Notes under the pieces: model-generated
What the model saw: only the letters and a program-made list of their open reading frames with translations
What the model was told of the DNA's origin: nothing
The model's database searches: none
Assembly: GCA_016196885.1 (NCBI GenBank)
Contig: JACPWU010000039.1
Span: 49,847 to 81,846 of the forward strand
DNA length: 32,000 nt
Source: Chlamydiota bacterium
GTDB taxonomy: Bacteria; Auribacterota; JACPWU01
Direction of reading: 5' to 3'
Position numbers and translations under genes: made by a program
Shown: positions 1 to 32,000 of the stretch, one piece after another
Layout of the letters: the number at the start of each line of letters is the position of its first letter
Numbering within the stretch: position 1 is the first letter of the stretch

Positions 1-182
1 GAGTTGGGGTATGGGGCTTCTCTGTCATTGTAATGTTTTGGGCACAAACGTTCCAAATAGCAACAGGTATTTTTTTGAGTTTGTTTTGAGATTTTTTGTA
101 ATATCTTTATTTTAAATGAGTTATGGCGCAATTTATTTTTAGAAAAATGGGGCATAAAAAATGCTGTAATCAATCATTAAAA

Positions 183-974
183 ATGAAACCATATCCACTC
201 CATTTTATGGTTTTTTTAACGATTTTCAGCCTTTTCGTCTCCGGCTGTAGCAGGGTCACTTACCCTAAAGAAACCATTGAGCGAATCTTGCCCCAGGTTC
301 TTCTAAGAGAATACGGTCTCATTGCCCAGGCCAAGCTTCAGGGAGAGACTTTGGACGTGGCCATTCATTTTGAAAAATTGTGGGGTACGGACAATTTGGT
401 CGAGAAGCAGGCCTGGAAAGATATTTCAAAGCTGAAATTTGTGGCCAGCCGTGTGGCTTTGAGCACAGACGCAAAAATAGAATTTATTCGCTATGTGATT
501 TCCGGGAATGATTCGGATGAAGAATTAAATTACATCCGTGCGATGAAAGATGAAAAGCTTTTGGAATATCAAGGAATTTCTGTGACTCAGTATTGGAATC
601 GAGAGGTGTTGGTCAGAAAAAAATATGATGGGTATCCCGATTTTGAAGAGGTCAAGTGGGAGGATTTTTTAAGCCGCTTGATTTCAAAGACAGTTCAGGA
701 AAAATACAAGGCGGCTTTGGCCTTGTCAAGTGAGGGCATGCTCAACTTTTGGGGCGTTTATTTCCCCAAGGAAAGTCCGAACAATCAATTAAGGCAAAAT
801 CTCTTTGCGTTGGTTATCCAGTCCAAAGAGAATCCTCAAGGAATGGTTCTTTTGCAGAATCTGGTTCGAGAGACGACAGAAGAGGTCTGTGGTCAATATC
901 AGAAATTTCCTTTCGAACGCTTGCGTATTTTGAATCTGGAAACAAAAAACGTGACTGAAGTACCCTCGAAATAA
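183..974 (+). CDS. hypothetical lipoprotein
   Basis: Track ORF 123..974. The internal Met at 183 gives [22 protein letters not shown], which reads as a short n-region, a hydrophobic core and a lipobox-like LFVSGC. Starting at 123 would put 20 polar residues ahead of the signal peptide. No family recognised. Confidence 0.6.
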
Positions 975-975
975 A

Positions 976-1098
976 GTTGTAGGTTATAGGTTTAAAGTTT
1001 TAAAGGAGTTTATTTTTTACTTACATCTTATAGCTTCCCTTCCAATGTGTTACAACTCACCACGCACTACTCACCCCTCACCATTCACTAACGACTTG
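976..1098. repeat. degenerate copy of the GTGAG/CTCAC-unit hairpin element
   Basis: The conserved loop ttttaaaggagtttattttttac lies at 998-1020. The right side carries CTCACCA CGCACTA CTCACCC CTCACCA TTCACTA units. The left arm (gttgtaggttataggtt) has decayed, so pairing is poor. Confidence 0.45.
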
Positions 1099-1155
1099 AA
1101 TCAGAATCTCTTTGCCTTTCTTTTTCATTTTGAAATTTATTCCCTTACCCTTACA

Positions 1156-1578
1156 ATGACACGCATGAAATCTCACACGGAATATCTTTGGTTTAATACC
1201 CAGAGGCATCGTGAGTACATTAATATGACCGATCGGGTCAGAGAGGCCCTTGAAAAAAGCGGGATTCAAGAGGGCATGGTTTTGGTCTCGGCCATGCATA
1301 TTACGGCGGGTGTCTATGTCAATGATGCTGAAAACGGCTTGATTCAAGACATTGATGAAATGCTTCAAAGGCTGGCCCCGGAAGGTCCGCCTTATCAACA
1401 TCACCTGACAGGTGAGACAAATGGCGATGCCCATTTGAAAAATTTATTGATCGGCCATCAAGTGATGCTGCCCGTCACAAAAGGAAAATTAGATTTGGGT
1501 CCCTGGGAACAGGTCTATTATGCGGAATTTGATGGACAGAGGAAGAAGAGAGTCATTGTGAAAGTGATAGGGGAGTGA
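1156..1578 (+). CDS. YjbQ/UPF0047 family protein (secondary thiamine-phosphate synthase-like)
   Basis: Track ORF 1045..1578. The core ([58 protein letters not shown]) fits the YjbQ family. The first 37 track codons are read through the CA-rich arm of a repeat element, so I moved the start to ATG 1156 (1165 is an alternative). Confidence 0.8.
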
Positions 1579-1611
1579 AATCAATAATGAAATCTAAGCA
1601 GAAGTAGAAAG

Positions 1612-2652
1612 ATGATTACAAAAGAAGACATTATCAATCAATTGCGTCATGTCCATTATCCCGGCTTCACCCGAGACATCGTATCTTTCGGTGTGATCCG
1701 GGACGCTATTTTTGAAAATGGACGTGTCGAGATTGTGCTTTCTTTTACGACAGAGGCACCTGATAAACGAGGCCAAATTCAAGAAGGGATTCGAAAGGCG
1801 CTTTCTTCCTTGCCCGAAGTGAAGGAAATAAACTTCAAGGTGGTTGATATTCCTCAGGGCTCCCCTCGGGATCGGGCCATGCTGGAAAGAAAAGAAATTC
1901 CAGGGGTGCGAAATGTCATCGCTGTGGCCAGTGGGAAGGGCGGTGTTGGAAAATCAACGGTGGCGGTGAATTTGGCCTGTGCCTTAAAAATGTTGGGAAG
2001 AAAAGTGGGCCTTTTAGATGCGGACATTTATGGACCGAGTATTCCCATCATGATGGGGCTTTACGATCGGCCTGGGTTGGCGGAAGATCAGAAATTCATT
2101 CCCCCTCAAAAATTTGGTTTGGCGATGATGTCTCTGGGGTTTTTTATAGAAGGGGATAGCCCGGTGATTTGGAGGGGACCCATGGTGACGGGTGCCATTC
2201 GCCAATTGCTTTATGATTCTCAATGGGGAGGGTTAGACGATTTGGTCGTGGATCTTCCCCCGGGGACAGGGGATGCTCAACTCACCTTGGTTCAATTGGC
2301 GCCGTTGAAGGGGGCTGTGATTGTGACCACGCCTCAAGACGTGGCTTTGGTGGATGCCCGCAAAGGGGTTTCCATGTTTCAAAGGTTAGAGGTCAAAATT
2401 TTTGGGATTGTGGAGAACATGAGTTATTTTATTTGTCCTCATTGCCAACATGAGACAGATATTTTGAGTCGCGGGGGAGGAAAGAGAGAAGCCGAACGCT
2501 TGAGTGTTCCTTTTTTAGGTGAAATTCCTATGGATTCTAGTATTTGCTCTGGAGGGGATGGGGGGGTTCCTATTGTGATTCAATCTCCAGAGTCTGAGGT
2601 GTCAAGAGCTTTTCTCCATTTAGCGCAGTCGGTTGTAGGACAGCTAAGTTAG
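1612..2652 (+). CDS. apbC: Mrp/NBP35-family iron-sulfur cluster carrier ATPase with N-terminal DUF59-like domain
   Basis: N-terminal DUF59-like segment (HVHYPGFTRDIVSFGVI), deviant Walker A ASGKGGVGKST, the DLPPGTGD motif and the CPHC cysteine pair. The length of 346 aa is typical for the family. Confidence 0.9.
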   Translation: MITKEDIINQLRHVHYPGFTRDIVSFGVIRDAIFENGRVEIVLSFTTEAPDKRGQIQEGIRKALSSLPEVKEINFKVVDIPQGSPRDRAMLERKEIPGVRNVIAVASGKGGVGKSTVAVNLACALKMLGRKVGLLDADIYGPSIPIMMGLYDRPGLAEDQKFIPPQKFGLAMMSLGFFIEGDSPVIWRGPMVTGAIRQLLYDSQWGGLDDLVVDLPPGTGDAQLTLVQLAPLKGAVIVTTPQDVALVDARKGVSMFQRLEVKIFGIVENMSYFICPHCQHETDILSRGGGKREAERLSVPFLGEIPMDSSICSGGDGGVPIVIQSPESEVSRAFLHLAQSVVGQLS

Positions 2653-2682
2653 AATATTCTTATTTCTTCAGATTCTTTTTTG

Positions 2683-2712
2683 TTGCAATTTTTATCACCA
2701 AGGTTTTATAGT
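2683..2712 (+). promoter_or_regulatory. candidate sigma70-type promoter upstream of the DUF4912/GH57 genes
   Basis: TTGCAA (2683-2688), an 18-nt spacer, then TATAGT (2707-2712), about 70 nt upstream of ATG 2784. This is a motif match only. Confidence 0.25.
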
Positions 2713-2783
2713 AGTCCCAATAGGAGGTTGAATGTGTTTTCCACACTTCAAACGCTTCTTATATTTGGTGAACGAGGGGGTTC

Positions 2784-3785
2784 ATGGAAAAGAAAACTTT
2801 TCAGGGGAAAAAAGATGTTACTCAAGAGAAACCGTCCGTTGTTGCGGAAGTTCCTAAAAGTTTATCCTCTGAAAAATCCCCTTCCAATTTAGTCCAACCA
2901 GATTCTGTTTTAGAAACTCACGCACAGGAAACTGTCGAAGATTCCAAGTTCTACATGGCCCAACAAGGTTGGCCTCTCCCGATGCCGTCTCGGGATCTTG
3001 CTTACGATTATGGAGATAATCGCATCGTTTTAATGCCCGTGGATTCTTTTTGGGCTTTCAGTTATTGGGAAGTGACGAAGGAGCGGGTGGAGGAGGGGCT
3101 TCGTTTCTTGGGGTGTTCGCTCGATCAAACGAAGACCGTGCTGCGGGTTTATGATGTGACGGGACTCGAGGGGACAGAGGGCTCTCATCATCATTATGAC
3201 GTGGAGCTTTCGGGAAGGGTCCGGAATTGGTATTTGAATTTGAACGCACCGGACCACTCTTTCAGGGTGGATATTGGTTTAAGAAACCGAGAGGGCCGCT
3301 TCTTTACCTTGGCGCGTTCCAATACCGTTACCATGCCCCGGGCGGGTGTTTCGGATGTGGTAGATGAGCGCTGGATGAGCATGGAATTTGAAAAGATGTA
3401 CGCCCTTTCCGGAGGGCTTAAAGTAGGTGAGGGTTCGATCGAGCTTCGTCAATTGATGGAGAAGCGTTTTCAAGAAGGTTTATCTTCCGGGGCGCTCTCC
3501 AGTTTCGGGTCCAGTCCCGTGAAGAGAATGGAAAAATCCTTTTGGTTTGTTTTGGATACAGAGCTCGTTGTCTATGGTGCGACAGAGCCTGATGCGCATG
3601 TCACCGTGGCTGGACAACCGGTTCAATTGAGGCCCGATGGCACTTTTACCTTGAGACTTGCATTACCCGACGGTCGCTTTCCCATTTCAGCAAAGGCTGA
3701 GTCCTCAGATGGTAGAGAGGAAAGAACGATCACACCTGTTGTTCAGAGGAACACGGAAATTTCCCAACCTGTTCTTAAAAGCTAG
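2784..3785 (+). CDS. DUF4912 domain-containing protein
   Basis: Contains the motif IVLMPVDSFWAFSYWEV. It lies directly upstream of a GH57 gene, which is the usual DUF4912 context. A GAGGGGG Shine-Dalgarno sits about 5 nt before the ATG. Confidence 0.65.
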   Translation: MEKKTFQGKKDVTQEKPSVVAEVPKSLSSEKSPSNLVQPDSVLETHAQETVEDSKFYMAQQGWPLPMPSRDLAYDYGDNRIVLMPVDSFWAFSYWEVTKERVEEGLRFLGCSLDQTKTVLRVYDVTGLEGTEGSHHHYDVELSGRVRNWYLNLNAPDHSFRVDIGLRNREGRFFTLARSNTVTMPRAGVSDVVDERWMSMEFEKMYALSGGLKVGEGSIELRQLMEKRFQEGLSSGALSSFGSSPVKRMEKSFWFVLDTELVVYGATEPDAHVTVAGQPVQLRPDGTFTLRLALPDGRFPISAKAESSDGREERTITPVVQRNTEISQPVLKS

Positions 3786-3864
3786 TCGTGAGTTGTTAGT
3801 TGTGAGTCGTTAGTTTTAAGGGTATTTATTTTTTACTCACGACTCACCCCTCACGACTCACGAC
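3785..3864. repeat. long hairpin, arms of 7-nt GTGAGNN / NNCTCAC units, conserved loop
   Basis: Left arm gtcgtgagttgttagttgtgagtcgttag, loop ttttaagggtatttattttttac (3814-3836), right arm tcacgactcacccctcacgactcacgac. The element starts on the last base of the upstream stop codon. Confidence 0.8.
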
Positions 3865-3874
3865 GGATTCACCT

Positions 3875-5464
3875 ATGGAAAAAGGCTATTTAGCATTTGT
3901 CTTGCACGCACATCTGCCCTTTGTGAGGCATCCAGAACATGATTATTTTCTGGAGGAGAATTGGCTCTATGAAGCCATCACAGAGACGTATATCCCTTTG
4001 ATTGATGTGTTCAATGGGCTTTTGAAGGATGGCGTGGATTTTCGGATCACGATGACCTTGTCGCCCTCCCTCGTTGCGATGTTGGCAGATCCTCTTTTAC
4101 AATATCGCTATTTGCGGCATATTCAGAAGTTGATTGAACTGGCCCATAAAGAAGTGGATCGCACCCGCTGGCAAAGTGATTTTCATCCCTTGGCCTTGAT
4201 GTATTATCATAAATTCAATCGGGCCAAAGAAGTTTTCGCAAATCAATATCAAAACAATTTGCTTCAGGCCTTCAAGAACCTTCAAGATGCAGGAAAACTC
4301 GAAGTGATCACCTGTGCTGCCACGCATGGGTTTTTGCCCTTGATGGGGGTGAACGCCAATGGAATGAAGGGCATTCGGGCCCAGATCAAAATCGCGGTGG
4401 AACAATATGAAAAACATTTCGGCCGCCGTCCGCGCGGGATTTGGCTTCCGGAATGCGGGTATGCCCCGGGGATTGATGAAATCCTAAGAGAGGCGGGCCT
4501 TAAATTTTTCTTCGTTGAGACGCATGGAGTTTTGCATGCGACCCCCCGGCCCAAATACGGGGTTTTTGCGCCTCTTTATTGTCCCTCGGGTGTTGCGGCC
4601 TTTGGGCGGGATATGGAATCTTCGAAACAGGTTTGGAGTGCCATAGAGGGTTATCCGGGGGACTATGAATATCGGGAGTTTTACCGAGATGTCGGCTTTG
4701 ATTTAGATTTTGAATATGTCCGGCCTTATATCACGCCCGATGGCAAGCGAGTTCAGACCGGCATCAAGTATTATAAAATCACAGGGCCTTCCTTGGATAA
4801 AAAACCTTACGTGCCAGCTCGGGCCATGGAGAAGGCCGCTTCTCATGCGGGCAATTTCATGTTCAATCGTGAGAAACAAATGGAATTTGTTTCGAGTCTC
4901 ATGGATCGGAAGCCCATCATTGTGGCGCCCTACGATGCCGAGCTTTTGGGTCATTGGTGGTATGAGGGTCCTGATTGGCTTAATTTTCTGATTCGCAAAA
5001 TCTATTATGATCAGAAGACGATTAAGCTGATTGGCCCCATGGAATATTTGGAGACGTATCCTACAAATCAAGTGGCCACTCCTTCCATGTCCACGTGGGG
5101 CTATAAGGGATTTAATGAGGTGTGGTTGAATGGCTCGAATGATTGGGTTTATCGCCATTTACATAAGGCGACAGATCACATGGTGGAGTTGGCCAATCGC
5201 TTTCAGTCGGCCAATGGCTTGGTGGGACGTGCCGTGCGCCAGGCGGCTCGAGAGCTTCTTTTGGCGCAGTCCAGCGACTGGGCGTTTATTATGAAGACGG
5301 GCACCATGGTGGAATACGCGGTCAAAAGAACGAAAGAGCATCTCTTGCGCTTTGACGATCTTTATCATCAAGTTTGTGAAAATAGAGTGAATGAATCCTT
5401 CCTGAATGAGATTGAATCTAAAGATAATATTTTTCCGGATTTGGATTATAGAGTGTATTCTTAG
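3875..5464 (+). CDS. glycoside hydrolase family 57 protein, 1,4-alpha-glucan branching enzyme type
   Basis: N-terminus YLAFVLHAHLPFVRHPE..FLEENWLYEAITETYIPLI and internal WLPECGY and AELLGHWWYEGP motifs are characteristic of GH57 branching enzymes. The 529 aa length fits. Confidence 0.85.
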   Translation: MEKGYLAFVLHAHLPFVRHPEHDYFLEENWLYEAITETYIPLIDVFNGLLKDGVDFRITMTLSPSLVAMLADPLLQYRYLRHIQKLIELAHKEVDRTRWQSDFHPLALMYYHKFNRAKEVFANQYQNNLLQAFKNLQDAGKLEVITCAATHGFLPLMGVNANGMKGIRAQIKIAVEQYEKHFGRRPRGIWLPECGYAPGIDEILREAGLKFFFVETHGVLHATPRPKYGVFAPLYCPSGVAAFGRDMESSKQVWSAIEGYPGDYEYREFYRDVGFDLDFEYVRPYITPDGKRVQTGIKYYKITGPSLDKKPYVPARAMEKAASHAGNFMFNREKQMEFVSSLMDRKPIIVAPYDAELLGHWWYEGPDWLNFLIRKIYYDQKTIKLIGPMEYLETYPTNQVATPSMSTWGYKGFNEVWLNGSNDWVYRHLHKATDHMVELANRFQSANGLVGRAVRQAARELLLAQSSDWAFIMKTGTMVEYAVKRTKEHLLRFDDLYHQVCENRVNESFLNEIESKDNIFPDLDYRVYS

Positions 5465-5597
5465 AGAAATCCAAAATCCAAAAATCAAAATCCAAAATGA
5501 CAGTCCAAAAATCAAAATTTTTCAATGCAACAACATCAGGGACATTTTGGATTTTGGTGTGTCATTTTGATTTTTGATGTTTGATTTTTGGATTTCT
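5465..5597. repeat. long hairpin with ~53-nt arms of AAATCCA / TGGATTT units, between convergent genes
   Basis: Left arm 5465-5517 (aaatccaaaatccaaaaatcaaaatccaaaatgacagtccaaaaatcaaaa). Right arm 5545-5597 is its imperfect reverse complement. It starts 1 nt after the GH57 stop, and the right arm overlaps the 3' end of the PAP2 gene. Confidence 0.8.
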
Positions 5598-6108
5598 TCT
5601 CCATTTTTCTCCATCCAAAAGCCATGATCATTCCTAAAATGGCACCTCCCAAAACATCCGAGGGATAATGGACCCCCATGTAAATTCTGGATAAGGAAAC
5701 AGCCACCGTGAGGAAGCCTAAAAACCCCACCCAACTTGGATAATAAAATCCTAAGAACACAGCGATGGCAAAAATACTCATGGCATGACCTGAAGGAAAA
5801 GAGGGAGAGTCGGGACAGGCTGTTCGTACGATGGCTTCTTGAAGGACATGGCAGGGACGCGGGCGGTGGAAGAGAGGTTTAAAGACTTCATGGGAAAGAA
5901 CGTTGACACTTGCTAAGAGAAGCACTGCAAAGAGGGCGATTCTCCAGCGGTCTTTTCTCTTGGATAAAAAAGTGCTTAACGCAACGAGTAAAAACCACCC
6001 AAAGGATTTAAATTCAGTGATCCAGAGGAAAAAAATGTCCAGAACTCGACTTTGGATTTGATTGATAGAATGAAAAATAGCGAGGTCCCACTGAGTGAGC
6101 ATGTGCAT
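5536..6108 (-). CDS. PAP2-family phosphatase (phosphatidic acid / undecaprenyl-diphosphate phosphatase type)
   Basis: All three PAP2 motifs are present: KPLFHRPRP, PSGH and SRIYMGVHYPSDV. There are several hydrophobic helices. The last ~20 codons (KKSKNQTSKIKMTHQNPKCP) are encoded by the right arm of the 5465-5597 hairpin. Confidence 0.85.
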   Translation of the reverse strand: MHMLTQWDLAIFHSINQIQSRVLDIFFLWITEFKSFGWFLLVALSTFLSKRKDRWRIALFAVLLLASVNVLSHEVFKPLFHRPRPCHVLQEAIVRTACPDSPSFPSGHAMSIFAIAVFLGFYYPSWVGFLGFLTVAVSLSRIYMGVHYPSDVLGGAILGMIMAFGWRKMEKKSKNQTSKIKMTHQNPKCP

Positions 6109-6285
6109 GAGATCGTTCTCTCTTTACTTCGTAGATAACTTTATCTCGGCCTTAAGAAAATTAAGATTAGAATTTCTGGGGCAAGGAGGGTGAAGCTTGC
6201 TCCCGTGTCTAAAATCATAGGACAGATATGAGTTCGAGAGGGACCTTGAACTTTGGCGTGAATCAAAATGACATTAGATTGTGGG

Positions 6286-6531
6286 TTAAAGTGGAATATG
6301 CTCATGAAAACAAGCAGCAATATCTTCCGGCCAATCGTTTGAATAAACAGTCATCAAGAGAGGTTCTCGACTCTTCTGAGCTGCTTTGTGAACATCTAAA
6401 GGATCTGGGCTATGAGCCAGAAGACGACCCTGTACAGGTGTTGTTGTAGACTCGTCCATTCTATCAATGGCAATGAGGAGCCATTCTTTCTGGAATTGTT
6501 TGCGAAGCTTTTCAAGCTTCTGAGATTTCAT
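6286..6531 (-). CDS. hypothetical small protein (81 aa)
   Basis: It is an ORF co-oriented with and upstream of the PAP2 gene. The sequence is balanced and not low-complexity (KEWLLIAIDRMDE..GRLLAHSPDPLDVHKAAQKS). It overlaps the + strand ORF 6228..6449, which looks less protein-like. No family confidently recognised. Confidence 0.4.
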   Translation of the reverse strand: MKSQKLEKLRKQFQKEWLLIAIDRMDESTTTPVQGRLLAHSPDPLDVHKAAQKSREPLLMTVYSNDWPEDIAACFHEHIPL

Positions 6532-6591
6532 CCTTTTATTATAACATGTTTTGAAAGGTAAACAGGGTAAATATAAGGAAAAATAGTTTTA

Positions 6592-6729
6592 GGCATATGC
6601 ACTTGATTCCCCTTTGTAGTCGCCCGATTCATCGGGCAAACCCATGCAAGGGGCACAGCCCCATGAATGGGGCGACTACAACTTCTTGCCATGGCGCTTG
6701 TTATCTAAGGGGAATCAAGTGCATATGCC
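6592..6729. mobile_element. MITE-like non-autonomous element with perfect 21-bp terminal inverted repeats, carrying REPIN copy 1
   Basis: TIRs ggcatatgcacttgattcccc (6592-6612) and ggggaatcaagtgcatatgcc (6709-6729) match at 21 of 21 positions. The direct repeat aaaatagtttt flanks the element at 6580-6590 and 6730-6740. There is no coding capacity. Confidence 0.7.
6614..6681 (-). repeat. REPIN-like doublet of GTAG-palindrome (REP-like) units, copy 1 (inverted relative to copies 2 and 3)
   Basis: Sequence: ttgtagtcgcccgattcatcgggcaaacccatgcaaggggcacagccccatgaatggggcgactacaa. Its reverse complement aligns closely with copy 2. Confidence 0.8.
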
Positions 6730-6818
6730 AAAATAGTTTTTCAATAAAGCTTTTTCTCTGGTAAAATCTAGAAGCAGGAAGCGGGTTGGAATCGGTCTTT
6801 GTCCAGGGCGAGGGTTCT

Positions 6819-7826
6819 ATGTTTCTCGTTCGCAGCATTGAGAAAAGAGATTTGAGTGCGTTCTTTCGCTTGGCTTCCATTCTTGATACTTATAATCTTC
6901 CCAAAGATAAAGAATTACTCGCCCAGATTATTCAGACCTCTTTAAATTCTTTTAAAGGAAATCTTAAAAACCCTCATGAAGGTCGTTTTGTGTTTGTGGC
7001 CGAGGAGTTGAGTTCTGGAAAGATTGTGGGCACTTCTGAAATTTTGGCAAAGCGAGGTCTGCCTCATAATCCTTTCATTTACTGTGATGTGGGGGAGGAT
7101 TGTTTAAAGAGTCGGACCCTTCATAAAGAAGTGAAACACCGATATATTAAACTTTGCTCGACTTTGGATGGAGCCACAGAGATTGGAGGGTTGGTGGTAG
7201 ATCCTCGTTATCGGGGGAAGGGGAGAGGCGTGGGAAAGGCCTTGTCTTATGTGCGCTTTATGTATATGAAGTTTCATCCCAGAAAATTTCAGAAGAGGGT
7301 GTTGGCAGAGCTTTTGGCTTATTTGACCCCGAAAGGGGAGAATCCCCTGTGGGATGTTTTAGGAAAACATTTTACGGGTCTTTCTTATCATCGGGCGGAT
7401 CGTTTGAGTGTTTTTAACAAAGAATTTATTTTGTCCTTGTTCCCTGCTGAGAAAATCTACACCTGTCTTTTGCCGGAGCGTGTTCAGAGAATTTTAGAAC
7501 GGCCCGGGCTTCATACTGTTCCCGCTCAGGTTTTACTGGAGAAAATTGGGCTTAAATATTTGCGTCAAGTGGATCCATTTGACGGGGGGCCCCTCTATGG
7601 AGCAAAGTTGAGTGATGTAACGATTTATCAAAAGACGAAGCTCTACCCTTTTTCTGGAATGTGTGAAGAAGGCAAAGAGGGCTTGCTTCTTTTTGAAGAA
7701 TCATCCCGTGTGAAAGCCTGTTATGGTTTAGCAAAAATAATGGGTGAAAATATTTTTCTTAATCTTGAATCAGTGCGGGCTTTAAATATCCGCAAGGGGA
7801 ATAGAGTTTTGTTTTATCGTTTTTAA
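6819..7826 (+). CDS. arginine N-succinyltransferase (AstA) family protein
   Basis: From ATG 6819 the N-terminus MFLVRSIEKRDLSAFFRLAS parallels the AstA N-terminus. The ~335 aa length and the GNAT-like core GGLVVDPRYRGKGRGVGKALS also fit. The track start 6786 is a TTG 11 codons upstream. Confidence 0.75.
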   Translation: MFLVRSIEKRDLSAFFRLASILDTYNLPKDKELLAQIIQTSLNSFKGNLKNPHEGRFVFVAEELSSGKIVGTSEILAKRGLPHNPFIYCDVGEDCLKSRTLHKEVKHRYIKLCSTLDGATEIGGLVVDPRYRGKGRGVGKALSYVRFMYMKFHPRKFQKRVLAELLAYLTPKGENPLWDVLGKHFTGLSYHRADRLSVFNKEFILSLFPAEKIYTCLLPERVQRILERPGLHTVPAQVLLEKIGLKYLRQVDPFDGGPLYGAKLSDVTIYQKTKLYPFSGMCEEGKEGLLLFEESSRVKACYGLAKIMGENIFLNLESVRALNIRKGNRVLFYRF

Positions 7827-7882
7827 CGAACGACGATGAACAAACGACGCAGAACGGTTTTGCTATGAAAGTGAGGCTCATT

Positions 7883-7954
7883 TTGTAGTCGCCCCATTTA
7901 TGGGGCTGCCGTGTGCCCCTTGCATGGATTGCCCGATGAATCGGGCGACTACAA
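7883..7954 (+). repeat. REPIN-like doublet, copy 2
   Basis: Sequence: ttgtagtcgccccatttatggggctgccgtgtgccccttgcatggattgcccgatgaatcgggcgactacaa. It is nested in a 12-bp outer inverted repeat, tgctatgaaagt (7861-7872) / actttcatagca (7974-7985). Confidence 0.8.
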
Positions 7955-8017
7955 AAAAAGCATGATTGGGAGAACTTTCATAGCACACGATGATCTCGAA
8001 AGATCATTAAAATTTAT

Positions 8018-8941
8018 ATGAGAGCTCTGGTTGTAGGGGATCCTTCTTTTTTTAGAATTAGATCGGGGTCTAATCCTCATACTCGAAACAGATGGGGAGT
8101 GAAGAAGTGTGTAGATTTGGATTTAGCCAAGCGCCAATGGAAGAATTTTGTAGATCGTTTAGAAGAGATGGGTGCTCGGGTGTATGTGATTCCTCCTGTG
8201 AAGGATTGTCCCGGAATGGTTTTCCCCGCGAATGCAGGGGTTGTGATTCCAAGGGAAGAAAAGATTCCCTTTTCTAAAAAAACTTTTCTCTTAAGTTCAT
8301 TGATCGAAGGGCGCAAAAGTGAAACGAATTATGACGAGCCTTTTTTTCGCCAATTGGGTTTTCAAATTGAGAAGATTTCTTGCCCCTTTGAGGGGGAGGC
8401 CGATTTTTTCCAGGCAGGGTCTTATTTTATTTTTACATATGGGAAGATTCTCCCTCAACATTTTCGGATGAAGAGGGGGTGGCCACCTTATGAAAGAGTC
8501 TATGGGTTTAGAAGCAGTTTGAATTTCTTAGAGACGGTGACGAAATGGATTTCTCGCGAGCGCATTTTGCCTTTGGAATTGGCGGATGAACGATTTTATC
8601 ATGGCGATACGGTTTTTTGCCCATTTGGAGAAGGCTATGATCATGTGCTTGCCTATCTACCAGCCCTCACGTCTCAGGCTCAAGGTTTGTTGAAAGAGCA
8701 TCTCGTCGATCGCTTGATTTTGTTGAGTGATGAGGATGCCTTTAAATACGCAGCAAATTCTTTTTATTTATCCACAGAGAAGGGGAAATTTCTTATCATG
8801 CCTTCGGGTGTGAGTCCCCAGTTAAGGGATCAGGTGATAGAACGGGGGGTGACTCCCATCGAGATCAATGTGTCTGAATTTTTCGAAAAAGGGGGAGGCT
8901 CTGTCAAGTGTATGATTTTAGACTTGGGGCCGATGGGTTAA
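8018..8941 (+). CDS. amidinotransferase / dimethylarginine dimethylaminohydrolase-like guanidino-group-modifying enzyme
   Basis: C-terminal GGGSVKCM carries the catalytic-Cys motif of the GME superfamily. FYHGDTVFCP supplies the His/Asp motif, and PGMVFPANAG is also present. Confidence 0.7.
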   Translation: MRALVVGDPSFFRIRSGSNPHTRNRWGVKKCVDLDLAKRQWKNFVDRLEEMGARVYVIPPVKDCPGMVFPANAGVVIPREEKIPFSKKTFLLSSLIEGRKSETNYDEPFFRQLGFQIEKISCPFEGEADFFQAGSYFIFTYGKILPQHFRMKRGWPPYERVYGFRSSLNFLETVTKWISRERILPLELADERFYHGDTVFCPFGEGYDHVLAYLPALTSQAQGLLKEHLVDRLILLSDEDAFKYAANSFYLSTEKGKFLIMPSGVSPQLRDQVIERGVTPIEINVSEFFEKGGGSVKCMILDLGPMG

Positions 8942-8943
8942 GA

Positions 8944-9015
8944 ACAGTTGTGAGTGGTGAGAGGTGAGTTTTAAAGGTATTATTTTTTTACTCACCCCTC
9001 ACCCCTCACGACTGT
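8944..9015. repeat. long hairpin, GTGAGNN / NNCTCAC units, conserved loop (cleanest copy)
   Basis: Left arm acagttgtgagtggtgagaggtgag, loop ttttaaaggtattatttttttac (8969-8991), right arm tcacccctcacccctcacgactgt. About 21 of 24 positions are complementary. It is followed by TTTT. Confidence 0.85.
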
Positions 9016-9033
9016 TTTATAATACTTAAGTTC

Positions 9034-9062
9034 TTGCTATCCCAATTGTTCTATCTTATACT
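9034..9062 (+). promoter_or_regulatory. candidate sigma70-type promoter for the chemosensory cluster
   Basis: TTGCTA (9034-9039), a 17-nt spacer, then TATACT (9057-9062), about 64 nt upstream of cheW ATG 9126 and just after the 8944-9015 hairpin. This is a motif match only. Confidence 0.3.
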
Positions 9063-9125
9063 GTTCGTGGGTTCGAGGTTTCTAAAATTGAAGGTTGCTC
9101 ATAAAGGGAATTCTATTACCTCACG

Positions 9126-9635
9126 ATGAGTCAACAGGATCAAGCCGAAAGCCCACTTTCTCTTTACGAAGAGGAGTTGTACGGGGAGAAGGAAGTTCGA
9201 GAAGCGACCCGTCAGCTCATCGTCTTTTCTTTAGGCCCAGAATACTATGGGCTTGATGTTTGCGGTGTTTGTGAGGTTCTTGCGTCTTCTCAGATGACGC
9301 TTCTTCCGAATGTTCCGCCCCATATCAAGGGGATTATCAATTTGCGAGGGATCATTCTTTCCGTTTCAGATCTCAAGGTAATCTTGGGTCTTCCAGAAAG
9401 TTCTCAAAATCAAAAAAATCAGATTGTGGTTGCCCAGAGCTGTAAGATAGCCACAGGTTTCTGGGTGGATGGGAACACGGAGTCTATTGAAATTTCCATT
9501 TCAAAAATTCAACCTTTGGTTTCAACATTAGATGCCCAGAAGGCTTCTCTGATGCAGGGTCAGGTGGATTATTTGGGAAGGTTGGTAACGGTGTTGGATG
9601 TGGATGCAGTGATTCAGAAGACGAGGGTGGGATAA
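9126..9635 (+). CDS. cheW: chemotaxis coupling protein CheW
   Basis: Single CheW-like domain: QLIVFSLGPEYYGLDVCGVCEVL, IKGIINLRGIILSVSDLKVILGL. Confidence 0.9.
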   Translation: MSQQDQAESPLSLYEEELYGEKEVREATRQLIVFSLGPEYYGLDVCGVCEVLASSQMTLLPNVPPHIKGIINLRGIILSVSDLKVILGLPESSQNQKNQIVVAQSCKIATGFWVDGNTESIEISISKIQPLVSTLDAQKASLMQGQVDYLGRLVTVLDVDAVIQKTRVG

Positions 9636-9640
9636 AAAAA

Positions 9641-9704
9641 TAGCGTTCAGCATTCAGCGTACAGTTTATAAGGAATAATTTTTTTCCTGAACGCTGAACG
9701 CTGA
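9641..9704. repeat. hairpin, TTCAGCG / CGCTGAA units, conserved loop
   Basis: Left arm tagcgttcagcattcagcgtacag, loop tttataaggaataatttttttcc (9665-9687), right arm tgaacgctgaacgctga. It lies 5 nt after the cheW stop. Confidence 0.8.
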
Positions 9705-9718
9705 AAAAGGGGGGGGAT

Positions 9719-11095
9719 ATGAGCAAACTCTGGTTTGCAGTGTGGTGGACGGCATTCATGATGGGCTTTTTAGAAGTGGCGCATGCCGACGAGGTTTCGG
9801 ATTTGAAAGAGACCGTTCGCCAGATGCAGGTCCAAATGGCGGTCATGCAAGAGGAGATTCAAGGTTTAAAGACGCAACTTCGTTCTCAGGAGGCAAGCAC
9901 TGTTTCGAGTCCTGCTCAAGCAGGGGCGCCGTCAGATGTTGCCACACTCAAAGAAGAAATGGCAGCCGTTGAAGAACAAGAGAAGGGGACTTTGGAACGC
10001 TTGGATGAGATGGTGAATTTTGATTTATATGCAACGCTGGCTTTTGAAAATTTTCAGAATACAGATTCTGCTTTTGATGCCCGCAATGTTGAACTTTTGG
10101 CAAGTGCTCATATGACGGATCGGTTGAAGGTCTATACAGAAATTGAGTTTGAACGGGCCTCTACAACCTTAGATGAACCTCAGCAGGGTGAAATTGAAGT
10201 GGAACAAGGGTGGTTAGAATATACGATCAATGATTATTTTAAGCCACGGTTTGGCGTCATGTTGGTTCCATTTGGAAAGTATAACTTAGAACATTTTGAG
10301 CCCTATCAAGAATTAACAGATCGGCCTATTGCTATCAGGCGAATCATACCCACCACCTGGGCGGAGGCAGGCGCGGGATTTACGGGCAATGCTTTTTTAG
10401 GAGATAAAGTGGGTGCTGAAGCGTTGAAAGATTTGTCGCTCAATTACCAAATTTATCTCGTGAATGGTTTAACCGATTTGATCAGTGACACAGGCACTCG
10501 AGATGCAAAAGGTAATTTTGGTTTTGATAGCAATAACAACAAGGCTTTTGTGGGCCGTTTGGGGATCAGTCCTCTTTCGGATCAGGAGGTGGGTGTCAGC
10601 GGCTATGTGGGTGATTATGATAGGGAGAATAACACCCTCTCAGGTGTGGATGTGGATTGGCATTTTAGCATTTCAAAATTTGAGTTGGTGGGAGAATATG
10701 CCTTCCTGAATCTTGAAGAAGGTTTTCAAGGATCTGAAGGAGATGAGGAAGATATATTGGCATCTCCCTTGCTTGTTCCTGACAGCATGGATGGAGGCTA
10801 TGTGGAACTCCGTTATCATTTTTGGTTTGAATGTTTAAACGGTACTTTTTTGAGAAGAGGTTTTGAGAGTCCCACGTTCACAGCTGTTCTGAGGTACGAT
10901 CGGGCCACCATCGCGGATGATACAGATGAAGGGGGGGGTGATAATCAGGAAGAACGATGGACCCTAGGGTTAAATTATCGTCCTGTCCAGACATGGGTGT
11001 ATAAAGCGGAGTATCAATTTAACGAGACGGACCATGAGGTTCTTGAACGGGGTGATAACGATGGGTTTATTGCTTCCGTGACGGCTGCGTTTTAA
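9719..11095 (+). CDS. outer-membrane porin-like beta-barrel protein with N-terminal coiled coil
   Basis: Signal peptide MSKLWFAVWWTAFMMGFLEVAHA, then a coiled-coil segment (VSDLKETVRQMQVQMAVMQEEIQGLKTQL), then alternating amphipathic strands. The C-terminal ...SVTAAF ends on an aromatic residue, as in OMPs. The overall layout resembles phosphate-selective porin O/P-type proteins. Confidence 0.55.
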   Translation: MSKLWFAVWWTAFMMGFLEVAHADEVSDLKETVRQMQVQMAVMQEEIQGLKTQLRSQEASTVSSPAQAGAPSDVATLKEEMAAVEEQEKGTLERLDEMVNFDLYATLAFENFQNTDSAFDARNVELLASAHMTDRLKVYTEIEFERASTTLDEPQQGEIEVEQGWLEYTINDYFKPRFGVMLVPFGKYNLEHFEPYQELTDRPIAIRRIIPTTWAEAGAGFTGNAFLGDKVGAEALKDLSLNYQIYLVNGLTDLISDTGTRDAKGNFGFDSNNNKAFVGRLGISPLSDQEVGVSGYVGDYDRENNTLSGVDVDWHFSISKFELVGEYAFLNLEEGFQGSEGDEEDILASPLLVPDSMDGGYVELRYHFWFECLNGTFLRRGFESPTFTAVLRYDRATIADDTDEGGGDNQEERWTLGLNYRPVQTWVYKAEYQFNETDHEVLERGDNDGFIASVTAAF

Positions 11096-11100
11096 TAATA

Positions 11101-11218
11101 CCGTACATCGTGCATCGTACTTCGTACTTCGAATACCGTGCAATCGCAATTTCGTTGTTACGATGTTCGATGTTCGCTGAACGATGTACTGCCTTTAAGT
11201 ACGATGCACGATGCACTG
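11101..11218. repeat. long imperfect hairpin of ACATCG/CGATGT-type units
   Basis: Outer stem gtacatcgtgcatcgtac (11103-11120) pairs with gtacgatgcacgatgcac (11199-11216) at 17 of 18 positions. The inner parts are unit arrays related, in inverted orientation, to the element at 20785-20887. Confidence 0.7.
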
Positions 11219-11237
11219 TCTTTAAGAGGAGAGGTCT

Positions 11238-11705
11238 ATGAAAAGAGTGTTATCCATTTTACTGGTGATGGCTGGGCTTCTGGCTGCCTCAGGAGTTTAC
11301 GCAAAAGAGATTGCGGTGATTGTGAATAAGGAGAATGGGACGAGCAACCTTTCGATGTCTGAGCTCTCCAGAATTTACGAGGGGAAGATGACGAGTTGGT
11401 CGAATGGTTCTCGTATGATGGTTATCAATCGGCCAACGGCTTCCCCGATCCGTTCGGCTTTTTATCGAACGGTGTTGGGGGTCGAGGCCGGCAAGCAATT
11501 TTTTCAGCCGGGGAGTCCCGTGCCTTTTAAGACGATGATTCAAGAATCGGATACGGCGACGAAACGCATGGTGAGTCAAATGCCCAATGCAGTGGGCTAT
11601 ATCTATGTTGATGCGTTGGATGATACGGTCAAGGCCGTTTCGATTGATGGGGCCTCTCTGACACCCGATGATATTAGCAGTGGAAGATATGCTTTGAAGG
11701 AATAG
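11238..11705 (+). CDS. PstS-like periplasmic substrate-binding domain protein (short, single lobe)
   Basis: Signal peptide MKRVLSILLVMAGLLAASGVYA. The motifs IAVIVNKEN, LSMSELSRIYEGKMTSW and NAVGYIYVDAL resemble the PBP_like_2/PstS family. At 155 aa it is only about half the size of a full PstS. Confidence 0.6.
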   Translation: MKRVLSILLVMAGLLAASGVYAKEIAVIVNKENGTSNLSMSELSRIYEGKMTSWSNGSRMMVINRPTASPIRSAFYRTVLGVEAGKQFFQPGSPVPFKTMIQESDTATKRMVSQMPNAVGYIYVDALDDTVKAVSIDGASLTPDDISSGRYALKE

Positions 11706-11710
11706 GGAAA

Positions 11711-11818
11711 GACAGTCGTGAGTGGTGAGTCGTGAGGGGTGAGTTTTATAGGTATGATTTTTCACTCACGACTCACCCCTCACGACTGTTTTACTCTTAC
11801 TCACCCCTCACGGCAGTT
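11711..11818. repeat. long hairpin, GTGAGNN / NNCTCAC units, conserved loop, with a duplicated right arm
   Basis: Left arm 11711-11743, loop ttttataggtatgatttttcac (11744-11765), right arm 11766-11789 with ~25 bp near-perfect pairing. A second partial 'TTTTAC + tcttactcacccctcacggcagt' copy follows at 11790-11818. Both right arms are followed by T4-5. Confidence 0.85.
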
Positions 11819-11850
11819 TTTACGGTTTTAGAAGAAAGGAGCTTTTGACC

Positions 11851-14283
11851 ATGACACGCTGGAGAGTCAGAACCACCCTGATCATTTTCTTTTTTCTGAT
11901 GGCGCTTCTTCCCGTGGCTCTGGTAGGTTACCGTGCTTATCAGGTAGCCAAACATTCCTTGCAGGAGAGGATTGGGCAAAGTTTACAGAGGCAGGCATTT
12001 ATTGTGATGGATGAAATTAATCGCATGCTTTTTGAACGCTATCAAAATGTGAAGAGCTGGGCGGTGGACTCGGTGATGGTGGATGTTTTGACGGAGGATG
12101 CAGATAGCAGGATCAGTGATCTTTTGAGTACGTTGAAACAGTCCTATGGATTCTATGGTGATTTGGTCTGTACAGATGCGAAGGGGAAGGTGGTGGCCGC
12201 AAGCCGCCGGGAACTCATTGGGAGAAACGAGTCTCAAAATCTATGGTTTCAAAATGCCCTGAGTGAAAATGGGGTGGTGGTTGAGGATTTAAAGAAGTCC
12301 GATTTAGTCGGAGGTTTTGGAATGACCTTTGCCAGTCCCATTCGAGTTTCTTCGGAAGGTTTGGGAGGCGCTTCTTCGGAAGGTGAGGGACAAACGTCCA
12401 GCCATTCTGGCATGAAGACCCTCGGTGTCATTGGGGCTGTCCTCAATTGGTCTGAGATTTTGGACCTTATTAATTCCATGCAAATTTTAGGAGAACAGGA
12501 TCAGAGCAAGTCGGCCTATGCCATTTTAATCAATCGGGAGGGGATGGTTTTAACGCAGCCTTATTTTGATGAGCGGGAAATTATTTTGAAGGAAAATTTG
12601 ATTCAAGAAGGATTGCAGTCTGCCCGCCGTGTGGTGCAAGGGGAAAGCGCTTACCTGGGGGAGCCGGGCCTGTATCAGGCCCAGGATTTGATTGGTTTTG
12701 CGCCTTCTCGAGGGTATCACGATTTCAAGGGCTTGGGGTGGTCCGTTCTGGTTTTTCAAAGAATGACGGAGGCCTTTAAGCCGATTCGCACTCTTCAAAT
12801 GCAGCTTTTGATCATCGGTCTTTTGCTTTTGGTGATTGTGACGACTGTTTCTTTTTTACTGGGAGGAAAAATCGCCCGGCCGATTCAGAGCATGGCCCAG
12901 CTTGCGGATGAAATTGCGAGGGAGGGAAATTTGAGTCGGAAAATGGAAATTCAAGGCCTTGTCTTAGGAAATGGGGATGACGGAACTCATGCCAAGACTC
13001 AAAATGAGGTGGTGCAATTGGCTTTAAGCTTTAACCGTTTGGTGGACAGCATGAAGGCCTTGGCTGGGCAGGCCCAGGCCATTGCGAATGATGATTTACA
13101 AAATAAATCTCTCGACGTTCATATCAAAGGAGATTTGGGAGAATCGTTTGCCCAAATGGTGAGAAATTTAAGACGATTGGCTGAGCAGGCGCAGGCGATT
13201 GCAAGCGATGATTTAAACAATGCGATTTTGTCAGAAGAGGCCAAGGGCACTTTGGGTGGGGCCTCGGCCTTGATGGTCAAGAATTTACGCGGCTTCGCCA
13301 AGCAGGCGGAGGCAATTGCCAATGATGATTTAGAGGATCAGGTTTTGGCGACAGAAGGAAAAGGAGATTTGGGGGGTGCGTTTGCCAAAATGGTGAGATT
13401 TTTGAAAGAGGTTGCTCAAAAGGCCACGCTTGCAGCCAATGGGAGTTTGACGAGGCGTATTGATCGCAAGGGAATTTTGTCAGATGCGTTTAACAAGATG
13501 ATTGATGGGCTTGCTGGGATTTTAGAGAAGATTAAAGAGACAGGTCTTCAGGTTGCGGGTGCGGCGGTCGAGATTAAGTCGGCTGCGGAAGAACAGGCAA
13601 GCGGGGCGGGAGAACAATCATCAACGGTGGCAGAGGTATCCACCACCATGGAAGAATTGGCGAGAACCGCTCAGCAAATTGCGAAAAACGCCCAGGCCGT
13701 GAGTCTAGCGGCCGAGAGAACTTTGGCCGAGATGTCCCAGATTCAGACGAAGGTGTCTCAGACGGCTCGTAAGATTTTGACCTTGGGTGAGAAGAGTCAA
13801 GCCATTGGAAATATTGTGAAAATCATTGATGATTTGGCGGAGCAGACCAATCTTTTGGCCTTAAACGCTGCGATTGAAGCGGCCCATGCGGGGGAGGCCG
13901 GAAAGGGATTTGCGGTGGTGGCAAGCGAGGTGAGGAAACTTTCCGAACGTTCTACGGAATCCACCAATGAAATTCGAACCCTGATCAGTGAAATTCAAGC
14001 CGAGACCAATGCGGCCGTGATGGGCATTGAAGATTCTACAAAACAGGTGAGCAAGGGATTGGAGACCGTTCAGGAATCTGTTCAGCAGGCCAAGGAAATT
14101 TCTGTTGCGACAGGACAGCAAAAGAGCGCTTCTGAACAAGTGGTGATTGCCATGAAGAACATTGATCAAGTGGCCAGACAATTTGCCTCTTCCACCAAGC
14201 AGTCTGCAGCCGCTTCAACTCAACTGGATCAACAAGTGGAATCTCTGAAAAATATGTTGGGTCAGTTTAAGTTGAAGGAATAA
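11851..14283 (+). CDS. methyl-accepting chemotaxis protein with large periplasmic sensor domain and poly-HAMP array
   Basis: Two TM helices flank a ~290 aa periplasmic region. They are followed by a HAMP domain plus 39-aa HAMP-like repeats and the MCP signalling domain ([38 protein letters not shown]). AAGGAG lies 9 nt before ATG 11851. The track start 11845 is a TTG. Confidence 0.9.
13063..13530 (+). repeat. tandem 117-bp (39-codon) coding repeats, the HAMP-like array inside the MCP gene
   Basis: Units start at 13063, 13180 and 13297 (gctgggcaggcccaggccattgcgaatgatgattta / gctgagcaggcgcaggcgattgcaagcgatgattta / gccaagcaggcggaggcaattgccaatgatgattta). A degenerate fourth unit starts at about 13414. 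Confidence 0.85.
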
Positions 14284-14470
14284 ATAATGTGCCAATGTGA
14301 TGGCAATAGCAGTGAAACAATATTTGATGGTTTTCTTTAACCCCTCCAGCTCCCCTTTCCCACAGGGACTATAAGAGCTTGAAATAAGGGGAGGGCTCCC
14401 CTCTTATTTCAAGAGGTTATAGTCCCCGTGGGAAAGAGGGGTTGGGGGAGTTATTTCATTGGCACATTAT
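14284..14470. repeat. nested inverted repeats filling the whole mcp-cheA intergenic space
   Basis: Outer inverted repeat aataatgtgccaatg (14284-14298) pairs with cattggcacattat (14457-14470). An inner ~57-nt-arm imperfect palindrome is centred near 14395 (..cccctttcccacagggactataagagcttgaaataaggggag / ctcccctcttatttcaagaggttatagtccccgtgggaaagagggg..). Confidence 0.8.
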
Positions 14471-14471
14471 C

Positions 14472-16793
14472 ATGAAAATCGACAAGTCTCGCTTTATCGC
14501 AACTTTCATCACGGAGGCTCAGGATTATTTAACCCTTCTCAATCAGGGATTGGTGAGATTAGAGAAGGAGGGCTCTAACCTAGAGCTTTTGGCCGAGCTT
14601 TTTCGAGTGGCGCATACTTTGAAAGGGGCTTCTCAGATGATGGGCTTCATGAAAATCAGAACGGTGGCCCATCAATTGGAAGATGTGTTTGATTTTTTAA
14701 AGGAAGGGAAACTTAAATTGGAAGGAGGCATTGCGGATCTGGTTTTTAATTCTTTAGATAGAATCAAAATGGGTCTAGAGCACATTGCGAAGACCCAAGA
14801 GGAGGAAATCCAGACGGATGATCTTTCCTCCCGATTTTCTGAAGTTTGTGGTCCGATTGAAAAAGAATCAACTCCTTCCAACATTTCCAAGCGTGGAGAT
14901 ACTGAAAAACCCAAAGAATTTTCTCCTCCCTTGACTCCGTTGAAAGAGATTCTGCCCAGTGAAAAAAGAGGGCCCAGGCGTGAAGCGGTTTCTCCAGGGG
15001 CCAGCGTTGCTTCGACGGATGAATATATTCGCGTCCCCGTGAGCCGCATCAATGACCTTTTGAATTTGATGGGGGAGATGGTGATCAGCAAGGTAAAATC
15101 CTCTTACAAGATGACGCTCTTTAAACGCCTTTCAAAGCAGGCCCTCATTTCGGAAAGAATGCTTTATGAGCTTGAGACGCTCATCAAAGATCAATTGGAG
15201 ATTCAGGATATTCTCTTTGAGAACAAGGGGTCTGTCCTTCGTGGGTCTCAGGGAAAGGCCTCTCGTTTACTAGATCAATTGCATCAAGTGGAAACAGTTT
15301 TTGGGGATTTTAGAAGAGAATTTTCAACTCTCTCCGACGATATTCAAAATGAGATCTTTCATCTGAATCCCGTGATTGAAGAACTTCAGCAAAAAATGAA
15401 AGAGATTCGCATGCTTCCTTGTGCGACCCTTTTTGAGGGCTTCCCGAGATTGGTGAGGGATATTGCAAAACAAGAAGGAAAGGAAGTCAATTTTCTCGTT
15501 CAAGGAGAGGAAACAGAACTGGACAAGAAGGTTTTAGAGGCCATTAAGGGACCGTTGATTCATGTTTTAAGAAATGCGATGGATCATGGGATTGAAGGAG
15601 CCCAAGAGAGGTTGGCTTTGGGAAAGCCAAAAGAGGGAAATATTGTTCTGGGGGCTTATCAAGAGGGGAGCAAGGTAGTCATTCAGGTTCAGGACGATGG
15701 TCGGGGAATTGATTTAGAGGGGGTGAAGGCCACGGCGCTTAAGAAAAATTTGGTGGATGCCCAGAAATTGCAAGAGATGAAAGAAGAAGAAATACTAAGT
15801 TTAATTTTCATGGACGGATTTTCTACGGCTCCCATTGTGACAGATGTTTCGGGTCGGGGGGTGGGCCTGAGCGTGGTGCGATTGGAGTTAGAAAAATTAA
15901 AAGGATCTGTGCGTGTCTTGAGTGAAAAGGGAAAGGGGACCACCGTCCGATTAGAACTCCCTTTAACCATTGCCATTCTTCAAGTGCTTTTGGTTTCTGC
16001 CGGAGGCGTCCAATGGGCTTTCCCCATGCCCAATTTGGAGGAGAGCCTGAAAGTTGCGTGGTCTCGTGTGGCCACCATTGAAAATCGCATGGTGATTCAA
16101 GTGAGAAGTCAGTCTGTGCCGGTGATTCCTCTGGTGGATGTATTGGGTGTGAGGCAAGGATCTGCGGATGAGAGGCAAGAAGAGATGACAGTGGTTGTGG
16201 TGAATTCATTGGGGAAACGGATCGGCTTTGCGGTGGATCATGTTTTGGGGGAACGGGAAGTTTTTATTAAAAATTTGGGAGCTCATTTGAGCAAAGTGAA
16301 AGGAGTGAGTGGGGCTACGATTCTAGCGAGTGGAGAGGTGATTGTGATTCTGGATGTTCAGGATTTGGTTATTCAAGCCCAGTCTGCTTCGCCCAGAGCC
16401 CCTTTAGGGCATGAGCGTTTTGTCAAGGTTCAAAAAAAGGTTTTGGTAGTGGAAGATTCTCTCACGACCCGAGAATTGGAGAAAACGATTTTAGAAAACA
16501 ATGGATTTGAAGTGGAAACGGCGATTGATGGATTAGATGCACTGGAGAAATTAGGAAAATTATCTTATGATGTGGTGGTTTCTGATATTCAAATGCCTCG
16601 CATGGACGGTTTTGAATTGTGCAAAAACATTCGCCTCAGTGAGAAGTGGAAGGAGCTTCCTGTGATTTTTGTGACGGCCCTTTCCAAAGAGGAGGAGAAG
16701 CGCAAAGGAATCGAAGTTGGGGCCCAGGCCTATATTATCAAAAGTCAATTTGATCAGAAAAATTTACTAGAAATGGTCAATAGATTTGTGTGA
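14472..16793 (+). CDS. cheA: chemotaxis histidine kinase CheA fused to a C-terminal receiver domain
   Basis: Contains an Hpt domain (FRVAHTLKGASQMMGF), a dimerisation region, HATPase_c (DDGRGID, GRGVGLSVV), a CheW-like domain and a REC domain (VLVVEDS..DVVVSDIQMPRMDGFEL). MKIDKSRF at ATG 14472 is the typical Hpt start. The track start 14442 (TTG) lies inside the intergenic palindrome. Confidence 0.9.
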   Translation: MKIDKSRFIATFITEAQDYLTLLNQGLVRLEKEGSNLELLAELFRVAHTLKGASQMMGFMKIRTVAHQLEDVFDFLKEGKLKLEGGIADLVFNSLDRIKMGLEHIAKTQEEEIQTDDLSSRFSEVCGPIEKESTPSNISKRGDTEKPKEFSPPLTPLKEILPSEKRGPRREAVSPGASVASTDEYIRVPVSRINDLLNLMGEMVISKVKSSYKMTLFKRLSKQALISERMLYELETLIKDQLEIQDILFENKGSVLRGSQGKASRLLDQLHQVETVFGDFRREFSTLSDDIQNEIFHLNPVIEELQQKMKEIRMLPCATLFEGFPRLVRDIAKQEGKEVNFLVQGEETELDKKVLEAIKGPLIHVLRNAMDHGIEGAQERLALGKPKEGNIVLGAYQEGSKVVIQVQDDGRGIDLEGVKATALKKNLVDAQKLQEMKEEEILSLIFMDGFSTAPIVTDVSGRGVGLSVVRLELEKLKGSVRVLSEKGKGTTVRLELPLTIAILQVLLVSAGGVQWAFPMPNLEESLKVAWSRVATIENRMVIQVRSQSVPVIPLVDVLGVRQGSADERQEEMTVVVVNSLGKRIGFAVDHVLGEREVFIKNLGAHLSKVKGVSGATILASGEVIVILDVQDLVIQAQSASPRAPLGHERFVKVQKKVLVVEDSLTTRELEKTILENNGFEVETAIDGLDALEKLGKLSYDVVVSDIQMPRMDGFELCKNIRLSEKWKELPVIFVTALSKEEEKRKGIEVGAQAYIIKSQFDQKNLLEMVNRFV

Positions 16794-16803
16794 GGATAAC
16801 CTT

Positions 16804-17580
16804 ATGAAAACTTCATTAAGCATTCTGGTCGTGGATGATGATTCCGGAATCCGGGATTTGTTTGAGAGGATTTTGGAGTCTCAAGGGCATCAGATTGAAA
16901 AGGCGGCTGATGGTTTTGAGGCTGTTGAATGGGCGGGAGAGAAGTCATTTGATTTGGCATTTGTAGATTTGAGAATGCCGGGCCTCAATGGGGTAGATAC
17001 CCTTGCAAAATTAAAAGGAATTCAACCGGAGATCACCATGGTGATCATGAGTGCCCAACCCATGGAGGAGGAGATTGAAAAAGCATGGAAATTGGGGGTT
17101 TACGGCTGCATGGTCAAACCCTTTGATGTCATGAAGGTTCTTCATATCGTAGAGACCATTCAAGTGGCGAAAGAAAAACTTGAGATTAGGCCCAGCGGGA
17201 TTCAAGTTCTCGTCATTGATGACAGCGCTTTGATACGGGATTATTTTACCGTTCTTCTTTCCAAGCAAGGACATGCAGTGGATGTGGCCCGTGATGGGGA
17301 AGAGGGGATCCAGAAGGTTCAGAAAAAATCTTACCATGCTATTTTTTTAGATATTTTAATGCCGGGCCTCAACGGCGTTGAAACCCTGAAGAGGATTCAA
17401 ACTGTGAATTCCAAAATTCCTGTTATCATGATGACGGGTTTTAGTTGTGGGACTGAAAATTTGGTGGAAGAGGCGTATTCATTAGGGGTTTGGGCCGTTT
17501 TGGAAAAGGCCATTGATTCTGCTGAGATTGAAGAAACGCTCGAAAGTGTGCTCAAGAAATCAGGAGTGAAAAACGAATGA
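16804..17580 (+). CDS. response regulator with two tandem receiver domains and no output domain
   Basis: REC1 is ILVVDDDSGIRD..DLAFVDLRMPGLNG. REC2 is VLVIDDSALIRD..HAIFLDILMPGLNG. GAGGA lies 7 nt upstream of ATG 16804. The track start 16786 (TTG) overlaps the cheA stop. Confidence 0.85.
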   Translation: MKTSLSILVVDDDSGIRDLFERILESQGHQIEKAADGFEAVEWAGEKSFDLAFVDLRMPGLNGVDTLAKLKGIQPEITMVIMSAQPMEEEIEKAWKLGVYGCMVKPFDVMKVLHIVETIQVAKEKLEIRPSGIQVLVIDDSALIRDYFTVLLSKQGHAVDVARDGEEGIQKVQKKSYHAIFLDILMPGLNGVETLKRIQTVNSKIPVIMMTGFSCGTENLVEEAYSLGVWAVLEKAIDSAEIEETLESVLKKSGVKNE

Positions 17581-17628
17581 AACATTCATGCCGACTGAGG
17601 TCGGCACAAAAGGGGATGAAAATCACCC

Positions 17629-17704
17629 TTGTAGTCGCCCCATTTATGGGGCGGTCTATGACATTGTGGCATTGGGCATTGCCCGATAAATCGGGCGACT
17701 ACAA
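17629..17704 (+). repeat. REPIN-like doublet, copy 3
   Basis: Sequence: ttgtagtcgccccatttatggggcggtctatgacattgtggcattgggcattgcccgataaatcgggcgactacaa. The termini match copy 2 but the spacer differs. Confidence 0.8.
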
Positions 17705-17749
17705 GTCATCATGAGTCATTGTATAAGAATGACTAAAGACTATTTTCAG

Positions 17750-17826
17750 GTGAAAAGTGAAGAATGGATAGTGAAAAGTGAAAAATTGAAAACCCGTTAA
17801 CATTTTTCACTTTTCATTTTTCACTC
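17750..17826. repeat. hairpin of GTGAAAA / TTTTCAC units
   Basis: Left arm gtgaaaagtgaagaatggatagtgaaaagtgaaaaa, loop ttgaaaacccgttaaca, right arm tttttcacttttcatttttcactc. It lies upstream of cheB. Confidence 0.75.
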
Positions 17827-17843
17827 TTAATTATTGAAAAACT

Positions 17844-18887
17844 ATGATCCGCGTCCTCGTTGTTGAAGATTCACTCCTAGAAACTAAATTAATTTCCGAA
17901 ATCTTGGGTTCGGATCCTGACGTGACTGTGATCGCAGTGGCTCGAGACGGAAATGAGGCCATTGCCCAAGTTGAAAAATTGCGTCCAGATCTTGTGACGA
18001 TGGACATTCACATGCCCAAAATGGACGGCCTTGAAGCGACCAAGCAAATCATGGCTTATCATCCCACGCCCATCTTAGTCTTGAGCTCTTCTATTTTTAG
18101 CCGAGGTGCGGACAAAGCCTTTAAGGCGATGTCTTATGGTGCATTGGATGTTGTAGAAAAGGCTTTTTTTAAAGGGAAAGAATTAGACGAGGTCTGGAGA
18201 AAGGAATTTCTTGAGAAGGTTAAATTTCTTTCCAAGATCAAGGTCATTCCTCACCCCTTGGCCAAACTCGAGAAAGGTTTTAAACACGCGGATCTTCCTC
18301 CTATTTGCGCCAAGACAAGCGGGGGAATGAAAATTGTCGCCATGGTTGCTTCCACGGGCGGTCCGCAAGCCCTTCTTGAAATTCTCAAATCACTCCCCAA
18401 AAATTTTCCTGCCCCTTTGGTTTTGGTTCAGCATATTGCCTCGGGTTTTACGGAAGGGTTTGTGAAATGGTTATCGGATCAGACACAGGTGAAAGTCAAA
18501 ATGGCGCAGCAGGGGGAAGCTTTAAATCCTGGCGTTGTCTATGTGGCCCCTTCAGGTTTACAGATGCGTGTGACCCCAACGCACAAAATTGAGTTGAAGG
18601 ATGATCCGCCGTATGATGGCCTTCAACCATCGGGCACGGTGCTTTTGAAATCTGCGGCCTTGGCCTTTGGAAATCAGAGCCTCGGCGTCGTTTTATCTGG
18701 GATGGGAAAAGACGGAGCAGAAGGGTTAAAGTGTATTTACGAAACCAAAGGACATACCCTTGTCCAGGATGAAATGAGCTCCGTTGTTTATGGGATGGCC
18801 AAGGCGGCCATGGATCTGGGTGTGGTACATGAGGCTTTGCCCCTCAGTGAAATTGCGAGTAGGATTATTAAGTGGGTAGGTGCTTAA
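17844..18887 (+). CDS. cheB: protein-glutamate methylesterase CheB (REC + esterase)
   Basis: N-terminal REC (IRVLVVEDS..DLVTMDIHMPKMDG) plus a CheB esterase domain (VAMVASTGGPQAL, LSGMGKDGAEGL). Confidence 0.9.
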   Translation: MIRVLVVEDSLLETKLISEILGSDPDVTVIAVARDGNEAIAQVEKLRPDLVTMDIHMPKMDGLEATKQIMAYHPTPILVLSSSIFSRGADKAFKAMSYGALDVVEKAFFKGKELDEVWRKEFLEKVKFLSKIKVIPHPLAKLEKGFKHADLPPICAKTSGGMKIVAMVASTGGPQALLEILKSLPKNFPAPLVLVQHIASGFTEGFVKWLSDQTQVKVKMAQQGEALNPGVVYVAPSGLQMRVTPTHKIELKDDPPYDGLQPSGTVLLKSAALAFGNQSLGVVLSGMGKDGAEGLKCIYETKGHTLVQDEMSSVVYGMAKAAMDLGVVHEALPLSEIASRIIKWVGA

Positions 18888-18950
18888 GTGTCTAAGTGTT
18901 TAAGTGATAAGGAAGGATTTTTTTACTTAAGCACTTAGCACTTACGCACT
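18880..18950. repeat. hairpin of TAAGTGNN / NNCACTTA units, conserved loop
   Basis: Left arm gtgcttaagtgtctaagtgtttaagtga, which includes the cheB stop codon. Loop taaggaaggatttttttac (18908-18926), right arm ttaagcacttagcacttacgcact. Confidence 0.8.
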
Positions 18951-18963
18951 AGGAGTCTTAAAA

Positions 18964-19416
18964 ATGCTCACAGTCGTTTTTAAATTGGCCTCAGAGTGTT
19001 TTGGTATTCCGGTCGAACAGGTGAAGGAAGTGGTGAAATTGTCTGTGACAAGACCCCTTCCTCAGGCCCCCTCTTTTGTGGACGGAATCATCGCTTTGAG
19101 GGGACACAGTGTGGCGGTGATGGATTTGGCAAGAAGGCTGAATATTGCAAGAGGAGATCTTCAGGGCAAAGACCGCAAGGTTTTGATTGTGAGGGTTGAG
19201 CAGAAGATCTTGGGCTTGATTGTGGATGATGTCATGAGCGTTTTGGAAGTAGAGCAAAAGGCAATAGATGCCGCGGCCCGTGTCGTGAATGGTTCTTGGC
19301 AGGGGAAGGCGGTGGCAGGGATTGCCCATTCGGGAGGTAAAGAGATCATCCTTCTGGATTTAAAAAATTTGCTCAATCCTGAAGAAAATCAAGCCTTAGA
19401 GAAGGTTAAACGCTAA
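18964..19416 (+). CDS. cheW: chemotaxis coupling protein CheW
   Basis: CheW-like domain: FKLASECFGIPVEQVKEV, VDGIIALRGHSVAVMDLARRL. AGGAG lies 8 nt before the ATG. Confidence 0.9.
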   Translation: MLTVVFKLASECFGIPVEQVKEVVKLSVTRPLPQAPSFVDGIIALRGHSVAVMDLARRLNIARGDLQGKDRKVLIVRVEQKILGLIVDDVMSVLEVEQKAIDAAARVVNGSWQGKAVAGIAHSGGKEIILLDLKNLLNPEENQALEKVKR

Positions 19417-19420
19417 AGCC

Positions 19421-20815
19421 ATGGAACTTTCGCTGGAGGTGTTTCGTCAATTTCAAAGATTTTTGGTGGAGGAGTCAGGTCTTTATTTTTCAGAGGATCG
19501 AAAAGCCTCCTTACAGCAAAAATTAGATGAGCGAATCAGAATTTGCGAACGAGCCACCTATGAAGAGTATTTTCATTATCTCAAATTTCATCCTCAGGGA
19601 CGGCTTGAATTAAAAGCCCTTCTCGATCTTCTCACGATTGGTGAGACCTATTTTTTTCGCAATGAACCACAGTTCGAGGCCTTGAGGGATTATGTGTTGC
19701 CAAATATTCTTAAAGAGAAGAAGGACACTTTAAGGATTTGGAGCGCAGGCTGCTCTACCGGGGAAGAGCCTTATTCGATTGCCATGCTTTTAAGGGAACA
19801 TCTTACCTTCTTTGAGAACTGGGAAATTTCCATTTTAGCCACCGATATCAATCAAAATGTTTTGAAGGCTGCTCAAGAGGGTATTTACAACGCTCGGGCC
19901 GTTCACGCCATGCCTACAGAATATCTTCAGAAATATTTTGTTCAAAAGGGACAGAAATTTTGGATTTCGGAAGAAATAAAAAAAATGGTGCAATTTCAAT
20001 ATCATAATTTAGTTCGAGATCCCTTCTCTTTGCCTCTCATGCAAAATCTAGACATTCTCTTTTGCAGGAATGTAATCATTTATTTTAACATCGAGACGAT
20101 TCGGCGTATCCTTTCTCAGTTTGCAGAGTGCCTCCTGACGGACGGATTTCTTTTTGTGGGACACGCAGAGACCTTGTGGAATCTCTCGGATGATTTTAGC
20201 CCCATCGAATTTCCTCAGACATTTCTTTATCAGAAAACAGAGGGTCCCGCTTCAAAACGTTCTCGACCTCCCGAAATTTTATTACCGAGTTTTGAAAAGG
20301 TAGATGAAGATGTGCCGATGGACCGATGTGCCCATGTGCCAATGAAAAAAAAGGACAGGCGTTCATCGGCACATCGGCACATCGGCACATGGGTACAAAT
20401 GATGTCTCAAGCCGTTCATTTGGCAAACGAGGGAAGGTATGAAGAGGCTCTGATCGGTGTTGAAAAAATAATTCATGAGAATAACCTCCATCTTCAGGCC
20501 CATTTTTTAATGGGGGTTCTCTTGGCGAAACTTCATCGTTATGAAAAGGCGGTGAAGCAGTTTGAGAGGGTGCTCTACATTGATGAGAAAATGTCTATTG
20601 CCTATTTTCATCTGGGACATTTGTATCGCCTGACGGAGAAATTTGAAAAAGCGAAAAAGGCTTATGAAAATTGTCTGAATATTTTGGAGAAAAAAAAGGT
20701 AGATGAAATAATCCCTTTTTCGGAAGGCTTGACCGTGGGGGTTTTGAACGAGGCGACGCATCGGGCCTTGGAAACGCTTAAAGACAGTACATCGTACAGC
20801 GAACATCGTACTTAA
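19421..20815 (+). CDS. cheR: chemotaxis protein methyltransferase CheR with C-terminal TPR region
   Basis: CheR N and SAM-binding domains are present (ETYFFRNEPQF, RIWSAGCSTGEEPYSIAML, ILFCRNVIIYF). The C-terminus has TPR-like repeats (YEEAL..NLHLQAHFLMGVLLAKLHRYEKAVKQFERVLYID..AYFHLGHLY). It starts 4 nt after the cheW stop. Confidence 0.9.
   Translation: MELSLEVFRQFQRFLVEESGLYFSEDRKASLQQKLDERIRICERATYEEYFHYLKFHPQGRLELKALLDLLTIGETYFFRNEPQFEALRDYVLPNILKEKKDTLRIWSAGCSTGEEPYSIAMLLREHLTFFENWEISILATDINQNVLKAAQEGIYNARAVHAMPTEYLQKYFVQKGQKFWISEEIKKMVQFQYHNLVRDPFSLPLMQNLDILFCRNVIIYFNIETIRRILSQFAECLLTDGFLFVGHAETLWNLSDDFSPIEFPQTFLYQKTEGPASKRSRPPEILLPSFEKVDEDVPMDRCAHVPMKKKDRRSSAHRHIGTWVQMMSQAVHLANEGRYEEALIGVEKIIHENNLHLQAHFLMGVLLAKLHRYEKAVKQFERVLYIDEKMSIAYFHLGHLYRLTEKFEKAKKAYENCLNILEKKKVDEIIPFSEGLTVGVLNEATHRALETLKDSTSYSEHRT
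20309..20396. repeat. hairpin of 4 x 8-nt units per arm (GATGTGCC / CATCGGCA) located inside the cheR coding sequence
   Basis: Left arm 20309-20344, loop aaaaaaaaggacaggcgtt at 20345-20363, right arm 20364-20396. It is translated in frame as DVPMDRCAHVPMKKKDRRSSAHRHIGTWV in the linker between the CheR and TPR domains. Confidence 0.8.
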
Positions 20816-20887
20816 GGACAGTACATCGAACATCGAACATCGTGATTTTGTTGTTGCGATGTACGAAGTACGAAGTCCGATGTACGG
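20785..20887. repeat. imperfect hairpin of ACATCG / CGATGT-type units overlapping the cheR 3' end
   Basis: Left arm cagtacatcgtacagcgaacatcgtacttaaggacagtacatcgaacatcgaacatcgtga; its first 30 nt encode the CheR tail STSYSEHRT plus the stop. Right arm gcgatgtacgaagtacgaagtccgatgtacgg, followed by TTTT and an AGGAG Shine-Dalgarno. Confidence 0.7.
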
Positions 20888-20902
20888 TTTTAGGAGAACG
20901 TT

Positions 20903-22084
20903 ATGAAACAGCGAATTCTGATTGTGGACGACAGCCCTTTGATTCATCAAATGTACGGCGCCCAATTTGAAGAGGCCGGTTTTGAGGTGCTTCACGCCCA
21001 GGATGGGATTGAAGCCATCAATGCTGCTTTTACCCAGATGCCGGATCTCATTCTTCTCGACATCAACATGCCTAAAATCAATGGTTATCAAGTTTGCCGT
21101 CTCTTGAAGGATCACCGGGATACCAAGACCATTCCTATTATTATTGAGACAAGCAAAACTTCAGCAACTCCTGTGGCAGATCCCAAGATGTGGAGTTTCG
21201 AAACGGGAGCAGATGGCTACATTGATAAGGAAGAACCTATGACGGCGGTAGATTTTGTGAGGCCTTTTTTGGCCAAAATTCCTGCAAAGAAAAGGGATGA
21301 CAGTCAAAACAAACCGATGACAGAAACAGAGATCATGACAGCCCTCTCTCATCTTTTGGATAAGCAATTGTACGTCAACGTGACTCATTTAAAAGAGCTC
21401 AATGAAAGAAAGAACGCCTTTGTAACCAATGTCTCTCATGAGTTCAAATCACCTCTCACGGTGATGAAGGTGGGTTTGGAAGATATTCTGAACGAGGCTT
21501 GCGGTCCCACAACACCGCAGCAGAAAGAAAATCTTGAAAGGGTCATTCAGACGGTGAATCGCCTGGGCCGTTTGGTGGTAGACCTTCTGGATATTTCTAA
21601 AATAGAAGCTGGGAAGATGACCTTGAATGTTCAAAAAGTCGATTTGTCAGAATTGATGGAGGAGGTGATTCGAGCTTATGCGGTGATGGTGAAAGAAAAA
21701 AAGATGCATCTGATAAAGGATATTCCGGCAAACCTTTTTGTGACGGGTGACAAAGACAAGTTGATGCAGGTCATCATCAATGTCCTTCATAATTCTCTTA
21801 AATACACACCTCAAAAAGGGAAGGTGATGGTTCAATTAAAAAAATGGGAGAAAGAAGTCAGGCTTGAAATTGAAGATACAGGACCTGGGATTACGAAGGA
21901 AAACCTCGAAAAAATTTTTGATAAATTTGTCCGTATCACCGCCGAAAAGAGAGAAGGAACGGGCCTGGGTCTTCCCATTGCCCGGGATTTGGTGCTGCTT
22001 CACGGAGGCAAGATCTGGGCTGAATCTGAGTCTGGTAAGGGATCCAAGTTTGTCATTGTTTTACCTGTCTCTCCTGCTAAATAA
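20903..22084 (+). CDS. hybrid response regulator / sensor histidine kinase (REC-HisKA-HATPase_c)
   Basis: REC domain ILIVDDSPLIHQ..DLILLDINMPKINGY, HisKA H-box FVTNVSHEFKSPLT, and HATPase N/G boxes (NVLHNSLKYTP, DTGPGI, GTGLGLPI). AGGAG lies upstream of the ATG. Confidence 0.9.
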   Translation: MKQRILIVDDSPLIHQMYGAQFEEAGFEVLHAQDGIEAINAAFTQMPDLILLDINMPKINGYQVCRLLKDHRDTKTIPIIIETSKTSATPVADPKMWSFETGADGYIDKEEPMTAVDFVRPFLAKIPAKKRDDSQNKPMTETEIMTALSHLLDKQLYVNVTHLKELNERKNAFVTNVSHEFKSPLTVMKVGLEDILNEACGPTTPQQKENLERVIQTVNRLGRLVVDLLDISKIEAGKMTLNVQKVDLSELMEEVIRAYAVMVKEKKMHLIKDIPANLFVTGDKDKLMQVIINVLHNSLKYTPQKGKVMVQLKKWEKEVRLEIEDTGPGITKENLEKIFDKFVRITAEKREGTGLGLPIARDLVLLHGGKIWAESESGKGSKFVIVLPVSPAK

Positions 22085-22198
22085 ATCATTACTCCTTTTT
22101 ACATTTTTCCTATCCAGAAGTGTCCTTATCTAACGAGAAGGTCTGCTGTTTTTTAGAATGTTTTTTTAACCATTTCCACTAGAATAAGTTATAAAAAT

Positions 22199-25100
22199 AT
22201 GCCCTTTTTTAGAAAGATCATCAGTCTTTTTCTCTGCCTTTCTTTAAGTCTCAATGAGGCTTGGACCTGGGCTCAGGAAGCACCTCTTTTTAGCCATTTT
22301 CTAGAAAATTTCAAGATTCCTCACGTATTAGGAGAAACAATTGAGAAATGTATCTTTCCGGGAAGGCCTTTGCTTTTCATCCTTGAGGATATTCATGCTC
22401 AAACGGAGGTCCAAAGGAATCTCGAGGGCATTTTAAAAGCGCTTCAATCTCTCAATCAACATTTGAATCCTGGTTCTCATTTCAAGGTGTTTGTGGAGGG
22501 AGCCGTGGGTCTCATGGATATGAGTTTTTTTACGAGCTTCCCAGAGGATCAAGCCTTCCGTATGGCTCGGAAAAGTTTTCTCGAAAAAAATGAAATCACA
22601 GGGGCTGAATCTTTCTTGATGAGTAAAGAAGGGCAAAAGTCTGAAGGATTTGGAGTGGAAGATTTTGATGCGTATTGGAAGAACGTGGAGTGGATGGGAA
22701 AGTTGATGGAGGGACAAAATCGCCAAGAAAATGAATGGCAAAGTTTGGAGCAAACTTTAAAGGCTTTGCGCCAGAAAGTTTATTCAAAGGAGTTGAGAAC
22801 ATTGAGTGAGAAGAAAGAGGCCTATGAAGAAGGAAGAGTAGGAATAGAGGGGTATGTAACTTTTCTTTCTTCTTTTACCGGATCTCTTGCCCCCATGATT
22901 CAGAAATTTCTCGCATTGAAAGATCTAGAGTCGCGTATCGATCATGGAAAAGTAGATCAAGAATATTTGTCCTATTTGGAAGTTTTGGAGAAGAAACTAT
23001 CTGAAGAAGAAGTGAAAGAGTTATTGAAAAATATTTTGGAACATCGTTTGGGAAAGGTGAGGGATGAGGATCATTACCTTTACTTGAAGCAGTATGATGA
23101 AAGGGTCAAGGGTCAAGGGTCAGGGGTCAAGAAATTCAGAAATTTAGAATTGCTTTTTGAACAGATGAAACTTTTAAAAGAAATATCGTGGAATCGATTG
23201 CAGTCTGAGGTGAAGGCATTAGAGAAACAGTTGATAAATCGGTGGGCAATAAGCTCAGGGGCCAAGGCGTTGATCGAACTGGAAGAAGATTATGGCTTGT
23301 TGAAGCGAGTGGTTTCGATGGAAGGGAAGAGAGAAGACATAAAGACAGTGTTCAGCGTACAGCGTGTAGCGGACAGGGAAGACAGGACCGGTGTCATTGA
23401 CCTTCGTCATTTCGTTCATCGTCTAAAAATTCTTGCTCAAGAAAACGATGTGGCGTTTGAAGACCCTGATCTTTACGAAACCTTTCAAATGGCCTCTCAC
23501 TTTTACGAGCAAGTTCTAAAACGGGATGGAATTTTTTGTGAAAAAATTTTGGATCAGATGAAGGATGAAAAAAATTCTTGTGCGGCTTTTGTGGTCGGAG
23601 GCTTTCATGCGGATGGCCTCAAAGAAAGGTTAAAGGAGGCCAAAATAGGTTATTGGATTGTGGCTCCTCGTTTTGTAGGACGTGAAAATCGCTCTTTTTA
23701 TTTTCAAAAGATGAAGGAAAAATTTGAAGAGAGGGAAGTGCTTAAGAAAACGCTTTCTTTGCCAGCCCAAACCAATGAAGGGATTGCTACGGATAGGGCT
23801 GTTTTTGAAAAAGCTCACGAGGGTTTTGCCCGAACGTTGGTTGGATGCGTGCTGAGAATCAATCCGCAGAGATTAGACAGGACATTTTTTGGGAAGTGGG
23901 AAGCGGGGATCAATGACCGAGGATTAAAAGGAATGATTCTAAAAATGAGAGACGGATGTCTCTCTCGTGATTCGAGCGCTCATCGGTCTTTTCTTGGGAA
24001 GAACTGGTTACAAGAAAGAAAAGAATGTAATGCAGAAATTCTAACGTCGATGAGCCCTGATGAATTGAAGGGCTCATCGAGAACGGTATCGATGCAAATC
24101 CCCCAATCTCTTGCTGCTGCAACTCGGCATGGATTGGGAGAGGCTTTGTCAGAAGCGGCTTTGAGGGACATTGCGGACGAGAGCCAGGCTCGTCCTGTGG
24201 AAGCAGGGGAGTTCGACCCTATTCTAAATCTTTTAAGCGAGGTCCAGAGTCGGGCGTCTCCTGAAAATAGAATAGATGCATTGAAATTGAATGAATTGGT
24301 AGATGCGGTACGATCAGGAATAGCATCAGGCCAAATTGAATTTTATCATCAACCTCATCCTTATCGTCCTGATTTGGCTGCGTTCGCACGACGTGGTGAA
24401 CATGGCCGACTTCGAATCTATCTTTCCGGCGATTTAGCTATTTCTTCTGAGGGAGAATTTACGCTTCAACATCTCTATGCCCTCGTTGGCTTTTTTCATG
24501 AGGCTCATGAGCAAATCACATTGGCCCGGCAATATCCCTCTCTTGATCCCCGCATTCGTCATCGCATGGCAGTTTATGATGAGGCGCGGCTGATGCAGAC
24601 TTTGCAAGGGAGGCTGCCCAGCATTCTTCGTCATCCTGTGCTGAGTCCTCTCACGGTGCATGAGCTTTGGCGGATGGATGATGAAACTTTAAGTGAAGTG
24701 GCTCAGAATACGGCATTAAAACTTTCCGAGCATGCGGTCGATTTTGAAAGCATGCCCGAATATCATCATGCGGCCGAAGCTTATACCCGGGCTGTAGAGG
24801 ATGATGAGAAAAGTTCGGATCGGAGGGGAGAAAATCTTAATTATGTGTTTTCAAGTGGTTTAGGAAGAAGTGTTCAAACTTTAGCATTGAACCTGGGTGC
24901 GCTTCGAAGAAGATCAAATGTTGGGGATTTGGTTATGGTACTTCCTCCTACCGGAGAAAGGGATCCGGCTCAGGTATACGTTCGAATGAACGGCTCAATG
25001 AATGTAAGTTTTCCCATCGATTCTGAACTTAGTTCAATTTTTGCCTTTCATCGCATTTATTCCTTAAAAATCCCTGCGGGTTTTCAAGCGGAACTTATTC

Positions 25101-32000: not shown

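Follow-up and report, generated by a model that had tools for sequence, protein, structure and literature searches.

Palindromic elements with tandem 7–8-nt arms in a Chlamydiota bacterium, proposed to be ORF-less relatives of IVS-type cassettes

Results

Palindromic elements occupy the short operon spacers of the window

The window, by which we mean the whole 32,000-nt stretch of DNA analysed here, comes from an uncultured PVC-group bacterium and includes genes for DUF4912, GH57, AstA, PAP2, CheB and CheR-TPR proteins as well as a giant ORF, and 13 of its 17 intergenic gaps hold a palindromic element (Table 1). Most elements occupy short operon spacers and end 11–33 nt before the next start. 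A first-pass annotation had placed several of them next to stop codons, and the stops do lie where it put them (the ORFs end at 3785, 8941, 9635, 11705 and 18887, with the CheB stop falling within the left arm of element F); this adjacency largely arises because the elements fill short operon spacers. Element H sits between the convergent GH57 and PAP2 genes, CheR takes its stop and final ~10 codons from element J and is 9–11 aa longer than its homologs, and element K lies in a CheR-TPR linker that is hypervariable among homologs. Also present, but absent from the first listing, are 20309–20399, 23098–23135, 23339–23372 (a half element whose partner arm is absent), 14284–14471, and a separate GTAG-headed REPIN-like family also carried by the window. 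The repeat at 14284–14471 shares an 11-mer with element K and surrounds an unrelated palindrome at 14338–14453, and nested insertion of one palindromic element within another is present in the window.

Table 1 Elements and arrays in the window. Fold z-scores are from RNAfold; the start under which a locus was folded is given in brackets where it differs from the element start.
Feature	Position	Strand	Remarks
Element A, decayed GTGAGNN-type copy	976..1098	+	Loop motif intact at 998–1020, 4 mismatches to consensus
Element B, GTGAGNN/NNCTCAC hairpin between DUF4912 and GH57	3785..3864	+	z −7.4 on +; TRF period 7/14
Element B loop	3814–3836	+	Motif match
Element H, AAATCCA-type hairpin, 54-nt arms	5465..5597	.	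z −8.5 on +, −8.2 on −
Single direct period-7/14 array AACAAACGACGAAG, directly after AstA stop	7825..7855	+	TRF
Element C, GTGAGNN hairpin, reference loop 8969–8991	8941..9018	+	z −10.0 on + (8944)
Element D, TTCAGCG-type arms, loop 9665–9687	9641..9706	+	z −4.8 on +, −7.1 on −
Element I, ACATCG-type composite hairpin	11096..11224	+	z −6.5 on + (11101)
Element E, GTGAGNN hairpin, loop 11744–11765	11706..11822	+	z −9.7 on + (11711); perfect 17-bp arm pair
Outer inverted repeat, TAATGTG/CAATGTG units, ATAATGTGCCAATG / CATTGGCACATTAT	14284..14471	.	DNA fold z −8.8
Element G, GTGAAAA/TTTTCAC hairpin just upstream of cheB	17750..17828	.	z −5.1 on +
Element F, TAAGTGNN (8-nt) arms, loop GATAAGGAAGGATTTTTTT	18868..18953	+	z −7.0 on + (18880), −6.7 on −; TRF period 8/16
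Element K, GATGTGCC (8-nt) hairpin in CheR-TPR linker coding region	20309..20399	.	z −7.6; TRF
Element J, inverted copy of element I, 34-nt tandem duplication	20775..20890	−	z −3.9 on + (20785); TRF period 34
Single AAGGGTC x4.4 array, in frame in giant ORF	23098..23135	+	TRF; translation
Half element, ATAAAGACAGT then TTCAGCG/TACAGCG array, in frame in giant ORF	23339..23372	+	Terminal motif

Ten loci had been proposed as inverted-repeat hairpins, and nine of them fold far better than 100 dinucleotide shuffles per locus (z −3.9 to −10); the exception is 976–1098, which folds no better than its shuffles on either strand (z +0.4 on +, +1.8 on −), and here the left arm is degraded, the arms no longer pair and an unpaired CTCAC array lies at 1055–1098. 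Every arm is a period-7/8 array in TRF, as had been proposed, and the arm pairs were recovered by a repeat search of the window. Whole-unit differences between arms are also borne out: element E has four left and three right units with the right arm duplicated at 11793–11822, which fits slippage. In the suggested search of Rfam no match attained the gathering score; relaxing the threshold brought up only generic miRNA-precursor hairpins, all sub-threshold. The plasmid and phage collections searched gave no matches to the elements.

The ends of independent Logan contigs fall within or at three of the hairpins: one terminates within the loop of element A (L007), and another (L001) begins at 8966, the arm-loop junction of element C, 3 nt ahead of the loop, and stops at 11768 in element E. 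Such breaks of short-read contigs at hairpin loci would be expected if the assembler had made chimeric or fold-back sequence at repeats, but the chance of this is close to negligible, given that two independent assemblies agree at every base across stretches of 2.8 kb and 2 kb, that the elements lie precisely between intact ORFs, and that comparable elements are found in other MAGs as well as in finished plasmids.

A loop motif common to three arm types

The 23-nt loop motif TTTTAAAGGTATTATTTTTTTAC has five matches at ≤6 mismatches (998, 3814, 8969, 9665 and 11744; the element D loop agrees at 18 of 23 positions), all on the + strand and inside hairpin loops, where 0–0.33 are expected. It had been claimed that six loci with unrelated arms carry almost the same loop. 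That description needs narrowing, as the loop at 18908 (element F) shares with the motif only AAGG and the 11-mer ATTTTTTTACT, the latter also in the element C loop, and as the loci at 976, 3785, 8944 and 11711, the four GTGAGNN-type copies of the window, are an ordinary repeat family. What stands is a loop common to three arm types within the 32-kb window; a scan of a metagenome collection for the loop added only 81 background matches, none with flanking arms. Across these types the arms are 17–50% identical and the loops 64–82%, with 83% of pair cells paired and both sides altered at 16 of 18 stem positions; a conserved loop between variable, covarying arms therefore describes these three types, but not the remaining five hairpins, element H among them, whose loops are unrelated to the motif.

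The arm types are linked by 7–12-nt strings and a terminal motif, and hence are not fully unrelated. This motif, TAAARACAGT, stands ahead of arrays of three different unit types and has 21 matches against 9.1 expected, and paired termini of the form TAAARACAGT ... ACTGTYTTA resemble TIRs (TTAAGAACAGT ... ACTGTTTTATAA in element C, GGAAAGACAGT in element E, and TTAAAGACAGT on the − strand of element I at 11215–11225 and 11188–11198). In addition, ATTTTTCACTC, the unit of element G, is also the loop-arm junction of element E. We count the terminal motif, the loop common to three arm types and this shared junction in favor of a single superfamily.

One may postulate that the ~20–23-nt loop is a minute mobile module in its own right, similar to the cyanobacterial SDRs, that inserts into the center of pre-existing heptamer palindromes. 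This would explain an identical loop in different arms, three types of which contain it; Nostoc SDR5 is cited in PMC4390886 as inserting precisely into the center of the HIP1 palindrome, and palindrome-in-palindrome insertion is seen in the window. We nevertheless regard this scenario as highly doubtful: no module-free hairpin with D- or F-type arms is present in the window as an empty site, loop divergence (0–6 mismatches inside the GTGAGNN family, more outside) tracks arm divergence as common descent predicts, and the window has no loop copies outside hairpins other than loose resemblances at 64–80 and ~22155.

Recent insertion and copying

Orthologous spacers in relatives with 83–85% identical GH57 carry no hairpin; L089/L090 have an orthologous spacer of 47 nt that lacks element B, and unrelated sequence occupies its site in L005/L006. 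Element J matches the reverse complement of element I at 80% identity, non-repeat parts included. Absence from relatives together with these inverted copies shows that the elements were recently inserted in the short spacers of operons and, now and then, in coding regions that tolerate them or at gene ends, and that they have been copied between sites. The four GTGAGNN copies and the Logan contig breaks at three hairpins likewise speak for copying. AAAATCA-type hairpins akin to element H are found in the relatives L003/L004 and L093, and in L003 a GTNACNG array takes the place of the one at 7825..7855; hairpins of this kind were absent from a 21-kb Omnitrophota locus.

These observations bear on whether the elements are selected cis-regulatory RNAs, that is, intercistronic terminators, attenuators or 3′-end stabilizers whose arms are free to change if pairing is kept and whose A/U-rich loop serves either as an internal promoter or as a binding site (for a protein, for Hfq or in ribosome standby). 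A conserved loop with covarying stems is a classic functional-RNA signature, all six motif-bearing loops are co-oriented with the genes, the loops hold SD-like AAGG/AGGAG and a TAnnTTTT-like tract, T3–5 follows C, E, I and J, and most gaps are occupied. Such covariation is, however, expected anyway from DNA-level homogenization of a palindrome, and the decayed element A retains its loop without a stem. A feature missing from the relatives' orthologous spacers is not a conserved regulatory one, several elements lie within coding regions (K, 23098–23135 and 23339–23372), and five hairpins have unrelated loops. Stem mismatches lack G-U strand asymmetry (8 vs 8, plus 26 transversions), so nothing points to selection on the sense-strand RNA, a point that also counts against the IVS-like reading discussed below. 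The terminator role raised in the first-pass annotation gains little: a run of T4–5 follows only ~4 of 10 elements, most elements lie inside operons, and consensus terminator and promoter scans flag none. We consider a regulatory origin rather improbable, although a role as 3′-end stabilizer or processing site is possible.

PF05635 cassettes bounded by inverted heptamer arrays

PF05635/S23p proteins, encoded in intervening sequence (IVS) cassettes, are small four-helix bundles. In L093, from a related MAG, a gene for this IVS protein (E 3.5e-26) lies between cheA and cheB, flanked by 22 upstream heptamers (TAATGTG/CGATGTG) and ~8 complementary downstream units; the cassette is just upstream of cheB, the position equivalent to that of element G in the window. 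Inverted period-7 arrays were found on both sides of 17 of the 23 PF05635 loci checked, with such arms present in seven bacterial phyla; the loci came from the PVC group, Omnitrophota, Cyanobacteria, Bacteroidota, Gemmatimonadota, Alphaproteobacteria and an unassigned 'bacterium' MAG, the alphaproteobacterial locus being a true 23S rRNA IVS. At seven loci with sliding controls the observed score was reached at no control position, and ~55 kb of flanking plasmid DNA held no other period-7 hairpins. Among cassettes with both neighbors annotated, 13 of 14 were co-oriented with them, and the six motif-bearing loops of the window are likewise co-oriented with its genes.

The units at 14284–14471 are of the same type as those of the cassettes in L093, L098, L111 and L115. 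Some findings weigh against a tie to the cassettes. Unit types shared with known cassettes are confined to this repeat, element K and, loosely, elements I and J, and do not include the main GTGAGNN family. The window contains no PF05635 gene or remnant by tblastn, and similarity between its loops and the L093 cassette boundaries has p-values of 0.01–0.6 per loop, uncorrected.

An alternative without any tie to IVSs or PF05635 is that the elements are ordinary REP/MITE-like selfish palindromes, with heptamer SSR arrays as a slippage-prone sequence type of this clade that sometimes forms inverted pairs; common loops and termini would then reflect descent within one MITE family mobilized by a transposase in trans. 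Dispersed copies in both orientations, the TIR-like termini, nested insertions and single unpaired arrays (7825, 23098, 23339 and that of L003) are all consistent with this, as are the GTAG-headed REPIN-like elements of the window and a Y1_Tnp protein encoded by L093. Yet target-site duplications were not observed, a GTAG/CGTC head is missing from the heptamer hairpins, and this account leaves unexplained both the inverted arrays at most PF05635 genes and none in control DNA, and the L093 cassette at the site of hairpin G. We view it as unlikely, though a credible contender.

Discussion

The explanation we favor is that the loci are ORF-less, IVS-like selfish stem-loops and, by analogy, probable substrates of RNase III, a reading to which we assign a probability of about 0.5. 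They would all be copies from one superfamily of selfish palindromic insertion elements specific to this lineage, with convergent tandem 7–8-nt arrays as arms (GTG-type units 5′, CAC-type units 3′), and would represent ORF-less ('mini') members of a class that includes 23S rRNA IVSs and PF05635/S23p gene cassettes, in which inverted heptamer arrays bound a cargo and the element is co-oriented with the host transcription unit around it. The arms may evolve quickly by slippage, corrected on the template of the opposite palindrome arm, while the central loop, in the cargo position, would be altered by point mutation only; the loop would consequently look conserved while the arms covary. In the operon transcript, each element is predicted to fold into a 20–50-bp double-stranded stem that RNase III, by analogy with IVSs, would be expected to cut, either removing the loop and separating the cistrons or leaving the upstream 3′ end protected by a stem. 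Folding would also bring the stop codon of the upstream gene back next to the ribosome-binding site of the downstream one, which would explain why insertions are tolerated.

The architecture had been thought to match no described class, but heptamer-armed hairpins are not unprecedented, as the PF05635 loci and two published systems make clear. In Xanthomonas, convergent (GGGANTN)n heptamer arrays occur near the 3′ ends of ORFs: they form 70–75 convergent inverted pairs, and 89–93% are intergenic, with a mean distance of 28 nt to the upstream ORF (Rehm et al. 2015, PMC4692102). The Coxiella 23S rRNA IVS forms a 28-bp stem that is cut by RNase III and carries tandem heptamers; these GACAGAT units lie at the 5′ cut site, and their number varies between strains (PMC4990558).

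Palindromic hairpins with tandem-repeat arms

Palindromic elements of some kind occupy 13 of the 17 intergenic gaps of the window, and its conspicuous feature is thereby identified concretely as palindromic insertions in most gaps between genes (Table). The window has a G+C content of ~44% and a positive GC skew throughout. Its + strand holds nearly all genes, which include YjbQ, Mrp, DUF4912, GH57, AstA, an amidinotransferase, a large chemotaxis cluster, and a giant ORF that has a signal-peptide-like start, contains in-frame heptamer arrays, and continues past the right window end. A GH57 protein identical to that of the window comes from a MAG labelled 'Chlamydiae bacterium', and the next relatives of GH57 are 83-85% identical. 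Among species-representative genomes, the sole relative was an Omnitrophota MAG whose porin-like protein is 38% identical; the organism is treated here as an uncultured member of the PVC group.

Table. Coordinates of hairpin elements and other repeat features in the window.
Feature	Position	Unit or motif	Loop
Hairpin A	976-1098	GTGAGNN	motif at 998
Hairpin B	3785-3864	GTGAGNN	motif at 3814
Hairpin C	8941-9018	GTGAGNN	motif at 8969
Hairpin D	9641-9706	TTCAGCG	motif at 9665
Hairpin E	11706-11822	GTGAGNN	motif at 11744
Hairpin F	18868-18953	TAAGTGNN	partial motif at 18908
Hairpin G	17750-17828	TTTTCAC	unrelated (hairpin at 17750)
Hairpin H	5465-5597		unrelated (hairpin at 5465)
Hairpin I	11096-11224	ACATCG	unrelated (hairpin at 11101)
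Hairpin J	20775-20890	ACATCG	unrelated (hairpin at 20785)
Hairpin K, CheR-TPR linker	20309-20399	8-nt units	unrelated
Outer inverted repeat, MCP-CheA spacer	14284-14471	TAATGTG-type (ATAATGTGCCAATG/CATTGGCACATTAT)	
Palindrome within that repeat, 116 nt	14338-14453		
GTAG-headed doublet	6614-6681	TTGTAGTCGCCC	
GTAG-headed doublet	7881-7956	TTGTAGTCGCCC	
GTAG-headed doublet	17628-17705	TTGTAGTCGCCC	
Outer inverted repeats around doublets	6592-6729; 7861-7985		
Array right after AstA stop	7825-7855	period 14	
Loop-like strings outside hairpins	64-80; about 22150-22165	AGGTATTTTTTTGAG, AATGTTTTTTTAAC	
Giant ORF, >3,267 aa	22199-32000		
In-frame array, giant ORF	23098-23135	heptamer	
In-frame array, giant ORF (half-element 23339)	23339-23372	TTCAGCG	

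Each locus was folded on both strands and compared with 100 dinucleotide shuffles. Nine of the ten loci for which the first-pass annotation had proposed long hairpins are strongly structured (z -3.9 to -10.0); the tenth, element A, folds no better than its shuffles (z +0.4 and +1.8 on the two strands), and in it the loop motif is kept and the left arm has decayed. A further hairpin, K, lies in the CheR-TPR coding region. The description of the arms as tandem short units was borne out by Tandem Repeats Finder, which detected period-7 or period-8 arrays in every arm; stems span 19-54 nt at 79-93% complementarity, loops 15-28 nt, and arm pairs are 79-100% complementary in an inverted-repeat search. 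Arms at a single locus do differ by whole units, as proposed: element E has four against three, plus a duplicated right arm, indicating slippage.

Stem mismatches included equal numbers of G-U pairs (8 vs 8), with no sense-strand excess, and 26 transversions. Given the absence of such an excess, complementarity does not have to be upheld in the RNA, and the simpler inference is correction of one arm templated by the other. The elements illustrate how concerted evolution of palindromic DNA can produce a conserved loop between covarying stems, a caveat for the discovery of RNA motifs by covariation.

Several described identities were considered and set aside. Rfam gave no matches in the window at the gathering threshold, on which ground a riboswitch reading was dropped, and at E<1 returned only sub-threshold eukaryotic miRNA-precursor models. 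Scans for terminator and sigma-70 promoter consensus sequences flagged no hairpin or loop, and phage and plasmid collections searched by blastn with elements C and I yielded nothing relevant. Intrinsic (Rho-independent) terminators have a short G+C-rich stem and a 3-8-nt loop followed by a U-tract; the loops here are of 15-28 nt rather than 3-8, T3-5 tails follow about four in ten hairpins, and none was recovered by the consensus scan. Outer ends without attC core sites argued against attC, and repeats without unique spacers between them against CRISPR.

A loop and termini shared between arm types

The loop motif TTTTAAAGGTATTATTTTTTTAC has five matches in the window at <=6 mismatches (elements A to E), all on the + strand and within hairpin loops, against 0-0.33 expected from Markov-shuffled windows; the loop of element F has in common with it AAGG and the 11-mer ATTTTTTTACT. 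The first-pass annotation had described six loci with unrelated arms and almost the same loop. This stands in part: four of the six have GTGAGNN arms and, having a common arm type, form an ordinary repeat family, whereas the loop is indeed common to three arm types. Across these, the 18 nt adjoining the loop are 17-50% identical and the loops 64-82%, a contrast by which the central observation holds, in a small sample; 83% of pair cells are paired, with changes on both sides at 16 of 18 stem positions. The loops of five other hairpins are unrelated to the motif.

All six motif-bearing loops lie on the + strand, co-oriented with the genes; for the other loops, orientation is not definable. A conserved loop of this kind might belong to a selected regulatory structure in which the loop itself is functional, a reading we regard as improbable when set beside the balanced G-U counts of the stems. 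Still less probable is that the loop is itself a very small mobile module, for which SDR5 inserting into HIP1 offers a comparison. The pattern AGTTTWWWRGGNRTNNWTTTTTTMC gave 81 single matches in one metagenome-collection scan, a background level, none of them with complementary flanking arms, and no matches in viral contigs. Two strings that resemble the loop but belong to no hairpin (AGGTATTTTTTTGAG, AATGTTTTTTTAAC) are located ~45-55 nt before the points at which the first ORF and the giant ORF start; conceivably, then, a promoter element of the organism is similar to the T-rich half of the loop.

Three unit types have a terminal motif, (T)TAAAGACAGT, ahead of their arrays: GTGAGNN in C and E, ACATCG in I and J, and TTCAGCG in the half-element at 23339. 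It has 21 matches at <=2 mismatches vs 9.1 expected, and at <=1 mismatch five of six matches fall at array boundaries. Other arm types are linked as well: the TTTTCAC unit of G is the loop-arm junction of E, TACAGCG-containing strings are common to D, the 23339 array and J, and ATGTGCCAATG is common to K and the outer inverted repeat of the MCP-CheA spacer. These links point to two conserved modules, termini and loop, with fast-changing arrays between them.

Placement, copying and recent insertion

The upstream stop-codon positions of the first-pass annotation are correct. Most elements start 0-10 nt past a stop codon and leave 11-33 nt to the next start, and the adjacency to stop codons largely reflects that they fill short operon spacers. 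Close relatives differ at the same sites: the DUF4912-GH57 spacer of L089 and L090 (GH57 85% identical) is 47 nt long with the hairpin absent, and that of two JGI relatives is an unrelated sequence of 335 nt. The window elements are therefore sporadic and lineage-specific among close relatives; at a distant Omnitrophota locus (38% identity) there were no comparable hairpins or arrays. The 335-nt spacer itself (L005 5618-5951, L006 1470-1803) is near-identical between the two contigs and looks structured; it may represent a non-coding RNA or some other element.

Element I matches J, taken as reverse complement, at 80% identity, non-repetitive parts included, so whole elements have been copied between sites in either orientation. 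Independent Logan short-read contigs from the same sample agree exactly with the window and break off inside hairpin loops or at their margins, at 8966, 11768 and ~1025 (L001 corresponds to window 8966-11768, and L007 ends near 1025), as expected of multi-copy repeats. Elements also extend into coding sequence. The CheB stop lies inside an arm of F (18868-18887), and CheR exceeds its homologs by 9-11 aa, its tail consisting of the last ~10 codons plus stop from J (20775-20815). Hairpin K occupies a linker that is hypervariable in homologs. In-gene units of 7-8 nt could permit frameshift switching. In the MCP-CheA spacer, the outer inverted repeat encloses an unrelated palindrome, which indicates nested insertion.

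Repeat arrays of other kinds were seen nearby. In the relative L003, AstA is bordered on each side by an array of GTNACNG heptamers in direct rather than inverted arrangement (10130-10165 and 11210-11253), and in the window the AstA stop is followed at once by an array with a period of 14 and a different sequence; the position of this array seems to be retained while the unit differs.

A second repeat family in the window comprises three GTAG-headed REP doublets, REPIN-like, in which the head and a short palindrome occur twice in inverted orientation (DNA folds z -7 to -10); two of the three are nested in further outer inverted repeats. The related MAG contig L093 encodes at 2124-3119 (-) a protein of 330 aa that combines an IS200-like Y1 transposase domain with a DnaA C-terminal HTH, and whose gene is flanked by the inverted repeat GGGACGTTCATTGA and adjoins the chemotaxis cluster of that relative. 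It is a candidate mobilizing enzyme for palindromic repeats of the clade.

A REP/REPIN identity for the heptamer-armed hairpins was rejected, as their termini read ...ACAGT/ACCGT rather than having a GTAG/CGTC head, and a RAYT gene is absent from the window. As regards MITEs, C, E, I and J carry TIR-like TAAARACAGT / ACTGTYTTA; no target-site duplication was recognizable in element flanks. With the copying of whole elements on one side and the atypical termini on the other, a generic REP/MITE-like family unrelated to rRNA intervening sequences (IVSs) is an unlikely explanation, albeit one to be taken seriously.

Most PF05635 genes examined are flanked by inverted heptamer arrays

The chemotaxis cluster of L093 (GCA_016178055.1, JACOUC010000017.1) contains at 7451-8030, between cheA and cheB, a gene of the PF05635 (S23p/IVP) family of four-helix-bundle proteins known from 23S rRNA IVSs. 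Its upstream arm consists of 22 tandem heptamers (TAATGTG/CGATGTG/GAATGTG) and its downstream arm of ~8 complementary units (CACATTA/CACATCG). At the counterpart site of the window, hairpin G lies immediately upstream of cheB, and units of the TAATGTG/CGATGTG type occur in K and in the outer repeat of the MCP-CheA spacer.

Inverted period-7 arrays occur on both sides of the gene at 17 of the 23 PF05635 loci examined (seven phyla), a sample that includes orthologous or duplicate contexts (L119 and L120; L126 and L127). One remaining locus has direct arrays on both sides, two have a one-sided array, and the rest have none. In sliding controls at the seven loci with enough flank, 0 of 93-377 positions reached the observed inverted-repeat score, and ~55 kb of flanking plasmid DNA held no other period-7 hairpins. 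The arm unit varies by lineage (TAATGTG, CAGGAGT, GGGAAAA, GGGTGTA, AAGGTTY, GGTGACA, AGGGCAG, GACAGAG), and the cassettes are co-oriented with both neighbors in 13 of the 14 cases where both are annotated. In Omnitrophota and an unassigned MAG they separate T2SSE from T2SSF, GatA from GatB, and an aldehyde dehydrogenase from a cytidylyltransferase; cyanobacterial-plasmid loci include cas6-[gene]-cas4 and cas10-[gene]-cmr3, and other plasmid loci come from Riemerella, Gemmatirosa and Azospirillum, the last (L110) lying within a genuine 23S rRNA IVS. Apart from the single case of the Coxiella IVS, this general association is apparently undescribed in the literature searched. It is a more interesting outcome than the window hairpins, and may connect heptanucleotide repeat arrays, rRNA IVSs, and the multi-copy S23p/four-helix-bundle family of unknown function.

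Many PF05635 homologs lie on contigs of just 0.5-3 kb, which fits assembly breaks at repeat arms. Heptamer-armed cassettes beside cas genes were found in Pseudanabaena (L106, cas6-cas4), Picosynechococcus (L108, cas10-cmr3) and Anabaena sp. 90 (L125, upstream of cas4). The '23S rRNA IVP' has been listed as associated with CRISPR adaptation modules (PMC10910872); that association may reflect selfish insertion between cas genes rather than function.

Interpretation

We give roughly even odds (about 0.5) to the window hairpins being ORF-less members of an IVS-like class of transcript-embedded stem-loops, a class that would combine a conserved central cargo position with fast-evolving convergent heptamer arms. 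This reading explains the conserved loop and variable arms, since the gene-carrying cassettes show the same contrast, and it covers three further traits: the motif loops point the same way as the genes, the elements sit in operon spacers, and relatives lack them. The hairpins are best classed as IVS-like, heptamer-armed palindromic elements of mRNA spacers. By analogy with IVSs, stems of 20-50 bp would be likely RNase III substrates, and folding would join the upstream stop codon to the downstream ribosome-binding site, making insertions tolerable. Against it, the window is without a PF05635 gene or remnant (nothing below E 0.09 in tblastn with three PF05635 proteins), and GTGAGNN, the unit of the main window family, is absent from known cassettes. 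For the idea that the loop is a relic of the SD and post-stop region of a cassette, window loops locally aligned with the L093 cassette junction reached uncorrected p values of 0.01-0.6 each.

It is doubtful whether one can go further and join heptamer-armed hairpins, cyanobacterial/Xanthomonas-type arrays and rRNA IVSs into one transcript-embedded mobile class. In that scheme the autonomous form would carry the PF05635 protein, a relative of Avd (DGR accessory), acting in arm formation or propagation, and the window hairpins would be non-autonomous derivatives with the loop as the former cargo site.

Comparison with described systems

The earlier observation is largely right and the feature real; the claim of an unprecedented architecture is not right, as convergent heptamer pairs have already been described in Xanthomonas (Rehm et al. 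2015, PMC4692102). There, (GGGANTN)n arrays of the GGGAATC type form 70-75 convergent inverted pairs capable of stem-loops, are 89-93% intergenic and mostly between co-directional ORFs, and are separated from the upstream ORF by 28 nt on average and from the following one by 160 nt (PMC4692102). Degenerate heptamers, convergent pairing, intergenic location and proximity to the upstream ORF are common to both systems; the Xanthomonas units are heterogeneous at two positions, and array length differs between species (PMC4692102). Unlike the window elements, they comprise a single G-rich unit type, read as G-quadruplex-forming, with no several-unit superfamily and no conserved loop reported (PMC4692102).

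Beggiatoaceae, cyanobacteria and Bacteroidetes also have heptamers repeated in direct orientation. The cyanobacterial STRR heptanucleotide repeats reportedly go back to work by Mazel in 1990, and in rnpB of heterocystous cyanobacteria STRRs are said, by Vioque in 1997, to lengthen helix P12 as complementary arms. STRR and the Beggiatoaceae TAACTGA repeats, the latter just upstream of start codons, resemble the window elements as intergenic tandem heptamers of particular lineages with several unit families per genome (PMC4679880). They differ in being mostly direct arrays, and neither a conserved loop nor conserved termini have been described for them.

REP/REPIN, RPE and other bacterial palindromic repeats or MITEs are, like the window elements, short, dispersed, intergenic, hairpin-forming and multi-copy (PMC3116915, PMC3733652), and REP-class repeats likewise break short-read assemblies. 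In REPs, however, the arms and the GTAG/CGTC head are conserved and the loops variable, whereas here tandem SSR arms vary and conservation lies in the loop and outer termini. In-frame insertion into genes is also a trait of Rickettsia RPEs.

ORF-less IVSs of about 100 nt exist. The 23S rRNA IVSs of Coxiella, Leptospira and Salmonella resemble the window elements in that their complementary ends pair into a stem of 20-30+ bp (PMC4990558), and are likewise sporadic, lineage-specific, regarded as selfish, and part of the host transcript. Tandem heptamers are found in the stems of the Coxiella and Azospirillum (L110) IVSs; in Coxiella the heptamer count varies with the strain, and the first repeat is where the 5' cut is made (PMC4990558). 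Unlike IVSs, the window elements have mRNA hosts (operon spacers and two coding regions) rather than 23S rRNA helix 9, 25 or 45 or 16S, no rRNA being present in the window by Rfam; they also have no ORF, many copies per genome and several arm types, and RNase III excision is a feature of IVSs. The PF05635 cassettes differ in holding a ~370-bp gene where the window elements have a 15-28-nt loop, and share with them convergent period-7 arms whose unit differs between copies or lineages, a conserved central part, and a position between co-directional genes in host orientation.

Follow-up and report, generated by a model that had tools for sequence, protein, structure and literature searches.

A reading frame for a CheR methyltransferase joined to a TPR region carries an inverted array of short units that is translated in the interval between the two domains (Table 1). 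The window (the whole 32-kb stretch of DNA that was analysed) belongs to an environmental Chlamydiae MAG. The domain limits proposed in the initial annotation agree with Pfam, where the CheR match ends at nt 20215 and the first TPR-type match begins at nt 20411. In an AlphaFold model the CheR domain closes with a strand at aa 268-272, helices (H316-422) cover the TPR region, and both domains are confidently modelled; pLDDT is below 50 at aa 293-317, in the linker. The protein is identical in two records, MBI1883280.1 and MBI3266797.1 ('Chlamydiae bacterium', HYS08_03635). Assemblers can create or collapse hairpins and short repeats, and the source is a metagenome-assembled genome, but an assembly or amplification artefact is extremely improbable. 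The independent Logan assembly of SRR12113387 has the same sequence across 6089 nt, the frame is intact with a downstream TPR domain that can be aligned to orthologues, and elements of this kind are found across the window as well as in other genomes.

The element, referred to here as the CheR-linker hairpin, consists of 8-nt units, TGCCGATG on the left and its inverse CATCGGCA on the right, with 4.25 units per arm. Its boundaries were set by comparison with related elements, giving a 34-nt arm, a 19-nt loop, and a second 34-nt arm, or 29 codons in all. Among the 34 arm positions there are 28 Watson-Crick pairs and one G.U pair. The left terminus is TGTGCC and the right is GG(G)TACA. Tandem Repeats Finder (TRF) reports 3.4 copies with 100% matches in the right arm. 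The sequence had previously been read as GATGTGCC GATGGACC GATGTGCC CATGTGCC AATG at 20309-20344, a loop AAAAAAAAGGACAGGCGTT with an A8 run, and three copies of CATCGGCA followed by CATGGGTA and C at 20364-20396, all translated as DVPMDRCAHVPMKKKDRRSSAHRHIGTWV; each of these readings is correct. The flanks of the hairpin hold GATG and ATG motifs.

Table 1. Features of the CheR-TPR gene, its hairpin, and related repeats in the window
Feature	Position	Strand	Basis or remarks
CheR-TPR ORF, 464 aa	19421..20815	+	ORF list; in-frame carrier of the octamer hairpin
CheR_N	aa 8-58 of the CheR-TPR ORF	+	Pfam
CheR SAM-binding methyltransferase domain	19643..20215, aa 75-265	+	Pfam PF01739, E 2e-62
CheR-linker octamer hairpin	20311..20397		87 nt, in frame, between CheR domain and TPR region
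Left arm, 34 nt	20311..20344	+	TG + TGCCGATG-type units: TGCCGATG, GACCGATG, TGCCCATG, TGCCAATG; degenerate
Loop, 19 nt	20345..20363	+	A8 at 20345-20352, then GGACAGGCGTT; codes for KKKDRR(S)
Candidate slippery heptamer A_AAA_AAG, zero frame	20347..20353	+	Codons AAA AAA AAG; dnaX-type
Right arm, 34 nt	20364..20397	+	CATCGGCA x3, perfect, + CATGGGTA + CA
TPR region	20411..20713, aa 331-431	+	Pfam TPR_1/2/8/12 and ANAPC3 matches
Next unit-array hairpin, h9, ACATCGA/CGATGT heptamers	20777..20888	+	Overlap with the final 13 CheR codons
GTAG-tagged REP-like doublets, true type	6614-6681, 7876-7961, 17628-17705

Unit-array hairpins are abundant in the window and are mostly intergenic. The 32 kb have 13 arrays with a period of 7 or 8 nt. 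This density of 40.6 per 100 kb is about 12 times the 3.5 per 100 kb in a background of 1.24 Mb from 80 unrelated bacterial loci taken from the genome-collection scan with CheR-TPR. Intergenic DNA makes up 8% of the window and contains 11 of the 13 arrays, and only two are inside ORFs; of the 15 spacers that reach 60 nt, 12 contain strongly folding elements. The hairpins h0 to h9 are inverted 7-8-nt arrays with about three to five units per arm, a description that also fits the CheR-linker hairpin. The earlier claim that the latter has the same architecture as the intergenic hairpins stands for the roughly four units per arm and for the loop with a homopolymer run, but not for the loop sequence or the unit length, which is 8 nt rather than mostly 7 (the h8 unit is likewise 8 nt). 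These loops, of about 15-25 nt, contain an A or T homopolymer run next to an arm; the A8 run of the CheR-linker copy comes just after the left arm, whereas in the intergenic copies T6-7 precedes the right arm, and AAAAAAAAGGACAGGCGTT bears no relation to the consensus of the intergenic loops (TTTTAAAGGTATTATTTTTTT or ATTTYGTTGTT). The loop shares the 8-mer AAGGACAG with the h9 flank, but this motif has four matches with 1.1 expected, and a link was rejected as too weak. Apart from the CheR-linker copy, the octamer family has no further members visible in the 32-kb window, which, like the unrelated loop, counts against taking the CheR-linker hairpin for one of a repeat family.

The CheR-linker hairpin also differs from the intergenic h0 to h9 in lying within an ORF. 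Four of its six frames are free of stops, while most intergenic hairpins are blocked in all or nearly all frames, and it is among the few in the genome without stops in most frames. The hairpin h9 occupies the spacer up to the next gene, and the tail of CheR that it overlaps (aa 457-464) has pLDDT below 50 and lacks a counterpart in most orthologues. A search with an idealised arm peptide gave 79 candidates, nearly all of them ORFans of 44-87 aa above intergenic arrays; since it missed both known in-frame cases, it is unusable for counting in-frame occurrences. For cyanobacteria, Elhai and colleagues reportedly described in 2008 STRR heptamers and small dispersed repeats set within inverted heptamer arrays, in which some 20-27 nt of conserved core lie between inverted tandem heptamers. 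That design, a conserved loop with variable arms, resembles the intergenic family described here, in a different phylum. In-frame translation is not known for these cyanobacterial repeats.

The CheR-linker hairpin shares properties with several known repeat systems but differs from each. Rickettsia palindromic elements (RPE; Ogata et al. 2000, as outlined in PMC10969869) are in-frame palindromic repeats in unrelated protein genes. In both cases a palindrome is in frame at a permissive site, adds a peptide, leaves the protein intact, and is read as selfish DNA. RPE form families of about 100-150 bp with conserved sequence and encoded peptide and are confined to Rickettsia; the CheR-linker hairpin, likened to them by description, has 87 nt, arms of tandem 7-8-nt units, a loop that is not conserved, and an environmental Chlamydiae host. 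Xanthomonas genomes have 70-75 inverted pairs of heptamer SSRs each (GGGAATC), mainly intergenic (Rehm et al. 2015, PMC4692102). These are also abundant pairs of short convergent arrays of the 7-nt class that can form a stem-loop, but a single G-rich unit, discussed as forming G-quadruplexes, is used genome-wide, whereas here there are many units and the CheR-linker copy is a translated octamer. Long SSRs of prokaryotes are enriched in 5-11-nt units, put down to polymerase slippage (Mrazek et al. 2007, as cited in PMC4692102 and PMC4679880), and TAACTGA heptamer repeats are present in Beggiatoaceae, with only one inverted case reported from Beggiatoa. Like the arrays in the window they are mostly intergenic, and copies in ORFs must avoid stop codons; they are direct arrays, while here paired inverted arrays with a loop define the element.

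REP and REPIN sequences are likewise short, dispersed hairpin formers that fill intergenic spacers; they are mobilised by RAYT transposases (PMC3116915), and REPs carry a GTAG or CGTC tag (PMC3733652) at one end of an imperfect palindrome of 20-40 bp. The CheR-linker hairpin has neither a GTAG/CGTC end tag nor a palindrome free of tandem units. The GTAG at 20300-20303 was rejected as a tag because it precedes the left arm by 8 nt, which is the wrong place, and has no right-hand partner. None of the proteins in the window matches PF01797, the Y1 (RAYT) transposase family; a PF01797 match is present at one locus (L086) of a related MAG.

The peptide encoded by the hairpin is specific to this lineage and lies in a linker with little constraint. 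It is found in none of the 22 aligned CheR-TPR orthologues, in agreement with the proposal that about 29 residues are a lineage-specific addition. Linker length in the orthologues is hypervariable (37-99 aa). The suggestion that the element inserted into or expanded within the linker and was tolerated is supported by this absence, by the predicted disorder and the variability of the site, and by a parallel case in chorismate synthase described below; it may have been either insertion or expansion, as the nearest orthologue is just 54% identical. Without the 29 hairpin codons the linker would have 26 aa, 11 aa below the orthologue minimum. This indicates replacement of the ancestral linker or growth in place, and because deletion of the 87 nt leaves a linker that is too short, insertion by itself would not account for the full history. 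In-frame linker arrays are rare rather than a family trait. One orthologue, P0007, has about 15 in-frame heptamers of its own in the linker that its relatives P0004 and P0005 lack, and it alone shows a clear 7-aa repeat among the 120 best homologues scanned for periodicity. In the genome-collection scan with the CheR-TPR alignment, the matches listed included only distant CheR genes and no Chlamydiae relatives.

Octamer hairpins of the same design occur on other contigs, in two cases within protein-coding genes. Four loci (L100, L107, L136, and L147) match the CheR-linker hairpin in the TGCCGATG unit, its phase, the 34-nt arms, and the termini TGTGCC...GGCACA; the 34-nt length applies to copies with four units, and L136 has more. 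The right terminus GGGTACA of the CheR-linker copy differs from GGCACA by one substitution and one extra G, and the irregular unit GGACC is common to it and L147. A 33-nt loop, TTTTTTAAATGGAGGGTGATGGATTTTATTTTA, is conserved in the octamer hairpins, except that L107 has a different one, and the 19-nt CheR-linker loop is unrelated to it. The L147 hairpin is in frame in a chorismate synthase gene of an unrelated bacterium with 57-60% GC, where the 101-nt element is a clean insertion specific to its lineage, adds about 24 aa net to a variable surface loop, and is missing from eight orthologues. Its peptide, CADVPMCRCADV...ARRHIGPSAQ, is nearly identical to that of the CheR linker. The closest chorismate synthases to that of the 57-60% GC lineage, at about 60% identity, are from Deltaproteobacteria/Myxococcota MAGs. 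At L107, also assigned to the 57-60% GC bacterium, the octamer hairpin and at least five other array hairpins are in frame in a genuine type I FAS of 3330 aa, mostly between Pfam domains.

These parallels raise the possibility of a separate class of mobile or self-propagating element that has yet to be described, made up of the octamer hairpin (TGTGCC-(TGCCGATG)4-loop-(CATCGGCA)4-GGCACA) and its heptamer cousins, which distant phyla would share and which a dedicated mechanism would make or move. Such a class would keep its arm length and phase fixed in a Chlamydiae MAG, the 57-60% GC bacterium, and probably Verrucomicrobiota, and would routinely write peptides into the linkers and loops of CheR, chorismate synthase, and type I FAS. 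In one version, A_AAA_AAG and the arrays would also let CheR switch, in a programmed or heritable way, to a methyltransferase without TPR. The literature search found no paper with these unit arrays as text and no report of such elements from Chlamydiae. This explanation is unlikely. Against placing the CheR-linker hairpin in a repeat family at all, TGCCGATG is also a frequent one-directional microsatellite, with a tract (VNTR) of more than 500 nt in Burkholderia stagnalis, and 91 of 99 metagenome loci with the unit have no inverted arm. As the unit is so widespread in one-directional SSRs, its likeness across phyla may be convergent.

Growth in place would account for the hairpin by a local process in which replication slippage multiplied short units on both sides of an ancestral A-rich lysine run, with no insertion of the hairpin as a whole. 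Intrastrand template switching (quasi-palindrome correction) would keep the arms complementary and overwrite linker codons. Two orthologues have A-rich lysine runs at a linker position similar to that of the hairpin loop, EEKKKEE in P0002 (GAA AAG AAA AAA GAA) and PEKKERR in P0005 (GAA AAA AAG), but this alignment is uncertain at 50-54% identity. The implausibly short linker without the hairpin fits such growth, as do the net gain in chorismate synthase, which is smaller than the element and implies replacement, and the GATG/ATG motifs in the flanks. The perfect repeats in the right arm next to a degenerate left arm are what recent slippage in one arm would give. However, arm length, phase, and termini match those in unrelated genomes, one of which also has the irregular GGACC, and this is unexpected if the copies arose independently. 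A purely local origin is rather doubtful, and we infer that the hairpin arrived as, or was converted into, a member of the family.

The hairpin is statistically real and folds strongly, but its folding does not point to a function in RNA. Its predicted RNA MFE is -52.0 kcal/mol, compared with -28.4 +/- 3.3 in dinucleotide shuffles (z -7.2, 0 of 200). Codon-order shuffles gave -27.3 +/- 3.6 kcal/mol, so that the native arms are far more stable than the controls proposed in the initial annotation, and synonymous-codon resampling gave -31.9 +/- 4.5, with the native value reached in 0 of 1000. No 114-nt segment elsewhere in the ORF is as stable as that of the hairpin; the median for the ORF is -22.8. 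The stem could be an RNase III-type substrate or a ribosome roadblock that uncouples the CheR and TPR parts or segments of the operon, since an imperfect 34-bp stem of this stability is within the size range of RNase III substrates. In Haemophilus influenzae, a heptamer-SSR hairpin with at least 11 units in the hmw 5'-UTR is phase-variable and cleaved by RNase III (PMC12721329). There too a tandem array of short units makes up an arm of a long RNA hairpin with imperfect pairing, but the other arm is not an inverted array and the site is a 5'-UTR; the CheR-linker hairpin is inside an ORF and has arrays of four units in both arms. In a related MAG, heptamer arrays flank a 23S-rRNA-IVS-protein gene on both sides. 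Several intergenic hairpins are more stable on the transcribed strand through G.U pairs (h8, -35.9 versus -25.7 kcal/mol), but the CheR-linker hairpin has no strand preference (-51.5 versus -50.4), and the asymmetry was rejected as a sign of RNA-level selection. The whole window had no Rfam covariance-model match at the gathering threshold, and the promoter and terminator scan found no signal at the hairpin and no T-run past 20397. Such stems are unwound by translating ribosomes, and equivalent hairpins are found repeatedly within essential single ORFs (FAS and chorismate synthase), where cleavage would be harmful. A role as an RNA device is thus quite improbable.

Switching of the reading frame is very unlikely to be the function of the hairpin. 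Slippage of the 8-nt units would yield a CheR protein of 310-337 aa without TPR, and so would a -1 frameshift or slippage during transcription at A_AAA_AAG. As in SSR contingency loci, the tract is in an ORF and its unit is not a multiple of three, so one unit more or fewer in the left or right arm is predicted to truncate the protein and leave the CheR domain whole. The dnaX-type heptamer is in phase in the loop, with a predicted 337-aa product in the -1 frame, and P0005 also has an in-phase A_AAA_AAG. Three to four units per arm is short for a contingency locus, though, and no difference is seen between the two assemblies or between the two protein records. The only strong structure near the heptamer is the downstream arm paired with the upstream arm, which would already be unwound; the CATCGGCA array cannot pair with itself, so there is no independent stimulator starting about 5-9 nt downstream. 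AAA AAG is frequent by chance in lysine-rich linkers of AT-rich genomes, and essential enzymes also contain the octamer hairpin; a switch in these would be lethal. Regulatory roles of the hairpin in general, as an RNase site, a ribosome pause, or a frameshift switch, look unlikely.

The CheR-linker hairpin is probably a palindromic repeat element that has been tolerated in the linker and is translated as a low-complexity spacer of 29 aa, and it is most likely selfish DNA and not a regulatory device. It would belong to a set of small palindromic repeats with arms of inverted 7- or 8-nt unit arrays that saturate the intergenic spacers of this genome, one copy of which would have come to sit in the structurally unconstrained linker between CheR and TPR. 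It can persist there because it has no stop triplet in the frame used, because its net length of 87 nt preserves the reading frame, and because the linker accepts almost any sequence of suitable length. We infer that it is selectively neutral or selfish and has no dedicated role for CheR. Its final residues may have been recruited to begin the first TPR helix.

Palindromic selfish DNA in coding genes is best known from Rickettsia, and CheR and its parallel cases show the same outcome in lineages that are free-living or environmental. The element is built differently there, with arms of tandem 7-8-nt units. Such elements break short-read contigs and yield spurious small ORFs, and they add odd low-complexity stretches rich in Cys, His, and Met to otherwise conserved enzymes, so they should be kept in mind during annotation. 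The paired arrays, fixed arm length, and many units per genome make a tractable system for studying how inverted microsatellites originate and remain complementary. Interdomain linkers and surface loops may serve as landing pads that turn non-coding repeats into protein, which would be a route to new peptides. In CheR, the right arm already appears to contribute to the beginning of the first predicted TPR helix.

The hairpin in the CheR-TPR gene (HYS08_03635) is best read, with moderate confidence, as a selfish repeat tolerated in an interdomain linker. Comparison with related elements sets its natural limits at 20311-20397, with two 34-nt arms around a 19-nt loop, AAAAAAAAGGACAGGCGTT. These 87 nt are exactly 29 codons, translated as DVPMDRCAHVPMKKKDRRSSAHRHIGTWV (residues 297-325). 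The left array (20309-20344) has 4.5 copies of an 8-nt unit with the consensus GATGTGCC, and the inverted right array (20364-20396) has three copies of CATCGGCA without mismatch, followed by CATGGGTA. Among the 34 arm positions, 28 form Watson-Crick pairs and one a G.U pair. The arrays, loop and coordinates described in the initial annotation matched exactly on re-reading, and its placement in the linker agrees with Pfam, since the element falls between the CheR match (to residue 265) and the TPR-type matches (from residue 331).

The structure of the hairpin is more than chance. As RNA the element folds at -52.0 kcal/mol, where dinucleotide shuffles give -28.4 +/- 3.3 (z -7.2), and as DNA at -27.5 kcal/mol compared with -13.0 +/- 2.4. 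The native fold also beats the codon-shuffled controls proposed in the initial annotation: synonymous resampling with the window's own codon usage gave -31.9 +/- 4.5, with none of 1000 sequences as low as the native one, and shuffles of codon order gave -27.3 +/- 3.6. No other stretch of the ORF is as stable (median of 114-nt windows, -22.8). An assembly artefact is ruled out by a Logan assembly of run SRR12113387, identical to the window across 6089 nt, and by two NCBI protein records with the same protein. The Logan contigs of this run stop beside the REP-like repeats (window 17727) and the intergenic hairpin h0 (about 1025), yet continue through the CheR hairpin, suggesting that the REP-like and h0 families are multi-copy in this genome and the CheR element low-copy.

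The linker is permissive, and the peptide is specific to this lineage. When 23 CheR-TPR proteins were aligned, the comparison that had been suggested at the outset, no orthologue carried it. Between the conserved residues Pro289 and Ala343 the aligned proteins have 37 to 99 residues, and this one has 55. In an AlphaFold model from this alignment both domains are confident (mean pLDDT 83.7); pLDDT is below 50 precisely at residues 293-317 and at the CheR C-terminal tail (457-464), and the right-arm residues 316-325 begin the first TPR helix. The proposal that an element had inserted or expanded in the linker and was tolerated most likely stands as to tolerance; the element may have arisen by insertion or by growth in place. 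The closest orthologue is just 54% identical, so that no empty site can be defined. Excising the 87 nt leaves a readable linker, ...FEKVDEEMMSQAVHLANEG, of 26 residues; because every orthologue is longer here, either the ancestral linker was presumably replaced or part of the element may have grown from it. Growth in place is compatible with the A-rich lysine runs of orthologues P0002 (EEKKKEE) and P0005 (PEKKERR), which lie at a position similar to that of the A8 loop (KKKDRR), but at such divergence the likeness is not decisive.

Judging from the homologues, in-frame linker arrays are rare and lineage-specific, yet the CheR-TPR linker is a repeated landing place, hit independently in another lineage. 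P0007, an orthologue from a JGI metagenome, has about 15 tandem in-frame heptamers (GAGTCAT, GGGTCAT, GAGTTGG) in the same linker, encoding HELGDMGHELGDMGHELGVMSHELGVMGHESRVMSHE, and one loop of its N-terminal domain has a further small insertion that is array-like. Neither insertion is present in the relatives P0004 and P0005, and P0007 alone has clear periodicity of this kind among the 120 best homologues.

The octamer hairpin is also found in other genomes, in places within enzymes. A 22-mer of the right arm has exact matches in 99 metagenome contigs (37-75% GC). Most of these hold one-directional microsatellites; in eight, as in CheR, an inverted array lies upstream. Four loci (L100, L107, L136, and L147) agree in unit phase and in their termini, TGTGCC...GGCACA. 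The arms are 34 nt, as in CheR, in L100, L107, and L147, while L136 has the CheR octamer unit and termini but extra units. L147 has the irregular unit GGACC of the CheR element, and three of the four loci have a common 33-nt loop that the window copy lacks. L136 comes from a different contig set than L100, L107, L147, and L150, which belong to one metagenome (Ga0209515, 57-60% GC) and have 57 arrays per 100 kb; these arrays fall into several unit families, and every family has a conserved loop of its own. The chorismate synthase of L147 (4023-5480) has three array-derived insertions. Its hairpin adds about 24 residues net, as an insertion, to a loop that is short in each of the eight aligned orthologues, and it encodes CADVPMCRCADVKANPSFSVKKTSARRHIGPSAQ, nearly identical to the CheR element peptide. 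L107 (3384-13373) encodes a genuine type I fatty-acid synthase of 3330 residues with the octamer hairpin and at least five other array hairpins in frame. Most of them lie between Pfam domains or at domain edges, with one array inside the DH-region match; three of the hairpins are members of a single GTCGCCG/CGGCGAC family whose loop is conserved. In Burkholderia stagnalis (NZ_CP156686.1, L188 1233-1752), (TGCCGATG)n runs in one direction for >500 nt, which shows that the CheR unit is also a common octanucleotide microsatellite in Betaproteobacteria.

The window itself is dense in unit arrays. Its source is a metagenome-assembled genome that is filed under the name 'Chlamydiae bacterium', and its chemotaxis cluster encodes CheW, MCP, CheA-CheW-REC, a double REC protein, CheB, CheW, CheR-TPR, and a REC-histidine kinase. 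A periodicity scan found 13 arrays of 7- or 8-nt units (40.6 per 100 kb; 25 per 100 kb with an inverted partner), compared with 3.5 (1.0) per 100 kb in a background of 80 unrelated bacterial loci (1.24 Mb). Eleven of the 13 are intergenic, and intergenic DNA makes up 8% of the window. Of 15 spacers with a length of 60 nt or more, 12 are filled by strongly folding elements, and ten intergenic hairpins with inverted arrays of 7-8-nt units as arms (h0-h9) occupy nearly all spacers of the cluster. By their sequences these hairpins are dispersed repeat families, beyond mere shared style. Arms and loops are common to several copies: h0, h1, h3, and h6 (GTGAGTC/ACTCACG-type arms, loop TTTTAAAGGTATTATTTTTTT); h5 and h9 (ACATCGA/CGATGT units, loop ATTTYGTTGTT); and h2 (AAAATCC units), whose homology to a copy at a non-orthologous site of the Chlamydiae MAG locus L086 extends to the loop. 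Besides AAAATCC, the other arm units are GTGAAAA, TTCAGCG, and TAAGTGTC. Only two of the 13 arrays lie within ORFs, the CheR hairpin and a one-sided array in a giant ORF (23099-23131; AAGGGTC x4.4 in frame, peptide ERVKGQGSGVKK), which has no inverted partner and forms no hairpin.

Coordinates of the CheR-TPR protein, its domains, and the repeats compared with its hairpin
Feature	Position	Strand	Remarks
CheR-TPR ORF	19421-20815	+	464 aa
CheR_N	aa 8-58 of CheR-TPR		Pfam
CheR SAM-binding domain	aa 75-265 of CheR-TPR		Pfam
TPR-type matches	aa 331 onward in CheR-TPR		Pfam
Ten intergenic unit-array hairpins	975-1044, 3783-3864, 5467-5595, 8946-9013, 9646-9705, 11102-11216, 11710-11790, 17753-17835, 18868-18950, 20777-20888		
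GTAG-tagged REP-like doublets	6614-6681, 7876-7961, 17628-17705		GTAGTCGCCCCATTTATGGGGC ... GCCCGATGAATCGGGCGACTAC
Giant ORF	22199-32000, runs off window		>3267 aa; sole Pfam match HTH_8; 3' of chemotaxis genes
P0007 array insertions	L082 465-500 and 1053-1162		

Several other features accompany the arrays. The full chemotaxis cluster of this Chlamydiae-filed genome has CheA, CheB, CheR, three CheW, and an MCP with a dCache domain. Unit arrays also form C-terminal tails, providing the end codons of CheB (18868-18887), CheR (20777-20815), and a minus-strand PAP2 gene (5536-5595). The GTAG-tagged REP-like doublets are a second repeat family, unrelated to the unit arrays and REPIN-like in look; no RAYT gene is found in the window. 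Between the MCP and CheA genes is an inverted repeat (14338-14453) with 54-nt arms, 81% complementary, an 8-nt loop, and no short units, and this spacer folds with a z of -11.5. In L086 (GCA_016178055.1, contig JACOUC010000017.1), a 23S-rRNA-intervening-sequence protein gene (PF05635) lies between cheA and cheB (7451-8018) as the 'loop' between heptamer arrays, 22 units of TGTGGAA/TGTGCGA and inverted CACATTA/CACATCG, a layout that recalls an rRNA intervening sequence; a Y1 transposase gene is also present (2124-3119). Two of the 80 background loci are outliers. L059 (Verrucomicrobiota MAG) has eight arrays in 9 kb, among them inverted GCGGAAC/GTTCCGC pairs and units of AAATCC that resemble h2, and L065 (Obscuribacterales MAG) has TAACTGA-type heptamers, as described in Beggiatoaceae. 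These outliers suggest that the phenomenon is patchy, with a possible link to the PVC superphylum.

The CheR element resembles known repeats in effect or in construction. In effect it is like the Rickettsia palindromic elements, selfish palindromes that have inserted in many genes without breaking the frame (PMC10969869). In construction it is like the inverted heptamer-repeat pairs of Xanthomonas (PMC4692102) and, in a wider sense, prokaryotic long simple sequence repeats. REP/REPIN identity is ruled out, as the element has no GTAG/CGTC tag; true GTAG-tagged doublets occur elsewhere in the window. A terminator and a curated RNA family are rejected, since a promoter/terminator scan and Rfam gave no terminator, promoter, or Rfam signal at the element. 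Neither such elements in Chlamydiae nor these unit sequences turned up in a literature search.

A function at the RNA level has a precedent in a repeat-armed RNase III hairpin of Haemophilus (PMC12721329). The CheR copy may have such a function but gives no hint of one: it folds alike on both strands (-51.5 and -50.4 kcal/mol), and CheR-type elements lie within essential enzymes, where cleavage would be harmful. Several intergenic hairpins fold better on the transcribed strand via G.U pairs, which hints at a role in, for example, processing or stabilisation for those copies. A frame switch between full-length CheR-TPR and a TPR-less CheR is conceivable, as gain or loss of one unit is predicted to give proteins of 310-337 residues with the CheR domain intact and no TPR, and A_AAA_AAG is in phase within the loop. 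The shortness of the arrays, the identity of the available assemblies, and the lack of an independent downstream stimulator count against it, and switching, too, would be harmful in the essential enzymes.

The persistence of a tolerated repeat in this ORF can be explained by its units, its site, and its length. An 8-nt unit visits all three frames per 24 nt, so an array stays open only when every rotation of its unit is free of stop triplets. TGCCGATG and CATCGGCA have no stop triplet in any rotation. The CheR element is stop-free in four of the six frames; in most of the intergenic hairpins every frame, or nearly every one, has stops. Stop-free units, a permissive linker, and a frame-preserving net length are together enough to explain why the element persists in the ORF.

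Follow-up and report, generated by a model that had tools for sequence, protein, structure and literature searches.

The closest described counterparts of the gene analysed here are the giant multi-domain proteins, known from Omnitrophota and from further PVC bacteria, that combine a signal peptide with transmembrane (TM) helices (West-Roberts et al. 2023, 10.1101/2023.11.21.568195; Seymour et al. 2023, PMC10066038; Nielsen & Lui 2026, 10.64898/2026.06.07.730766). In these studies the term ‘giant’ is applied to proteins of at least 10,000 amino acids or to open reading frames (ORFs) of more than 20 kb, and the corresponding genes are described as having little conservation and sparse annotation. 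[quoted passage not shown] A conserved N-terminal head is not described in 10.1101/2023.11.21.568195, PMC10066038 or 10.64898/2026.06.07.730766.

The 32,000-nucleotide stretch analysed here (‘the window’) contains an ORF (Table 1) that an initial annotation had singled out as a giant membrane-anchored, multidomain protein. The gene is real and its combination of modules is unusual, as had been claimed, but it does not stand in isolation: it appears to be a Chlamydiota variant of the signal-peptide-plus-TM giants known from PVC bacteria, and it belongs to a large family whose members are headed by a conserved N-terminal module (termed M1; the body modules discussed below are termed M3, M4 and M5). 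It shares with the described giants very great length with poor conservation and few annotated domains, and cytoplasmic-type enzyme domains in predicted exported regions, together with putative peptidase modules that may process the protein; its NCBI label would add the PVC lineage, and hydropathy and charge heuristics would add a predicted leader followed by predicted TM helices. In addition, M1 is directly homologous to proteins from Omnitrophota metagenome-assembled genomes (MAGs). It differs from them in falling short of the published length threshold (the 9.9 kb recovered encode no fewer than 3,307 aa, and the 3’ end is missing), in having no SecA-DEAD, C39, S8, dockerin or carbohydrate-active domain detectable with Pfam, and in coming from a MAG with a Chlamydiota label. 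The statement that the Ig, cadherin, RTX, NRPS or PKS repeats of other giant genes are lacking was borne out (the only Pfam family found is HTH_8), and no full-length match to a characterised family emerged from the searches run. The product had further been described as rich in E, K, L and R, which is only mildly true (9.4, 6.0, 11.9 and 7.7%, respectively).

Table 1. Features of the giant ORF and its upstream flank, with positions in the window.
Feature	Residues (aa)	Position (nt)	Strand	Basis and details
REC-HisKA-HATPase hybrid kinase, last gene of the che cluster		20903..22084	+	upstream neighbour
In-frame TAG closing the giant frame upstream		22154..22156	+	translation
Giant ORF, at least 3,267 codons		22199..32000	+	translation; open at window end; at least 3,307 codons on NCBI contig
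Sec-type leader	1-28	22199..22282	+	hydropathy/pattern: MPFFRK, 12-aa hydrophobic core, TWA|QEA
M1 head (about 520 aa)	29-545	22283..23833	+	alignment and model
Orphan region A	546-1254	23834..25960	+	no homologue among retrieved sequences
Weak hydrophobic segment	958-976	25070..25126	+	Kyte-Doolittle 1.45; 4 K/R in C-flank
Five tandem Fis/NtrC-type HTH units		25961..27418	+	Pfam HTH_8 and profile
HTH units 1-5	1255-1326, 1341-1418, 1453-1530, 1559-1644, 1664-1740		+	profile
M3, zincin-like HExxHE module	1745-1965	27431..28093	+	alignment; model pLDDT 91.5
TM helix	1974-1992	28118..28174	+	Kyte-Doolittle 1.86; 5 K/R in N-flank, 2 in C-flank
Orphan region B	1995-2340	28181..29218	+	exhaustive search, no homologue
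M4, multi-helix TM module	2341-2715	29219..30343	+	hydropathy, motifs
M5, helical tail	2729-3267 and beyond	30383..31999	+	alignment

Translation of positions 22154-32000 returns a single stop, the upstream TAG noted in the initial annotation, which is followed by 14 codons and then, starting with the ATG at 22199, by 3,267 complete stop-free codons and one extra nucleotide. That ATG is the earliest canonical start past the TAG (ATG, GTG and TTG are absent in between). The claim that such a length lies beyond chance holds, the probability of a stop-free run of 3,267 codons being about 1.6e-90 from the base composition of the window; it is likewise correct that the ORFs listed in the track over this region are short, none exceeding 195 aa, and that the giant itself is missing from it for want of a stop in the window, since the track omits ORFs that run off the source sequence. 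The other two forward frames contain 13-25 stops per 300 codons all along the ORF, and the share of first codon positions occupied by G is a steady 0.30-0.40 across it, so that the coding signal is uniform. TAA, TAG and TGA all serve as stops in other genes of the window, and the genetic code is therefore standard.

The integrity of the gene was judged by comparing assemblies with one another. An NCBI contig (JACOUD010000028.1, from MAG GCA_016178005.1, labelled Chlamydiae) spans the whole window ORF and differs from the window by 2 SNPs and 0 indels over 21.1 kb, and a Logan contig covering 22199-26629 (the first 4.4 kb of the ORF) is identical. Identical DNA also occurs in SRR12113387, from the source groundwater. 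The NCBI contig adds 40 stop-free codons and then ends, and the protein called on it has 3,307 aa; the stop codon of the gene is not reached there, and the 3’ end is absent from all assemblies found. Exact 50-mers from the contig end had no match in JGI metagenomes or GTDB genomes, nor did the back-translated protein in a set of reference genomes that does not contain MAG GCA_016178005.1; one apparent separate match (P0007) is the window’s own translation. The MAG proteins and their nearest relatives carry the NCBI label ‘Chlamydiae bacterium’, and this label alone supplies the taxonomy of the MAG, which lies outside the GTDB representative set.

An artefact, in the form of an assembly chimera, an operon hidden by frameshifts or a decaying pseudogene that is open by luck, would find some encouragement in the fact that every assembly breaks within the giant gene, towards its 3’ side, and in a paralogous locus of MAG GCA_016178005.1 that is split, an M1-only gene there sharing 82 nt with the gene that follows it. 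Such a reading is opposed by the chance of the open frame (about 1e-90), by uniform periodicity alongside other frames crowded with stops, by the agreement between contigs described above, and by the retention of catalytic-type conserved residues in M1, M3 and M4. It is opposed as well by the arrangement of M1 elsewhere: homologues might always have been separate genes, but M1 is normally fused to long, giant bodies. The artefact reading is already largely refuted and we consider it highly improbable; that the ORF represents a single real coding gene belonging to the M1-headed family, we regard as very likely.

The protein begins, as had been proposed from its first residues, with a signal-peptide-like N-terminus, which is supported (as are the hydrophobic membrane segments farther on) by hydropathy and sequence pattern; by the same measures, 54 of 67 family members have a comparable leader ahead of M1. 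Residues 1-545 align with eight relatives. M1 was modelled as an alpha/beta core interrupted by a helical insertion of about 280 aa, with a pLDDT of about 90. Near-invariant across the family are D64, H66, Q72, E100, G101, G152, E154, Y159, R442, G467-G-F-H470, P490 and Y501; over the giant and 85 further sequences, conservation is 0.91 for D64, 0.99 for H66 and E100, and 1.0 for G152, Y159, R442, G467-H470 and P490. In their make-up, the conserved D-x-H, E, E, R and GGFH positions resemble an active site. M1, in common with M3 and M4, has no significant match in Pfam, NCBIfam, PDB sequences or PDB structures (by Foldseek). A loose likeness to the TraB, Tiki, ChaN and erythromycin-esterase proteins can be drawn (a hydrophobic strand with D-x-H, a strand with E, an R-D helix, and a strand with GG-x-H-x-x-G); the assignment was rejected, since the hhalign probability is 0.4% for YbaP of E. 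coli, a TraB-family protein, and nine members of the M1 family likewise have no Pfam match.

A profile of M1 recovers at least 504 metagenomic loci, 80 of which were fetched with their flanks for ORF analysis. Within these, the M1 envelope begins at residue 1-69 in all ORFs but two. The 40 complete ORFs span 516-3,679 aa (25 of them exceed 1,800 aa), and a further 15 have reached no stop by 3,829-3,905 aa, the limit of the flanking sequence retrieved. The bodies are hypervariable, 25 of the 45 ORFs longer than 1,800 aa being singletons past residue 600, and in roughly half of the M1 giants the leader is followed by no TM helix. Cargo domains recognised in the relatives include RelA/SpoT, LOG/SLOG, methyltransferases, an SF1 helicase, a His-phosphatase, an MBL hydrolase and PGM, and one relative giant contains a CheR-type domain. 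Three of the 80 loci correspond to proteins from NCBI MAGs, and two of these bear the label Candidatus Omnitrophota; closer relatives (33-44% identity to a 560-aa N-terminal query) are Chlamydiae MAG proteins, and further giants with M1, M3 or M4 in common were found in Chlamydiota and in Ca. Theseobacter (Auribacterota). MAG GCA_016178005.1 itself carries four or more M1 genes; a complete paralogue of 2,507 aa is encoded by one of them.

On sequence grounds, the giant belongs to a large unnamed M1 family in PVC-superphylum bacteria (Omnitrophota, Chlamydiota and Auribacterota), whose members are recognised by a predicted Sec-type leader and an M1 head followed by a lineage-specific string of shuffled cassettes. 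M1, which is conserved and confidently foldable, links giants over three phyla and could provide a handle by which to find, classify and target them. The present protein is a compact member (about 3.3-4 kaa) from Chlamydiota, where such giants go unmentioned in the literature searched. M3, M4, M5 and the helix-turn-helix (HTH) units described below occur in none of the 80 metagenomic M1 giants, so that inferences made at the level of the family may not transfer to this giant’s body. A phage or defence origin was considered and dropped: PADLOC and PHROGs match the HTH tail only, and among 2.9 million viral contigs M1 is found once and M3 never.

Between the head and the first body module lies orphan region A, which has no homologue among the sequences retrieved; it includes a weakly M3-like HEAHE at residues 767-771 (nt 24497-24511). 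The array that follows is the one part of the body with a named Pfam family. The whole protein scores 38.6 bits against HTH_8 (PF02954; cut-off 22, E 8.9e-10), while of the single units two lie at about the cut-off (22.4 and 21.7 bits) and the other three are too diverged; a profile of the five units matches the HTH_8 consensus peptide and, with E values of 0.005-0.04, the DNA-binding domains of Fis, NtrC and ZraR, over the Fis HTH helices. The array differs from these in that five copies stand in tandem inside a giant membrane protein, from which the AAA+ and receiver domains are absent. A sixth repeat suspected by eye (residues 1152-1235) is not recruited by the HTH profile, and BLASTP finds no internal repeats in the giant protein. 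Orphan region B, farther on, has no homologue in an exhaustive search of representative sequences and holds an HExxH motif of its own (HEVIH, residues 2118-2122, nt 28550-28564).

M3 contains an HExxHE motif (nt 27902-27919), and an H-[FM]-S-A-E motif lies upstream of the module. Relatives of M3 at 45-55% identity exist, and the module recurs up to three times per protein, between cargo blocks. G1868, N1869, D1873, R1892, G1899, H1902-E-x-x-H-E1907, L1926 and D1930 are invariant in the module, H1902, E1903, H1906, E1907 and D1930 being so in 13 copies, and the catalytic-type residues fall on model helices at segment positions 145-164 and 172-193. M3 resembles gluzincin-type zincins in the invariant HExxH with its conserved flanks, in an invariant Asp that follows some 24 residues later, in the helix predicted to come next, and in the modelled order of elements (sheet, HExxH helix, helix); it differs in that its N-terminal half forms a separate alpha/beta subdomain. 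A PU.1/ETS match to this half is weak (E 0.3) and was judged to be chance, and the assignment of M3 to a known zincin family finds no profile or fold match.

M4 carries the motifs PWIED (2411), R..FILPH (2437-2441) and HISSN (2689-2693), is flanked by SKGVL (2370) and GKGVL (2705), and in the giant alone is interrupted by an insertion of about 190 aa with extra TM helices. Intramembrane proteases of the CPBP/Rce1 type are marked by the motifs EExxxR, FxxxH and HxxxN. M4 resembles them (PF02517) in having E-E/D, F...H and H...N in hydrophobic helices at similar spacing, but its Arg lies 20 residues past the acidic pair rather than within EExxxR. None of seven M4 members matches PF02517 at E values up to 10, and a CPBP assignment is unsupported by that family or by PDB profile search. 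The AlphaFold2 model of M4 is of low confidence (pLDDT mostly below 70), in a co-folding run in which M1 modelled well. As neither M3 nor M4 has a family or fold match, ‘protease-like’ refers here to their motifs and to the order of secondary-structure elements. M3, M4 and M5 are rare, with 19 matches in 1.84 billion representatives. M5 is 25-30% identical to residues 258-822 of two proteins that run 400-680 aa further and end in HEAT repeats, which suggests that the missing 3’ part may encode several hundred more residues, and not thousands.

The membrane topology, as read from hydropathy and charge heuristics, gives conflicting cues: the leader would place residues 29-1973 outside the cytoplasm, while the positive-inside rule applied to the TM helix at 1974 places the same region inside it. 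The hydrophobic segment at 958-976 would, if membrane-spanning, reconcile the two; it falls under the usual TM thresholds.

The 114-nt gap to the chemosensory cluster, on the same strand, is as had been stated, the upstream gene ending at 22084. That hybrid kinase is treated here as context: che genes adjoin the M1 gene in one of the 80 related loci, there on the opposite strand, and synteny gives no support for a functional link. The gap itself shows no promoter-like or terminator-like site on the plus strand, which is uninformative.

For the function of the giant we tentatively propose, on inference, that the leader would export the M1 head and that the hydrophobic helices would thread the rest through the inner membrane, so that the protein might serve as a platform with several functions, seated in the envelope. 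Its body would bear the five Fis-type predicted DNA-binding units and two metalloprotease-like modules, one soluble (M3, with HExxHE) and one intramembrane (M4, with E-E/D, F...H and H...N), which may either cut the giant into working pieces or act on substrates of the envelope or of a host. A role in interaction with other cells is suggested by the phyletic pattern, that is, by host- or prey-dependent PVC lineages with several divergent paralogues per genome. Taken by itself this mechanism is rather less probable than not, and the explanation as a whole (gene, family and mechanism together) stands at about even odds of being right.

Other readings of the same parts have to be weighed against it. 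In polymorphic toxins, following the Zhang-Aravind framework, a C-terminal toxin domain is followed by an immunity gene. The giant resembles these systems and MARTX in its conserved N-terminal part, there used for trafficking, in the variable cargo downstream, in protease-like modules placed amid that cargo and in the several divergent paralogues per genome. It could accordingly be pictured as a secreted, multi-effector ‘train’, in which M1 and the leader direct export, M3 and M4 release cassettes into a eukaryotic host, and the HTH array acts as a nucleomodulin on host DNA. Chlamydiota are host-dependent, the cargo of the relatives (RelA/SpoT, SLOG/LOG, helicase, phosphatases) is of a conflict-system kind, the repeated M3 between cargo blocks fits, and those M1 giants without a TM helix after the leader would be fully secreted. 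None of the known trafficking, toxin, immunity or releasing-peptidase domains turned up, however, and no secretion-system gene is adjacent; the strong TM helix and the large multi-TM module imply that at least part of the giant stays in the membrane, and the downstream region is absent from the assemblies. We consider this reading unlikely.

Less likely still is a membrane-tethered regulator, in which the exported head would sense a periplasmic cue and M3 and M4 would free a cytoplasmic five-HTH segment, possibly as a chemosensory output. The Fis/NtrC type of the units speaks for it, as do the charge bias of the helix at 1974 (by which the array and M3 would be cytoplasmic if residues 958-976 span), the nearby same-strand che cluster, which ends in a REC-kinase and is separated from the giant by a gap free of terminator-like and promoter-like sites on that strand, and the CheR-type domain of a relative. 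The same evidence is undercut by the single, oppositely oriented che adjacency among the 80 loci, by the absence of the array from all relatives, by the sub-threshold hydropathy of 958-976 and by the two of five units that reach HTH_8, and a size of 3,300 aa or more with variable enzymatic cargo across the family would be left unexplained. A surface coat or adhesin that attaches to another cell, in line with proposals for the giant ORFs of Omnitrophota, has in its favour that M1 is shared with Omnitrophota proteins and that adhesion or predation is favoured for the giants described there (PMC10066038; 10.1101/2023.11.21.568195); it is improbable for this protein, which has no Ig, cadherin, discoidin, dockerin or laminin-G domain and no long tandem repeats, and whose recognisable parts are HTH and protease-like modules.

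M1 might also mark one ancient export-and-processing system common to Omnitrophota, Chlamydiota and Auribacterota, in which an enzymatically active head would escort trains of cassettes out of the cell, and M3 and the KGVL-bracketed M4 would cut them in cis into effectors. This is a speculative reading to which we attach about as little weight as to the tethered regulator; if true, the Chlamydiota protein would offer a compact, tractable model of how the Omnitrophota giants of 10,000-147,000 aa are made and used. With their invariant catalytic-type residues and no known structural relatives, M3 and M4 are candidate proteases through which the question of giant cleavage becomes directly testable.

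Retranslation of window positions 22154-32000 on the + strand gives an in-frame TAG (22154-22156) and, after 14 sense codons that offer no alternative start, ATG 22199, from which 3,267 codons follow with no in-frame stop; the TAG, the start and the open frame are as the initial annotation had described. Its further assertion that such a frame (here ‘the giant’) could not arise by chance is borne out by a probability of ~1.6e-90, calculated from the composition of the window. The other two forward frames each carry 13-25 stops per 300 codons over the full length, and G at codon position 1 remains steady at 0.30-0.40 throughout, so that the entire stretch looks coding. The 17 other + strand genes in the window end in TAA, TAG or TGA, and no recoding is therefore involved. 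The absence of the giant from the ORF track, which had been attributed to the lack of a stop within the window, agrees with the stated rule of the ORF lister, which skips ORFs that run off the source.

The same gene is found on NCBI contig JACOUD010000028.1 (34,130 bp; GCA_016178005.1), where the call spans 3,307 aa and the frame again has no stop before the contig ends, and the Logan assembly of SRR12113387 contains an identical 8.9-kb piece. Over 21.1 kb, the window and the NCBI contig differ at two bases and by no indels, so that no frameshift, a point the initial annotation wished to see checked, separates the two assemblies; the two differences indicate a second assembly or strain from the same population. 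A 3,267-aa match in the representative library is the window’s own translation; the window thus probably represents the end of a contig from a different assembly. Contig extension, another check then proposed, keeps the frame open to 3,307 aa and does not reach the stop codon, and no contig continuing the giant past its known end was found. The independent assemblies all end inside the giant, on its 3' side and no more than ~120 nt apart (window 32000, and 32121 for the NCBI contig); this shared breakpoint points to a repeat, or to a segment that varies between strains, immediately beyond it. The helical tail (M5) matches two proteins that run on for a further 400-680 aa into HEAT repeats, and by comparison with these relatives the full giant is probably nearer 3,700-4,000 aa. 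‘Chlamydiae bacterium’ is the NCBI label both for proteins of the MAG and for those most closely related to them.

Features of the giant, with module borders set by comparison with homologues, and base differences between the window and the NCBI contig
Feature	Giant (aa)	Window (nt)	Description
M1	1-545		leader + head domain
Orphan A	546-1254		HEAHE at 767; no homologue among the sequences retrieved
HTH array	1255-1740		five Fis-type units
M3	1745-1965		HExxHE module
TM helix	1974-1992		single, strong
Orphan B	1995-2340		HEVIH at 2118; no homologue found
M4	2341-2715		multi-helix TM module
M4 bracket, (G/S/Q)-K-G-(V/I)-L	2370-2374	29306-29320	
M4 bracket, (G/S/Q)-K-G-(V/I)-L	2705-2709	30311-30325	
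M5	2729-3267+		helical tail
SNP	2976	31125	T>C; I2976T vs NCBI contig
SNP		31642	G>C; synonymous vs NCBI contig

Pfam recognizes only HTH_8 in the giant (38.6 bits, E 8.9e-10), and no further match came from NCBIfam, PADLOC, PHROGs or PDB sequences. HExxH motifs are present at aa 1902 and aa 2118. Starting from the two HTH units that Pfam detects, an iterative profile recruited three more (E 9e-5, 0.017 and 1e-6 before inclusion), for a total of five. The matches of the five-unit profile to an HTH_8 consensus peptide and to ZraR, Fis and NtrC (E 0.001-0.04) cover the Fis HTH helices. A sixth unit, read by eye, was not recruited by the profile and was rejected.

Hydropathy analysis displays a leader-like start, in keeping with the signal peptide originally proposed, followed by the strong TM helix that begins at aa 1974 and a TM cluster at aa ~2410-2700. 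With such a leader, all residues up to TM 1974 would be exported; by the positive-inside rule, the distribution of K/R residues around that helix (five before, two after) instead puts the HTH array and M3 on the cytoplasmic side. A weak hydrophobic segment at aa 958-976, followed by four K/R residues, would reconcile the leader with the orientation of TM 1974 if it were a membrane segment, though it is sub-threshold. The same kind of implausible localisations has been noted for Omnitrophota giants (10.1101/2023.11.21.568195).

An exhaustive HMMER search with aa 1760-2959 of the giant retrieved only 19 proteins among 1.84 billion representatives. M3 is present in 12 of these (mostly giants of 2,800-5,900 aa), at widely differing positions and in up to three copies per protein. 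Thirteen copies share an invariant G-N..D..R..G..H-E-x-x-H-E..L..D pattern, and an AlphaFold2 model built with their alignment (pLDDT 91.5, pTM 0.90) proceeds from a sheet to the HExxH helix and then to a helix bearing the invariant Asp. M3 has no match in Pfam, PDB sequences, Foldseek-PDB (best E 5.9) or BFVD, and none was found in viral contigs. A conserved H-[FML]-[SD]-A-[EQ] motif precedes it (aa 1745-1760; window 27431-27480); the model shows this segment, with high confidence, as a short beta bridge, which may represent a docked, substrate-like strand.

All seven copies of M4 have KGxL, E-D, P-x-I-E(E), Y, R..F...H and T..K..P in common, and six also have H...N; the giant’s copy harbors a ~190-aa insertion bearing extra helices. 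These motifs recall those of CPBP/Rce1 proteases, an assignment for which neither profile searches nor the structure model provided support. A KGVL-type ‘bracket’ is found on both sides of M4 in the giant and in all compact copies of its relatives, and one possibility is that the brackets are cleavage sites.

The N-terminal 560 aa of the giant match six hypothetical proteins, five of them from Chlamydiae MAGs, and the M1 head also opens the related giants P0008, P0011, P0016 and P0022. Across 86 sequences, D64, H66, Q72, E100, G101, G152, E154, Y159, R442, GGFH467-470, P490 and Y501 are 91-100% conserved, and in the AlphaFold2 model (pLDDT ~90) a large helical insertion interrupts an alpha/beta core. 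Membership of the TraB/Tiki/ChaN group was rejected, every test being negative.

At least four M1 genes reside in the source MAG: the giant, P0002, P0003 and a complete 2,507-aa paralogue. The 625-aa, M1-only P0002 extends 82 nt into the gene that follows, P0018 (1,570 aa, with a TM module and M3), which is read in a different frame (locus L003, 10001-16509, JACOUD010000031.1); the pair may be one giant split by a frameshift, or a head and a body that are naturally separate. Toxin-antitoxin-like pairs (MNT/HEPN, PIN, HepT/MNT) surround this locus (59-782, 3519-4186, 9028-9644). In locus L004 (2638-14354, JACOUD010000023.1), three co-directional genes encode P0003 (M1-only, 646 aa), an AceK-like kinase/phosphatase (725 aa, 4-nt overlap) and the 2,507-aa paralogue, which is 39% identical to the giant over leader and M1 and bears several TM helices, a His_Phos_1 (His-phosphatase) domain and an ARMT1-like domain.

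A profile scan of JGI metagenomes confirmed at least 504 M1 loci, and flanking DNA was fetched for 80, in which M1 is N-terminal. The 40 complete ORFs span 516-3,679 aa (25 exceed 1,800 aa), and 15 more reach the limit of the fetched DNA, at 3,829-3,905 aa, without a stop codon. Hydrophobic N-terminal leaders are found in 54 of 67 M1 ORFs longer than 1,000 aa, with later TM helices in about half. Bodies are hypervariable, in that 25 of the 45 ORFs above 1,800 aa have nothing beyond M1 in common with any other, and M3, M4, M5 and the HTH unit are absent from all 80 loci. Three of the fetched ORFs are NCBI MAG proteins, two labelled Candidatus Omnitrophota; a phosphoglucomutase domain is present in one and a TRPM8-N (SLOG-like) region in another. 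Only one M1 copy was found among 2.9 million viral contigs.

Among named relatives, those with M3 or M4 belong to Chlamydiota and to Ca. Theseobacter exili (Auribacterota, within the PVC group). The cargo of related giants includes RelA/SpoT with HEAT, LOG/SLOG with methyltransferases, an SF1 helicase, a His-phosphatase with a CheR-type methyltransferase, and an MBL hydrolase. Unannotated ~95-aa tandem repeats (DIYxxSxxHFxxWGL...PYFxGSY...LGFxLDWST) occur at the P0008 C-terminus, the P0010 N-terminus and aa ~3400-4000 of P0022, and are absent from the giant.

Omnitrophota and other PVC lineages have been described as encoding giant ORFs that contain TM helices, are poorly conserved and have few annotated domains, with proposed roles in adhesion, predation or cell-wall attack and with peptidase domains as possible self-processors (PMC10066038; 10.1101/2023.11.21.568195; PMC12057145); in a 916-protein catalogue, 39% combine a signal peptide with TM helices (10.64898/2026.06.07.730766). 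Direct homology of the M1 head ties the giant to this phenomenon, of which it is a compact, Chlamydiota-labelled variant with a body of rare modules. The initial interpretation of a membrane-anchored multidomain protein was largely right; the gene is not unique. The limited literature searched makes no mention of Chlamydiota giants or of a conserved N-terminal head, which is not proof of novelty. From motifs, models and phyletic pattern, we infer a putatively exported M1 head carried on a membrane-threaded platform with Fis-type HTH units, whose putative metalloprotease-like modules would probably process the giant itself, or envelope or host targets.

Upstream of the giant, in this Chlamydiae-labelled MAG, lies a complete chemosensory cluster (window 8018-22084) encoding CheW, a porin O/P-like protein, a PBP-like protein, dCache-HAMP-MCP, CheA-CheW-REC, REC-REC, CheB, CheW, CheR-TPR and REC-HisKA-HATPase. 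No flagellar genes are found within the window, and the CheR-TPR protein and hybrid kinase suggest a non-flagellar output. The gap to the giant is 114 nt, as originally reported, with no promoter-like or terminator-like site on its + strand. Only one of the 80 related loci is flanked by che genes, there on the opposite strand, and the adjacency is therefore treated as unproven. One related giant, P0012 (2,843 aa), contains a CheR-type SAM-methyltransferase domain at aa 717-898 (28.6 bits against a cut-off of 27), a curious feature beside the giant’s che-cluster adjacency. In the lone related locus with che genes (L008, 108-7080), which run opposite in strand to its 1,065-aa M1 gene, the MCP and CheA are 57% and 44% identical to those of the window.
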